Position numbers and translations under genes: made by a program
Notes under the pieces: generated by a model
What the model was told of the DNA's origin: nothing
What the model saw: the letters and a program-made list of their open reading frames with translations, nothing else
The model's database searches: none
NCBI GenBank assembly: GCA_965178125.1
Contig: OZ237768.1
Span: 558,001-622,000 of the forward strand
Source: Bilabrum cf. latius
Taxonomy: Eukaryota
Reading direction: 5' to 3'
DNA length: 64,000 nucleotides
Shown here: one piece after another, positions 1 to 64,000 of the stretch
Layout: every line of letters begins with the position of its first letter
Position numbering within the stretch: the stretch's first letter is position 1

Positions 1-885
1 GTTGGGCGTGCACCACCCTCCCCGCACCCGCTGGCCCTGCTGATGCGTCGTTGTCAGCGTCCCGAGGACGTGGCATACCCCTGGCGTGTCTCTGAATACT
101 ACGGGCAAAATAGCCTCGTATGCGTCGAAACCGTCTTTGCCCGCTGGACTGTGGGACCATAATAGGGTTCCGCTCGCAAGATCGAAGGCCTTGACGGTTC
201 TTGCCGCGCCTACGAAGACCGTGCCGCCTTCCACCAGAGGCGTGACCGCGTTGGTGATAAGAGGAGCGTAGCTACCGTCCGAACGGTCCCGAATGTTTGC
301 GATCTGTTGCTGCCAGAGAAGCTTGCCTTCGTTTTTGGAGACCTTGTATAGGACACAGCCAGCCACTGCAAGCACAGAGTCGCCAGCGTCAACCGGTGGA
401 GCGGCCGGATTATCTGGAATAGCCTCATTTCCCAGCGTCCAAATCTGCTCTCCCGACTTGGCATCCCAGGCAATAAGTGCAGAGTTTTGGTCCTAGCCGC
501 AAAGTGTGTAGACGGTACCGCCGTCTGTCGATAGCGTCGCTCCACTAGTTGGGCCGCATGCGCTCTTGAAGTCCTTCTCCCACTTGATCCGTCCAGACAC
601 AGGATCAAGCAAGAACAACGTGTCCGGCTTTAGATCATCATTCCAAGTGGTCACAGCCACCGAATCCGCGTCGATTGAAGGAATTGTAAGCGAGGGTCCA
701 AGCTTGACTTCCCACTGCTATTTTGGATCTGCAGTAAGTGCTCGCTCCTTGAACCGAAAAGCCATGGTGTTGTTTTTTCTCAGGTGTTCTGCACATGACG
801 AACCAATCAGATACGAGACAAGGACAGCCAAGACGTACGAATGGGTCAGGGTTTTGCTTGATTTCGCTACCGTGTTCAATCGCAT
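1..885 (-). CDS. Secreted PQQ-like (BamB-type) beta-propeller repeat protein, 3' end outside the window
   Basis: ATG at 885 gives a signal-peptide-like start (MRLNTVAKSSKTLTHSYVLAVLVSYLIGSSCA). Propeller blades follow: LFLLDPVSGRIKW, LIAWDAKSGEQIW, LYKVSKNEGKLLW, VKAFDLASGTLLW. In-frame TAG at 718-720 and 493-495 only. Not present in the ORF track. Confidence 0.7.
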
Positions 886-1157
886 GGTACCAATTGTTTG
901 GGCAAGTTCATCTGCAGCTGTTCATGGATTGCTGCAATGGTGAGAAAGCCAAAAACATTCCACCCGTGACGCCACTGGCACTCTTCATCTTCGGGAATTG
1001 GTACCAGCCAAAGCAGATTCTGCAGGAAGCGACATGCGTGGTGCTAGACTGTGTGTTGACACTCAATGAATTGATCCAGGCAAATATCAGCTGCTCACAA
1101 AACTATCATCGATAAGACCTGCTATGTATCCTCAATGCAGCGCTATCGCACTGGCAC

Positions 1158-2379
1158 TCACTGCCTCCACTCGCCCGGCAGGCCGTCTTCGTCCCCATCC
1201 CCCACCCCCACCCCCACCCGACTCAAGTCAGTCACGTCTCCATAAGGGTCAGGGTCTGATCTGGGCAAGCCACTGCCGCTACCACTGCCAGTGGCTACTG
1301 AGTGGTCATGCCCTGTGTCCTCTCGCGAGCTAGTCTGTCTGCCAGTGGTCACGTCATGCCCTTCGCCAGCACCCAATGGCAGCTCACTCGTCACAGCCCA
1401 CCTAGACACGTCCTTGTCGTGTATCCCACTACTGCCTGCACCATTCCGGTCCAGTCCCACCGCTCGACGAACCTTCTCCGAATGTTCCTTGAGCTCGGAC
1501 AGAGCTCCCGTCCACACGTGCGACAGCGTCTGGGCGCCTTCACGAACCTTCGATCGCGCGACTGACGCCGCCTCCATCCCGGCCTCTTCTGCCTTCGCCA
1601 CTGCGGTGGATGCAATGGTTCCGCTGGCCAATGCGCGGCGCCCCAGGGGTCCCTTAGCGGCTGCAGTCGCCTCGTCGTCGGCTGCACCACCGCCTCTTGA
1701 ATCTTCTTGCGCGTCCCTGATCCGCCGTCTGGATTCTTCGATGCTAGCTCTGGCTTTAACCTGAGAATCGGACCCGGAGTGACCGAAATCAGCCCTGGAG
1801 ATTTGTCGCTCGGTCCCTGCCTGCCCCACAGCGGCAAGCACGCCGGCAGAAACCGCCGTCGCTGCTCGGAATCGCCAAGGAAAATATCTAACTTGGTGCG
1901 TCCAGTTACGAGCTGCAAATTTGAATGGAAGCAAACGGCAGTAAATACTCGGACTATGGCTTGATTGGGCATCGACCGATCCAAAGCACATGCCGCAGTG
2001 TGGCCTGATAATGGCGAAAAGTTTAGGCTTAGCATGGACTTATTTGATAGCTTGAGACCTTACCCGTGGATTGTACTCGTTCCATCAGTCCTGCCGTAGA
2101 CGGTGCAATCTTGGGCGGATCTGGAACCTAGGGCAGAAAGAATCTCTCTCGAATCGCTATGGTTGCAGCGGCCACACCGACTCCGGCTAACCTGCCACCC
2201 CATTTTGCAAGTGCCCCAGACTCTCTACCGTGCTTGTCTGTTGTAGGTGCGACAAGGGACACCGCAGTGTACGAGAGGTCATACGTGCCATAAATTACTC
2301 CCACACCGCCAAGGCTGATCGCTACGAGCGGTACTGCTGTCACAGCACTTGCAAATGGAAGAAATATAACTTGCGCCAT
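1158..2379 (-). CDS. Hypothetical membrane protein, 2 exons (intron about 1913-2063)
   Basis: Hydrophobic N-terminal exon (MAQVIFLPFASAVTAVPLVAISLGGVGVIYG) reads through TAG 2128-2130 to a GTAAGG donor. Acceptor TTTGCAG joins in frame to ORF 1158..1991. Ends TGA. Confidence 0.5.
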
Positions 2380-2585
2380 CGGCACAGGGCGATAGAGGCA
2401 GCTGCGTTTGGTAGGAACGACGTTGTGTTTTTCGGCGCATTGATGAAGTCGAACCTTCGTGAAGGCTTGAGATATACGGCCAAAATTGCGCAGAGCAGCA
2501 TGGGCGATCACCAGACTGTGCAGCGCGCACATGGTCATCCTATCATATCATTCAGCATCCCCTACAATATAAAGTCTTGTCATAT

Positions 2586-4166
2586 TCATTTCATCGCCTC
2601 CTCCAGCACCCTCACGCACTCGTCATGCCCTCCCAACTGAGCTGCCTCCAGCGGACCCACTCTCCGCTCCACACCAGATGCTGCATCCGAAATAACACCC
2701 TACTTTACTAGCCCACCGGCCAGTTTACCCAGCCTCAGCCGTTTTGCCAGCTCTAGCGGCCTCCCTTCGCTCGCTGCCTGAAACACCATCCCAGCGTCCC
2801 TCTTGGCCTCTACTGCCCGCCTCCACCTGCACATGACCCAGCCCCGCTTCCAAGGGTCCAACCTGGCCACATCACGCATCATGCCAGCAACTCCCCTACA
2901 AAACCGGAACAAGAGCTTCAGGCAGCGGTAGGGGTCCCCACCCCCCTCGTACAGGGATCGGATCACGGACCTTGCGATCCTTGCCGCTGTCGGCTCTCCG
3001 CGCTCTCCCCCTTCCTCCTCCTCCTTCCTGCGGGCATCCAGTTTTTCTGGCTCCAGTTCATTCGGCTCCGGGCCACTTGGCTTCGGCATGTCACTGCTCT
3101 GGGCTTCCTGTCCTGCTGGGCTCCTGGGTTGGGGCGCTGCTCCCGGTCGGGCACCTGAGCCCGAGCACTTGCTTCCTGCTCGCTCAACCGTTCTCGCACC
3201 GGTTGCAGTACCCCGGGCCGCGCTAGGCTGCTTCTTCTTCTCTTCGTCTTCACTCGACCCATCCGTGGGGTCCATGCTTCGGTGCCTGGCCCCTTGCACG
3301 ATTGCGGTCCTGGACTTCTCGAAGCGCCGGCACACCTCCGGATGCTGGTAATCCTCAAATGGCACGCTACCCGCAGCCAGGAGCTCTGCCATACAGAGAA
3401 GCGCCCCACGCTGCCTGCGACCGACTTGGGACCGGGCGGTCTGTACGGCGAACCCTAGCGCCCTGGAGTCGTTCCTTTCCGACTCGGGGAGGAGTTCGAG
3501 CATGGCACGCACCACCGCGTGCCTGCCCGCCCTCGCGGCGTGCTGCAGCGGCGTCAACGCGAGAAGGCTGTCGTAGGGACGGAACTCGTCTTTCATGCTG
3601 TATCCATGCGTGATGAGTGCTCGCACCATGTCGGGGCTGCCGGCGTGGTGCAAGAGCTTCAGCTCCTTTATCTTGCCGTGCGTGCTCCACGGCCTGTCGA
3701 GCAGCACTGCGGCGCAATCCGCGTGTCCTTTGCTAACTGACTCCATTAGCAGCCTGGGCAAGGCTTTTGGAGGAGGATGAGTATCATTGCATAAACTAGA
3801 TGGATCATCCCGCAATATGTCGGAGGGTGTATTGCTGCTAGACTCGCGTTGTTTCGGATACCAGCGATCTAGGAACTTGCTCAGGACGCTTGACATCCCA
3901 TTCCTGCAAGCGAATCGCCATTCAAGATTGGGAAATCTGTGGTCATCAGATTTCTCCATAGGAGGAATGTCGCATCCCATGTCGAGCAGGAACTCTGATG
4001 CTGCGGAATTCGCATTCTCCACCGCAAGCAGCAGCGGTAGCCGGCCGATCCTATCTCGAGAATTAATGTGGTCCTGGATGTCGTGCTTCGCTCTCCAAGT
4101 TTCTAAATCTGCCACTGATCCAAATTCAGCAACATCGTGCAAAGTTAGTTGGTATGTTGATGCCAT
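2586..4166 (-). CDS. Ankyrin-repeat protein
   Basis: Ankyrin motifs GRLPLLLAVENANSAASEFLLDMG and TPLQHAARAGRHAVVRAML. Beyond TAG 2700-2702 the frame continues into a last repeat (GPLEAAQLGGHDECVRVLEEAMK) and ends at TGA 2586-2588. Confidence 0.8.
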
Positions 4167-4319
4167 TGTTTAATAATTAAGTATCCGGGATCTGGAAATC
4201 GAACATTCATCACTGGAGGTTCGTTGCATGCCAATCCAACCAAACCTCGCGACCGCCTCGTGGATAGACCTTGTCGAATCAAGTACCCGGACATTGGTAA
4301 ATTTACGCCTTACAGTACC

Positions 4320-7300
4320 ATGTCCGGTCGCTTACTTCTTCGAAGTCGCCTTGGCGTTTGCATAAATCGAGTGTTCCACAACAGCTCAGCACTCGGTTGT
4401 CTGAGCCGCGCTGTCCATCGTGTCGGTGCAAGGGCACCACGAATCGTATCGCGCCCTACCAGTAGTAGAGGGCAATAGATGCGCGCTACAACGCAGGCTG
4501 GTTCAGCCGGTCGAATGGTATCCATCGGTGATGTCCGGATGGAGATCGCTGATCAACACTAGGGCTCAAAGCTTGTGCCGTCTGGGTGGTTGCCCACGAA
4601 TCCAGAACAAGGTCTTTCGAGGGAAACACTATCCCATCTCCGATTCCTCATGCAGAAGCACTTGCTCGGCCAAGACGCTCTACTGCTCGGCCCGCCAGGG
4701 CCCGAGAGGTTCCGCCTCGCCATGGCCTTTTGCGAGCTCCTTGGACTGGAAGCGGAAGTGGTGCGCCTATCAAGAGACACCACGGAAAGCGATTTAAAGC
4801 AGCGAAGAGAGACCCTGGGAAGGGGTCACGCCACCTGGGCGGACCAGGCGCCGGTGCGAGCAGCCCTGCACGGGAGGGTCCTCATCGTCGACGGCCTGGA
4901 AAAAGCCGAAAGGAACGTTCTCCCGACCCTCAACAACCTCCTGGAGAACAGAGAAATGTCCCTCGAGGATGGGAGGATGCTGCTGGCACCAGACAGGTAC
5001 GACGCCATCGTCGGCCAGGGAACAACCGAAGACGGTGCTGCTCAGGGAAAACAGCCGGGGACAGACCGGCTGGCCCGCGTGTCCGATCGATTCCGGGTCA
5101 TTGGCCTGGCTTGCCCCGTGCCCCCTTACCCCGGCATGCCCCTGGATCCCCCCCTGAGGAGCAGGTTCCAGGCCAGGTACGTGGACCCGCTGCACGTGGC
5201 TGCGTCGGTGACCGGCATGGTGGGGAGCAGTGCCATGAATGGGGCCGCGACCGTGGCTGAGTCAGGTACAGCGGGTGCCACTGGTGAGTCAGCTGTGTCC
5301 GATGCAACCAGCAGTGTGACGAGTGAGGTGGAGCAGGCCATGACGGAGATCGCCGCATCCCTACACGCGTTGGAAGGGGCGGGGACGGGCGCGGGTTCTG
5401 GCGATGGGGGCGGTGGATCCGGATCCACCGGTGGATCTGGGGTCGGTGTGCCCCCGTGTCCCGCATCTCTGGTGTCCAGCGCGGGCGCCATTGCCCGCAG
5501 GTGGCCGGATGCGGCCAGGTCGCCCGATTTCATCGAGAGGTGTATAAGGCTGCTGTACCCCCACGAGGCGTTGCTGGGGGCGGGAGGGGGTGCGGCGGGC
5601 AGCGCCGTCAGGGGTACCGTGGAACGGTTAGGGATCGGATCAGGGATCGGATCGGATGGACTGCAGCCGCCGCAAGCCCACGGAGATGGGCATGGTGCCC
5701 CTAGGGGTACCGTGGTGCCTGCCACGGACGGATTCGAAACCGCGGCAACTGCGCGGCGCCTTTTGGTTCCGCAAGGCTGGCGCAGGGCGGCAAGTGACGC
5801 CACGCTGGCCTCTTGTGCCGGTTTGGATCTCTGCGTCCTGGGAGGCAAAGGCGGTGGCAAGTCCTCCTTCGTCGCCGCCCTCGGGGAGTCGCTGGGGTAC
5901 GGCCCTACTCAGACCCAGCTGGTGTCCATGCACGCAGAGATGTCTGCGAGAGACCTGTGGGCCACCAGGGAGGTCGACCACGAGGGACGAACTTTCTGGA
6001 AGGCTTCGCCGCTCGTGGATGCCGCGGTGAACGGACACTTGCTGGTCCTGGACGGGTGCCACAGGGTACCCGGTGAGGTGCTGGCAGCCGTCCTGGGACC
6101 GCTGACCCACGACAGGTTCGCGGTGCTGCCCGACGGGAGGGTCCTGTCGCACCAGGGGCAGCAATAGGAGCAGTCGGGCGATGTGACGAGTGATGACGGT
6201 GTGATGAGTGCTGAAGGTGTGACGAGTGACGTCGGCGTGCTCCGTGCGCACCCGGACTTCCGAATCGTGCTCGTAGGTGACGGCCCGACCGCGAACGAAT
6301 CCACCAGTGGATCCAACTCGGTGAGCCATCCCGATGCAACCAGCGGTTCCGGCTCATCTTCTAATTCCCGTGGAAATCGCAAGCAGCGCCAGTCCTCTTC
6401 CAGCCCCGCTGGCCTCGTGCAAGAAGAGGGCGTATCGCCCTGGCTTCACCCCGAGATACTTGGCAGGATGGCCGTGGTAAGGCTGCCCGCCATCGAGGCG
6501 AGCGACCAGCTCGAGCAGGTGCTCCGGACCGCGTGTCCCGGTGCCTCTTCTGAGGTTGCAACCGGGGTGGCGAGGCTGGGACGGGAGCTGAGGGCGGCAG
6601 CGGCGCTCGAATTCCCGACGGATGACGCCGCGCGGCAGCAGCTGAGGGTGAGCCTTCGTGCCCTCGTTGCCATGTGCCGGCGTGTGAGCGCCATGGTGGC
6701 GTCTGATGGTGTGACGAGTGATGAGGGTGTGACGAGTGCGGACGTGGTATCCCGTGGGATGGCGAGGGAGCTCTCTGCGGCGTGCAGCGACACCCTGCTG
6801 CTGCCATTCTTGCCACCCGCTGTGGGCAAGTCCGTGGCGGCTGCCCTGGAACGCATCACTGGGGCCAAGGCTCCTGCCGGTGCAGCCGGTGAGGTATCGC
6901 TACCTGTGGGTGGCAATGATGCAGGGAGTACTGCTACGCCGAAGATCGCAAATGGTGGCAAAACCGCCCTCTTTCCGGTAAGCCGGGGCAGGACCGCCGC
7001 GAGCTCCAGCCTAAGCATAACGACAACCTCCGCTGACGATTGGTGCATCGCACTGCCGCGCAAGCAGGGAACAGACCCGGCACTGGTCCCGGACGTCGAT
7101 TTCGTGGACACTGCCTCGCACACGCGCGTCCTGGGCGGCCTCGCCGCCGCCATCGCGGGCGGGTCCGAGATGCTTCTCCTGATCGGCAACCAAGGGACCG
7201 GCAAGAACAGGGTTGCTGACAGGCTGTGCGGCCTGCTCGGCTGGGAGAGGGAATACATGCAGCTGCACAGGGACACAACGGTGGCACAGCTGCTGTCCCA

Positions 7301-10300
7301 GCCCACGCTAGAGGACGGTAAGCTTGACTGGCAGGACTCTCCTCTGGTCAGGGCGGCTATTGAGGGTCGCTGCTGCGTGCTAGACGAGGCGGACAAGGCG
7401 CCCACGGACGTGCTTGCCCTGATTTCGTCTCTGGCAGACGGGCAGCTGAGGCTGCCTGATGGCAGGATGCTGCTGAGGACAATCGATGCAGCAACAGCCA
7501 CAGAAGCAGGTTCTGATTCGGTCACCGCTGGCAGCGAACTGTCAACGAGCGGAGCCGGCGATTCAGCTGTCACCGTGCCAATCCACCCGGACTTCCGACT
7601 GCTCGTGCTGGCCAACCGGCCGGGCTTTCCGTTCCTGGGTAACGCATTCTACGAAGAAGTAGGTGCCGCATTGACGTCATTCGTGGTGCCAGCGCTAGAC
7701 GAAGAATCGGAGCTGGCGGTGGTGAAAGCGGCGGCGCCCGACGTCGACCCAGCGCTGCTGCGGTCCATCTGCGGCGCGTTTGCGGAGCTCCGAGAGCTCA
7801 ACGACCGGGGCAAGATGCAGTATCCGTTCAGTCTGAGGGAGGCCGTGGCGGTGGGCAGGCACCTGCATCGGTTTCCAAGCGATGGTGCAGCCGCTGCGTT
7901 GTCAAATGTTGTGGCATTTGACGCCTGCGACCCTGCCTCTGCCCGCACCATCGCGGATGTGTTTGCCAGCAGGGGCATTTCAGTGGACCCTGCCGGCCTG
8001 AATGGGGACCCTTTGAGGGACGGCGGCGCGGGCGTGGGACATGAAGTGAGGGTATCTCCTGCCATTCCTGTGGGCTCTGGTGGACCGGCCGGGAGTGATG
8101 AGGCCGTTGTGGAGTTGCCGGCTGGTGAGCTAAGGCTGGAGATGCTTAGAGGAAATGGTGGTGCTGATGGTGCTGGTGATGCAGGGCGCAGGTGAGTGTG
8201 AGTTATCTGGATATTTGCTTGGGGTGGTGGGATATGCTTAAGTGTGCTATGGAGTGGTCGCGTTGTGGGAACCCTTCCTGTCCTTTGAGAGATTCAAATA
8301 TCTCCAATCCCTCCCATTCCCTCCCCCTTCCTTCCTTTTCTCTTGCAGGCAAGGTGTTCCGCTCGCAGTGCGCTCGCCGGCCTCCATCCAGGCCTGGCAG
8401 CTGCCCAACGGGGCCGCGCAATGCAAGAGAGGCAGGGAGTTTCGCATACAGCAGGGCAGGCTGAGAACGTTCACTGAGGTGCTTGGAACCTGGCGGATTG
8501 CAGAGGGCAAGGAACTTGATGCGGATGAGCCCGGGTTAGACAGCAAGGGTAAGGACAAGACGAGAGGGAGACAGCGACGCCGACAATCCCAGAGTCGGTC
8601 AGGGATGAAGGAAGAGGAAGAAGGCCAGGAGACGGTCCAGTCGGTGGCCGGCGTGACCAGACACATGCTACTGCAAAGGGGCAATGGATAGCAGCAGCAG
8701 ACTAGGGGTATGCCACCCGCCGTGGATGTTGTCCCGCTGGCAGGAGACACGGCATTTGCCACGGTGGGGCCTGCCCTCAGGTTGGTAGTCCTTCAGGGCC
8801 TCGTGGACAGGGGTGACAGCTACCAGGGTCATCGAGTTGGGTCATCGAATGATAGCGCCACGCTTGCATCCCAAGGAGTCTGTCTATCCAACGACCGGTC
8901 CATCACGAGCATCGACCTCACGCACGCGCTGTACCCAGCGGACTATGGCGGGCTTGGCTCGCACCCCATTGATGGTGGCGGGTTCTGGGCCAGGCCAGTG
9001 CACCCAGGCACTTCGGCCGTCTGCGGGCTGCCTGCAGTTACCGGCCTAGCGGGGATCGAACCTGGGGCGCCACGTCTGCGGGCAGATGCAGGAGCCAACC
9101 CGATTGCTGTAGCGCAAGAGCGGGGTGAGGTGGCTGCGGTGGTGGTGCCGGGCATCCAGAAACTGCTGCTGGTGGCCAGCAACGGGGGTCTGGAGCCCGG
9201 CTACATGCATGCTGATAGGGCTGCTGGCAATGGCGGCGGCGCTGGGGCAAATCCCACGATCGCCGCAGCTGACTTACCCAGCTTCACTGCTCCGGACGAT
9301 GCCATGGTTCAGTGCCTGGGATTGACCGATGGCGGTGATTCGCCGGGAATCAACAAGTACCAGTCCACCGGTGGACTGATGGCATCCTTCCGGCTCATGG
9401 CTGGAGGGGGCAGGCAGCGGGAAGTGGATCCTTCGCAGCTGCAGTCGTGGGGCGTTGCTGCCACGATGGCGGTTCAATGGCCCAATCAAGGCGGAGCAAG
9501 TAGTGCTGATAGTGATCATCAGAGCGAAGCGAACGAAGCTAGCTCTAAGGACGGGAGTGTGTGGGCCAGGCACATGGTCCTGACTCACAGGAAGGGAGGC
9601 AGGGAAGTCGCGTATGTGACGTCAGCTGACGTGGGAGCGGGACTCAGGGGCAGAAGCGAGGCGGAATGGGTGGGGATACCGGGCGTGGGTGATTTCATCC
9701 AAGAATGGGAGATTGAAATTTCGAGTGAGATCGGTCGCGGCGTGACTGCAGGCATAGAGGCAATCGACACGGATGGGATCGGGACTGTAGCTCTTCGGAT
9801 CGTCGGGGCAGACTCGGAGACCGGGGTGCGTGTGGGCCACGTATCACTGCAATGCAATGCATCGTTGGGAGATCGCCACGACATTGCATGGATCGTGCGT
9901 CGGGTCGTGCAGATAGGTGCAGGCCGCGACTCAGACGGTTCGTCCTCTTTGGATGTGGCAAGCGGGGTCCTGCCAAGCATGGAGCAGGGCCATTCCACTG
10001 GCAACCCTGGCAGTCCGACCATATCAGTGCCAGCATCAGTGGGGATGAAGCGGCCCCACGACGAGAAAGAGAACAAGGGCGAAGGTAACAAGGAAACCGA
10101 TTCGCCCGATATGTGGGAGGGCATCGGGGACGGTGACCAGGTACTCTCTATCATGTACACCAGTGGATCACGCAGCAATGGAGAAGGCTCGTCAATTGCT
10201 GATGGTGAAGCTGGCAATGCTGCTGCTGGCAGCATGCTCACCGCACTAGTTGCCAGGAGAAGGCCCACTGTCAACCAGTCTGCCAGCAGCGGCACGCATC

Positions 10301-12180
10301 TGCAAGGGGACTCGAAGAGGGAACTACCCGCTGATTTGAAGCCCAGACCGGGCGGTGTACTGCCTGTTGTAGGCAAATCTGGGGGCGCAAATTCCGCCAG
10401 TATTGCGCTCCATCAGGTCCGTCTCCAGGTCCTCGATGCGAACGCTGCTGCCGCTACCCCTCCCATTGCCGACGATGCCCTGACTGGTGCGACCATGGAC
10501 GATACGGGCGCGCTGCAAGTGCTACCAGGGGGATCCACCGCTATCATTGCGCCCCATTCATGTGCAGCGCACGGTGGTGCAAGCGCAGTCACCATGTTCA
10601 GTCCGGAGCATGGTCTCCTCCGCACCGTCGGACTGCCCGCCCGCGGCTGCACGCTCATCCCAGTCGGCACGGGTGTGGCGAGTGCGCGTACAGTGGAGGC
10701 GCCCTCTCTGATTGCCAGTCCTCTCATCCTGGCCCAGCCCAGCAGGCAGCTGCTTCTCGCCTTCAGTCCTGGCGGCCTTGTGCAGGCCCTGCAGGTAGAC
10801 CCACTGGCGCTGCACGAGAGCGAGAGGGCCTGGAGGAGACTGGTCGGTCTGCCATCCGGGGAACAAGGGAGCGATCAAAGCGAGGATGGAACTGGCGATC
10901 AAGGCGAAGAGCGGGGCACAAAGAGCCTGAGACTGAGCATCGAAGGAGGACAGAGTACTCTGGGCGGCAAGACCATCCAGCAGGCCTAGGCGAACGGCGG
11001 CATCCCCAACTCGTCGCCGCCACCTCTGACCGGACCCAAGCACGGGAAAGAAGATCCGAGCAACGCACCGCACGTAGGTGGCAATACATGGGCGGGCGGC
11101 ACGGGCGGGTCCAACACAGCGGGGCTGGGCGGCGTGGGCGGGCCTTACCGCCTGGACAAAGGCCACGGGGTACCCAAGCCAGTGTCAGATGAGGTCAAGG
11201 CAGCCGTGCCCGAGGAGATCAGGAGGCGAGCTAGGGCCGCAGCGGAGCAAGGGCTCAAGGACAGGCTCCGTGCCATTGGGATGGATCCAAAGGTGGCCAA
11301 AGAGTACATCGCCATGCGGTCCAAGATTGAGGAGCCCGCCTCCCAGCTCAGGGCTCTGATCCGATCCCTTCCCTCGGGGAGCAAAGAGAGGGTCTGGAAG
11401 AAGCTGCAGCAGACGGGGGAGCTGGACGAGTCCAGGTTGGTGGACGGTCTCGCGGGCGACAAGCTGGTCTTCAAGCGACGGACCTCTGCGCAGCCTCTGC
11501 CCGGTGTCCCCATGCCCGGCAAGCGCAGGATCCGCATCGTGGTGGACGTGTCTGGCAGCATGTACAGGTTCAATGGGGAGGATGGGAGGCTTGTGCGGCT
11601 GCTGGAGTCGGTCTGCATGGTGATGGAGGCGCTGGATGCCACGTCAGGCGGATCCGGTGGGTCCGCAGGAGGTGGCACAAGCGGCCCCGGTGGCCTAGCC
11701 TGGAGCATATCAGGCCACAGCGGCGACTCGGATCGGATCGAGTTCGTGGAGGAGGGCGAGTACCCCGAGGACGAGGCAGACAGGATGAGGGTGCTGCAGC
11801 GCATGCTGGCGCATTCCCAGTTCTGCCAGTCGGGTGATCACACCGTGCCCGCCACCCAGCGAGCCACTCGTGAGGTTACCGAGGCGTGCGCCAGGGACGG
11901 CGCCACTGGGCTGGTGCTTGTAGTGAGCGATGCAAACCTGAGGCGGTACGGGATCCCGGCGAGTGCGCTTGCATCGGCCATGGCAGCGCCATCGATTGCG
12001 GGCGGATAGGGCGGGAAGGTGAGCACGCACTGCGTGATGATCGGGCAGCTGGGTCGGGAGGCAGAGATGCTGGCGCAGGCCTTGCCGGCTGGTCGGGCGC
12101 ATGTGTGCATGGAGACGGCTGGGCTGGTGGAGGTGTTCAGGGACGTGCTGCGGCAGGAGATCGAGTCGGTCGGGCGGTGA
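4320..12180 (+). CDS. VWA8: VWA8-like mitochondrial AAA+ ATPase with C-terminal VWA domain, 2 exons (intron 8192-8348)
   Basis: Arg-rich presequence, then VWA8 motifs: MQKHLLGQDALLLGPPG, LSRDTTESDLKQRRE, GLEKAERNVLPTLNNLLENREM, LLLIGNQGTGKN, YMQLHRDTTV, PKHGKEDPSNAPHVGGNTWAGGTGGSNTAGLGG, VVDVSGSMYRFNG, LVVSDANLRRYGI. In-frame TAG at 4476, 4560, 6165, 8689, 10987 and 12007. Ends TGA. Confidence 0.92.
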
Positions 12181-13042
12181 TTCAAGCCGGTTATTCAATT
12201 CGGTTGTACTCCTGTGCTAGGTTATGGCGACAATCTCGGAGATCAGAGTCAGGATCTCTGGTCAGGATCGGGCCACGCCCCTTTTGCATTTACTGACCAT
12301 TCGGATTCCGGGTACGATTGAGGCACAAAAGCAAGCGAAGGTTAGGCCTAACTAATCTCTGATACAGATACCGAATCCCATAACAATCTAGCCTTGCCAC
12401 AGCGGAGCCACCGGACACATTCGCCGGACGCATCCATGCGCTCAAGGAGTGCCTTGCAGTCCAAAGCGGCCTCCTCCTCCAAAATCTCCTTGAACAGCCA
12501 ATCCTGATTCCGGTTCGCGACGAGCCTGCCACTCCCATCGGCTCGCCTCGCCCTCGCCCAGGTCTTCTTGTGCTTCACTCCCTACGCCGCTGCCAGCACC
12601 GCTGCTTGGCCCACTGCTGCCTGAAACCCGCAAACGTGGAGCAGGTCCCACCAGCCCATAGGACACCCTTGCACCGCCCTTCCATGGGCGTTCTCTCGTC
12701 GCACCGAATGCCATCCTTTATCTCCTATTCACTTCCAGTCTCACCGCAAGTGCCACCATCTGGTCAAGCACGAATCTGCCTAAGGCAGCACTGGCTGCCT
12801 CCGGTGCCGGGAAGCGCGTGCCGTACCATGCTTCAATGAGGGTCTTAGTTGGCCACTTACGGAGCACCAGCTGCCTGGGCGATGGACAAAAACGGATATT
12901 GTTCCGGTTTGCTGGACCGCGTGACGCGGACAAACGCGGTCCCACGAGCAGCAAGCGAGCCGTCACAGTTGGCGCTTCCTGGTATATACCAAGGGAGTAT
13001 CGACTGAAGCTCGCCAGACGCACATATAAGTTGTTTACTAAT

Positions 13043-14128
13043 ATGGCTGCTGTGAGCTCTGCTACTACCGCCGCTGCCGCGAAACCCGCTCAGGACTTTG
13101 ACCTCCTGTTCGTGGTGGATGTGGAGGCGACCATGCCGAACAGGGGCGCGCCCGAGTTCCCGCGGGAGATCATCGAGCTCCCGTGCGTCTGCATCGACAC
13201 GAGAGGCACGCTGCCTGTCTCTTCATCTCCCTTCATGCGGTGCCAAAGCTTCGGGAAGAAGATCGGCGAGTTCCACACCTTCGTGCAACCGACCGAGCGC
13301 CCGAAGCTCACCCGCACCTGCATGGCCTTCTCGGGCATCAATCAGCACAGCATCGATAGAGCGCCGAAACTACCCGAAGCTCTACGAATGCTGCACAAGT
13401 TCGTGTCCGAGATGATCCTCAAGGTCACCGGCGGAGGGGACGCTGCCGCTGCCGCTGCCGGATCCAGATCCAGATCCAGATCCGGAACGGTCGGCATCGC
13501 GGAAAGGTCCGTGAAAACGTCCTCAGTAGCACTAGTAGCCGGAGCTGCCGACCCGGGCGCGGCTTCAGGGGACAAAGAAGCGAAAGAGGAAAAGGCAAGC
13601 ACGTCTGCTGCAGCTGCCTCGAAAACGCCGTCAGTGGAGACACTGAAGGCGTTTTCGCGGGCAGATGCAACCAGCCGCACCCCTTGCATCATGTACGGCG
13701 TCAAATTCGGCTTCGCCGCCGACGGTCCGTTCGACCTTCTCATGTTCCTGAACCAGGAGTGTGAGCGCAAGAAGATCCCCAAGCCCATGTACCCGCCCTA
13801 CCTCGACAAGTGGGTCAACACCCGGTGGGTGTACACTGATGCAATCCCGAGGGCACAGCAGCGAGACACCGTCAAGTGGCAGCTCAAGAAAATGGGCATG
13901 CGCTTCGAGGGCAAGGAACACTCCGGCATGGACGACACCCGCAACATCGCTCGCATCGCGTGCGGGCTCATGGGCCGCGGGGTGCGGCTCCCGATCAACG
14001 ACGGCGTGTGCAAGAGCATGGCCGTGTACTTCGTGCCCCCGATCGAGTGGGGCCGCCCAGAAGCGCCCAAGGTTCCGGACGCAAAATTCCCGCCAGAGTA
14101 CTACGGCGATGGGTCTACCTACAAGTGA
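13043..14128 (+). CDS. ERI1/3'hExo-family DEDDh 3'-5' exoribonuclease
   Basis: Motifs VVDVEAT, REIIELPCV, EFHTFVQP..PKLT, DGPFDL and HSGMDDTRNIARI. Likely start ATG 13043. Ends TGA. No internal TAG. Confidence 0.88.
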   Translation: MAAVSSATTAAAAKPAQDFDLLFVVDVEATMPNRGAPEFPREIIELPCVCIDTRGTLPVSSSPFMRCQSFGKKIGEFHTFVQPTERPKLTRTCMAFSGINQHSIDRAPKLPEALRMLHKFVSEMILKVTGGGDAAAAAAGSRSRSRSGTVGIAERSVKTSSVALVAGAADPGAASGDKEAKEEKASTSAAAASKTPSVETLKAFSRADATSRTPCIMYGVKFGFAADGPFDLLMFLNQECERKKIPKPMYPPYLDKWVNTRWVYTDAIPRAQQRDTVKWQLKKMGMRFEGKEHSGMDDTRNIARIACGLMGRGVRLPINDGVCKSMAVYFVPPIEWGRPEAPKVPDAKFPPEYYGDGSTYK

Positions 14129-15454
14129 TTGCTTCGCCGGCGGCGGCGGGTGCACCAGGCGGCCGAGAAGCTCAATGAAGCCGGTGGCACGATTCAGCGG
14201 TCGGGGCTGAAAAATGCGCACTGTTTTCACGCTAACACTCAGTGCCGATTGACCTTTGATGCTCAAAGTAAAAACATTGAAATATTCCGGGATCCCTTCA
14301 TGCAGACCTCATACAGGCCAGAAGATTTCAGCAAATCAGTGTGGTGCTGTCGCACAGCTCCACCACCACGGTCAAATTGATGAAAAATGACACTCCTGCT
14401 TGCAAATCCCACCTCACTCAGTCAGGCTGTGCTTGAGAAGACAGACACGGAGTTGCAGTTTATCGGCACGGATCCGGATCGCGTGTTTTTGCCGACTAAC
14501 GATGATCACAGATACTTCAACCCCTCTTGGTCGTCGTCATGTTTCTATTCGTATCATTTGCTGGAATTGTGAGTTCAATGGCGGCTTCTGCAGGAATGAA
14601 TACCCTGCTAATCGCAGTGCTCGCTTTCTTGCTGTTCTGTTCCCGCGGAGGCAGAGGAGGCTCCTAGAAGCGGCGAAACACCTTGATGCTCGCCCTATTT
14701 CGAATCTAGTTGGGATCCGCTTGCTGCAGCAGCGCGCGCGGTGGGCGATCCTGCCAGGGACGGCGCTCGTCCAGCAGAGCTGCCACGCACGCGGAGCATA
14801 AATTCCATCGGCTCTGAGACGCCGGCCCACGAGGTAGCATCCGAAGAATCTCCACTAGAGTGTGTTCGGGCTAGAGCAAGGGCCCGCTTTCCATCTGCGG
14901 CAACGTCTGGCTTTAAAGTTCTCTTTCCACCGCTCTTCGCTGCAACCTGCTCCGCGGACTGCAAGGCGCTGGAAATGGCATCCGCGCCTCCCTACCCGCA
15001 CGGGAATGCTTCGAATTCAGACAATTGCAAGAATTTGTTCTTCTAGGGCAGCAGTCCTGATACCCACGAGCTTTCATCCGTGTAAGCAGACGGCCGCGCT
15101 GGGAAACAAGCTGGAATGTCATTGCTCATGCACTTGGAGCACCTTACCAGGACGCCCGACTCCCCGTGCAGAAGCGTGCCCTGCTGCACGGGGCGGAGGG
15201 CCAGAGGGAGAGGCGGACCTGCCTTGGGCTGCGATGGATCGGCGGGCCTGCTGTCAGCACTGACACCAGAACGTTACTATCACGTTTCGTGGGTCCCTGG
15301 GATTGCGGTGTGCGGCTCTGGGAGTCGTCTTCATCTATGATCGGATCGCTGCAGCGTGTTGGATCGCAGCGCCAGAGACGGAGACTCGATCTTGCTAATC
15401 TCATGCCAGTTAGCATGGCGGCAGCTAGTGCCACGGGCGTGCTGGCTCCCGCCG

Positions 15455-18400
15455 TCACTTCTCGAACCGGCTAGATAGGATATACGCATTGCCGTCTCCC
15501 TCTTTTTCGATGAACCCCTTCTCGAGTAGTGTCCTCATGGCACTCTTCACGTCGTCGGGGCTCGAGTTCCGGACCTCATCTCTCTGGGAGGTGGCTTGTG
15601 CTTCCAGCACGTCATCGAGCGTTCGATTCAGCGGCTCAGTCGGCTCTGCAGCGCCGATCCCTTCTTCTGCAGTTGACAGTCGGGCTTCTGTCGTCCTGCC
15701 CGCCGCCTTCCCTTGCACCTTCCCATGTTCGACCTCGGCACCGCTCGCAATGTAGAAGCATTCTATCACGTGCCTCATGATGACTTTCTCGTGATCTGTC
15801 ATTTTTATCACCCGCCCCATTTCCACCATCATGGCCTCTATGGCCTCTACTGTGCTTGGGTTCAATGCTACCGCGTGCGTGTTTGATGGGTCCACGATCG
15901 GGTACTGTTCCAACTTCAACCTCTTCCCGAAGGCGACCCACGTAATCAGATTTGCACTGAAATTATGCGCGATTGCATCCAGTTCTACGATTGCCGCGTG
16001 CAACGCAGCTCGATGTCGGGTTCCGTGGAATCCGATGAGACGCGTACCTATCGACGCCGCGGATCGCTGCAAACGTTTTCGTCCCATTGCCAGCCGCAGT
16101 CGGTCTCGGTCGTTGTCCCCAGCGGCAGAACCAAATACCTTATTTTTTGCGATAGCTTCTGATACTCTCTCCAACCACTTAGAGCCGTCGATGCAGAGAG
16201 CTAAAAGCCTGAACTTCGCCCGTGGACGCAGCTTTGGGTCAGCGACACACTCTCTTTTCAACCGGTTGTACACCTCGGCGAATTTATTGACATAGCCAGT
16301 ACCGAGAGCAGCGTTGAACTGGTTCAGGTGATCAGTCATGCGCTTAGCGACTGCGGTCGTGAAGCCGAAATATACAGACTGCGTAGGTTGGTTCGCGACA
16401 AGGAATGGAAGCTGGAACGCGTGGAAGTGAATTGTTCGCTATGCGCGTGTGTTTGGGGGGGGGGGGGGGGGGGGGGGGGGCTCTCTTACCTGTGTCCGTC
16501 CGCTGATCACCCCGCCGTATGCCCCCGGGAAATCTGTCAAGCAGCCCGCTCTGCTCTCGCCTGTTGAACTATTTATCTTCCCGCGCGCAGCGGCTGCCGC
16601 GGCTTTCGCTTGTATTCGCCTCCCCCGAGCTGTCTTTGCCAAATCGTCGGTGAGGTCGCCCGGCTCGATCCCATGCTGCTCCGCCTCGCGCTCTGCCTCG
16701 GTGACGTCATCCATCCACTCTCTCGGCGAGCCGTAGCTGACCACTCCCCCGCCCGGGCTCCTGATGCGGACCGCCATCTTCACCTCGTCTAGCCCGGCCA
16801 TCTGCATGATCCCGAGCCATGCATCGGCCGTGGTGGCGAAGTCAAAGGCGTCAACCCGGTCATTCGGTGGCAGGTGACTGTTCAGCGGTGCCACGATCCA
16901 GATTTCGCTGAATTGGTTCAGGTAGGCCACCAGTGCTGGCTGCAAGCCAGCCACCGCATCCATGTGTTTCTCTGTCGCACTTGTGCCGTCGACGTCGTGG
17001 GGCCGCAGGGCGTCGTATCCGGCAGCATCGTATGCCTCCCCCTGCCGTTCGCGCTGGTCCTTGGCGAGTCTGCCCATGGATTGCCTTCGAATCTCTATCG
17101 AGGCCTTCTGCGTGCAATCGAACGATGTGGTCATCGATGACCCTGCCCCGAGTTTCTGTTCCAGGGAGCGCTTCTGCGCATCGGGGATCGCGCGTGTTGT
17201 GTGAATGCAGAGCAGCACACTCCCTTTCGGCGCGGTCTGTCCCGACCCGCTCGTGGCCTGCGTGTCTGGCCCTTCGTTCGACTAGTCAATCTCGGCTGGT
17301 ATGCTGTCTACACCCGGGGCACTCGTTGCCTTGTCCCGTTGCCTGTCCATCTCCATGATGTACTCGTCGTGGCTGGGTGTGTATCTCATCACAAGTCTCG
17401 TCGAATGCGCGTTTGCGCCTTGTCTTGCAAGCAGCCTGCCGAGCTCGACTGCGTCTCTCGGCTCGGTTGGTGCTCTGTATTTGGTTCGCCCGGAAGACGC
17501 GATTCCCGCAGCCGTAGTGCCTGTCCGATCCGCGAGACTAGCAGCCTGCTGCAGCGATGACATTAGCAGATCGCCCTACTAGGCTGAATGCTGTTCACCC
17601 AGTGGAAGGCAACAAGCAACCTGGGCAGTTTCCACGAGCCAGTCGCACTGGTGGACATGCCGTCCCTCTGTATGCAGCGTGGTAATCAAAACATCTGCGT
17701 TATTCCTACCGGGCGGCCCCCCCCCCTACACCTTCCAGCCCAGCACGGACAAATCTATCGAAAACTTATTAGCATCAGCTTTAAAATCGTCAATTGCCTA
17801 CAATCGAATTGCAAGCTCCCTTTGCGTGACATGGTTCAGATTCTGGATCGTGGTCAGATCCGATGTGTCGCCCCGCCCGGTTGCCCCTCTCGGCTGTTGG
17901 TGTGACTCGCGAATGTCGATACAAATAAGCAACGGCCGAATCCATACCCAGGTGCCCCCGGCAATCGATTGAAACAGAATTTATACAGGAACTCCTCTGT
18001 GTCAAAAGTTCCCTGACGCAGGACCGGGTGTCTTTTTCGCAGTGTCTGGTTGAACGTGGCCAATGCGTTCTTTGTCGTCTTTAGCCTTCTGTTGTACTCG
18101 TCGAACTATGCCTTCGAAGGACCCAAATCTTTACAATTTGCCGCGAGTGATACATCTGAGGCGTTGTGCCCGAAGCCAAGCGTTCTCATCACTCCCACGA
18201 TGGCGATATGGTAGTGTAATAGAGATTGGCTACCGACTCCGGCCTGCCTGCGGGGTATTCTCATTGCTGCAGTGTCCTTGGGTGCTACCCCCTTGCTTGT
18301 GAGCAGCTACTCTGCCAAATATCCTGCTATTACACTACCGACGCCTTCGAAAGCGACCGATGGTTCTCCCTTCGCGAGTTTTTCTAGGTTGTGCCACATG

Positions 18401-21165
18401 TTGCCAAAGCTGAGCTGCCGATCTTCGTCCCGGGGTTGTTCGAAGTCGTCATCGCCGTCGTCTCCGTGATCGTTTTCAGGCGACCCCCTGTAGCTTGGTA
18501 CTTTTTTGCCGCTCAGACGGGCAGATCTTCTGCGTCGCACTTGGCCAGTCGGATGCGCGCCACTCACCTGTCCATCCCCGCGTGTAGATGCAGCCTCATC
18601 GGCAGTAGCCTGCGAGTCGCTACCGTCGGCCGAAGCAGCGCCAGGAACATCGGTGTTGGACCCCTCCATTGGAGCACCTCCACGTGGAGACGTGCCTGGG
18701 TTCCCTGTGGCAGGAGCGGTTCGGGGCTTCCCATCTCGTCCCCTCTTTCGCCCGCGGCCAGCCCTCCCGGTCGCAGAATCACCAGAGGCATGCGCGGCGC
18801 CCTCATCCCCGCGTGTAGCAACAGCAAGCACGTCGCCAATTGCCTGCGAGTCATCGTCAGACAAAGAGGAACCCGGAACCTTGGCGCTGTGCCTAGCCCC
18901 AACTCCACCTGAACGCGCAGCCTCTTCCCCCTCGCCGTCCTCCATCCGGGTCTGTGCCCCAAAACGTAGTGACCTACCCGCCGCAAAACTTGCGGCAGGG
19001 CTTGCGCTGTGCCCACCAGCGTCTCGTGCAGTAGGCAGGAACCCCCCCGCGATGTGTAACGCCCTCTGCAAATTGCCAGGAGAAGCCCCCATGGCCTGCC
19101 TCTGCTTTGATATCATCGTCTCCACCCTATCTTCCGGCTCTCCACGCTCGCGTGCCTATTCTGTGCGCGCAAGAAGCATCAACGACGCCCTGACATCGGC
19201 GACCGGGACGCCGTCCTCTTGCTTCCGGCTGCCCGCTGCCGCAGAGGACAACGAAGCCACTGGCGACCCTGCAGCACCCAGGCCCGCAGGAAATTCCTAG
19301 GCACCCCTCATCGCATCGGAGCCTCCCGGACTCGAAGCCGCCGACGAGCCACCGGCGCGGCCCAGGCCCAGCATGGCCCTGTCTAGCGTGGCCTCGTTGC
19401 TGTCATGCATCGCTCCGTCTGCGCCGGGCATGGCTCCCTGGTCCATGGGCTGCTGCTGCTGCTCTCCGTCGGTCTCCTCTTCCGCGATCTCACGCTGCAG
19501 CCGTTCCGCCAGGTAGGCCCCAGCGTCCGAGCTGTGCCTCAGCCTGTACAGCTTAAGCGCGCGGGCGGCCAGGCTGGCCTCGCGCCTGAGGAACCACTCT
19601 GCGTCTGGGATTCCGCCCGTGTCGGGTCCACGCTCCGCGACGCGTTGTTCGATCAGCCTCAGCCAATTCTGCAGAGCAGCCACCAAGCCGAGCTCCTCTA
19701 GCGTCTGCTCGCCCTCTTCTGTGCGCTCCTCCGCACTGTCACCCGCCCCTCGTGCCCCGCCATCGCCTCTTTGGTCCTCGCCTGCTGCGCCGCTGAGCTC
19801 GGCGCCCCCCCCGCCATCATCGGTGCTCGACAGCCCGTCGATGGTCGCCATCACGTGCCCCCCCCATCGCACCAAGAGGCTAGATGCCATGGGGTCGGTC
19901 TGAAAGAGCTGAAGCCACGGTTCCATCATGTGCGCGCCGGTTGACACCTCTGCCACGCTGCAGAAGACCCCAAACAGGTCGGCCTGTTCGCTCTAGTGGC
20001 CCAGCTCCCCCGCCCACTTGTACTGCTTGCCCAGCTCGACGAGTGCCTTCACAACGGGTCTCGCGTCGTCCAGTGTGATCGCGGTGTCGTAGCCTCCCAG
20101 CACCCGGAGACGACGCATTGACGGCTCGTCCGCCAGGACGCGGGCCCAGGCGATCCCGCGGTTCCGGCCTTCCGAGGCATCGTCCGCAGCTCTGCTCAGG
20201 CGGGTCCATGCCTTCTCTAGTCCCTGCTCCTTCCAGTCGTCTAGCACAGCCTGTAGATATTGCTGTGGCTCGCCCACTACGTCAGCCAGCAGCTGGGTTC
20301 CGGGGCTGCCTGCACCCGCGCCGCTGGCTGCAGGCCGCTGCCCCAGCTGGCCCTAGGCGGACGCCCCCGCGGCACCTGCAGTGCCCCGGCCTTGCCCTGC
20401 TGCCGAGGATGCCCTTGAGGATGCGGACTGTGCTGTTGGGGGGGGCTTGAAGGGAGATGTGGGCTGGGCTGCTGGGCATGGTTTCGAGGAAGCTGACTGC
20501 GTTGCCAGGTTGGCACTCGAGGAAGACGACTGCTGTGCTGCACCGCCCTGCGACGCGGATGACGATGATTGCTGCTAGGGCTAGATCGAAGCGACCACCA
20601 GTCGATGCGAAACCGCGAGACCTCTATGGATCCGTGAGCTGGGCAACGCGCCCTGTTCGGTGGTAGCCATCGGGCGCTGCCCATCCTCGCCCAGCTGGTC
20701 CACGGGAGGCGCACCAGCAGCGCCAGCGGGACCCACAGGGACCCCCGTGCGAGGTACATGCCCGGCCGCACCACTAGCCGTCGTGTTCGTAGACGAAGAG
20801 CCCCTCTCAGTGCGTTCCTGCGCCGTGCTGGAGCGCCTCTTACGCTCGATCTCTCGCTAGTAGTTGCGTGAAAGCTCAAGAAATTCTCTCTACCAAGCCG
20901 GCATGGACGACTCGTGCTGCTCCTCGTTGCTCATTGGTTCCTGCACTGCGGGCGATGGACGCCCGGGAAAGAGGCGTTCCATCGCCGGCGCGTGGGGTTC
21001 ACCAGCGTCCCTCATGGGCGATTGACCGGCACCCGCCTAATCATCGCTGTCATCACCCAAATCGAATGCAAACTGCGCAAATAAGCGTCGTGCCAGTTGA
21101 AACGGAATGCATCGGAGTTGAAGCAGTCTCAGACGCTACGGACAGAAGCGCGGCGGGCATGCTCA
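15455..21165 (-). CDS. Large orphan protein (roughly 1,800 aa, multi-exon); true start probably further upstream (about 21200-21560)
   Basis: ORFs 19993..20277, 19297..19956, 18307..19125 and 17854..18063 share one frame joined by TAG. ORFs 17282..17563, 16439..17218 and 15455..16339 share another. A phase-0 intron 16412-16489 (GTAAGA..CAG) links the last two. Further introns near 17.9 kb and 21.1 kb are inferred. Ends TGA. No family recognised. Confidence 0.55.
16455..16480. repeat. G26 homopolymer inside a predicted intron
   Basis: Direct read of the sequence; lies within predicted intron 16412-16489. Confidence 0.9.
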
Positions 21166-21595
21166 CCTCTTCGCACGAATCACTTAGCCCTGATTCGTCT
21201 GTGTCCCACAACCTCTCTTCACTGTAAGGAATCCGTCCCCGACCCTGCGCGCGCGGGCGCAGTACTTTATTGCGACAGACATGCTCCGCGAGAACGTGGG
21301 TTCGATTGCCCTCGCGGTATCATTTGATCGATGCATGTCTCACGTTGGACTGCTCCATAGCTAAAAGTACTCGTAAGCTCTTGATGGCGTTCTGTGACTG
21401 CCGCTAGATGCTCCCGCTGGCGCGGGAAATATCAAAGATGGCCCAGTCCACCGCTCGCGCGACGATCGGAGTCCGGTTTTCGATGTAACTAGTAGCACCT
21501 TACTTTTATACAAGCGAGAGCATTGCTCAGAGCAAACCTTGTTTCTGCTGGTATAGTTCATTCGATTGCAACCACAGACGCAAAAAGACAGAAAG

Positions 21596-24500
21596 ATGGA
21601 TGCTAGCGCAGATACGAGCTCTCCTCTCGGGCTGGGAAGGCCCGCTGATGTTGCCGCCGTATTGTTACGAGCTCAGACCAAGATCAGCCGGACGCTTAAA
21701 GTCGCCAGCGCGGTGGATTAGCGGATGAAAGAACTCGAAGCGCTCTTAGAGTCGATTGATCAGGCGCAGCGGTCGTTTCGAGCACGCTTGCGGCTCGGCA
21801 CAGTGGCCAACATACCGGCGTGGCTGGGACTTAGCGAAAGCAGGGATTTGCAAGACGCGCCCAGGCGGCTGATCAGGTCCCACGAATACCACGCCAAAGG
21901 TGCTGCCATTGTTCAGGCCGCAAACAAGATGATTGGCCGACTGCGGGCAATCGAGCGCCGCGTGCAGGATCTCTTCATTCGGGCGATCGAGCTGGCCGAG
22001 ATTCACCGTGCCCCTGGCACCGGGAGCGAGGTGAGGGCAGAGGCAGCCCCTCGGCAGGGCACGGCATCTGGTTCCTCCTCGGCGGCCGCAGCTTCTAGAG
22101 CCGCGAGCGTGGCAAGGCGGGAAGATCACCGGCCCAGACTGCTCCATTCGATTTCAATCCCCGTCTCATTTCGGATCCTCCACCGTCGCTGCCGGTCTGC
22201 GGTGCACAAGACGAGAGCCATGGACGCGCGCCTCGGGAGGCTCTCGGCTCTCGCAGAGGGACTGGATGCGCGGCAGCGGGGGTGGGACAGGCGGTTCCAG
22301 GTTCCTGGCAGCGGATGGCCCCCGGTTCCTGCAGCTGGCCACAGAGCCAGTCTCTCTAGTGGCGGTGCCATGGTGGCTCTGAGCGCTGGCGACGAGGGTG
22401 GTAGCGTCATGTCACGCTCCATGCAAACCGTAGAGAGGCTTACCACCGCTACAGAACCGGAAGCAGGGAGGGGGGCTGCCTCTGCCACCGCCATTGACGC
22501 GTTCGCGGTTACTGCACCCGCACTGTCGCTCGGTTCAACCCTCACACAGTCTCCGCTGAGCAAGTCGGGCAGCATACCTGCTGGAGAGGTCCAACACAGC
22601 GGCGGCACTGGCGAGACTGATGGATAGAGGCAGATGATGGGTAAACCCACTGGCAGACCCGGTCGGTCCGTACGCGGAAAGCCGCCCACCGGAGTCAAAG
22701 CTAGCGCTCCCTTGGCGGCGTCTACAGCTACTGAGCAGATCGCTTAGATGTCATCTTCGAGGAACAAGCACATCACGGAACGTGAGCGCCCACCGACTCG
22801 CACATTTAATCTCGCCCCGTCTCGATCGCCATTTTTTTTATCGGGGATTTGTTTTCGCTCTCCGACGCTCTCGCAGTCTACCCGGGCGCGCTCAGTCCTG
22901 ACCCCGTGTACGCCGTGACCAGACCAAAAGTAGGAGTCTAGGCATTTTATCGTCCGAAAGATGAGATGGGTGACTCTATCGGAATGGCGACTAGACGTAA
23001 GAAGCATCCGATCAACCCAACCGACGAAGCAATCCCGCACCCTCTCGGGGCAGGTAACGTTTCCTTGAAGCTCCCATTCAAAGACCTGTACTTAGGGGCT
23101 GCATCCGGTCGAACCACCTTTGCCATTTATGATGCCAAACGGCACGGCGATTTGCCAGATGGTTGCAGACCTAGAGACATTGAATTGCGCGGCATGGGTC
23201 GCGTGAAAGTGGTCATGACCGACAGGTATGGGGTCGTCAAGGTGACGAAAAAAGGCGCCTGAACAACCTCGAGTGCATCTCGGGTGGGGATGCAGGGCGC
23301 CTCAACTGCCTCGAGTGCCTCGGATGGGGAAGCAGGGCGCCTCAACTGCCTCAAGTGCCTCAGGTGTGGAAGGGCGCCTCAACTGCCTCAAGTGCCTCAG
23401 GTGTGGAAGGGCGCCTCAACTGCCTCAAGTGCCTCGGATGGGGAAGCAGGGCGCCTCAACTGCCTCGAGTGCCTCAGGTGTGGAAGGGCGCCTCAACTGC
23501 CTCAAGTGCCTCAGGTGTGGAAGGGCGCCTCAACTGCCTCAAGTGCCTCGGATGGGGAAGCAGGGCGCCTCAACTGCCTCGAGTGCCTCGGATGGGGAAG
23601 CAGGGCGCCTCAACTGCCTCGAGTGCCTCGGGTTTGGAAGCAGGGCGCCTCAACTGCCTCGAGTGCCTCGGATGGGGAAGCAGGGCGCCTCAACTGCCTC
23701 AAGTGCCTCGGATGGGGAAGCAGGGCGCCTCATCTGCCTCAAGTGCCTCGGATGGGGAAGCAGGGCGCCTCAACTGCCTCGAGTGCCTCGGGTTTGGAAG
23801 CAGGGCGCCTCAACTGCCTCGAGTGCCTCAGGTTTGGAAGCAGGGCGCCTCAACTGCCTCAAGTGCCTCGGATGGGGAAGGGCGCCTCAACTGCCTCGAG
23901 TGCCTCGGATGGGGAAGCAGGGCGCCTCAACTGCCTCGAGTGCCTCGGGTTTGGAAGCAGGGCGCCTCAACCGCCTCAAGTGCCTCGGATGGGGAAGCAG
24001 GGCGCCTCAACTGCCTCGAGTGCCTCGGATGGGGAAGCAGGGCGCCTCAACTGCCTCGAGTGCCTCGGATGGGGAAGCAGGGCGCCTCAACTGCCTCGAG
24101 TGCCTCGGGTTTGGAAGCAGGGCGCCTCAACCGCCTCGAGTGCCTCAGGTTTGGAAGCAGGGCGCCTCAACTGCCTCAAGTGCCTCGGATGGGGAAGCAG
24201 TGCGCCCCAACTGCCTCGAGTGCCTCGGATGGGGAAGCAGGGCGCCTCAACTGGCTCGAATGCCTCGGATAGGGAAGCAGGGCGCCTCAACTGCCTCGAG
24301 TGCCTCGGATGGGGAAGCAGGGCGCCTCAACTGCCTCGAATGCCTCGGATGGGGAAGCAGGGCGCCTCAACTGCCTCGAGTGCCTCGGATGGGGAAGCAG
24401 GGCGCCTCAACTGCCTCAAGTGCCTCAGGTGTGGAAGGGCGCCTCAACTGCCTCAAGTGCCTCGGATGGGGAAGCAGGGCGCCTCAACTGCCTCAAGTGC

Positions 24501-27500
24501 CTCGGGTTTGGAAGCAGGGCGCCTCAACTGCCTCGAGTGCCTCAGGTTTGGAAGCAGGGCGCCTCAACTGCCTCAAGTGCCTCGGATGGGGAAGCAGGGC
24601 GCCCCAACTGCCTCGAGTGCCTCGGATGGGGAAGCAGGGCGCCTCAACTGCCTCGAATGCCTCGGATGGGGAAGCAGGGCGCCTCAACTGCCTCGAGTGC
24701 CTCGGATGGGGAAGCAGGGCGCCTCAACTGCCTCAAGTGCCTCAGGTGTGGAAGGGCGCCTCAACTGCCTCAAGTGCCTCGGATGGGGAGGCAGGGCGCC
24801 TCAACTGCCTCGAGTGCCTCAGGTGTGGAAGGGCGCCTCAACTGCCTCGAGTGCCTCAGGTTTGGAAGCAGGGCGCCTCAACTGCCTCGAGTGCCTCAGG
24901 TTTGGAAGCAGGGCGCCTCAACTGCCTCGAGTGCCTCGGATGGGGAAGCAGGGCGCCTTAACTGTCTCAAGTGCCTCGGATGGGGAAGCAGGGCGCCTCA
25001 ACTGCCTCAAGTGCCTCGGGTTTGGAAGCAGGGCGCCTCAACTGCCTCAAGTGCCTCAGGTGTGGAAGGGCTGCTTTGACCAGAGCAACGCAGACTTTGG
25101 CATGTGGTACACACAGCTGTTCGACTTCCCAGCAACCATCCGACGCCGAACAGCAATGGCCGAGCTCGATTTGGAAAGGATGGCAAAGTTTGACAAGCAG
25201 CAGCCAGCAGCGGAAAAGGTGAAGGCGGGGACCCAAAGCGCCAGCAGTGCACCCGACGCGCGGGCCGATGGGGAGAGATCACAGGGGGTGCCCGGAGGCG
25301 AGCCTGAATCTAGCGATGACGATGTACAGGTGGTGGGGGTGGTGGAAACGAAGGATGACTCGAGCGTAGTGTCAAACCAGACGTGGGATGAGACCGGAAG
25401 CGAATCGAGCGATGGGAATGCCGACGAGTTCCGGCTGCCGCCGATGGGACAATCATTCGCGCAGCACGAGGTCGATCATCGTCCGCGCAGAGACGAGGCG
25501 ATTGCGGAAGGAGAAGAAGTCTTCGGTGGCCCGCTTTCCCTGGACAGCGCAGCGTTGGGCCATTTGAACGCCTACGAGGTGCAAGCACTGGAAACTCCCA
25601 CCGAACAAGAGGCGGCTGCCAGGCGGAAGGCCGTAGTCGACAAGGCGCTCGAGGCACTGGAAAGGTCTGGTGCGCTAACTGTGAGCCAGCTGGCAGACGC
25701 TCGACCCTACCTGGCAGCCATCCGAGGAGGTACGCCCTCCATGGGACCCCTGCCTACATCGGGAGAGATGGCGGCCCTGGCCTTTATGATGTTCGCCCCG
25801 ATCTCCAAAGCGAGTCCAGGAAAAAAGGGGGAGGAGGCAACCATCGGAAGAATCGATGGGGCGGCTGTCGAGATGAGATACTTCAGGCGGCTGCGGGGCC
25901 AAGGATGGGTCAAAGACCAGTGCGTACATTTTTGCCAGCGCCTGCTGGTCCACGAGTGCAAAGGGGGGTCCAAATTTACGAGAGCCGTTCGGCTCGGGCT
26001 CGGAAGAGCCGAGGCGGTGTACCAGCGCGGGCGTGCCTTGCGGCTGCAAGAACCTGCTGCTGCACGGGGGGGGCGTCCCGGCGCAGCGCCTCGTACTACG
26101 AGGCTGGATGGCTACAGGGAATTGCCAGAGCGCGTGAACGTTATGAAATTCCCCACCGTGCGAGTTTAGGGTCCGTTCGGGACTGCGGGCCGCAAGGCAC
26201 ATATGACCACAAGCTTCTTAGCCGAGAGGCTGATCACCACCGGCGCACCGAAGGACGAGTCATTTACCGCAGGGGCCGCCGGTCTGCTACCAAGCAAGTA
26301 CGGCAAGTCTCAACGGGCGCGCAGGGGTAAGCTGCCCAGAGAGGGGCTTGCGTACGAGTACGCGAACGTACGTCGGTGGCTGTTTTCACGACATTGCGTG
26401 GAGCTGCCGCACCTGGACTGTCTGTTGATACCGATCAACACCAACAAATCGCACTGGGCCACGTTCGAGCTCGACGTGCGAAGCCACTCGCGATTGTTGA
26501 CCCTCTACGACAGCCTCTCGCGGCGATCGGACCCGCTGGCTCCCAACAGGCACGGCTTCCACCTCGGAGCTGCGCTGCACGCATGGATTGCGGATGAGGG
26601 TCGGGCGGCGATTGAGAGAAGAGCTTGCAATCACATGCCGGGGGCGGCAGTGGCCGAGTAGGGCGAGGACGCCTCTGCTCCGGGCCGGGACGCGGGGGGG
26701 GGTGCCGGGGCGCACGCAGGCGCATTGACGAGGGCAAGCAAACAGGCGCGAGGACATTCAGGGGGCAAGGGGGCGGGGGCGGCCCTTGTTCCCACCAAGG
26801 CGGTGGATTTCCGCATGCTGCTGGCGAAACACGGCCAGCAGCAGGACAACTACGTCGACTGCGGGGTGTTTGCGGTGGAACACGCTCGGTGCCTGCTGCG
26901 GAAAGACGCCAACCCACCCACCCGACACCTCGAGGACGACATCGACACGCGCCACGGAACGATCCGCGCCACTGACTTTCAATATGATTTCACGCAGGCG
27001 GACATCCCAGGCATCCGCAGGCGGATCGCCCTCGAAATTCTCAGGGCTGGCCCCAGAGCAGACGGGCACGGGATCCGGCGATGCCTGCGCCGTGCCGGGC
27101 TGAGGGAGGCGAAAGGGGGGGAGGAGGTCGTGGACATCGAGCCGGGGCCCGTGGGGTGCAGCCCACCTAGCGCGCTGGCCCTACGGAACCAGCTGCTCGC
27201 AAGCACGTTCAGAAGGGTTGCCAGCATCCGCGATTTTGCCCACGTCGCGGAGAACCGGCACGGCGTGGACTTGCTCGCCTTGGGCGACATGGCCCTCCGA
27301 TCGCCAGCGGACTTTGACCCCACGGACGCGATGGCGCACGCCTATGCGAGCAGCAGCAAGGCTGGCGGAGCTCCACCGCTGGACGATGAAGACGAGACGA
27401 GACAGCGCGGCGCGCTCAACATCGTCAAGGTGTTCGGGATGATGATGGGGTACGTGGACAACCGGAGAGATCCGCGCGCGTACGAGAGGCACACGATGCC

Positions 27501-30500
27501 ACGAGCCCTAACCCAGAGACTGGCCCTCCCGATCGGCGACCCGATGCGATTGCGCGTGGATGACGTGATCATGGCACGTGGCAAATGGTTCAACCCCTTC
27601 TCGCGGCAGTTTGTGTTCATCCCAATGGTCCGAAAAGGCCACTTCAGCCTCGCCATCCTCTGCAACGCGGCCTTGGCGCTGCCCACGAACGACGAGGCGC
27701 TCGAGGAAGCCGCGAGGGTGCGAGCTGCGCGTGGAGGTGCTGAGAGGAGAGACGAGGCCGGGATGAAGCGGGGGGGGCAGCTTGCGAACAGCAAGTCTGC
27801 ATCGACAGGTAGGGGGGCGGCGAGCGGTGCGTAGCCGGCGAGCGGCGAGTCGCATGCGGACTCGGTGCCAGGCGACAGGGGAGCGGCGTCGGAGGCGGCG
27901 GCGGCGGCAGGGTCGCCACCGCCCAGCGAAGCAGGCGGCCGCAAAGGTGCGGTGGATACGCAGGACGACGGACTCGGACGAGCAGCACGAGACTGGAAGT
28001 CGCTGCAGAGCGAGATCGAACAGGCGGAAGAACCGGCCCGAACCGCTGGCCCCTCGAGCGCGGCATGGAACATAAGGGCCGGTCTGGAGGCTCTGCGGGA
28101 CCGACTGGGCCAATGGGACGAGGACGAGACGCCGCCCACCGCGCTGCAACAGGCCGCAACATTGCTCGACATGGACCACATGGAGGAAAAAGAGTGGTTG
28201 GCGATGCAGCGCGCCAGCGACGCGCTGGGGCTGGATTTGACGGACATCGAACGCGCCGCACGACGGCCCGGGCTCGACTTGTCCTTGGCCGGACCTTCGA
28301 GCGGAGCCGGTGATGACTCTTTGGGGGCCGCAGAGCACGGGGACGGAGGCGCACAGGACAAATCACCAGTGGGGATGAAAGGCGGCGGGCGCCTTGTGCG
28401 CGAGTGCGCGGCGAGCGCACTCGCTGGAGCGTACGAGTCCTTGGTGGTGCCGGCCCTGCAGTCTCGGGACGGCAGGAGGGCCGAGGCTGCGGTACGGGCG
28501 GCCTCCTCTCTTCTCCACATCGCGCGAGGCTCCAGCTCTTTGGAGGACGAGCAGACCGAGGACCTCGAAGCCCTCCGGGCGTACATTGGAGTCACCAGCG
28601 GGGCTCGTGAGCCGGAGCACGCAACGGACCGTGCACTTCGTGAATACGCTCAGGCCTGCCCCGAGACGGAGCAGATCCCCAGGCACCCCTACGAGTGCAT
28701 CCGATACGGCTGCGGGAAGGAGTCGGGTGGCGCGGGGAAGACGGTGGGATAGGCGGGCAGCACGGGTCCCGTGCCACCCCCCACCGGCCAGCGCGCGTCT
28801 CCTACGTCCTCCTCGTCGTCGACAGCAGCCTCCTCCTCGTCCTCCGCCTCGTCTGCGCCATTCTCTTCTTCCTCTTCCTCCTCCTCGTCTGTGCCATACT
28901 CTCTGCCCGCGGTAGCGATCGCAGGCGCCGGGGGGGCTCTTGAGGAGCAAGCAGCACCGGAGGGGGGGCACGGTGGGGACTACCGGGGCCTCCACGTCCC
29001 GCACGAAATGACGACGGACGCGGGGTAGCTGAGAGCGGCCACGGAGAGGGTCTGCATGGGGCACGCCCGGTGGCGTCTGCAGGGGCTGCGCCGGGCGCAC
29101 GAGGTGCGCAGGCAGGCCTACAGGGACCAGGCGGTGGCAGCGGGCAGGGCGGATCTGGGCCTCGCGACCCTGTCACAGCTGTGGGACTCCCTGGCCGTCG
29201 CGGCGCGAGACACGGTAGTGCCGGATCAGGACGCGGCCGCGAAAGGCGCGGTCAAGCTCGCACGCGACCTGCGGGCGGTGGTGGGGGCGCTGCAGGGGGG
29301 CGTGCAGCAGCTCCAGACAGGTGTCCCCGAGCGCAAGGCCGCTGGGGGGGCATCGGGTCAGCGGCTTGGGTCCAAGCGGGCCCGGCCTGGCTCGGTAGAC
29401 AAGGAGCCCTAGGCATCGGAACGTGCTTTGCGCGTTGGAACGCTAGAAAGGGCTTAGGAGCAGCCGAGCACAGAGGGCAACACAAGCGCCAAACGAAGAC
29501 GAGTGGATGGTGACGACACGGAGGGGTCCTAGGAGCCCCCCGAAGCTGGGGATGCAGAACCGGGCATCTAGTCGCGCCGCGAGACGATGCGGATGCTCGA
29601 GGGACTGATCGCGGAAGCCGGGCGGATGGAAAGGGGGCTGCGCTCGCTGGCGCACGGGATAGAGGCGTCACGGCCAGGGCTCGTTGCCGCGGCGACCGCC
29701 ATGGAAGGGGCGGCGCACCGGGCCAGGAGCAGGTCAGGGGCGGTCCGCAAGACTGAGCAGGAGGCCCGCGACACACTCAGAGCCGCTGCGGAAGCTGACG
29801 AAGCGACGGTATCCCAGAGGGTGGGCGAGGCGGACCGCCGCGGCACGACATCCGGCGGAGCGGGGGACGCCGGCGCGGCCCCCGAGCTCGCGGCAGCCAA
29901 GGGCAGCGGCAGGGGCGGCGCGGACGGGAGCAGCGGCGGCCCGTTCGGCGGCCGCGGAAGCCTAGAGTACGAGGAGCGCGAGGCCAGCCAGCCGCCGGTG
30001 GCTTGCATCGTGGTCCTCGACTCGATCAGGAGGCAACACAGCGCAACAGAGTGCGGCACGATCGTGCGGCGGTACTGCCAGCGCATGTACGAAGACCTGT
30101 ACGCCCCGGGCGAGTACCGCACCCTCGCACGGCAAGCCAGGCTGGACGGCCTGGCGGAGGGCGACCCGCAGGCGCCCAGGCGATTTCTGCACTCGGAGGA
30201 ACGGCTCCCGGTCGTCCGACCGCTCGACGCGCCGCAGCAGCCGAACGGCGTAGACTGCGGCGCGTACGTGGTGGAGTATGCCAGGCTGTGGGTCCTGCGC
30301 GCGCTCGGTCCCCACGTGACGAAGCGCGTGGTGGAGGAAGAGTTCGGCCGGTCCGCGCTCCTCGGCGAGGACGACATGATGGCGCCCGGAGGCATACCCC
30401 ACCTCCGGCGGCAGCTGGCCGAGGCGTTCATGGAGATGGCGATGGACAAGCTGGAGAGGGTGGACGAGGTGGAGGCGGCCCGCCGCCGGCTGGAGGATGA

Positions 30501-30510
30501 TGCGGATTGA
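21596..30510 (+). CDS. Giant protein with two Ulp1/SENP-type (peptidase C48) domains
   Basis: ATG 21596. In-frame intron 22782-22876, and a second intron probably spanning the minisatellite. One frame then runs from about 25084 to TGA 30510, broken only by TAG. Domain 1: GWVKDQCVHF, LLIPINTNKSHW, YDSL, QQQDNYVDCGVF, FTQADIPGIRRRI. Domain 2: FVFIPMVRKGHFSLAILCN, VVLDSI, PQQPNGVDCGAYV. Confidence 0.75.
23262..25070. repeat. Tandem minisatellite, about 45 units of 40 bp and 37 bp
   Basis: Consensus GGGCGCCTCAACTGCCTCGAGTGCCTCGGATGGGGAAGCA (40 bp), with variants ending GGTTTGGAAGCA and a 37-bp form ending AGGTGTGGAA. No unique spacers. Confidence 0.97.
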
Positions 30511-30767
30511 CTGCAGGGTTAGGCTAATTGGCCAAAACACTTTTGTTTTGCAAACTATTGCTAAATGCGTAAACAATTTGAGGCAATGAGAAAGCGATGC
30601 GACCGTCGTCAACTACCGCCCATCTTTGTTTCCAAGAGCTACCTCGTAAAATTGAACCCCCTGGTCCTCTCTTGCAAATTTCGCCGATTCATGAACACCA
30701 ACGATTCATTTGCTAGCCTGTCTAGGTTCGGGGTAATCATCTGGCTCTGGCCATACGCTGCATGCAG

Positions 30768-31290
30768 GTCCATCTGATCTCAGTGGCGATATCGATGTGG
30801 ATGGCCGAGGCAGTCGCGTGATTCAGGTTGCGGCCGGCGAAACACACACATGCGCTTTGCTAGAGGGCGGTCGGCTGCGATGCTGGGGTGCTGGTAGCCA
30901 AGGGCAGCTGGGCACTGGCGACGATGATAGTGTACTTGCTCCATCTGATCTCAGCGGCGACATCGATGTGGATGGCCGAGGCAGTCGCGTGATTCAAGTT
31001 GCGGCCGGCGAAACACACACATGCGCTTTGCTAGAGGGCGGTCGGCTGCGATGCTGGGGGGATGGATTTTTTGGGCGACTTGGTACTGGTGACGAGTTTA
31101 ATGTATTTGCTCCATCTGATCTCAGTGGCGACATCGATGTGGATGGCCGAGGCAGTCGCGTGATTCAGGTTTCGGCCGGAGAAACGCACACATGCGCTTT
31201 GCTAGAGGGCGGTCTGCTGCGATGCTGGGGCAATGGACGGTTAGGGCAGCTAGGCACTGGTAGCGATTCATCAGTGTTCCGCCCGGAGGT
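30768..31290 (+). CDS. RCC1/BLIP-II repeat exon or gene fragment (three 171-bp, 57-aa repeats)
   Basis: Near-identical units start at 30770, 30941 and 31112 and encode VIQVAAGETHTCALLEGGRLRCWGxGxxGQLGTG. Begins mid-repeat after a CAG. No clear start codon. Confidence 0.75.
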
Positions 31291-31472
31291 GCCCACGTTT
31301 GTCAATGGTCTACCCAGATTACACGTTCAAATGGCAAGAGAGTTGCCATCGTGTGTGTGCGCCCAATCATGGATGTGCTTGTCTCCTCTTGAGATGCAGC
31401 CATGGTGCGGTTATATTGAGATGCGCAAGGCTCCGGCAACAGTATTGCCCTAGTTCGCCAGTTGGGCAGCAC

Positions 31473-33250
31473 ATGGTGTTCTTCTGTGGCCTGGACGATT
31501 TACGGCCTGACCTGTATGTAGCGTATGGCCAGAGCCAGATGATTACCCCGAATCTAGACAGGCTAGCAAATGAATCATTGGTGTTTATGAACGCCTATGC
31601 CCAGCAAACAGTGTGCGCACCTAGCCGTAACAGCTTCATGACGGGAAGAGTCCCGGATCGAACACGCTCATGGAACTTCGTCCAGGACTTCAGGAGTGCA
31701 GGGATTGGCGGGGCAAATTGGACAACCATGCCTGGTTTATTCAAGCATCGTCATCATTGGGCAGTCGGAGCCGGCAAGTTGGTGAGCAAGCATGAATACA
31801 AATAACTTGTGGACTAGGGTCACCTTGGCCGTTGACAAGTGCCAGGCTGTCATTCGAAACTCTCTCTTCAATTTCCAGTTTCACGATACCACCCATTTGC
31901 ACTCGTGCCGTTTGCAGTTCCACCCGAACCTGCCTCCGAACTTCGACGGAACGAACTCGTGGAGCGACGCTGCCCTCCCATGGCTGGAAGCGAACATGGA
32001 GAATTGCCCCAAGGACGCCCCAGGACCCCAGGGCCCAGGAAACCTCAGGTGGTGCTCAATCGCGAACGAATCGGCGTACTTTGCCGATCGGACGGTGGCC
32101 GACAGGTGCATCGCACTGCTGCAGGAAGCGCCGACCAAGGGGCGCCCGTTCTTCATGGGCTGCGGATTCCAGTGAGTTGCAGCGCACTGCAGCGCAACCG
32201 CACGCAACTCCAAGTGTAGCGCCTTCACGCGCGTGTCACGGATCCCCCTCACCGATCACCGTGTCCTTTCCAATTCCCCGCAGCAAGCCTCACCTCGAGT
32301 GGCGGGCCCCTGCCTCCGCATACGCGCTGTACCCTGACCCTGCCGCTCTGCCTGCCCCCAGGCACGAAGCCATGATCGCCCCAAAGAACATGCCGCCGAT
32401 CGCGTGGCACGACTGGGGCACACCCACGGACCCGTGGACGCCCCTTCCCAACGGCACAGTGCTCGCGCTGCGAAGGGCATACTATGCCTCTTTGTCCTGG
32501 ATGGACATGCAGGTGGGCCGGCTTCTCGATGCGCTGGACGCGTCCGGCATGCGGGAGAACACGAACATCCTGCTGCACGCGGACCACGGCTGGCATCTCG
32601 CAGAGCAGGGCGAGTGGAAGAAGATGACCCTGTTCGAGAACTCCGCCAATGTGCCATTCATGGTATCATCCCCAAAGCACAAGGGGTCATGGGGCAAGCG
32701 TACCAGCGCGCTCGCAAGTCTCGTCGACGTCATGCCGACGCTGGCCGAGCTGGCGAACGTTCCTTTAATGACGAACGAAACGATCGACGGGAAGTCACTC
32801 GTACCTGTTCTGGAGGATCCCAGCGCCGCAGGCCCGAACAATGCGGCTTTCACGTAGTATCCCAGGTGTCCCAGGAACACCCAGAACGCCAGCTAGCTGT
32901 GGGACCGCAACAGCTGCCTGCAGACCAACGACAACGATTTCTTCTCCATGGGCTACTCCATCCGCACCGCCGGCTGGAGGTACACAGAATGGGCACAATG
33001 GAACGGCACTGCCCTGGGGCCCAGCTGGGAGCAAGATCTGCTCGGGAAGGAGCTGTACGACCACAGGCAGGACGGGTTTCCCAAGCGCTTCGATGCATTC
33101 GAGCTGGAGAATCTGGCGGGCGAGCCGCAGTACGCTGCGCTAGTGCAGCAGCTGTCAGAGCAGCTCCGGTCCCACTTCAGGACTGACAGTGGTGGTGGCC
33201 CGACGCCTGCCGATTTCAGAGACGGCAGTGCAGGTATCTTGTCCTATTAA
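31473..33250 (+). CDS. Iduronate-2-sulfatase-like sulfatase (introns 31782-31917 and 32172-32283)
   Basis: Motifs DDLRPDL, TPNLDRLA, AYAQQTVCAPSRNSFMTGR (CxPSR), spliced GKL|FHP and GFH|KPHL, DHGWHL, AFT*YPRCP, MGYSIRT..WRYTEW, ELYDH. TAG at 32855 and 32894. Ends TAA. 5' end uncertain. Confidence 0.9.
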
Positions 33251-33317
33251 TGTGTACCACATGTAGCCACAAGGTAAGCTTTTGTGCGAGAGCTTTACAG
33301 AAGTTTGGCTGTGATTC

Positions 33318-36300
33318 TCAGTCGTTGAATGACCACGCGGTACCCTGCCCCGGCCCAGATGCCACCACGCCGCCCGGGCCCGTCGCCCCCTGACCCTGAC
33401 CCCTTGACGAGTGCTGGGCGCTGCCACCGCCATCCGACGTGTCATCCTGGGATACCTTGGAGGAGGTCGCGCTGAAGTTCGCCAGGCGCATGGTGGGCAA
33501 AGGCGACGCCTCCGAGCTGCCGGTTTGCCCACCCCCATGGCTGCCCCCGATCCCAGCTACCGCGCGAAGCGGACCCTTGCCACCACCGTGCGATGCACCC
33601 AGCCTCGGCACGTTCACCACTCCGTCACTGGCCCTCGACACGCTCAGCCCGCCGGTTACAACCGATGATCCCGCCCTGGAAGACGTGCCCTGGCCCCCCA
33701 CCATCCCGGACCCCATCCCGGCAGTAGCGGCAGTGGCGGTGGAGTGGCCCCCCGTCATGGCCATCCCGCGCCGACCCACAATGGGTGACGCTGCCACCGC
33801 CCCGGTGACCATGTTCCTGCCGGCACCCGCGCCTGATCCACCGGTGGAGTCGTCGCCCTGGACTGTGTGCATGGCGTTGGCGCGCGCCGCGGCTAGCCGC
33901 TGCAGGAACGTGGTGCTGCCCTGCCCACCGCTGCCGCTGGCCGGTCCCGCACCGGTATTGATTCCGGATCCGTGAGGCCCCACACCCGCGCCCGCGCGAG
34001 CACCATCGTGCGATGCACCTCCCCCAGCGCTGTTCTCCGAGGTGAGGCTCTTGAAGTGCCCCCCCTGGCTGGTGCTGCTGGCCCCGCCCCCCAAGTCCTG
34101 AGACTCGGTGTTCCCTGTCACCACGGCACCGGTGGATGAGAACCCCCCATTCTGGCTGCTGCTTGCCTCCTGGGACTTTCCCTCCGAGATGCCTCCTCCC
34201 CTTCCTCCTCCCGTCCCGCTGATGACCGCAGCCTGCTGCTGCTGCTGGGCCTGTGCCTGCTCGGCCCGTTTCCTCTTCTCCTCCTCGGCAGCAACGATCC
34301 TCCTGGATGCTTCGGACAGCTGTGCCCTCCCGTACCTGTACAGCAGCAGGTAGTACGACGTGGAAAATGAATTCCGAGTCCTCGTCAGCACCGCCTCCGT
34401 GACCTTGTGCCTGTCGAAGCCGAGCTCCCCCATCTTTCTGAGCGCTGCTTCATACAGATCCCTGGCAGGGTCGTCCGAGATCAGAAGAGATCGATCCAGG
34501 GGCATGGACAGCTGCCTGATCACTGCAGAGGCGGCGGGGGCGCACCAGGGATGCCTCCTGGCCCTACCTAGGGTGATCCGTTTCAGCGGGTCCGGGTGCA
34601 TCATCCTGCGGATCAGGTCCTTGGCGGCATTCGAGAAGTGGTCCGGGAACCGGAGCTGCGCCTGGGCGATCCGCTTGTATAGCTCCGGATAGGTCTTTGC
34701 CGTGAACGGGAAATGCCCGGCGAGGCAAGCGTAGGTCAGCACTCCCAGCGACCACACGTCCACCGGCCGGCCCAGGTACTCCTTCCTCTGGACGATCTCG
34801 GGTGCCATATAGGAGGGCGTGCCGCAGAACACCTTGAGCTTCTTTCCAGGGTCCTTGCAAGCCACGCTGAACCCGAAATCGACGAGCTTCATGTCCCTGT
34901 TGGAATCGAAGAGAACGTTCTCCAGCTTGATGTCCCTATGGATGATGCCCTCCGCGTGCATGTACTCGACCGCAAGCAAAATCTGCAGGAAGATCCGTCT
35001 CGTCTCCGCCTCTGCAAGCCTCTTCCTCTCTTTCACATAGGTGCATAGATTGCCACCCCCGGAGTATTCCATCACGATGTGGACCCTCTTCGGGCTGTCG
35101 ATCACTTCCAGCAGCCTCACAACGTGCGGGTGGTTAAGCCGCTCCATGAGCCTTATCTCCTGCTGCACCCGCTTCCAGTGGGCGGGGTCCTTCATCTTGC
35201 CTTTCTCGTACGACTTGATGGCGACCTTGGCACCGGCCAGCCTGTGCCAGCCCAAGCGAACCTTCGCGAACGAACCCTGCCCAAGGACCTTCCCGAACCC
35301 GTAGAAATCCGTCGTGGCGCGGCCGTCGAACGTCGACCCGGCCACCTGTTTTTTGAGCCGCTGCCGCTGCTCCCATTCCCGCTCCCTCTGCAGCTACCGC
35401 ATCGAATCCTTGTCGTCTCCGTGCGCGGCGCCGCTGCCGCTTGCGGAACCTCCCGCGGAGGCACCCGGTCCGCCGGCACCGGCACCGGCACCGGCACCGG
35501 CACTAGCACCGTTGGCCGAGGAGGAAGCGGACTGCTGCGACGAGGCTGACGACGAGGCGGCGCCGCCGCCTGAGGGTGCCGCCGAGGACGGTCGCGCGGC
35601 GCCGGTTCCGCTTCTGCCCGTAGAGGCAGGCTGACCCGCGGTCGCCGCCGCCGATGCGGCCGTGGCACCGGCGGACGATGACTACGCCGATGGGTCGGAA
35701 GCCCTGCCCCGCGCGAGTGCTGCGGACGTCCTCGTGGCGCTGGCCGACTTGGGCCTCGAGGCGGTTCCGCTGCCGGATTGCGCGGCGCCGCTGCCGCCGT
35801 AGCCGAGGCTGGTCTGAGAGGACGAGCCCCGGCCGCTGCGGTCGCGCGCGGCGCCGGTTGCGGAACCGCTGGCGTGCCTTGGTGGCGCCGCGCTTCCGCT
35901 GGCGCTGGTTCCGCTAGAGGCCCTGACGCGACCCGCCGAGGCGGCCCTCCGCAGGTGCTGCTGCGCCTGCATCGCACTCGTCATACCGGCACCACCTGCC
36001 ACGGGCGGCGTGTCACCATATTCGGCACCGTGGCTCGGGCCTCCGTCCCGGGCCCTGACCGCCCCCCTCCCCGCGCTCTGCGGGCGCATGGCCCTGCCGG
36101 TTCCGCTGGCCGTCCGCGCGGCGCCTGATCGCACCGCCCATGTTCCCTGGGAAGAACCGCTCTGAGCCCCTGCGGAACCGGCGCCGCGCCCTCTGGAGGA
36201 GCTGGACGCGGCGGCGACGGCCGCTTCCGCTTCCGTGACCCCGCCAGACGAGCCGGTTCCGTCGGCTGCTCGTGCCCTGGCGAGGGCGGACAGGCGCCGG

Positions 36301-37514
36301 GCGAGCTCGTCGGCGTCCGCGGCGCCGCGCATTTGGTGCGCGCGCTGCGCGCTGGTTCCGCTGGAGGATTGCGCGGCGCCTCCAACCGGGCCGGTACCGC
36401 TGCCGTTGCTGCCCCGGCGGTAAGCCGCCGATTGCGGCCTGCCTCCAGCGGAACCGTGCGCGGCGCCTGCACCCATCCCCACACCGGTTGCAACCGCGGC
36501 CTACTGGTTCCGCTGGCGACCGGCGGAGCCTGGCCGACCCCCTCTCGCGTAGTACGGCGCCGCGCCTGCGGAACCGGAGCCGTCCTGCGGAGCGCCGTAG
36601 GCCGTGCCCTGCAGCGCAGTGCCGTGCAACGCGGCCACGGGGCCGCGTCCCGCCGACTGATGCGCGGCGCCGGTTCCGCCGCCGTAGCGCCCCGCGGCCT
36701 GCGCCTGGGCCTGCACGTACCCGCGACTGCCGCCGCCTGCGGAACCGGTTCCGTAGCCGTACGCGGCACCGCCAGCCCCGCCCGTGCCGCCCGCCTGATG
36801 GCCCCCATAGACACCCCCCCTGCCCCTGCTGGCAGATCCGGGCCTGCCTCTGCTAGCACTGCCGGGTCTCGATCCCGCGCCCCAGCCCGCAGAAGCGCCC
36901 GTGCCGCCGTACTAGCCGTAGCCGTGGACCACGCCAGCACCACCGTGCGATGTACCTCCCGCCGAAGGCACCGCCCAGCCGTTCCCTGCACTGCCGCTCG
37001 ATGCAACCCCCCCAGCGCCGCGCCTTGTTCCCTGCGCCGAGGCAGACCGCCTGCTGGCTGACTGCGGCCGGCCTCCCACCGCTCCGCCGTAGGTTCCGCT
37101 ACCGCGGTGCGCGGCGCCCCGCTGGTACGCCGCACCGGCAGCTGATGGTGCCGTGCCCGGACGCCCGCCCCCGCCACTGTAGGCGTCGCCGTAGGACGGC
37201 TAGGTTCCGCTGCCGCGACGCGCGGTGCCGCCCCTGCTGCCCTGCTGCTCCCCGTAGCGCCAGCCCCCCCCAGCGGAACCTCTCTGCGCGCTGGCACTGC
37301 GCGGCGCCAGTCCGTACACCTGCGCCATCCTGCTCTGCAGCGACTGGTTGTCAACGCCCCCACCACCACCGCCTACGATGCCGCCGCCGCTGCTGCCGCG
37401 CCCCTGCCCTGCCCCCGCTCCGCCGTAGTAGGCGCCCTGGCCGTAGGCTCCCCTGGCCGCTCCTCCGGCGCCCTGCCCCTGCGATGATTCAATTGAATTA
37501 GTATTCTTAATCAT
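33318..37514 (-). CDS. CAMK-group (MARK/SNF1-like) Ser/Thr kinase with UBA-like segment and long low-complexity N-terminus
   Basis: Motifs LGQGSFAKV, VAIK, HRDIKLEN, DFGFS, CGTPSYMAPE and DVWSLGV. ORFs 37200..37514, 36501..36716, 35682..36482 and 33318..35345 are one frame joined by TAG (37200, 36912, 36501, 35682, 35394). Ends TGA. Confidence 0.88.
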
Positions 37515-38332
37515 GGATAATGGCGGCGATAGACGGCATGCTCACACGCAAGGTGCACTGGTGGGGATGAGGAGCGAAGTGGATGTTCCAGACGTGGTGT
37601 GGTCGGTAGATGCGTTTCAGCAAATAAGGCGGCTTATACGGCACACCACTGTAGTAAAGAAAATATCCGCGCTGCTTGCTTTCCCAGGAAGCGCTCTGAT
37701 GCAACCGACCCTGAGCAAGCCATTGAACGGACAGCACTCCGCTGCCCATGATCCACCAAGAAAAATTGAAATCCGACACTCACCCGTCTATTTCGCGAAG
37801 CTGATCGCGATCTAGCTGCGGAACCAGGCCGCCCACCGTACATCTGCGCAGAAGTGGCTGGGCCGCGATTGGGTCATTGCAAATTGCCGCTGTATGGCCG
37901 TCATCCCGCTCGTCGCAACGTTGAGTCTATGTCTGAACTTGCCGAACGTCCACTGGTGTATTAAAACAGATGATGATTGTACGCATACGGCTCATATATG
38001 TTTTAGCCCCATACACTGGCTGCATCAAACCGCGAATTGGCTCACTTTGGCGGAGCTGGGCCTGGAGCGGGTCCTTGTCCCCGTTCTCATTGTATGGTGA
38101 GGTGACACGTAGAAACAGCCACCAGCTTAAATAAAATAGGTCAGAATGGGTAGCTCGTGCGTTGAACGGGCTTGAATAACCCCAGAACCACCAGCTGCCA
38201 ACGACTCGACCGGAGGCGGTTTTAAGGCGGTTGTAACCAGCGATTAGCAGGGTAGTGCGTACTTCTGAATCAAAGCAGATTCGAATAGTAATTGTATTTG
38301 CTCAGCTACTCGGCTTAAGTCACATTGGTGAA

Positions 38333-41013
38333 ATGGAGCATGTCCTTGACCTTATCTCAGTTATTCGTGCTAGCTCCAAGGATTTGCTACAAGCAAAGCT
38401 TAGCAGTAGTGATGAGGTTAGCGATCTACGCCTAGTGTATTGCATTGTTTTGTTTATCTTACTATGCATGCCTAAGTTCATCCCTTGCCACTGTTTTCTT
38501 TGTGTAGGATGCAAAGAAGCACTACTGGACTGCGGCACGGTCTTTTGGGCAGTTAAAATCCGCGTACAGGAACTTGGCAATCAAGGCAAGGTCTGCCGAG
38601 GAGGCAGCATCAAAGGTTCGAGACCATGCGGACGCGTAGTTCTCTAGGATGCAGCAGCGAGTATAGGAAAAGGCCAACATCCTGATGGATCTGGAAAAGT
38701 GCCGGACTCTAGTGTGAGATGCTGGTCTTCGCACCACCATTGCATGCAAAAGCCGCGTATGCCTCGCATAGTTCGCAGCCAGGCTCGCATTATTATCCTG
38801 AGTCCACAAGAGTTTCAATCCATCGCAGTACGGCGGAGCTGGACCGACTGGACCTGATTGAGGAGACGGAAGACGACGAGGCAGAAAACGAGCACGCGAG
38901 CACTGCCGCCACGCCAACCAAGCGAGGTGGCAAGCGATCCAAACAATCAAAAATAGCTGCCATTTCACCACCCGACGATTCTGACGCAGCAGCCGCCACC
39001 CACAAACAGTTTCTGCGCCGATTGGCCCGAGAAAAAGAGGCGAGGCAGGCTCTGCAAGCAGAGCGCGACGCGCTAAAAGCAGAGAGGGAGCGTTGCCAGG
39101 CACAGCTGCTCCGTCGCCTGGAATTCGCCAGGGACTTTCCGAGAAAGGTCCGCGCGCTCAAGGACGCCATGCGATCTGTCGGAGTGCCCACGGCACTAGA
39201 GGCATCCACGGAGCTCGCAACGTCGGGCGGGGGTGTGACGAGCGATGCACGGCTGGAGGCGGACGCGGGGTTCGGAGCCGAAGCGATCGAGGCCATGCGA
39301 GTCCCCAGCGGGGCCTCGGCAGCAGGTTCCGCTAGCTCTGGCGCCGCGCATCTGCTCCCCGGCCCCCTGTACGCCGTGCTCGTGCAGCTGGCCGGGGCGA
39401 GAGTTGCGTCCAGGTCATGGGGGGTGCAAGTCGAAGTGGATGTGCTAAAAAGCGCGCCGGTGGTGCCCGGCCTGGAGATCATTGAGTTGGATAGCGGGAG
39501 TAGGGATGCACTGCACGGCGGTGCAGTGGGCCGGAAACGATCCAGGGATGAGTCCGGCGGCAGCGCGGGTGGTCTCAGCTCCAGGAAGCGAGCCAGAGCG
39601 GATGTTCCGCAATCAGGCGCCGCACAATCCGAGATGCGGGATGACGACGGGATCGACGACGACGTCTCCAGTGGGGGCGAGGAGGAGGGCGAGGAAACCG
39701 GAACTGGGGTAGGGCGGGATGCCGTTGCCGATGGGGCCGCAACGGAGCCGCTGTCCGTGCGGGAGATGCTGCAGTGCAGTGCACCCGGACTGAGGGTCAA
39801 GGTTGCGGCACTCCCATAGAAACGTAGACCGGGTTCCGGGTCAGCTGCATCGCAATCGTCACACCCCAGGGTGGAGATGGTGCTTCGATACCATCCCCTC
39901 TCGGGACGCATCACAGCCGAGGAAACCAACCTGCAGTGCGGTACACCTGGCCTGGGAGGGTCCTCGAGCGCCCCCGTGTTCCTCGATTCGGACCCGGAAT
40001 CGAATCAACCCTGGCTGGGCGGCCTCCTGGCGGGCGCGCTGCCCGACGGTGGCCAGGACGGGAGGGGGGGTGCAGCCGAGGGGTGGGGCCCCGGCGGCAG
40101 GTGGCGGGCCCCCTGGCCCCCCTCCTGCCCCGCGAGGCCGCACGCGTGGCTTCAATCCATCGGTGGACTGACAGCGCCCGGTGCAGGTTCCGCAATGCGC
40201 GGCGCCGTCACGCTCCGGTCTGTGCTGCTCGCATTGGCAGCCGGACTCAGGCTGAGGCAGGGCTTGGCTGTGCTCGCTGCCGAGCTGGGCGCTGCCTCGA
40301 AGAGCTCCCCCATCGATGTGACGAGTGTGTCTCCGACTGTGTCGGGTGATGGCAGCGGGGCAAGTGAAGGTGCACGCGGATGCGTGCTGGTTGAGTTCGG
40401 TCGGCCATCGGATCGGGAGGAGGAGGCGGTGCTGCGGAGCGTCGGGAGCGGCAGCGTGGTGGGTAAGTCCGGTCGCAGAGGTGGCAGTGGTGGTGCTGGA
40501 TAGGCGGACATCGATGGATCAGAGCAGCAGGAAGGCGACGAGGGCGAAGGGGGCGATTCGTTCTGCATCGAGGAGGAGGACGAGGGCATGGGCATGGGCA
40601 GCGCGAATGCTGATGATTATAGTGGTGATGGCGATGCTGCGACCAGCAAAGGAAGCACTAGCAGGACGGGAAATAGGAGACCGTCACAGACGAGTACATT
40701 TGCAGTGTACAGGGCTGTTCTGCGAAAGACAGGAGACAGTGAGACCGTGTTTGCGTATGTGGCCGTGCCGTCGAGCGGCCGGATGGGAGGGGCTTCGCAT
40801 GCACCGAGATGGATGTTCTCGAGCCAACCGCTCCTGGCGGGCAGTGATGACCCCGGTGCCTCGGTGAAGACGACAAGTGCATTGGCAGAGACTGCGCGGG
40901 CCCATCTCGCGGCGAACCGGGCTGCGTTGAAGGCATGGCGGAGGAGAGAGCCCATGGCTAGCGTTGCCGATGTGATTCGGTCCCAGCTGCAGGAAATAGC
41001 TAAGTTGTTTTAA
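38333..41013 (+). CDS. THOC5: THO complex subunit 5 (FMIP)-like protein (introns 38417-38507 and 38714-38828)
   Basis: FGQLKSAYRN...EKANILMDLEKC, HKQFLRRLAREKEARQAL and AHLLPGPLYAVLVQL match the THOC5 pattern as I recall it. TAG at 38637, 38664, 39817 and 40501. Ends TAA. Confidence 0.7.
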
Positions 41014-41136
41014 TTGCTTCGAGGAACCCGATTTTGGCTAATCTTGGACCGTAATCTGGTCGTGGTTAACGACTTGCTTTGCTTTGCTTTGCAGCAGGTA
41101 GTAATCCATCTTTTTGAACAAGAACGGATTGATAGA

Positions 41137-44100
41137 TTAGTAGTCCGGTACCCCGCTGCACACCTGCAAATGCTCGCCGGTCCCAGCAGGGTTCAACACC
41201 TTGATCACGCCGGGCAATGCCGGTGCTTCCACCGCGCCGTCCTGCTCGCTGCCGGTCCTTGCATCAGCCGCCTCGGCCATGTCACTGGCACTGGCCATCC
41301 AGAACGCAACGCTCACCTCCTCCAGTTTCCCAGCCGCAACCGTCACGCACATCCCTCTGGTGTCCGCTTCCGAATGGTCCACTGACACGTCCAGGAATCG
41401 AACCCCAGACACTCGCACGTAAGACATGGACTCTCCCAGCAGAGAGTACGCGTCTCCGCTCGGACTCACCAGCACTGGGCTTCCGGAGTAGATGTCAAAC
41501 GTGTGGTTGTAACCTGTGGGCGAACCCGTGTGCAGCTGCAGGTCGCCCGAGCCGAAGCCGAGGTCCCGCACAGAGGGGTCATTCCGTGCCTGCTCCGCGC
41601 TGGGCCCGAAGGCGGCCTGCAAGCACTCGCTGGCCTGCTGCTTGCTCTCGCAGGGCGCCTGCAGCTGCTGGAACAGGAACGGCACGACCGCCGATTTGCC
41701 GTCCGATGTGGATGGCGGCACGGGCCACATGGCCTCGAAGGGAACGGTGAATGCAGGCTCGATGTCGATCGCCATGACTTGGAGGTAGTGGGAGGCAACA
41801 GTGGAGACGTTGCTCTCTGCAAGTGCAGGTCCGACGTACGATTGCTTGATGAAGGGCAAAGAGGGATCCAGGGCGGACGAGTCCTTGCCACCCGGAGTGG
41901 GAATGATGGAGCTGGACTGCCAGATCTGCCCGTCGTTCGCGGGTCGCTGCGTGCTGCCGGGCCAGTACATTGAGTCGACCGGGGTCATCGGTCTTGATGG
42001 GTGCTTGAGGTTGTGCGACTCCCCAAACGTCGCGATGAATTGCACCCGCGTGACGTTGGTGTACCCCGGTGAGTCGCCAATCCCGACTGGGCCCATGCTG
42101 AGGGTCGAGATGGCCGCCTGCATGTCGACGTTGATCCGATCTTCGTGGTAGGGATTGAGAGGGCCCTGGTCGGGGCGCGTCCAGATGACGTCATAGAACG
42201 GGCGCACCTGCAATGGGTGTTACAAACGGGAGTGAGAGCGCAGTTCAATTGGAATTATGCAGCTATTGGCAGGCAGTCGTAGCCCCAGTCTACGTTAAAG
42301 CACAGGTTGCATGCAACTCACCTCAAGCGGTCCTAGCAGCAGCGCGGTGTATGCAATCCTCCACCTCTCGTGATTGCTGGGGAAATTATCCTCGGAGGCT
42401 CGCGCGCTCGTGATGGCGGGCATTCCAGCCGATGCGAGGATAGCGGAGGGCAGGCCCATGCACACCTGCGACGTAATCGCAAGGGAAGAGGGTCAAAGGT
42501 AAGGCACGTGATTAAAAAGATAACGGTGGACATAAAACGTGCGCGAGAAGAACTTGGCGAGGGCGACCATGGCAGTTGCTTCTCCCCCTGGCTGGAGGCA
42601 GTCGCAGACAGCGCACCGCTCCATGACAGACAGACGCAGATTGGGCCATTGCAGGCAGATCATCAGCTCACCTGTGACGAGAGTTCGTGCTGCATGGCAG
42701 CCCCGAACATGCCCCGCATCCACATCTCCGTGGCACCCACCGTCTCCAAATGGGAGGGGAACAGCAGGAAATTGAAGTCAGTGAAGTCGAGCTCGAAGCT
42801 CTGCAGCACCCCCTGAGCGATTTTCTCCTTGAAGATGAAGTCGTGAAACCTTCGGCTGTCCTACGGCGATATGGCGGCGATCTACCCCTTGCTGAACCCC
42901 GCGTCAAAATGCTGCGAGTCCTCAAACTTGAAGTCCTGTTCCTTGTAGGCAGGATAGTCGGTCGTGTTGGTGCACCAGTACCCAAAGTACAGCAGCAGAT
43001 CAACGTCTTGCCCTTCGCTGATGGTCTTCTTGAGCCCTTCCAACCCCGTGGGGAACAGCCCGTCTCTCGTGCTCCATGACTACGCGCACCCGCCGTTGTT
43101 TTCGTCCCCGGTGGGATACCACCAGGGGTCCAGCTGCAGGGTAGCAGGCACGACGCCCTACTAGGTGAGGTTGCCGAAGATCTGATCGAAGATCTCCGTG
43201 TGGGGCAGGGGCTTGGTTCCGCCGTACTGCGTGGCGCCGTTGTCGGTCCAGTAAGAGAGTCGGGTGCTGAGCTTGTCTTTGCTGGGCTCTAGCCTGGTGA
43301 GGTTGTTGTACTTTCGGCTGACCATGCCCCACTTGTGTGCGGTGGCGATGGGCCCCGCCCCTGTCAAACCGGCCAGCATCACGGAATACCCGAATCCCGC
43401 CGGCACGCTGGTCACATACCCTTGCACGCCCCACGCGACCGCCTCATCGCGCCAGTCCTGCTGGCACACGTACCCAGAGGTGTGTACGCTGTGGGTCTGG
43501 CCCTGCGGCGGAGAATCGGTGGGGGGAACACTGGAAGCGGGCAAGAGGAGGGTGAGGTGTGCGATGACCGAGCAGGTGGGCATTGCATCGCAGCCAGAAG
43601 CGATTCTGATGATTCGTTTCCTTCGATCTTTTCTCTCTCTCACGGCGGTGCTGGTCTTGAGCCAACACGTGTACTCGTAGGAGGGATCCGTGTGGTCTGC
43701 CCAAGAGAAGCACGTGCACTCGTCATTCGCGAGGCACAGGGAACAGCAAGCCTGCACGTCGGTCACATTCTTGAAGGAGGTCAGGTCGTTGCCTTCGTAG
43801 TCAGTATTAGCGACAAGGGTGCAGTTGCCGGCTGATGACCCGCACGAGGATGAGGAGGAAGACGAGGACGAGGAGGCGATCGACGAAACTGGCTTCCTCC
43901 GGCAGCTGTTGCGCACCTGAGTGGACACGGCCAAAGGGTGATCCACTGGTGCAATCATCAACGAATCTGCCCTCCATTTGTCAGCCTCGGTCAGGAGGAT
44001 GGGCCCGCCTGTGGAGCCGCCTTCGAAGCCGTCAAGTCCGATGCCCTCGCTGGCACGATCGTGAATGAACCGACCTCGCCATGTGTAGTACGCCAAATCG

Positions 44101-44651
44101 CGGCCAAACCGACCGGCGCGAGTGTCGTTCGCGCTCGAAAAGGATGGAAACTCCGTGGATGTTGTCTGCGCCGCGTGAAATTCTTCCGAGCCGACCGAAG
44201 CGGCAGTGCCGGAACGCATCAGATCCTCAGGGACCGACGAAGTGTTTGCCCTCTCGCAGCCGTCGACGTACGTGGTGTAGAACGCGAATGCATCGTCTTC
44301 TTGGTAATATACAAACGATAGCCTGAACCGGAGCTGGCTGCTGCCAGTCGATTGGAACTGGAAGTCGATGGCATCAAACGAGCCGAGGTTCGGATCCTTG
44401 CCCTGCCGCTCAGTCGGAGCAGACGGCAGCTTCAGCGTACCCAAGCTTGGCTACATCCACTATCCTTCGCAATGAAAGGCAGGTTCCTGGCCGTTGAGCC
44501 AAAGCTCGCTACCAGAGCTACTGACATTGAACCAACCTGTTCGCTGCACTTGCCCCGACGTGGATACTTTTAATTTGAAGCCAGCGCCCCTGATCCAATC
44601 TGCAGTAGACATCCCAACCAAGGATACTAGTAGTACTGTTAGAGAGATCAT
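41137..44651 (-). CDS. Secreted glycoside-hydrolase-like protein (clan GH-D-like, uncharacterised family) with inserted PAN/apple domain
   Basis: Signal peptide MISLTVLLVSLVGMSTA. PAN domain CTLVANTDYEGNDL...CCSLC...C..FSW...CWLK. Motifs LSYWTDNGA, LQLDPWWY, LFPTGL, SFELDF, Q|VCM, ARASED and LSMGPVGIGD. Introns about 43503-43643, 42465-42671 and 42209-42321. At least 7 TAG. Ends TAA. Confidence 0.7.
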
Positions 44652-44776
44652 CGCAAACGCACTTGTGGTGAGGACCGTGAAGGTAGTAGACTATTCCGGA
44701 TCTTGCCAACTTGAAACATCACGTAACCATACCCCGTATTTAAATAAACGTCATTTTCGCCGGAGCCACAAGTGCA
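44652..44776. promoter_or_regulatory. Candidate bidirectional promoter
   Basis: 125 bp between the divergent ATGs at 44651 and 44777, with an AT-rich TATTTAAATA core at about 44737-44746. Confidence 0.4.
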
Positions 44777-47419
44777 ATGGGCCCTCAACATTTATCATAT
44801 TTTCTCATGATTGCATTCGTTGTGATATCGCGCGGCAGCCGAGTCTTTCAACGTGATGTCAGTGTCCCAGGCCGCACCGATCCGCTTAACATCGTTGTGA
44901 TCGTTGTAGACGAGTAAGGAAGATTGCACAATGTCATTGATTCAGTTTACGTTTGAAAATAGATTTGATAGATTTCGTAGGCGTTGCTACCGAGCACACG
45001 GTCTACCGACCACCAGTTGCAGTTAGCTTCCATTCGCTTCGCCTTGACGCAGCCTCGGGTACAACGACGTTGGATACCAGGGATCAATGGTCCCTACGCC
45101 TAATATAGACGCCATTTCAGCAGAGGGTATCCGATTCTCTCGGTTTCACGTGCAGCACGTGTGCAGTCCGACCAGGACGTCGCTCCACATGTCGCGGTAT
45201 CCGTGGCGCGACGGTCTCGGAGGTTCTGTTATCGTGAATGGCGTGCCATCCGATCTTCCGATCAACTACACCATTTTGCCGCAAGTACTTCGGCGCGGAT
45301 CCATTCGTGAGGCCTTTCTTGCAAGTGCAGCTCGAGCAACGGCAACATGACGCGCAGGGCTTTTGGTTCTGGGTCAATGCATTCCTCTCGCATCATGATC
45401 TCCCCGTGCATGCATGAGTTGACGCCATGTCGCAGAAAGCACGATGGCTCTCGGCAAATGGGACGCCGGCATGACCTACAACGCCAGCACTCCGATCCGG
45501 AGGGGGTACGACACGTTTCGTGGGTACTACGACGCAGATGAGGTGAGCTACATGGATACATAGATAAAGTTCGAGTAATCTTTATTGCTTGAGCATGGGT
45601 TTGGCTGGGTCTGCAGTAGTCGTGACGTCGCGGATTCTCCTTCCTTGGCGTGCGTCGGGCTGCACCAGTAACCGGTACAACGCCAACGTACAACTTGCCC
45701 CCGTTGACTTGAGCATCATGATCTATTTAATGACGCAGGACTACTTTACGAAGAAGTGCGGGGGCGCATACGTGAACAAGACCGACCACAAGCGCGTGCT
45801 GTGCGGCGGCATCGACTTCCACAACGACACTGTGGCAGAGGGGTTCCACCCCTACGTCGACGGGCAGTACTCAACGGACATATACAGCCAGTACTCCCAC
45901 CTGCGAGTGCACGACTACAACGTGGGCGAAGACCGACGAACGTTCTTCCAGTACCTGGCCTACCAGGCGGTCCACGGCCCCCTCGAGGCCCCCGACAAGT
46001 GGGTCGAGCCAGTCTGCAACCAGAGCATCAAGCCGGACACGCCGGGCCCCGCCAACACCTCCGTGCTAAACCGTCGGGTGCTCTGCGGGATGCTTCGGGA
46101 CGCAGACACAGGGATCGGCACACTCATCACAGAGCTGAAGCGGTCCAACTCCAGCAGCGTGGTGTTCTTCATGGGCGATAACGGGGGCCAGACCCACACG
46201 GGGGGGAGCAGCTTCCCGTTGAGGTAAGGTGCACTTATGTATTATTGGTTCCCGCCCAGCCTTAGACAGCACGACTCTAGTTTAGTAGCTACATCCTGTG
46301 CATCACTCGTCACACCGCAGGGGCAACAAGGCCACGATGCTCCAGGGCGGATTCATGGTGCCGGCCTGGCTCTGGTGGAACGGGCAGGACGTGCTGCCCG
46401 ACTCGCTTCGAGGAACAACGAATGAGAACATGTACCACGTCACTGACCTGCTGCCCACCCTGGCCAAACTGGCAGACGCGCCGCTCGTGGAGGGGCTGAG
46501 GCCGGAGGAGACCGCCGACGGTGCCTTCGCCGATCGAGCCGTCCTCGAGTCCATTGCAAGCGGCAACCTCTGGAAGAATGAAGGTGAAGGGTAGATGTCG
46601 GTCCAGGGAACAGCGTACGGTGCTGTACTACCGGGATACGGCAAGTACGGATCTATCTCCCGGGATCGAGCCCGAGCGCTGCTAGCCAGGGAACAAGAGG
46701 GCATGCTGGTCCCCGGTCTCAACATGCAGGCCATCGACGGGCACGACATCTGGCCCTCCATCGTGGACCCCGCCAACCGCGATGCCAATCCACGCACGGA
46801 GATGGTGCTGCAGGCCTACCCGTCCACAACTTCGGCTGAGATCATCGGGGCGGGTCACGAGCCCAGCAGCCGAGCCCGGCTCATGACCCGCGAGGACAGG
46901 GAGTACCTGGACGCGATCGAGGCTGGCCTGCAGGGCGGGTCAATCCTCGAGTCCAACAGCAGCATGAGACAGTTCGGGTACCGAGGGGGAGTGGCAAGCA
47001 GCAACGGTGCGCACTCGGACAATCCACCGGTGGGCTTCGAAATGCCGACCCAGTGGGCCTACATCGACGTCAAAACTGGGCTCAAGCTCATCGTGGGAAA
47101 TCCCGGCATCGGCAAGAATTCAGGGGTGCCCCCGGAGCCGCTGCCGCCCATCAACAAGACCCCAACCGGATGGGTGACGCAGCTGGGAGGGTACGAGCAG
47201 CCCCCCGCCAATCCTGACCGCGTCTGGCTGTTCAACGTGTCTGCCGATATAGAGGAGCGGCATGATCTGCATCTGTCTATGCCTGACGCCGTCAGCGAGC
47301 TCGTGGCCCGCATGCAGGCGCAGCCCAAGGTGGACCAGAGGACAGCGTCCTTCGATCCGGAGGCGTGTCCCTCTCGCCGGGGCAGCGAGTTCTGGATGCC
47401 ATGGAGGCCGGATCCGTGA
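44777..47419 (+). CDS. Arylsulfatase B/I/J-like sulfatase (introns 44914-45052, 45307-45435, 45543-45738, 46224-46320)
   Basis: Signal-like N-terminus. Motifs NIVVIVVD|DLGYNDVG, TPNIDAI, CSPTR, GKW, RRGYDTFRGY, YLAYQAVHGPLEAP, GDNGG, PLR|GNK, HVTDLLPTL, DGHDIW and WLFNVSADIEER. One TAG at 46592. Ends TGA. Confidence 0.9.
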
Positions 47420-47598
47420 ACGGATTATCATTGCATGCTTTCATTTAAATTATTTTCTGGTCCTGGAGGGAGGGGTCGCTCCAAGTAGGCCAGGATTCGC
47501 TGGAACTGTCGTTGCGACCAAGTCTTCTACACCATGACGGTCGCAACAGAAATTCTGCGCTACGACAATGCACAGCTTTTCATATTCGCCAGGGAGCA

Positions 47599-50500
47599 AT
47601 GCGAGCGTCGTGTGGCGTATGCCCTTGCAACGTAACTGGATCAGGCCTTTCGCGAGCTATACTGTCTCTGGTTTACGGTTTAACTATCTTGGCATCGCTT
47701 CAAGTCGCAACGTCCCCATTTCCGGGGAGAGCACGAGTGGCTCGGTTGACGGAGCCCCTGCAGGAAAGCTCGGTAACATTTTTCTCTTTATTGGTAGTTG
47801 TGATTCCTGTCGCTATTGCCTGGACGTTTGAGGTGTTGGCGGCTGCAGTAAGCTCTGCTCAGCAAGAAGACCCGCTCATGCATTCGCATTACACGACGTC
47901 AGCAGCCGTGTCTAGCGGTGGCCATGCCAAATTCCATCAAAATGCCAGCATTAGAAAGCCTGTTACTGCTGCTGAGAAGGAGGAATCATCAAGCTTTCCC
48001 CACTATGCCAAAACTGACAGTGTTGAGACATCTGGATCACGGGGGTACTGCTGCTGCGGTACATCGGCTACATTCGTGACCAGAGCTGCATTTGCATCAC
48101 TTTGTTGTATCAAGATGGCAAGGTCGTGCTGCTGGTAGGCGAGTGCAAGCCGCAGCGAGTGCAGGGTCCATCCTCCTGTTTGCTGCAATAGCAGGAATTC
48201 GAGGCCGCTAGACACAAGAGCGGCAAGTTCAAGTAGTAAGTGCCACTGGTCATATTGATCGTTTGATTTAAAAATTACTGTAAATTCCGCGTAGCGAGAT
48301 ATTTGTACTTGAATTTCGCAGACGACAAGTCGCCGTGGGAGTTGGCTGAGATTCGGATGGACCAAGAGCTTTCTTTGCACAGTGGCGTTGCCCCTGGATC
48401 ACTTTCATTGTGCAGCTGCTGCTTTTTTTGCTGCGGATTCAGTAGCTTGTCATGCTTTCGGTGTGACGCAGAAGTCAACCCGTCCCAGGTTCGAGCGTGC
48501 CAGCACTACACCGATCGCGTTCCGGACAGGGTTTCTCTGCACAAAGATCGCTCTCGCAGCGCAGAGGCGCTGAAATATGGCGCAGGTAAGACCCACCCAG
48601 AGTAGGCTCGAGCCTATGAGCCAGCAAACCAAGTGACAACTGCAGCAGCCCCATCGGGTGCATCGCACGAGCGCGCGACGCCGCGCACGCAGCACCGCGA
48701 CGATTCCAACATGGACGTGGATGCCGCCCTAGAAGACTGCGTAAAGCTAAGTTGGGTCGTTGAGGAGGACGTCTCTTCAATGGGCCACACCTAGACCGGT
48801 TCCGTAGCCCCAGTGGCAGGCAGTCCAGCAGTCCCGGGCCGTACGGTTCCCTAGAACGCTACGGTGGAAACTGATTCGCCACTGCCCGTGCCCGGACGGA
48901 ATCTCTTGTCATTGCGAGCAGCTACAGCTGATGGGCTCCGACAGGTGGCCCGAAGCATTATGCCTTTGGTGATTTTAGTCTGCATCACGGCATGGGGGAT
49001 GTTTCTTGATCTTGCTCTGAGCCCAGGTAGGGGTCAGCTGAAGGTAATTGTGGTTTGGAGCTTGGTGGCGGTCTTGTGCCCGTTCGACTACGATCGCATG
49101 ATCGTGCCATTTACCACCATCCACTATTCGTACATGATCTGGACAATCGTCATATTTGTTGCAGTGGCAGTCGCGGGGGACGCGTGGCCATTTGGAACCG
49201 TGGATCTGGACGCTACGCCGGAAGATGTTCGCTACGATTTCTTCTCGGCCCTGGGCCTGAACGGCATTGGACACGTGCTTAACATCGTCGGGTACGGGTC
49301 TCTTGGGAACATCATCATCGGAATGATGCTGGTGGCTGAGCAGGAGCTGCTCCTTGTTCAATCTAGGAAGGCACGTACAGGTCTTACCACCACGCTGCAG
49401 CGTGCCAAGCAGCAGCAGCGCACAATCATCGACTCGGTGGCGGACCAGGTCCCCCCTTTCGCCAGGGAGTGCATGGATGCTGGAGTGACCGCATTCGAGA
49501 CCAGGCCGGTCATACTGACCGTGTCATCACAACGAATGCAGTCAGCCGACGCCGAAGCTGGCGCAGCATTTGCGCTGTCAGGCGGCTCCATTGCTGGCCA
49601 TAGCTCCATTGAGGTTCTTGCTGAAGCGCTCGATACTCCTGGTGACAACGATAAGCAACAAACCGACCAAGTGCCTCATGATGGCGTGCTTGTGCGCCTA
49701 TTTCGGTACTTCAACATGTCCATCCAGCAAACAGCTAATGACTGGGTCGGCTCTGCCAGTCTTGGGGTACTAACGTTGAAGCAGATGGAAGGACTGCAGC
49801 GGTTCAGCTAGGTCAATTGGACTGCAGTGGGGCAGCACACCGAGATAGACAAGCTTCACTTGCGGAATGGTTCCGCATCGTACAGGTCTAGGAAATCCGT
49901 ACCAGAACCAGGCATACCGAAGGAGGGGGCCACTGTAGCCACGTGGACAGCTGCTGTAGGCATGCGCTCCCCGGTGCGGTCTGCCAGCGAGCGCAGGCGA
50001 CCAGAAGCCCGACTTTCCAACCTATTTGCCTGCATCGCCGCGATCGACCGGTTTGCTGCCGGGGCGATTCGAGCATCGGCGTATGGCAGGACCTTGCACG
50101 GCGGCTTGTCGTACCCGTCTTCGTCACAGACTGCCATGGTGGCTGGGCTGTTAGGCTTGCAGCAACAGCCCCAGGAGTGGGCCGTGTTCGGGGGAGGAAC
50201 CGAGGCAGCAGGTCGTCTTGCGACCTCGAATCGCTTCTCTTTGGACTCGTTGTCCATGCCTAGTGGACGACGTGGACACTAGGAAAGAGGTGCTGCAACG
50301 TGCCGGCATGCGCTATCTGTTTCTATAAGCACGCACTCTCGTCTGACGCAGCAGCTACAACGTCTGCTTGAAGTTGTTGCGGCTGCAGCTTAGTGGCAGG
50401 TAGCGGTGCGGATGGGCCTGCAGAGCCGTGATCAATCAAATGAGGCGTACTACGATCGCGTGGTATATAGTACGCAATCTGGATTACGAACGTAGTCAGA

Positions 50501-53500
50501 ATCTCTGGAGCAGAGCCCCATTGAAACGTTCTACCTGCCGTCTGCTGCCGGGCTCAATAAGCTGAGGAATGCCTTGCGCTGTTTGCTTGATTGGTTCGAG
50601 TCTGCACAACTTCAACGGCCAAGTGGTGGGCATGCGAACGACAACAAAGTCGCAACGCCAACGGTTTCATTAGGAGCAGTAGCCAAGGGAGCAGCAGCAA
50701 CTGAGACGAATAAGGCAGCTCCTCGAATTGCTGCTGTGGCGGAGCCCGTGATGCATTTGTTCCTGCCGTGCACTGCTAGAGGCAGAGGCACCCGGAGTTT
50801 AAAGGGTGACCGGGCTACCAGTGGTCGTATGACCAGTGCAAGTCTCGGCTAGAAAAGTGTCGAACTTCGAGCCCAAGATGTAGCACGCGCAGCCGCAATC
50901 GTTGGCAAAAGCGTAAAGCATGGCGAACAAAGCGAGAGTGCTGAAGATTCGAGCCGCCGCATGTTTACCGATTTCCTTCCCAGTGCGCCTAGCACCAGTC
51001 CAGCCCCGCCATCTGGAATTGCCTCAGCACGTCACATCAAGCACTAGCCAAGAAAGCAGTCCACACTGCCTGTCTGGATTGATCGAATCATGAAGCGCGG
51101 CCAGTCGAATTCTGATAGTTCAGGATTTTCGATCGACCACAAAGGGCTGGAGCTAGCTGCCGAGAGTCAAGCTGTGACTCACCAGGCAATCCAACCTGTG
51201 AGCCGCGACAGCCATAGCTCCGGCACAGTGCTACACCTCATGTTTGGCAGCCAGAGTATCGACAATGAAGACCCTGCTGGTCTACCCGTGAGGTCAACTC
51301 TGATCATGTTGCTGTAGGGAATCGCGCACGTTTAGACCGCAGCGATCACTTGGATGCAGGTCGTCAACATGGAGGTGGCTGCAGGTCATGCAAGCTGGGA
51401 CGATGCAGCTTCAGTCCTACAACTATCCATCCCGTTCCTCCCACGGATTTTGTCGGGAGTTGTGATGCTGGCAGTATGGACCACGTGCACTACCGGCAAC
51501 CTAGTAGGGCTTCGCTTGGGAATGGCGGTTAACGCGATCGCTGTTGTGCTACACAGCCTGTCGCAGTTCATGTACGCAATGGAAATCGGCTCAAAGTCAT
51601 GTTCTGCGCGATTGCCAGTAGTGAACACGTCTGCTGGAATTTTGAGCGCGGTTTAGTTACAGATTGGAGTGCTTCAAGTGGTTCCTTTCACTCCACTAGC
51701 GGTTTTGATCACTGTCTCCGTCGCGCTCATGGTGCCCATGGGACCGTACGTGATACTGCAGGCGGCTCTTGAAGGCTCGTTTGTGCGCACGCAGAGTGAG
51801 GCACAGGAAGACTGCATGTTGGTGTGGGGGGCAATCCCGGTGGCACAAGGCCTCGACCGGTTCACGATCGCGACAACATGGTCTGTGTTTTCAGGCGCAA
51901 TGCTTACGCTGCTGTTCGTGGCACTTCGACTTCAGCAGGTTGACGCGTTCGCTCAGATGCTGCGTGCAGTGCAACAGCTATCTACGGAAGCCTAGGCAGT
52001 ATCCGCGAGGACTAAACAATAGCTTCAGGCGGCGGCGGCTGCACTCGTCCCGAAAGCAATTATATTGAGTAGATTAGATCGCGCGAATCTAGATGCCGGT
52101 CCGGGGTGGCCGCATACCTACGCAGATATGTCGCCTAGTTTACCACGATGGGACTCATCCACAGATGTGAGTTTCCGCAGTTCCTTGTTGCAAGTTGATG
52201 CCAGCGGGCAAGACATGCCGGGGCAAAGGGCAACGGAAAGAATCCAAATTTCATCGTCAGAGGGTTCAAAATGCTCTACCAGCGACGAAGACAAATCGTC
52301 GTGTGTCGTTTCGCTGAGTTTAACTGCGCCTTGGATTGATCTCGGCGACTCGATCGTGCTTACGCTCGTCCTGCACGGCTACGACAAGATTGCTGACCTG
52401 GCCGGGCCCATCGCCGGGATCGGCCTGCACCGCAGGATTGGGGCCGTGGTGGATGAGGTGTGTGCCGAGCATGGAGCGGTAAGGATCAAAAGTCCGCCCG
52501 GCTTGTTTCGGTTGGCTTGGTTCAGCTCGCAGCATGGTAGTAGCGATCGCCAGGATGGGACGGTCACACAGGCAGGTAAAACCAGAGGAATTGAGCAGCT
52601 GTAGGCGTGTACCGAGCTTGTCATCCGGGTCCAACGCGAGCTGCATGCCAAGTAGCTGCAGCTACTACCACTGGTTGGACTGGCATGCGGTCCGTCTTTT
52701 GCCAAGTGGATAGGGTAGGCCCCGGCGACAATTCTATATGAAGACTAGATGAGCGGCTCAGTTCCAGACGGTTTGCCATTCCGAGAAAGCTTCGTCATAG
52801 CTGAGAAGCTACACTCTGCATGGCTAGCCGATGTACGATCTGAAGGAGCAGGACGCCATCCTGATGGCCACCATGATGCGCCACGCTACAGCCAGACGAT
52901 CGACTCGAATGCTAGAAAGACGCCGCCGATGGAGTCCCTAATTGGCATCTCGGATGCTTTGCACCGAAGGATTGACGATGCCTAGGTGAAATCAATTCTA
53001 TCACTGGGCCGATTCGAGCCTCAAGCCGGACTCGAAGCATCATCAGAGACATTGGCTGGCGTTGCACAGTTTCACGTGGCTGCAGTGAGCACTTCGGTTC
53101 GGGGCGTCCGAGATCAATCAGTTGACGCTGCAATCGCTGCGCGCACTAGCTCATCCAGCAGACCTTTTCGAGCAAGCAATGATTCTCACGAGTTGCCTCG
53201 CTTCCACATGCAGGACTTTCGGCGCTTGAAGGTGCTGGGCGAGGGTGGGTTTGCCAGGGTCTACCTGGCCGTACATGTGCCCACGGGACGGAAGGTCGCG
53301 CTCAAGATCAGTAGGCGATCCACTGGTGTATTCGAGCAATCTCGTCGCTCATCGCAGTCCTTCTCAGCCGGTAACTCCGAGTAGCGCGCGTCATTGAAGG
53401 CTGACGTGGTTCGTGGCGAGATCCTGGCCCTGATGCGGTGCGCTGTCCACGGCGTGCCGGGGGTGTGCCGGCTGGAGGGCGTGGTGCTGGGCGAGGGTGA

Positions 53501-55201
53501 GGTGGGTCTGGTGCTGGAGCTGGTGGATGGCGAGAGCCTCGCTTCATCGATGCGATCTCGAGGCGGGGGTCGGTAGCGCATGCGGGAGGGAGCAGTTCGT
53601 GTGGTGGCTCGTCAGCTTGCGTGTACGCTGTGCCATCTGCACGAGGCAGGGGTGGTGCACAGGGACGTAAAGCCGTCCAACATTGTGCTGGATTCGGCCG
53701 GATGCAGCCGGCTCGTTGACTTTGGGCTATCCGTAGCTGTCGGTTCGAAATTAACCAGCCGAGCTGACGCAGGTGCCTCTATGCACGAGCTCCTGCGTAG
53801 AGCTTAGAATCATCAGTGGGAAGGAGTTGAGCTGGACAACCATGAAGACCTGCGCATGGCGATGCCTGCCTTTCCGGCTTTGGAAGGGCCACGCTCAAAT
53901 GGAGACCGAGGGGACAACGCGTGCAGCAGTATTCTGCTGGTCGCCAGTGACAAGGACACAGGAAAATAGCAGTGGGTAGCCGCTGTCGCCGCATCTGTGG
54001 AGCAGGCGCTGCAGTCTCCCGCTGTATCGGGAGCTTTGAGCCGAGCAGCCTCTACCCGGTCAGCTATGCAGATGATTGTGTCAGACCCGCTGATGTACGA
54101 CGTGGTTGTGGTCGCAGCGGATGGGTCCGAATCTGCGTCCAATTCAGTAAGTAACCCCGCTGGTGGTGGGAGTGCACAAAGTCCGGACTAGAGTGCGAAA
54201 TACCGCGATCGAGGCGTCTCCAAGCTGGCTTTACTATTGGCAAGTCAGCAGTCCAGATAGTCAGTAGCTAGTGCGCCCCAAGTTAAGAGCACGAAGCTTG
54301 TGGTGCTGTCTGGCCCGACGACTGGCTCACCTTTTGACCCTGATTCTGGAGATAGAGATGCAGGTACCTGGACGTTGCAATCATGCAGTCTCAATGACCG
54401 CAATGATGTGGAACTCCATGCAACATCAGCATGCAAGGCACCGACTGATGTTGGCCCAGCGCTTATGGCGTATGTTATGGATGGGTCAAGGGGTGTCTCG
54501 ACTCTTCCTGAAGCGGAGCCGGAGACAGGAATACTCGGTGATGATTCGTGTGATCGCCCACTAGTTTCGGCGTCTCATGCACGGGCGTTCACATCGCTGT
54601 CCAGCTGGGCGCAAGCTTGCGCGCGATAGCAAAAGGCTCCAAGCTCAGACGAGAGCCCAGCTTTGCACTCCGTCGGGTCTAAACATGACCATGCGGCGGT
54701 TCAGTACCAAGGTCAGCCAAGCGACATGGGCCTTGGGGCGGCTAGCATTCCACCAACACGCGGGGATCGACCGCCCACCGGCAAACGTGGCGACGGCGGG
54801 GTGCTAGTCTACCGCGAGAAGCAGCCCTTCGTGGCAGGCATAGCAGGCACTCCTCTCTTCATGGCACCTGAGCTCTTCAAGCACCAGGGGCAGCGGGCCA
54901 GCGACTACTGGTCCATGGGCGTGACGCTGTTCTGGCTGCTGGCTGGCAGGATGCCGTTCACAGGGCCGACCAAGCAGGCCCAGCTGGACGCAGCCAAGCG
55001 CGGCATTGTGAGCTGGCGGCTGCTGCCAGCTGGCTTGAGTCCGGAGTGCATCGACACTTTGAGGGGTCTTCTGGAGGTGGATGTGGAAGCGAGGTATGAC
55101 GCGAGAGTTCTAGCGGTGCACCCGTGGCTGTAGGCGACGCTCGTGACAGCTGCAGGTGCTGGCATGACGTCTAATGATGCGCGCGGGATTGCTGACCGTT
55201 C

Positions 55202-55266
<65 letters not shown>

Positions 55267-56117
55267 GTTCAACCAAAGGGAGGCAGCACGGGCCTGCCAC
55301 GGACAGAATCTTGCCAAGGCACCACTGGGCCAAAAATGACCCTTTCACTCCTGCTCAATCCTTGGCGGGTCAGCCTGGAGCAGTATCCGCTGTAATAGGG
55401 ACAATCAAGGACCCTCAAGGACATCATGTACCGCTGTCAGAGCCGAACCTATGGATCGTGCCGGTGATTCCGGGTCTAGAACGCGTTGGATCCTCCGTCG
55501 CTGAACTCGAGTGGATCGGATCTATAGTGCAGGAGTGGAGTCTCTCTTCTGTCCCGCAGCACGCCAAGGACTCGTAGAAGGTGTCCAAATTCAGCAAGCG
55601 GGTCAAAATGCAGGCGCGAATCGATGCAAAAATGGCGGATGTACGAGCTGTGCTGTCCGTGTGGTGCAGACGACAAATGCTGAGGCACAGGGATGGATAG
55701 ATTCTGAAGAGGGTGGGCAAAGCCGCCTCCAGCTTTCTGCCGCCGTCCATATGGGATGCCGCCAAGCGTGATCTAGAGGTTGCGGGCGTGTCAGCCAGGC
55801 GGGCCGCAGGCATGCTTGTTCAAGTGTCTCAACATGTAGACGATTACGCAAGCACGATCAGTGGAGATGCGCAGGAGCTGCAGCCCAACTCCAACGTAGC
55901 TAAACGTGGACAAAACGCTAGCGCATACATTGGAACTAGCCAAACAAGGGGTACAGTAGCGACTGCAGCAGGAGCAGTCGTCCCGAGGTCGAACCTGATG
56001 TCAATTGGGTATGGTCAGGCATCTTTGCCCAGCGTGGTCGAGTCCGACGAGCACGTGACCAATACGCACTCTGGCTCGGAAACTACGGGGCCCGAGGCAG
56101 CGCAAGGGAGCGATTGA
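47599..56117 (+). CDS. About 2,810-aa membrane protein: TM / cyclase-like / TM / cyclase-like / split Ser/Thr kinase (paralog A; intron 48236-48321)
   Basis: 17 track ORFs from 48303 to 56117 are in one frame; each ends in TAG except the last, which ends TGA. TM clusters at about 48960-49340 and 51420-51930. Cyclase-like motifs near 50140-50230 and 52340-52750. Kinase motifs LGEGGFARV, VALK, HRDVKPSN, DFG, GTPLFMAPE and DYWSMG. Confidence 0.78.
55203..55262. repeat. (GCT)20 microsatellite encoding poly-Ala
   Basis: Perfect trinucleotide run, in frame just after the kinase domain of paralog A. Confidence 0.95.
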
Positions 56118-57200
56118 TTGAAACGGGCTCGACTTGCTGACTGACGTGGATACTTCTTGCAGCAAGCTGCTAGATTATTCATGGATCCGGGCATCGATGA
56201 CTACGTTTGCTTGGGATCTGTTTGCTCATGTCCAAAGCACCCATAGTTTCCCAGTCTGCCACGTTCAGAGACCGTGGGTTTGATCGAAGTAGGGCTTCTG
56301 GGAGTGGCGACAGAACGCGTAGAGGTCGGGAGGACGAGCACAATCTGCAGTGCAATATAGGGCCTCTGATGTTGTCATATCAACGAGTGATCGGCGGCGA
56401 TATGCTGCGTCCGGAGCATGTGCTGTCAGCCCGGGCCGCCTTGAAAGCTGGCGAGGAGGAGGGGGTCGAGCTGCGCTTGCAGGTAAACTGTGACCCTATC
56501 GTTAACCGAGGGTTTTGCCGTTCTGCTCCAGCAGGGAGGTGCTATCGCGTGGTCTGCAGGGTCGGCGGACCTGGATCGTTCGAGCGACGATGAGACCTTC
56601 GGCAATGGTCGCACGACGGTGGCGCTACAGACAGCCATCGAACGGGCGCTTCATCCCAAACGAATGGTGATACATCAATTGTAAACACCACTTTTTCAAT
56701 GCACGTCGACATCCCATGCCCCTAGAACCGGCGCAGATGCGCGGGCGGGACCCAGATCCATGCATGACGCACAGGATGCATTAATGAAACCAGAGCGGAG
56801 TGTCCCAGCCCTGGGCGCTGGGCCAACCGTCGTGGATGCGATGGTGTACCCCGGGCAGGGGCTAGGCCTGCTCCAAGGTGGCTCCGGACTTCCCCTGCTA
56901 ACTAAACTTCACGGAGTCGGCGGACTGGGAGCTGGCAGTATGAGCGCGCTGGATGCAGCAAGCGTTGCCACTGACCCGCAGTCAATCTGGCAAGGCAGTG
57001 CGGGTCACACCTAAGTTACCTATCTCGGCGTTGAGGCATGTCGTCGTGATCGGGGACCCCGAAGGCAAAGTCGTGCTGGATGGCGTGTTCAGGACTCAAC
57101 TATAGTAGTTTTTACTTCAATTTGTATCCAAAGCTACGTCTGTTTGCAGTTCAAGGCATGCATTCAAAAATCGCAGCTACTCGGATCGATCATAGCTTCC

Positions 57201-60200
57201 TTACTCGCCAGCACCGGGTCCTGTACCATCCGGATCCTCCTCGTCTTCGAGGCTACCCCCCTCGGGCATCCACTCGGCGGTTTCGGCCACACTGGGCAAG
57301 CCAGCTCTCCCCTTACCAAGTGCAGACCAGCCAGACCTGCGGCTCATCTCCCTAGCCTCGGAGGCCTCATCGACCACTGATGCCAGGTCTGCCTCGCTGC
57401 TCGCCCCGATCCCAACTACAACGTCACCAGAGAAGGAATACCTGTCCTTCCGCACAGAGCTGGCGAGTTGGGCCGGTCTTGGCGAGTCAGTGGCACCACG
57501 ATAAAGCTCTCTAAACCGGAATGACTGGTCCTTGCATCTGGCAAGCATGATTTCAGCCTTCTCGCCTGATACACCGACCCGAGCGAGGTCAGCCTTAGCT
57601 GCCGACCGTCTGCTCACAAGCACGGCCTGGCGACCTGCCGATGAAGAATACACCCGTTTCTCTTGTGGCCCCAACTGCGCTGCAGTCGTATCTAGACGGA
57701 CTATGTTTCGACGAGCGAAAACAGCCAGGACAGCCATGACGTCAAGTTTCTTTGCCCTGAGTCGAGCCTGCTCCTAGATCCGCTGGCTGTGTCGCTTGGC
57801 TCGACTCCGAACTCTCGCCTTGCCAACGATGCTCGACAGCCAGTGCAGCTCATCGTTCTCGTCGCTGCCTGCCCGACTGGTCGGTGCCGATACCATGGTG
57901 CAGCCGTCCAGTGGAACAAGCTGGTCGTGAATCCAATCTCTTGCAAGCGGCGAGGCAGTCGGCACTCCTCGAATCAATCCAGCCTCCGGGTCGGTTACGT
58001 CGAGGCCATTGCCTGCATCACCTTCCAACCCCGAACTCCTGAAATCGCTCGTGTTGGAGGATTCGGTCCCGACCAATCGCGATGATTCGTTCGACTGCTC
58101 GCCATCTCGGCGTCCTTGTCTCTCTGCCAGCCGCTGCTTGCCGTTTGCATCGCGTGATGCTTTCTTTACGACGTGTGCGGGAAGCTATCTCCAGAGTTTG
58201 GAGCCGCTCGCATCCACGAACGGGTCATCGAGCGACCAGCGAACGGATTGCAACGACCGCTGCACAGCCCAGGCCGCATCACTTGAATGAGCAGGCGATG
58301 CAGCCGGATCATGGGGCGCCTTCATGTTCTCCAGCACACGGCGTGCTCCGAGTGGGTCTCGAGGCAGCAGCCACGGGTGCACCGCTAGCACTCTCGCGTC
58401 ATACCTCGCTTCCACATCCACCTCCAGAAGACCCCTCAAAGTGTCGATGCACTCCGGGCTCAAGCCAGCTGGCAGCAGCCGCCAGCTCACAATGCCGCGC
58501 TTGGCTGCGTCCAGCTGGGCCTGCTTGGTCGGCCCTGTGAACGGCATCCTGCCAGCCAGCAGCCAGAACAGTGTCACGCCCATGGACCAGTAGTCGCTGG
58601 CCCGCTGCCCCTGGTGCTTGAAGAGCTCAGGGGCCATGAAGAGAGGAGTGCCTGCGATGCCAGCCACGAAGGGCTGCTTCTCGCGGTAGACTAGCACGGC
58701 TTTGTTTGATGTCATCGTTCGCTGCTTGATTTTGGATCTCTCCGCCGCATTGCCATCGGTTGCAACGGCAGCTGCTCTAGACATCGTTCTGGAGGCACTA
58801 CGCGCCCATTCAGAAACAGCGGCGTGTAGTGATCCTGTATCGGGGTTTGCTTCAGAATCTCTTTCAGCGGCTCCCTGTGAGCCAGTCTGCGATTCACTCC
58901 GCGAATACAATTCATCAAGTTGCTCAGCCCAAGCCGTCCGCTGACGTGGCAGCTCTGCATCAGGGCCAGCAGAACCCCCCGGGTGGCCGTGGCACGCGGT
59001 CGTACCTGATCGCAGTTTTTGCTGTCGAGAGCTGTTGAGGACTGGTCGTCTCATTGCGGTGGAATAAGCACGGACGCGACTAGTTCTAGACTCTGCAGCT
59101 GCCTGCGTCTGCACGCCATCACCAATCAACACAGCTGGCGAGCGCCTCGTGGATATTCCTTTGGCATTATTGGGTTCAGATATGGGTCTGCTTCCCGCCC
59201 CTAAATCAGATTCCGAATGATCCCGTCGTGCCTCGTCATTCTGCTCGACGCGTTGAAGCGAGTCCATGTTACTCGGGGACCAAGTTGTCACACGGACTGT
59301 CGATTTGCTCTGCTGCGCTACTGCGGCCTGAGCGGTGCCTGTACTGGAAGCTACCAAGTCGGGCTTAGCCTGTCGAGAATCAGCGAGAACGATCCTTGCA
59401 AATTCTTGCACGGACATCAGTGTAGCCTATTCCACATTGTCGGCCGATATCAATTTTCCTTGCTCTGCTGCACTCGTCACGATGTCCTCGTCAAAGTGAG
59501 GGGCGGCTGGCCCATCGGTCGCACAATCAGGATCGGCATCGATATTGGTGCCATCCGTGCCGATCCTCGTGGACAACCTCTATACCTGCAGTCTTAGAGT
59601 CGGGTCAGGCTCCGACGCAAGCAACGCTTGCGAGCGTGGCAGCAGTCGCGGCACATCAAATGCGGTCCCAGCACCTGACGCTGGGCCAGCTCCGCCTCTA
59701 GCCCCGTCAGGGTGAGCGTGACCTACCCCGCAATCGACGAGATAGGCGACACTTCGGGGCAGCAAATGGCTCAAATGCTTCTCTGGAGATGCTTTGGATT
59801 GATCTGGCCTGCGCTTGTCGTGGCTAGGGAATGTCACATCTTCAAGAGCAGCCTGGATCAGCTAAGATCGGTTGCGACTGGTCTTCTCTCTTTGACGAGT
59901 ATGGCCCATACGCTAGGTTCCGCTGCTCGCAGCCGATGCAGATTGTGATCCCCCATGCTCGGCGGTACCCCTCAGCACAACTATGGTGTCGAACAAGTCA
60001 CGCTCAGTGGAAAGCAGTGCAGCTGCCGCCTGCATGCCTCGCACCACTTGCACCGCACACATGCTACCGCTAGATCCCACACCCTTCTCAAGCTCATCCT
60101 ATAGCGCCTTACTGGTCCGCCAAGGTATATCATCTGCCGCTAAGCGTGAACGTCTGGTTTGATAAACTACGAGCAATACTGAATGGTACCGCGCGCTAGA

Positions 60201-63200
60201 CTTTCGAGCGAGCACCACCGGGCGGCGAATGCCACCAGGACCCAGCGGAGAGAAGGCAGGCAAGACCAGATGGAACTCGTTGTGGGTGGTGGCATCCTGC
60301 ACCGTCCAGTCACCAGCCGCACTGGATGTTCGCTTTCGCCTTTTGGAGCTTCGATTTCGACTGTGGCCTGCCTTCGTCTTCTACTTGGAGGCATGCTCGA
60401 AAGCAGCTCCATTCCCATCTGAGCCGTGACCCGAGCTTGTCGATAGTCCAAGGTCCACCAGACGACTGTATCCGGCCGGATCCAGCACAATGTTCGACGG
60501 CTTCACGTCCCTGTGCACCACCCCTGCCTCGTGCAAATGGCACAGCGTACACGCAAGCTGACGAGCCACCACACGCACTGCACTCTCCCGCATGCGCCAA
60601 CGACCCCCGCCTCGAGATCGCATCGTTGAAGCGAGGCTCTCGCCATCCACCAGCTCCAGCACCAGACCCACCTCACCCTCGCCCAGCACCACGCCCTCCA
60701 GCCGGCACACGCCCGGCACGCCGTGGACAGCGCACCGCATCAGGGCCAGGATCTCGCCACGAACCACGTCAGCCTTCAGCGATGCATGCTACTCGGAGTT
60801 GCCAGCCGAAAAGATGTGTGACGAGTGATATTCCTATCGGGATCTACCAGTGGATCGCCTGCTGATCTTGAGCGCAACCTTACGTCCCGTGGGCACATGT
60901 ACGGCCAGGTAGACCCTGGCGAACCCGCCCTAGCCGAGTACCTTCAAGCGCCGAAAGTCCTGCATATGGAAGCGAGGCAACTCTCGTCCAGTTTGTCTGT
61001 CGTGGTGTCTGTCGACTACAGCTGCACTCGTCGGAAGACCATCCACTGTTAAGCGGTGGCCCGGTCCTCGAACCACAATGACCACCTGGAAGCTGCTTGG
61101 GGACAAAGTGCTGCTAGTAGAGCGGCTTGCAGCAGCAGGCTTGCTGCCCACGATCAGCTTAACGTAAGCGGGAAGTGCACTTCCGCAAGCAGCCACAATC
61201 TTTTCTCCAGTGACAGTTTCGAAGCATAGGCTCTCAAGCCGATTGCCATCTTCACCAGCACTCTCACAGTTACTTTGTCGTGACTTGCATGCACGAATGC
61301 TTTGCCTCACCCAGGCCTCAAGCCGGATGTCAAGCCTTTCATTCTCAGTCTTAGCCGCGCGCGCCTAGTCGGAGCTTGCGCCTAAGGCGACGCGCAGTTG
61401 CTTTCGCCACTTTTGAAACCAGGTATTGGTGCTGATAGACACCATGCCAATAGGCAAGCAGTTCACGTCACTGATGTGGCCGTTGTGCTGCACATCAGCT
61501 GTACACACCAAACCGAGGCCTTGCTCCGGCAAAGCAGACGCTTGCAGGCTACTGTGGGTGACTCCGAGTGCAGCCCAATCAAGCAGATGGACCTGGCGGG
61601 TCCATCGGAGCTTTGCTCGCCCGAAGCGTGCGGCTAGATTCAAATGCTACAAAGTTGTTGCTACTTTGGTGGACTTGAAATCAAAAGATGCGCCGGACAC
61701 TTCCGAATCGGCCATGGTGTGTGAAGCCTAAACGCAAGCCTGGTCTGTGCCAGCCGTAGCTCCGTGGATCTATTGATTGGCCGTTTGTGGAGCAGGTGAT
61801 AGAAATGCAGCGAGAAGAGGCAGCCTGTCCCGCAATATGCCCTCGAGTGCTCGAGGCAATCCGACGAGCGACCCCTTCATGCCCATGCCTACGGCTGTGC
61901 CATTGATCCGGTGCATCGACCTGGCAATCCTTTGGCTCGCCTCGAGTGGCCTCAGCTGGCTGTTTCTGTCCACATCCTCGTACAGTATCTTAGCCGGGCC
62001 AGTGCCGATCCATGTTGCTTGCACCGGACCGGCTGCCAAGCCTATCTGAGGCCGCAGCTGTATGCTCATGGTACGCAGCTGGGATGTGCAGGTACTGGCG
62101 AGATCTACAGCTGCCATGATAGTAGCAGTCAGCATTCTGACGGATGGTCGCATGACGCTTGAGGTGCCACCCGACAATCGTCCATCTTCCGGACGGACAC
62201 CCATAGCTCCCCTGGGCAACCGAGTTGGCTATTGGCGAAACCATGCAAGCTTGAACGTTCCAGCGCTACCCTTGATCCTTACCGCTCTATACTTGGCGCA
62301 TACTGCATCCACCACGGCCCCAATCCTGCGGTGCAGGCCAATCCCGGCGATGGGCCCGGCGAAGTCAGCGATCTTGTCGTAGCCGTGCAGGATGAGTGTG
62401 AGCACGATCGAGTTGCCGAGGTCGACTGCAGCCGCTGACCGCGCCAGTGATTCCGTCGATCTTGCTACTTCAGATGGCAGTTCGTTTGGCAGCAAAAGTC
62501 CAAGCTGACTGAGTGCGTCCCGACTTAACGAATCGCTACTGGCTGACCGTGTCGGTGTCGTTGCGTCCAGCTACCTCTAGTGGATGACTGCTGCAGGCAT
62601 GATGGCTGCTGCTGCAGACTTGAGCTACTGCTTGCTGGCCTGAACAAGCTCGCTGTACGCAACCAGGGTGCTCCTGATGCGGAGCACTTGCTCCTGGAGC
62701 GTCTGGGTGTCAACGATACGACGCGACAGTATCATTACCATGTACAGAGCTCCCGTGAAGATCGCCACGATACCCCCAAGCGACACGTCAGCGGGGTCAC
62801 TATCTGATCCCAGCACTAGGGAGCACTTATCGAGTCTGGTGTTCTAAGAAAGGCCAACTGCCTCTCGGATCCACACGTACAATCCGACGGGAGTGCTGAG
62901 TGCGACCAACACTCCGACAGTCAAGATCACGGGCCAGTTCCCATCGCATACGTGGAGCACGCCCACCAGCAGCTGGATTGCAACCAGTACCTGAGGCGCT
63001 TGATTCGACTGGCCCAGAATTCCTGCACACGACCCTCTAAAGGCCTAGAAGAGGAAGAGAAACTGGTACAGCACGTGCGAAATGTGAGCAGCTCCGTATG
63101 TATATAACGCACAGGCAGCACTGACCCTTTCCTACCGCATGGTCCACACAGCTCCAGCAACGCTCATGGAAAGGCCGCATGCGAGCAGCGGCAAAAATTT

Positions 63201-64000
63201 CAAAAGTATCAACAAACATGCTTGTGATTCATCCCAGGACGCTAGTCCAGATGCAACCTCGAGATTGAAAGCCTTCGCCCATTCAGTCATTCCGTTCTGC
63301 AGAAGTGCCACGCCCGAGAGCAGCAAGAGAAGACTCGAGCCAGCCGTGGTGCCTACAATTCCTCTGGCGTCGTCTTTGCGATCTAGGCTAGGTAGAACAT
63401 GCGCAGCGACTGACCCGCATCCCTCCGTCTCAGCTACACTAAGCTATTCCGCTTGCGGATAGCAGTGCCCTGCAAACGCCCCCATGTTCAGCGTGCCTGC
63501 ACCAATGTGGGCTTTACCAAGCACTCGTTGGAGCCACTTCGGCATGTCCTTTCCCGCCGTATCCCTAAATTTGCTTGGCGTAGGATAGACAGATTCATGA
63601 AGGTTGCTTACCACGGTGGCGGACGGCAGCAACGTGTCGTCAGGGCCCCCAGATAGATGCTGACCAGACGCGATCGCAGCAATTAGCACGTCGACTGCAC
63701 GCTCAATGGACAAGGCCAGCGGCTCTTTCGCTGTGAGAGTGATATCGTCATCGCATCGTAGAGGAAGAAACACGACCCTGCCAGCTGCTGCCTGAGCATC
63801 GTCACCTGTAGTGTGCGTACTAGAGTCGCTGACTTTGCCCGAGTCGGATGCGGTCCCACGCTCCAGCGGCCTGTCTCCGGTGGTCTGTAACAGATAAGGC
63901 ATATTGGGATCGTCGCTGGAGCTTTTTTTGGCGCGGCTGCTTTGAGGATAAGGGTGCCGGGCGGCACTGGATCTACCTGCATCCACAAGGCGGCCAGTTG
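57201..64000 (-). CDS. Paralog B of the TM / cyclase-like / split-kinase protein, 5' end outside the window
   Basis: 13 track ORFs from 63444..63986 down to 57201..57737 share one frame, joined by TAG where checked, and end at TAA 57201. Shares near-identical cyclase-like and kinase blocks with paralog A. Has DLG in place of DFG. Confidence 0.78.

What the first reader, a model, noticed from the sequence alone, without database searches (positions are those of the whole stretch)
1..64000. Variant nuclear genetic code: UAG is a sense codon while UAA remains a stop
Seen: well over 60 in-frame TAGs interrupt nearly every gene, and homology or domain structure continues in the same frame after them. 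Examples are VWA8 (6 TAGs), the last ankyrin repeat, and a TAG between the His/Asp and Cys motifs of a Ulp1 domain. I found no exonic TAA, TGA or frameshift. Located gene ends are TGA (1158, 2586, 12180, 14128, 15455, 30510, 33318, 47419, 56117) or TAA (33250, 41013, 41137, 57201), never TAG. Established: UAA and UAG are usually reassigned together in eukaryotes, and uncoupled reassignment is rare (reported in the fornicate Iotanema, a rhizarian and a few ciliates). Inference: this GC-rich, non-ciliate-looking genome may be an independent, possibly undescribed case.
Basis: partly seen in the sequence, partly recalled or inferred. Interest (0 to 1): 0.96.

Follow-up and report, generated by a model that had tools for sequence, protein, structure and literature searches.

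The report
Nuclear code: TAG read as glutamine
This GC-rich protist genome uses the stop codon TAG as an ordinary codon, most likely for glutamine, while TAA and TGA still end genes; this split of the two related stop codons is known from only a handful of eukaryote lineages.

Summary
In 15,181 curated codons from 12 genes there are 101 in-frame TAG, 0 TAA and 0 TGA. The two other frames of the same DNA hold 224 TAG, 106 TAA and 550 TGA. Contigs from three runs of two other studies carry nine GT..AG splice joints that the DNA run lacks. They keep TAG unchanged at 10 of 12 TAG sites in three spliced genes.

TAG most likely means glutamine:
- A syntenic metagenome relative, which has in-frame TAGs of its own, has CAG at 5 of 7 window TAG sites (chance 2.6e-6).
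- One TAG sits in a sulfatase column that is Q in 114 of 150 homologues.

TAA still terminates:
- There are no in-frame TAA where about 35 would be expected.
- Two spliced transcripts end 33 and 39 bases after a TAA.
- An orthologue and a paralogue end with TGA at matching places.

All 14 gene ends are TGA (10) or TAA (4).

Its closest VWA8 is from the bicosoecid Cafeteria, which is a weak lead. Its stop usage differs from Iotanema and the rhizarian exLh. The tRNA and eRF1 could not be examined. Verdict: real, and a new member of a known kind.

The parts
1..921 (-). PQQ-like beta-propeller gene fragment that runs off the window. It has 2 in-frame TAG.
   Evidence: ORF 1..921, odd=2; PF13360 PQQ_2, E 1.9e-18.
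2586..4169 (-). Ankyrin-repeat gene. One in-frame TAG (first base 2702 on the minus strand), followed by a further repeat. Stop is TGA at 2586.
4161..12180 (+). VWA8-like AAA+ ATPase in two ORFs joined by a candidate intron at 8192-8348 (GTGAGT..TTGCAG). TAGs at 4560, 6165, 8689, 10987 and 12007, plus one at 4473 that may lie upstream of the start. Stop is TGA at 12180.
   Evidence: The intron is predicted only; there is no RNA evidence here.
12494..14128 (+). RNase_T/ERI1-type exonuclease gene. Its only TAG in the ORF lies far upstream of the domain and may be outside the coding sequence. Stop is TGA.
15455..21162 (-). Two overlapping long ORFs (841 and 1102 aa) with no family match, probably one gene. 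They hold 6 and 12 in-frame TAG, including a TAG-TAG pair at 17581/17578. Stop is TGA at 15455.
25402..30510 (+). Large gene with a Ulp1/C48 protease domain. It has 9 in-frame TAG (26167, 26659, 27832, 28750, 29026, 29410, 29455, 29530, 29569). Stop is TGA.
31796..33250 (+). Iduronate-2-sulfatase-like C-terminal part. TAG 32855 lies in the conserved 'SQYPRCP' column and TAG 32894 in a variable column. Stop is TAA at 33250.
33318..37541 (-). Ser/Thr protein kinase gene with 5 in-frame TAG, all in its low-complexity N-terminal half. Stop is TGA.
38333..41013 (+). THOC5-like gene. Introns at 38417-38507 and 38714-38828 are seen as joints in RNA contigs. There are 4 in-frame TAG (38637, 38664, 39817, 40501). 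Stop is TAA at 41011-41013, and the RNA contig ends at 41046.
41137..44651 (-). PAN-domain secreted enzyme-like gene. Introns at 42208-42321, 42466-42671 and 43503-43643 are seen in RNA contigs. There are 7 in-frame TAG (44462, 44453, 43163, 43160, 43082, 42884, 42863). Stop is TAA at 41137-41139, and the RNA contig ends at 41098.
44777..47419 (+). Arylsulfatase-like gene. Introns at 44914-45052, 45307-45435, 45543-45738 and 46224-46320 are seen in RNA contigs. There is 1 in-frame TAG (46592). Stop is TGA, and RNA contigs end at 47456/47466.
48267..56117 (+). Giant membrane protein with a kinase domain, in one 2616-codon frame. It has 28-29 in-frame TAG. Stop is TGA.
57201..63998 (-). Paralogue of the previous gene; its 5' end runs off the window. 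It has 23 in-frame TAG. Stop is TAA at the position where the paralogue has TGA.

Best explanation
The window is nuclear DNA of a GC-rich, gene-dense protist with few introns. In its genetic code UAG is an ordinary sense codon for glutamine, making up about 14% of Gln codons here. UGA and UAA remain the terminators.

Shown:
- UAG stands in frame in nearly every gene.
- It is not spliced out or edited in mRNA.
- It aligns with Gln codons and residues in relatives.
- At least one environmental relative shares the reading.
- UAA and UGA end genes.

Inferred, not shown: the mechanism is the usual one for such codes. That would be a tRNA-Gln with anticodon CUA, one change away from tRNA-Gln(CUG), which pairs with UAG but not UAA. 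It would work together with an eRF1 that no longer recognises UAG efficiently.
For: TAG is sense:
- ORF lengths jump only when TAG is read through.
- 101 in-frame TAG against 0 TAA and 0 TGA in 15,181 codons, while the off-frames hold 224, 106 and 550.
- Pfam domains lie on both sides of TAGs.

TAG is present in mRNA:
- Contigs of runs X5, X6 and X7 (studies P2 and P3) carry 9 joints with GT..AG on the gene's strand. DNA run X1 lacks them.
- The spliced forms give single ORFs of 856, 1050 and 704 codons holding 4, 7 and 1 TAG after the start codon.
- Pieces with 0 other letters cover 10 of these 12 TAGs.

TAG means Gln:
- Syntenic relative L001 (59-68% amino-acid identity) has CAG at 5 of 7 window TAG sites, with ACG and GAA at the other two.
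- Standard Gln codons of the window are Q in L001 at 19 of 41 sites; the chance of 5 or more Q in 7 is 2.6e-6.
- The column of TAG 32855 is Q in 114 of 150 homologues.
- Q is the commonest partner (6 of 36) at TAG sites between the two paralogues.
- Q is the modal residue at 2 of 5 VWA8 sites.

The clade shares the code: L001 has 4 in-frame TAG of its own in the same gene.

TAA is a stop:
- 0 in-frame TAA where about 35 are expected from the CAA:CAG ratio (P about 3e-16).
- The THOC5-like and PAN-domain genes (38333-41013, 41137-44651) end at TAA, and their RNA contigs stop 33 and 39 nt later. The next in-frame TGA lies 124 and 151 codons on.
- L001's homologue of the PAN-domain gene ends with TGA two residues after the motif that precedes the window's TAA by four residues.
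- The two giant kinase paralogues (48267-56117, 57201-63998) align to their ends, one with TGA and the other with TAA.
Against: - No tRNA gene of any kind lies in the window and no genome is held. The CUA tRNA and eRF1 are therefore untested.
- Amino-acid identity rests on comparison only and on few informative sites: 7 orthologous sites and 1 conserved column.
- The second sulfatase TAG (32894) lies in a variable column: Q in 10 of 150, gaps in 41.
- Three of 5 VWA8 TAG sites have modal K, modal L or a gap.
- None of L001's own 4 TAGs aligns with a window Gln; the window has AAA, GAC, AGA and ACC there.
- 30 of 36 paralogue partners are not Gln.
- The tool only guesses that runs X5-X7 are RNA, and rates X5 'probably DNA'. 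I take them as RNA because of the spliced joints.
- Contig ends are not mapped poly(A) sites.
- Only 32 of 471 laid pieces and 40 of 66 difference rows were shown.
- With 14 gene ends, occasional use of UAG as a terminator cannot be excluded.
Confidence: 0.85

Rival explanations
1. UAG is a sense codon but codes for another amino acid: Glu, Leu, Ser, Lys, Tyr or Trp, as in other UAG-reassigned lineages.
For: - Two of 7 orthologous sites are not Gln (ACG Thr, GAA Glu).
- Paralogue partners include S 5, T 5, A 4, E 3 and L 2 of 36.
- The modal residue is K at one VWA8 site and L at another.
Against: - 5 of 7 orthologous sites are CAG, with 0 Leu and 0 Ser.
- The conserved column is Q in 114 of 150, against E 6, L 2, S 1 and K 1.
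- The non-Q VWA8 columns are variable or badly aligned.
Confidence: 0.07
2. Both UAA and UAG are reassigned to Gln, as in ciliate code 6, some ulvophytes and Hexamita. UAA is simply rare because the genome is GC-rich, and UGA is the only true stop.
For: - This coupled change is the commonest variant, by passages of PMC5304391 and PMC11687900.
- GC3 is 68% and A-ending codons are disfavoured.
Against: - CAA is still used 157 times against 440 CAG. About 35 TAA would therefore be expected beside 99 TAG, and 0 are seen.
- 4 of 14 genes end at TAA.
- For two of these, the spliced transcript contig ends 33 and 39 nt later, with no in-frame TGA for 124 and 151 codons.
- Orthologue and paralogue ends coincide with the TAA.
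Confidence: 0.03
3. UAG has two meanings that depend on context, sense inside genes and stop at some gene ends, as in Condylostoma or Blastocrithidia.
For: Only 14 gene ends could be examined, and the ORFs were defined by reading through TAG, so a minority of UAG terminators would be missed.
Against: - 0 of 14 ends need a TAG.
- In every gene the last TAG is followed by homology, a paralogue match or RNA cover.
- In-frame TAG is as common as off-frame TAG: 101 against a mean of 112 per frame.
Confidence: 0.05
4. There is no code change. The TAGs would be assembly errors, RNA-edited sites, intronic, or marks of pseudogenes.
For: Nothing beyond prior expectation.
Against: - Contigs of three runs from two other studies agree with the window letter for letter over the TAGs, and are spliced around them rather than at them.
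- Only TAG, never TAA or TGA, interrupts 15,181 codons.
- A relative keeps the same frames open and has TAGs of its own.
Confidence: 0.01

Closest known systems
Iotanema spirale (Fornicata) nuclear code: UAG = Gln, UAA and UGA are stops (Panek et al. 2017, PMC5304391; passages read)
   Same: The codon meanings are the same as inferred here. UAG is never seen as a terminator. The expected mechanism is tRNA-Gln(CUA) plus an altered eRF1.
   Different: - Iotanema ends genes with UAA 104 times and UGA 15 times. The window has TGA 10 and TAA 4 (Fisher P 6e-6).
- The window is 56-65% GC.
- Its VWA8 groups with the stramenopile Cafeteria, not with metamonads.
- Iotanema is known from a transcriptome only, according to that paper.
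UAG = Gln (UAA kept as stop) in two phyllopharyngean ciliate lineages and Protocruzia tuzeti (McGowan et al. 2024, PMC11687900; passages read)
   Same: The reassignment is the same and is uncoupled from UAA.
   Different: - Those are ciliates.
- Here the DNA run has a contig of 212 kb, and introns are 91-206 nt with GT..AG ends.
- GC is about 60%, and no ciliate is among the 120 listed VWA8 hits.
- That ciliate macronuclear genomes look otherwise is recalled, not tested here.
Rhizaria sp. exLh: UAG = Leu, UAA and UGA are stops (PMC5304391)
   Same: UAG alone is reassigned, in a non-ciliate protist.
   Different: - Leu is not supported here: 0 of 7 orthologous sites and 2 of 150 in the conserved column.
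- exLh stops are UAA 56 and UGA 15 (P 5e-4).
Scotinosphaera (green alga): UAG = Ser, UAA is a stop (as cited in PMC11687900)
   Same: UAG alone is reassigned.
   Different: Ser is not supported here: 0 of 7 orthologous sites and 1 of 150 in the conserved column. No green-plant sequences are among the listed VWA8 hits.
Coupled UAR = Gln codes (many ciliates, some Ulvophyceae, Hexamita, Streblomastix, Amoeboaphelidium; listed in PMC11687900 and PMC5304391)
   Same: A stop codon becomes glutamine, probably through a suppressor-like tRNA-Gln.
   Different: UAA is not a sense codon here: 0 observed against about 35 expected, and 4 genes end at TAA.

Membership tests
Nuclear code with UAG = Gln and UAA/UGA = stop (Iotanema type; the number 'table 15' is recalled) | In-frame UAG in conserved protein-coding genes, present in mature mRNA | tested here: met
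   101 in-frame TAG in 15,181 codons. Spliced RNA contigs keep TAG at 10 of 12 sites in three genes with 0 differences.
Nuclear code with UAG = Gln and UAA/UGA = stop (Iotanema type; the number 'table 15' is recalled) | UAG positions correspond to glutamine in homologues | tested here: met
   CAG at 5 of 7 sites in orthologue L001 (chance 2.6e-6). Q in 114 of 150 at the conserved sulfatase column. Other sites are uninformative. There is no proteomic proof.
Nuclear code with UAG = Gln and UAA/UGA = stop (Iotanema type; the number 'table 15' is recalled) | UAA still terminates translation | tested here: met
   0 in-frame TAA against about 35 expected. 4 of 14 genes end at TAA. RNA contigs end 33 and 39 nt after two of them. 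Orthologue and paralogue ends coincide.
Nuclear code with UAG = Gln and UAA/UGA = stop (Iotanema type; the number 'table 15' is recalled) | UGA still terminates translation | tested here: met
   0 in-frame TGA against 550 in the two off-frames. 10 of 14 genes end at TGA. The arylsulfatase-like gene's RNA contigs end 37-47 nt after its TGA.
Nuclear code with UAG = Gln and UAA/UGA = stop (Iotanema type; the number 'table 15' is recalled) | UAG is not used as a terminator | tested here: inconclusive
   0 of 14 gene ends are TAG. The sample is small and the ORFs were defined by reading through TAG.
Nuclear code with UAG = Gln and UAA/UGA = stop (Iotanema type; the number 'table 15' is recalled) | A tRNA-Gln gene with anticodon CUA | not testable with these tools
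   No tRNA gene in the window and no genome held.
Nuclear code with UAG = Gln and UAA/UGA = stop (Iotanema type; the number 'table 15' is recalled) | eRF1 N-domain changes that weaken UAG recognition (the GTS motif change in Iotanema, by a passage of PMC9161772) | not testable with these tools
   eRF1 is not in the window and no genome is held.
Coupled UAR = Gln code (ciliate code 6 type) | In-frame UAA sense codons beside UAG | tested here: not met
   0 TAA in 15,181 in-frame codons. The expected number was about 35.
UAG = Leu code (Rhizaria sp. exLh type) | UAG positions correspond to leucine | tested here: not met
   0 of 7 orthologous sites. 2 of 150 in the conserved column. 2 of 36 paralogue partners.
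Context-dependent stop/sense codes (Condylostoma, Blastocrithidia) | The same codon is sense inside genes and a terminator at gene ends | tested here: inconclusive
   There is no TAG terminator among 14 ends, but the sample is too small to exclude rare use.

The most novel reading that the evidence does not exclude
This is an independent and so far undescribed origin of the uncoupled UAG-to-Gln code. It would lie in a clade of GC-rich heterotrophic protists allied to bicosoecid stramenopiles, with at least one environmental relative. If so, it would be the first variant nuclear code in stramenopiles. It would also offer a genome-level system, with DNA and RNA data already public, for asking how eRF1 and a CUA tRNA separate UAG from UAA.
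Probability: 0.45. Interest if true: 0.8.

Novelty: new member of a known kind. Interest (0 to 1): 0.72.

Why it matters
UAA and UAG almost always change meaning together. The few lineages that split them show that eRF1 and the tRNA pool can tell the two codons apart.

A further non-ciliate case would add an independent replicate for testing which eRF1 changes and which tRNA-Gln(CUA) origin go with the split. This one comes with long genomic contigs, matching transcript data and an environmental relative that shares the reading.

There is also a practical point. Standard gene callers will shatter nearly every gene of this organism and its relatives. The predicted protein of the metagenome relative is already cut (452 aa). 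Databases therefore under-represent the clade until the correct code is applied.

Tried and rejected
- Whole genome: none is held. Genome-wide code inference and searches for tRNA-CUA, eRF1 and 18S were therefore impossible.
- tRNA and Rfam scans of the window found nothing.
- Earlier notes of this scan had nothing on this genome or on look-alike stretches. A word search returned only phage and bacterial TAG cases.
- Sequencing runs: no listed holder is on record as RNA. I treat X5-X7 as RNA-derived only because of their spliced joints.
- A search for shorter relatives of the giant kinase gene (48267-56117) gave only generic kinases, 19 hits at 26-44% identity over 3-9% of the query. This added no TAG sites.
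- The PDB match of the sulfatase to human iduronate-2-sulfatase gave an ambiguous local alignment at the TAG. The 150-homologue alignment settled it.
- The five assessable VWA8 TAG sites lie in variable or gapped columns.
- A first alignment of the VWA8 C-half used a wrong frame and is void. It was redone.
- Two alignments timed out and were rerun with faster settings.
- Lineage: the best VWA8 hit is labelled Symbiodinium sp. KB8, but it sits in one 90% cluster with Cafeteria proteins. The dinoflagellate lead was dropped in favour of a weak bicosoecid lead.
- Considered and rejected: a RIP-like or pseudogene origin of the TAGs, because no TAA or TGA accompanies them.


Full report
**What the window is.** The window is 56-65% GC. 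It carries eukaryotic genes:
- a VWA8-like AAA+ ATPase;
- Ulp1/C48, THOC5 and ERI1-type exonuclease genes;
- two sulfatases;
- Ser/Thr kinases;
- ankyrin and PAN domain genes.

No whole genome is held for it. It contains no tRNA or other Rfam RNA gene.

**Check of the observation.**
- Under the standard code the longest stop-to-stop ORF is 969 aa.
- With TAG read through, ORFs of 2617, 2416, 2266, 1408, 1345, 1313 and 1103 aa appear.
- Reading TAA through changes almost nothing.
- Reading TGA through lengthens many frames (longest 1219 aa). This is what a GC-rich sequence gives in any frame, so ORF length alone is not the argument.
- The cleaner test uses 17 coding segments of 12 genes (15,181 codons). 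The reading frame holds 101 TAG, 0 TAA and 0 TGA. The two other frames of the same DNA hold 224 TAG, 106 TAA and 550 TGA.
- TAG is therefore about as common in frame as out of frame, while the other two stop codons are excluded completely.

**Transcripts.** One search found four DNA-like runs of one sample that hold the stretch completely. It also found three runs from two other studies that hold 46-78% of its words. Laid on 36700-56200, the contigs of those three runs show nine joints whose skipped parts begin GT and end AG on the strand of the gene. The DNA run lacks these joints and is colinear over 36700-50156. The tool only guesses these runs to be RNA, and rates one of them 'probably DNA'. 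The joints are my reason to treat their contigs as transcript-derived.

Joining the exons gives single ORFs of 856, 1050 and 704 codons:

| Gene | Window coordinates | In-frame TAG after the start codon |
|---|---|---|
| THOC5-like | 38333-41013 | 4 |
| PAN-domain enzyme-like | 41137-44651 | 7 |
| Arylsulfatase-like | 44777-47419 | 1 |

- Listed contig pieces with no differing letter cover 10 of these 12 TAGs.
- The other two lie in an exon bridged by joints, but that piece is not among the 32 of 471 rows shown.
- The TAGs are therefore not spliced out, not edited, and not errors of one assembly.
- The 'other letter' rows shown all lie in the giant kinase gene (48267-56117). Two of them match differences to its paralogue (57201-63998) exactly, including that paralogue's TAG at 60932. 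They are cross-laid paralogue contigs.

**Which amino acid.** Two relatives of the PAN-domain gene were found among proteins. A metagenome scan returned the contig of the closer one, L001 (4346 nt, 56% GC).
- L001 is syntenic. It holds the head of the arylsulfatase homologue (52 of 57 residues identical) next to the PAN-gene homologue (59-68% identity).
- At the seven window TAG sites L001 has CAG five times, ACG once and GAA once.
- For calibration, ordinary Gln codons of the window are Q in L001 at 19 of 41 sites. Q is 4.2% of the aligned L001 residues, so 5 or more Q in 7 has a chance of 2.6e-6.
- L001 has four in-frame TAGs of its own in this gene, opposite window AAA, GAC, AGA and ACC. 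The relative reads TAG as sense too, but these four sites say nothing about the residue.
- An exhaustive profile-free search with the iduronate-sulfatase-like exon gave 150 best homologues. In their alignment the column of TAG 32855 (motif SQYPRCP) reads Q 114, V 16, E 6, M 4, T 4, L 2, K 1, A 1, S 1 and gap 1. The column of TAG 32894 is variable.
- Between the two giant paralogues, 36 TAG sites face another codon. Q is the commonest partner (6), then S 5, T 5, A 4, E 3 and L 2.
- Five VWA8 TAG sites fall in variable columns, with modal K, Q, L, gap and Q.
- Taken together, Gln is well supported, and Leu and Ser (the meanings in exLh and Scotinosphaera) are not. The informative sites are few and there is no peptide evidence.

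**UAA and UGA.**
- In a 14,952-codon set the counts are CAG 440, CAA 157 and TAG 99. If TAA were a Gln codon used as CAA is relative to CAG, about 35 would be expected. None is seen (Poisson P about 3e-16).
- Four genes end at TAA and ten at TGA.
- For the convergent THOC5-like and PAN-domain genes, the spliced contigs end 33 and 39 nt after the TAA. The next in-frame TGA would be 124 and 151 codons further on, inside the neighbouring gene.
- L001's homologue ends with TGA within two residues of the same position.
- The two giant paralogues align to their very ends, one closing with TGA and the other with TAA.
- No gene needs TAG as its terminator. With 14 ends, and ORFs defined by read-through, rare use cannot be excluded.

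**Mechanism.** By analogy with the cases analysed in PMC5304391 (passages), the expected machinery has two parts. One is a tRNA-Gln(CUA) derived from tRNA-Gln(CUG), which pairs with UAG but not UAA. The other is an eRF1 with weakened UAG recognition. Neither could be looked for here. TAG makes up about 14% of Gln codons. It is denser in the fast-evolving giant genes (about 10-11 per 1000 codons) than in VWA8 (about 2 per 1000).

**Who is it.** This is unresolved.
- The best VWA8 hit is labelled Symbiodinium sp. KB8, but it shares a 90% cluster with Cafeteria roenbergensis/burkhardae proteins.
- It is 47% identical to the window over 965 columns, against 41-43% for oomycetes, dinoflagellates and Capsaspora.
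- It is sister to the window in a FastTree with local support 1.0.
- This is one gene and a weak lead towards bicosoecid-like stramenopiles.
- The giant kinase gene has no close relative among 5.8 billion clustered proteins, so the organism itself seems absent from that collection.
- Stop usage (TGA 10, TAA 4) differs from Iotanema (UGA 15, UAA 104) and exLh (UGA 15, UAA 56), by passages of PMC5304391. Fisher P is 6e-6 and 5e-4.
- Long contigs, 91-206-nt GT..AG introns and about 60% GC do not look like a ciliate. That comparison is from recall.

**Literature.** I read passages of four papers:
- PMC5304391: exLh has UAG=Leu; Iotanema has UAG=Gln.
- PMC9161772: Iotanema's relatives use the standard code; there is an eRF1 GTS change.
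- PMC11687900: the list of UAG-only cases, including Scotinosphaera (UAG=Ser), Protocruzia tuzeti and phyllopharyngeans.
- PMC12152300 and PMC12574857: only organellar codes of stramenopiles are mentioned.

Five searches listed no report of a UAG reassignment in a stramenopile or bicosoecid nucleus, or in a GC-rich non-ciliate other than those above. The library lacks most subscription journals, and supplements were not seen.

**Verdict.** The finding is real. The code is of the known Iotanema type (UAG=Gln; UAA and UGA are stops). The lineage appears to be a further, possibly undescribed, bearer of it, and an environmental relative shares the reading.

Noticed in passing
window 23254-25068: A 40-bp minisatellite of about 46 copies (90% matches) lies just upstream of the Ulp1-domain gene. 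Read through, it forms the first ~600 'codons' of the long TAG-sense ORF, but it is probably not coding.
   Followed up: partly
window 30769-31260: A 171-bp unit repeated 2.9 times lies inside an ORF (30737-31510, + strand). From recall, its translation looks like RCC1-type repeats. It was not scanned against Pfam.
   Followed up: no
window 41013-41137: Two convergent genes end only 123 nt apart. Their transcript contigs stop 51 nt from each other (41046 and 41098), which implies 3' UTRs of about 33-39 nt and a very compact genome.
   Followed up: partly
window 43844-43878: A short GAG/GAC-rich stretch in the PAN-domain gene attracts many unrelated contigs in all four runs (depth 5-20 times that of its neighbours, with many loose ends and false long joints). 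It is a common low-complexity acidic repeat in this organism's genes.
   Followed up: no
window 48267-56117 and 57201-63998: Two convergent giant paralogues (more than 2200 codons each) combine multi-pass membrane regions, a kinase domain split by a long insert, and stretches that are nearly identical between the copies. They have no close relative in the protein collection.
   Followed up: partly
L001 1-4346 (metagenome contig): An environmental relative keeps the head-to-head arrangement of the arylsulfatase and PAN-domain genes and has in-frame TAGs of its own. Its deposited protein prediction (452 aa) is truncated as a result.
   Followed up: yes
protein P0022 (public record labelled Symbiodinium sp. 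KB8): This VWA8 protein sits in one 90%-identity cluster with Cafeteria roenbergensis/burkhardae proteins of the same length. The Symbiodinium label probably reflects a contaminant contig in that assembly.
   Followed up: partly

What the first reader, a model, noticed from the sequence alone, without database searches (positions are those of the whole stretch)
47599..56117. Hidden giant gene with an unusual architecture: membrane pseudo-cyclase fused to a kinase
This gene is visible only when TAG is read through. The layout TM block, cyclase-like, TM block, cyclase-like resembles transmembrane class III adenylyl/guanylyl cyclases. MVAGLLGLQQQPQEWAVFGGGTEAAGRLATS resembles VVAGVIG..P.YD.WGDTVN.ASRMES. 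IVLTLVLHGYDKIAD...VVDEVCAEHGAVRIKS and VGLACGPSFAKWIG resemble the beta1-alpha2 and GIHxGP regions. The metal-binding Asp residues and the N..SR residues appear to be lost. A complete Ser/Thr kinase follows. Inference: a receptor-like kinase that uses dead cyclase folds as regulatory or dimerisation modules. I do not know of a described family with this domain order.
Basis: partly seen in the sequence, partly recalled or inferred. Interest (0 to 1): 0.75.

Follow-up and report, generated by a model that had tools for sequence, protein, structure and literature searches.

The report
Dead membrane cyclase fused to kinase
In a single-celled eukaryote that reads the stop codon TAG as glutamine, this gene is one of at least 24 giant membrane proteins in which a cyclic-nucleotide-making enzyme has lost its catalytic residues and is joined directly to an intact-looking protein kinase, probably acting as a receptor.

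Summary
Confirmed and extended. Window 48267-56117 is one frame of 2,616 codons with 29 TAG and no inner TAA/TGA. TAG=Gln is supported by conserved columns and a CUA-anticodon tRNA. An upstream frame adds two membrane helices across a likely 86-89 nt intron (about 2,810 aa in all).

Both cyclase-like domains have the class III cyclase fold: the second firmly (AlphaFold pLDDT 81, Foldseek E 3.5e-7, Z 16.6), the first weakly alone (Z 7.9) but clearly through paralogues. The genome holds at least 24 paralogues of this order, and a metagenome contig holds two more. None keeps the first metal Asp (0 of 24) or the catalytic Asn (0 of 23).

Best reading: a lineage-specific family of receptor-like kinases made by fusing a 12-helix guanylyl cyclase, now dead, to a kinase. 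I found no description of it in ten literature searches. Coupling, ligand and a single transcript are not shown.

The parts
47599..48235 (+). Probable first exon: ATG, a two-helix membrane hairpin (about 47656-47829) and a Cys-rich loop
   Evidence: Hydropathy. A profile of the N-termini of 12 paralogues matches this frame at E 1.4e-4 among 575 open frames of the window; the next match displayed has E 0.14.
48233..48321 (+). Candidate intron (donor 48233 or 48236, acceptor 48321); alternatively a frameshift
   Evidence: GT..AG, restores the frame, stops in all three frames, 36% GC. Not seen spliced in 4 runs laid. A DNA-like contig matches it without a difference, so it is not an assembly error.
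48322..56117 (+). Main exon, part of a 2,616-codon frame with 29 TAG (Gln) that ends at TGA
48957..49367 (+). Rest of membrane block 1 (3 clear hydrophobic peaks, a fourth helix likely) leading into a coiled-coil-like helix
   Evidence: Family-averaged hydropathy peaks at residues 243, 294, 346; alignment. The fourth helix is read by eye.
49419..50402 (+). Pseudo-cyclase 1 (C1-like); base-selecting Cys/Asp and catalytic Asn absent, Arg kept in this copy
   Evidence: AlphaFold pLDDT 53. VIA best Z 7.9, rmsd 5.5, 131 aligned, to adenylyl cyclase II C2; all 50 rows are cyclase, GGDEF or other palm folds. Paralogues match own-genome cyclases down to E 4.5e-10. Residues.
51294..51947 (+). Membrane block 2, six hydrophobic peaks
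   Evidence: Family-averaged peaks at 1021, 1062, 1094, 1134, 1155, 1210
52029..53021 (+). Helical segment and pseudo-cyclase 2; both metal-binding Asp positions replaced (Val1368, Gly1412)
   Evidence: AlphaFold pLDDT 80.8, pTM 0.79. Foldseek 163 matches at E<=0.001, best 3.5e-7, listed rows all class III cyclases. VIA Z 16.6, rmsd 3.0, 163 aligned. Residues.
53220..53726 (+). Kinase N-lobe and catalytic loop (Gly loop, VALK, HRDVKPSN, DFG)
   Evidence: Pfam Pkinase E 4e-38; motifs
53727..54845 (+). 373-residue insert in the activation segment, with a conserved alpha/beta block of unassigned fold
   Evidence: Present in 24 of 24 members, 369-1,437 aa. Receiver-like by eye only; profile tests were not significant.
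54846..55136 (+). Kinase C-lobe (GTPLFMAPE, DYWSMG), AGC-like
   Evidence: The family profile's best 60 of 419 PDB matches are all AGC-group kinases. This copy alone hits CAMK-group kinases first.
55137..56117 (+). C-terminal tail with a GCT (poly-Ala) tract at about 55205-55263
57201..64000 (-). Convergent paralogue of the same order (3,534 codons, continues to G000:C34:625805), sharing 84-98% identical DNA islands with this gene

Best explanation
The gene encodes a membrane receptor-like Ser/Thr kinase of about 2,810 aa, one of a lineage-specific family of at least 24. SHOWN: one reading frame under TAG=Gln; two class III cyclase folds, each behind a membrane block; loss of the cyclase catalytic residues in all members read; intact kinase motifs; purifying selection on the cyclase cores. 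INFERRED FROM HOMOLOGY: it arose when a 12-helix guanylyl cyclase (6TM-C1-6TM-C2, a type this genome still encodes) fused to an AGC-like kinase with a long activation-segment insert and then lost cyclase activity. INFERRED MECHANISM: the membrane bundle senses a signal, the helical stalk and the intramolecular C1/C2 pair change shape as in membrane cyclases, and that change switches the attached kinase. The output is then phosphorylation without a cGMP step, and the paralogues differ in input.
For: Fold: cyc2; cyc1. Origin: cyc1 scores higher against own-genome C1 than C2 profiles in 11 of 11 domains tested; true 12-helix cyclases and a P4-ATPase fusion lie in the same genome. Dead site: first metal Asp 0 of 24, Asn 0 of 23, base Cys/Asp 0 of 23, while 4 of 4 usable own-genome control domains have the first Asp (residue roles from Table 1 of PMC6005667). 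Live kinase: HRD-K--N in 24 of 24, D-x-G in 24 of 24, APE in 23 of 24. Selection: for the closest pair pN/pS is 0.08/0.29 and 0.05/0.24 in the cyclase cores against 0.19/0.31 and 0.25/0.39 in loops. Order kept in 24 own-genome loci and on a metagenome contig about 55% identical in the best block.
Against: No experiment or model shows that the cyclase module controls the kinase. No ligand-binding ectodomain is evident; the loops between helices are short. The cyc1 model of this copy is poor and Foldseek found nothing for it. cyc2 scores higher against C2 than C1 in only 6 of 11 domains. Pfam PF00211 does not hit either domain of this copy. This copy has a frame break at its 5' end and 308 residues from cyc2 to the kinase where 11 paralogues have 399-504. 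A single transcript is not shown.
Confidence: 0.55

Rival explanations
1. The dead C1/C2 pair is a nucleotide sensor: it still binds GTP, ATP or a cyclic nucleotide at its interface and gates the kinase by cytosolic nucleotide level, the membrane part being only an anchor.
For: The most conserved stretches are those that line the cyclase interface (structural role from established knowledge of class III cyclases). The phosphate-binding Arg survives in 8 of 23. PDB lists a class III cyclase-like ATP-binding protein, 6yii (title only).
Against: Base-selecting and metal-binding positions are lost and differ between paralogues, which fits a shared ligand poorly.
Confidence: 0.2
2. The pseudo-cyclase module is a scaffold: it dimerises the kinase or docks it on the true guanylyl cyclases of the cell, and carries no signal itself.
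For: Class III folds are obligate dimer folds (established knowledge), and the genome has intact cyclases to pair with.
Against: Both C1 and C2, both membrane blocks and the stalk helices are kept in order, which already satisfies the pair within one chain.
Confidence: 0.12
3. The family is real, but this copy is decaying: the break at 48233-48321 is a frameshift, not an intron.
For: Frame break near the 5' end, where the 12 close paralogues aligned have none. Shortened cyc2-to-kinase linker. One other copy is interrupted by a 2.3 kb insertion. No spliced read. 36% GC is at the low end of, not below, the minima of 89-nt windows in paralogue frames (0.36-0.45).
Against: Canonical GT..AG ends that restore the frame, with a length like the 97-nt intron seen spliced at 46221-46319. 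2,616 codons free of TAA/TGA and all kinase motifs intact.
Confidence: 0.15
4. The domains are still active cyclases that use other residues.
For: The fold is kept, and the second Asp is present in 4 of 24 members.
Against: No member has the first Asp or the Asn, and this copy has neither Asp.
Confidence: 0.04
5. TAG is a stop and the region is several small genes or a pseudogene.
For: Databases hold only fragments of these proteins.
Against: TAG lies inside conserved domains and opposite Gln; a CUA tRNA exists; unrelated window genes become whole only when TAG is read; the fragments are what gene callers give when they stop at TAG.
Confidence: 0.02

Closest known systems
12-helix membrane guanylyl cyclases of alveolates, oomycetes and bicosoecids (with or without a P4-ATPase; PMC7858053, PMC13466520, PMC5447177, passages read)
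   Same: Two class III domains, each behind a membrane block, with stalk helices. cyc1 is closer to their C1, the half that carries the base-selecting residues and Asn/Arg.
   Different: Catalytic residues lost; a kinase follows C2; a long Cys-rich loop splits membrane block 1; no P4-ATPase.
Amoebozoan cyclase kinases (43 in Physarum, 66 in Acanthamoeba; PMC4758236, passages read)
   Same: An amplified family of membrane proteins that join a cyclase domain to kinase domains.
   Different: There one cyclase domain lies between two kinase domains. Here two dead cyclase domains in a 6+6 membrane layout precede one split AGC-like kinase.
Animal receptor guanylyl cyclases such as GC-A/NPR1 (architecture recalled; the cyclase domain is a fold match)
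   Same: Membrane receptor, kinase fold and cyclase fold in one chain, one of the two being a pseudo-enzyme.
   Different: The roles are reversed: there the kinase-like domain is inactive and the cyclase is the output; single-pass; homodimeric cyclase.
Greatwall/MASTL and Rim15 kinases (PMC5342071, PMC8961621, passages read)
   Same: AGC kinase with several hundred residues between DFG and APE. Rim15 has a PAS domain, and a PAS-like stretch precedes the kinase in three paralogues (PAS_3 E 0.028 in one).
   Different: Soluble proteins with no cyclase or membrane part. Greatwall is not among the best 60 PDB matches, so descent from it is not shown.

Membership tests
Class III nucleotidyl cyclase (fold) | Class III catalytic fold in domain 2 | tested here: met
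   Foldseek E 3.5e-7, probability 1.00; VIA Z 16.6, rmsd 3.0, 163 aligned
Class III nucleotidyl cyclase (fold) | Class III catalytic fold in domain 1 | tested here: met
   Weak for this copy alone (Z 7.9, Foldseek blank, hhalign E 0.01 with score 25.7 against C1; shuffles against the pooled profile reached 20.8). Met through paralogues that match both the family profile and own-genome cyclases.
Active class III cyclase | Two metal-binding Asp | tested here: not met
   First Asp 0 of 24; second 4 of 24 (register unreliable in 5 rows with insertions); neither in this copy
Active class III cyclase | Asn and Arg of the N..SR motif; base-selecting Cys/Asp | tested here: not met
   Asn 0 of 23, Cys/Asp 0 of 23, Arg 8 of 23
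Active class III cyclase | cNMP synthesis | not testable with these tools
   Needs an assay
12-helix membrane guanylyl cyclase | 6TM-C1-6TM-C2 layout | tested here: inconclusive
   Block 2 has six hydrophobic peaks; block 1 has two plus three clear peaks and a likely sixth helix. Hydropathy only; no topology predictor was available.
Active protein kinase | Gly loop, Lys, HRD-K--N, DFG, APE | tested here: met
   All present in this copy; family counts
AGC kinase group | Closest solved relatives are AGC kinases | tested here: met
   Best 60 of 419 matches of the family C-lobe profile are RSK, Akt, GRK, PKA, S6K, PKC. This copy alone ranks CAMK-group kinases first.
Greatwall/Rim15 kinases | Long insert between DFG and APE | tested here: met
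   373 aa here, 369-1,437 aa in 24 of 24; about 500 aa in Greatwall (PMC5342071)
Greatwall/Rim15 kinases | Sequence affinity or shared descent | tested here: inconclusive
   Not in the best 60 PDB rows; no tree was built
Amoebozoan cyclase kinases | One cyclase domain between two kinase domains | tested here: not met
   Two cyclase folds precede one kinase
Receiver (REC) domain in the kinase insert | Profile match to receiver domains | tested here: inconclusive
   Alternating strand/helix pattern by eye. hhalign scores against 19 own-genome receiver domains are near or within the range of shuffles (best E 0.06), and the PDB profile search is blank.

The most novel reading that the evidence does not exclude
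A new class of eukaryotic receptor kinase. The 12-helix bundle of a membrane cyclase acts as the sensor, and the cyclase's conformational switch is wired straight to a kinase, with PAS-like and receiver-like inputs added in some members. It expanded to dozens of genes in a flagellate lineage and was hidden by an unreported nuclear TAG=Gln code. It would be natural evidence that the membrane domains of 12-helix cyclases are receptors.
Probability: 0.3. Interest if true: 0.85.

Novelty: new variant of a known kind. Interest (0 to 1): 0.66.

Why it matters
The parts are known, but I found no description of this order, nor of a dead 12-helix cyclase fused to a kinase. It reverses the animal receptor guanylyl cyclase plan (inactive kinase, active cyclase).

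The role of the membrane region of 12-helix cyclases is called unknown in the abstract of 10.1101/2021.12.01.470738 (listing). A family that keeps this region under selection after losing catalysis offers a direct test, with kinase activity as the read-out.

It also shows what recoding hides: 32 database proteins match the family and all are fragments of at most 407 aa. The host looks like a bicosoecid-type stramenopile (inference). Searches showed no nuclear UAG=Gln code for that group.

Tried and rejected
CYCLASE SEARCHES THAT FAILED. Pfam on this gene and on 11 isolated cyclase-like domains: no PF00211 hit. PF00211 against the genome: 29 matches, none at the 14 close members, two weak ones (E 0.02, 0.06) at distant members. 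PDB sequence-profile searches with cyc1 and cyc2: nothing significant; best cyclase rows E 0.21-0.48. Foldseek with the cyc1 model: no match at E<=0.001.

HOMOLOGUE SEARCHES. Word-indexed search for full-length homologues: none among 8,000 candidates. Kinase C-lobe among longer proteins: none, but my cut-off of 1e-15 was too strict. Kinase N-lobe: 879 hits; none of the 120 listed matches a family cyclase or membrane profile. First metagenome scan: blank. These do not prove absence in other protists.

INSERT AND LINKER. A receiver domain in the insert is not supported by profiles. PAS before the kinase is weak (E 0.028 and 0.17) and not seen in this copy.

EXPRESSION. No run was on record as RNA. 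One of four runs laid shows a spliced neighbour gene and has depth in all 30 bins, but the tool rates it probably DNA, and contigs cannot show one transcript.

OTHER. Read-through of TAA or TGA was rejected. The ESM Atlas was not searched and no complex was predicted, so C1/C2 pairing is untested. Earlier findings of the scan: none. PMC6941129 gave nothing of use. Supplements of PMC4758236 and PMC13466520 were not read and may list related architectures.
Full report
THE GENE. Under table 11 the region breaks into short frames. With TAG read through, window 48267-56117 is one frame of 2,616 codons with 29 TAG and no internal TAA or TGA. The other two frames hold 64 and 81 such stops, and 200 shuffles gave at most 410 codons. 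It encodes two hydrophobic helices, and a profile of the N-termini of 12 paralogues matches that frame at E 1.4e-4 among 575 window frames. A GT..AG stretch from 48233 or 48236 to 48321 joins the two frames into 2,809-2,810 aa. It resembles the 97-nt intron seen spliced in the neighbouring sulfatase gene, but it was not itself seen spliced. A contig of run X2 matches 46000-50156 with no difference, so the break is real DNA.

THE CODE. In alignment columns at least 70% conserved, TAG faces Gln in 14 of 21 cases; CAA does so in 18 of 34 and CAG in 117 of 134. Twelve family frames use 368 TAG and no TAA or TGA. A CUA-anticodon tRNA gene is present. Its D-arm looks like that of tRNA-Gln (my reading), but by overall identity it is no closer to Gln than to Tyr or Glu tRNAs. 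The genome has 48.6 Mb in 111 contigs. It encodes a P4-ATPase-guanylyl cyclase, a fusion reported only from alveolates, oomycetes and bicosoecids (PMC13466520, passages). Its 38-kb mitochondrial contig has a UCA-anticodon tRNA, atp1 and a nad11 piece; bicosoecid mitochondria use table 4 and carry these genes (PMC6723347, passages). A bicosoecid-type host is therefore likely, but this is inference. The known UAG=Gln nuclear codes in the passages read are Iotanema, Protocruzia and phyllopharyngean ciliates (PMC11687900).

THE FAMILY. A search of the genome with the second cyclase-like domain gave 14 loci, all with the same order: membrane hairpin, loop, membrane block, cyc1, membrane block, cyc2, split kinase. 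A search with the kinase C-lobe gave 34 matches. I fetched 11 of the 20 that were new; 10 of the 11 are further members and one is an unrelated kinase. Nine were not fetched, so 24 is a lower bound. Twenty members are single frames of 2,703-5,288 codons, one was fetched only in part, and three have a break: this gene, a copy with a 2.3 kb insertion, and one broken in the kinase N-lobe. Outside the genome, HMMER over 1.84 billion representatives gave 33 hits. One is an unrelated repeat protein; 32 are fragments, 28-100% identical to members here, and the 10 looked up come from unnamed JGI, ENA or Logan records. One such contig, L164 (52% GC), holds two head-to-head homologues that are open only with TAG read: one runs from the hairpin into the kinase, the other as far as membrane block 2, both cut by the contig ends. 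No full-length homologue turned up elsewhere; those searches are weak for distant relatives.

THE CYCLASE FOLDS. Pfam finds only the kinase. The model of cyc2 (residues 1350-1585 of P0001, 13 sequences) has pLDDT 80.8 and pTM 0.79. Foldseek gives 163 matches at E<=0.001, best 3.5e-7, and the listed rows are all class III cyclases; VIA-align gives Z 16.6. The cyc1 model is poor (pLDDT 53) and Foldseek is blank. VIA-align ranks adenylyl cyclase II C2 first at Z 7.9, with only cyclase, GGDEF and other palm folds among 50 rows; the tool warns that Z under 8 is common. The distant paralogues settle it: they match both the family profile and a profile of the genome's true cyclases. cyc1 scores higher against C1 than C2 in 11 of 11 domains, best E 4.5e-10; cyc2 prefers C2 in only 6 of 11.

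THE SITE IS DEAD. Class III catalysis needs two Asp, an Asn, an Arg and a base-selecting pair (Table 1 of PMC6005667). In the genome's own P4-ATPase cyclase the Asn, Arg and Cys lie in C1 and the two Asp in C2; Halocafeteria cyclases also carry Asn and Arg in the first domain (PMC5447177). In the family the first Asp is present in 0 of 24, the second in 4 of 24 (register unreliable in 5 rows), Asn in 0 of 23, Cys/Asp in 0 of 23 and Arg in 8 of 23. Of 5 control domains one anchor mis-hit and was dropped; the other 4 show the first Asp, and 3 show the second at the fixed position. This copy has Val1368, Gly1412, Glu646, Ala639 and Arg650. The folds are still under selection: pN is below pS in the cores of all four pairs examined, though three of the pairs are near saturation.

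THE KINASE. All 24 keep HRD-K--N and D-x-G (21 DFG), 23 keep APE, and all carry 369-1,437 residues between DFG and APE. Greatwall has about 500 there and stays active when they are replaced (PMC5342071). The family C-lobe profile ranks only AGC kinases in its best 60, but Greatwall is not among them. The insert holds a conserved alpha/beta block that looks like a receiver domain by eye; three tests did not support this. Three distant members have a PAS-like stretch before the kinase (E 0.028 in one; the other two by eye), which recalls Rim15 (PMC8961621). This copy lacks 90-200 residues of that linker relative to 11 close paralogues.

HOW IT LIKELY WORKS. The anatomy is that of a membrane cyclase whose output has been replaced. 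The likeliest reading is a receptor-like kinase in which the membrane bundle and stalk move the C1/C2 pair and so control the kinase (0.55). Rivals are a nucleotide sensor (0.2), decay of this one copy (0.15, compatible with a functional family), a mere scaffold (0.12) and residual cyclase activity (0.04). Nothing here tests coupling, ligand or activity.

WHAT IS KNOWN. The closest systems are 12-helix guanylyl cyclases (PMC7858053; PMC13466520), amoebozoan cyclase kinases with one cyclase between two kinases (PMC4758236), animal receptor guanylyl cyclases (recalled) and Greatwall/Rim15. It works like none of them exactly, and it fails membership of the active cyclases and of the amoebozoan family. 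Ten searches of the open library showed no description of this order; subscription papers and supplements were not seen.

VERDICT. A real and apparently undescribed architecture, expanded in one recoded lineage: a new variant of a known kind, interest 0.66.

Noticed in passing
whole window; G000:C23:907607-907679: Nuclear code with TAG=Gln while TAA and TGA stay stops, plus a CUA tRNA, in a probable bicosoecid-type stramenopile. Not found in print in searches.
   Followed up: partly
window 53190-55130 and 58368-62423: The two convergent paralogues share DNA islands of 84-98% identity (pS 0.10-0.37 in four of them against 0.67-0.79 in membrane blocks and loops), which points to patchy gene conversion at the conserved cores.
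   Followed up: partly
G000:C5:1444933-1447166: About 2.3 kb insertion that interrupts a family member in membrane block 2; probably a mobile element.
   Followed up: no
G000:C5:951257-951346: Break in the kinase N-lobe of a distant member, possibly an intron.
   Followed up: no
G000: 65 matches to the receiver-domain family PF00072 at about 50 loci, many clustered on C12 and C42: a large two-component repertoire.
   Followed up: no
G000:C16:30388-39276 and other loci: Canonical membrane cyclases including a P4-ATPase fusion; the two copies on C11 lack the conserved helix motif before C1.
   Followed up: partly
window 4161-8195 and 8242-12180: AAA_5 (VWA8-like, name recalled) gene in two long frames 46 nt apart, the second ending in a VWA-like region; probably one gene with an intron.
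   Followed up: no
window 23263-30510: 2,415-codon frame with a long array of about 39-residue repeats followed by two Ulp1 protease (Peptidase_C48) stretches; possibly part of a transposon.
   Followed up: no
window 56516-56585: Short repeat with very high depth and many loose ends in the runs laid, between the two convergent genes.
   Followed up: no
window 57121-57125: Contigs of two RNA-like runs from two studies stop about 80 nt past the paralogue's stop where a DNA-like run goes on: a weak hint of its 3' end.
   Followed up: no
window 33318-37541: CAMK/MARK-like kinase behind a 740-residue Gly/Ala/Ser-rich N-terminus (subfamily recalled).
   Followed up: no
window 46221-46319: 97-nt GT..AG intron in a sulfatase gene, seen spliced in run X5.
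   Followed up: yes
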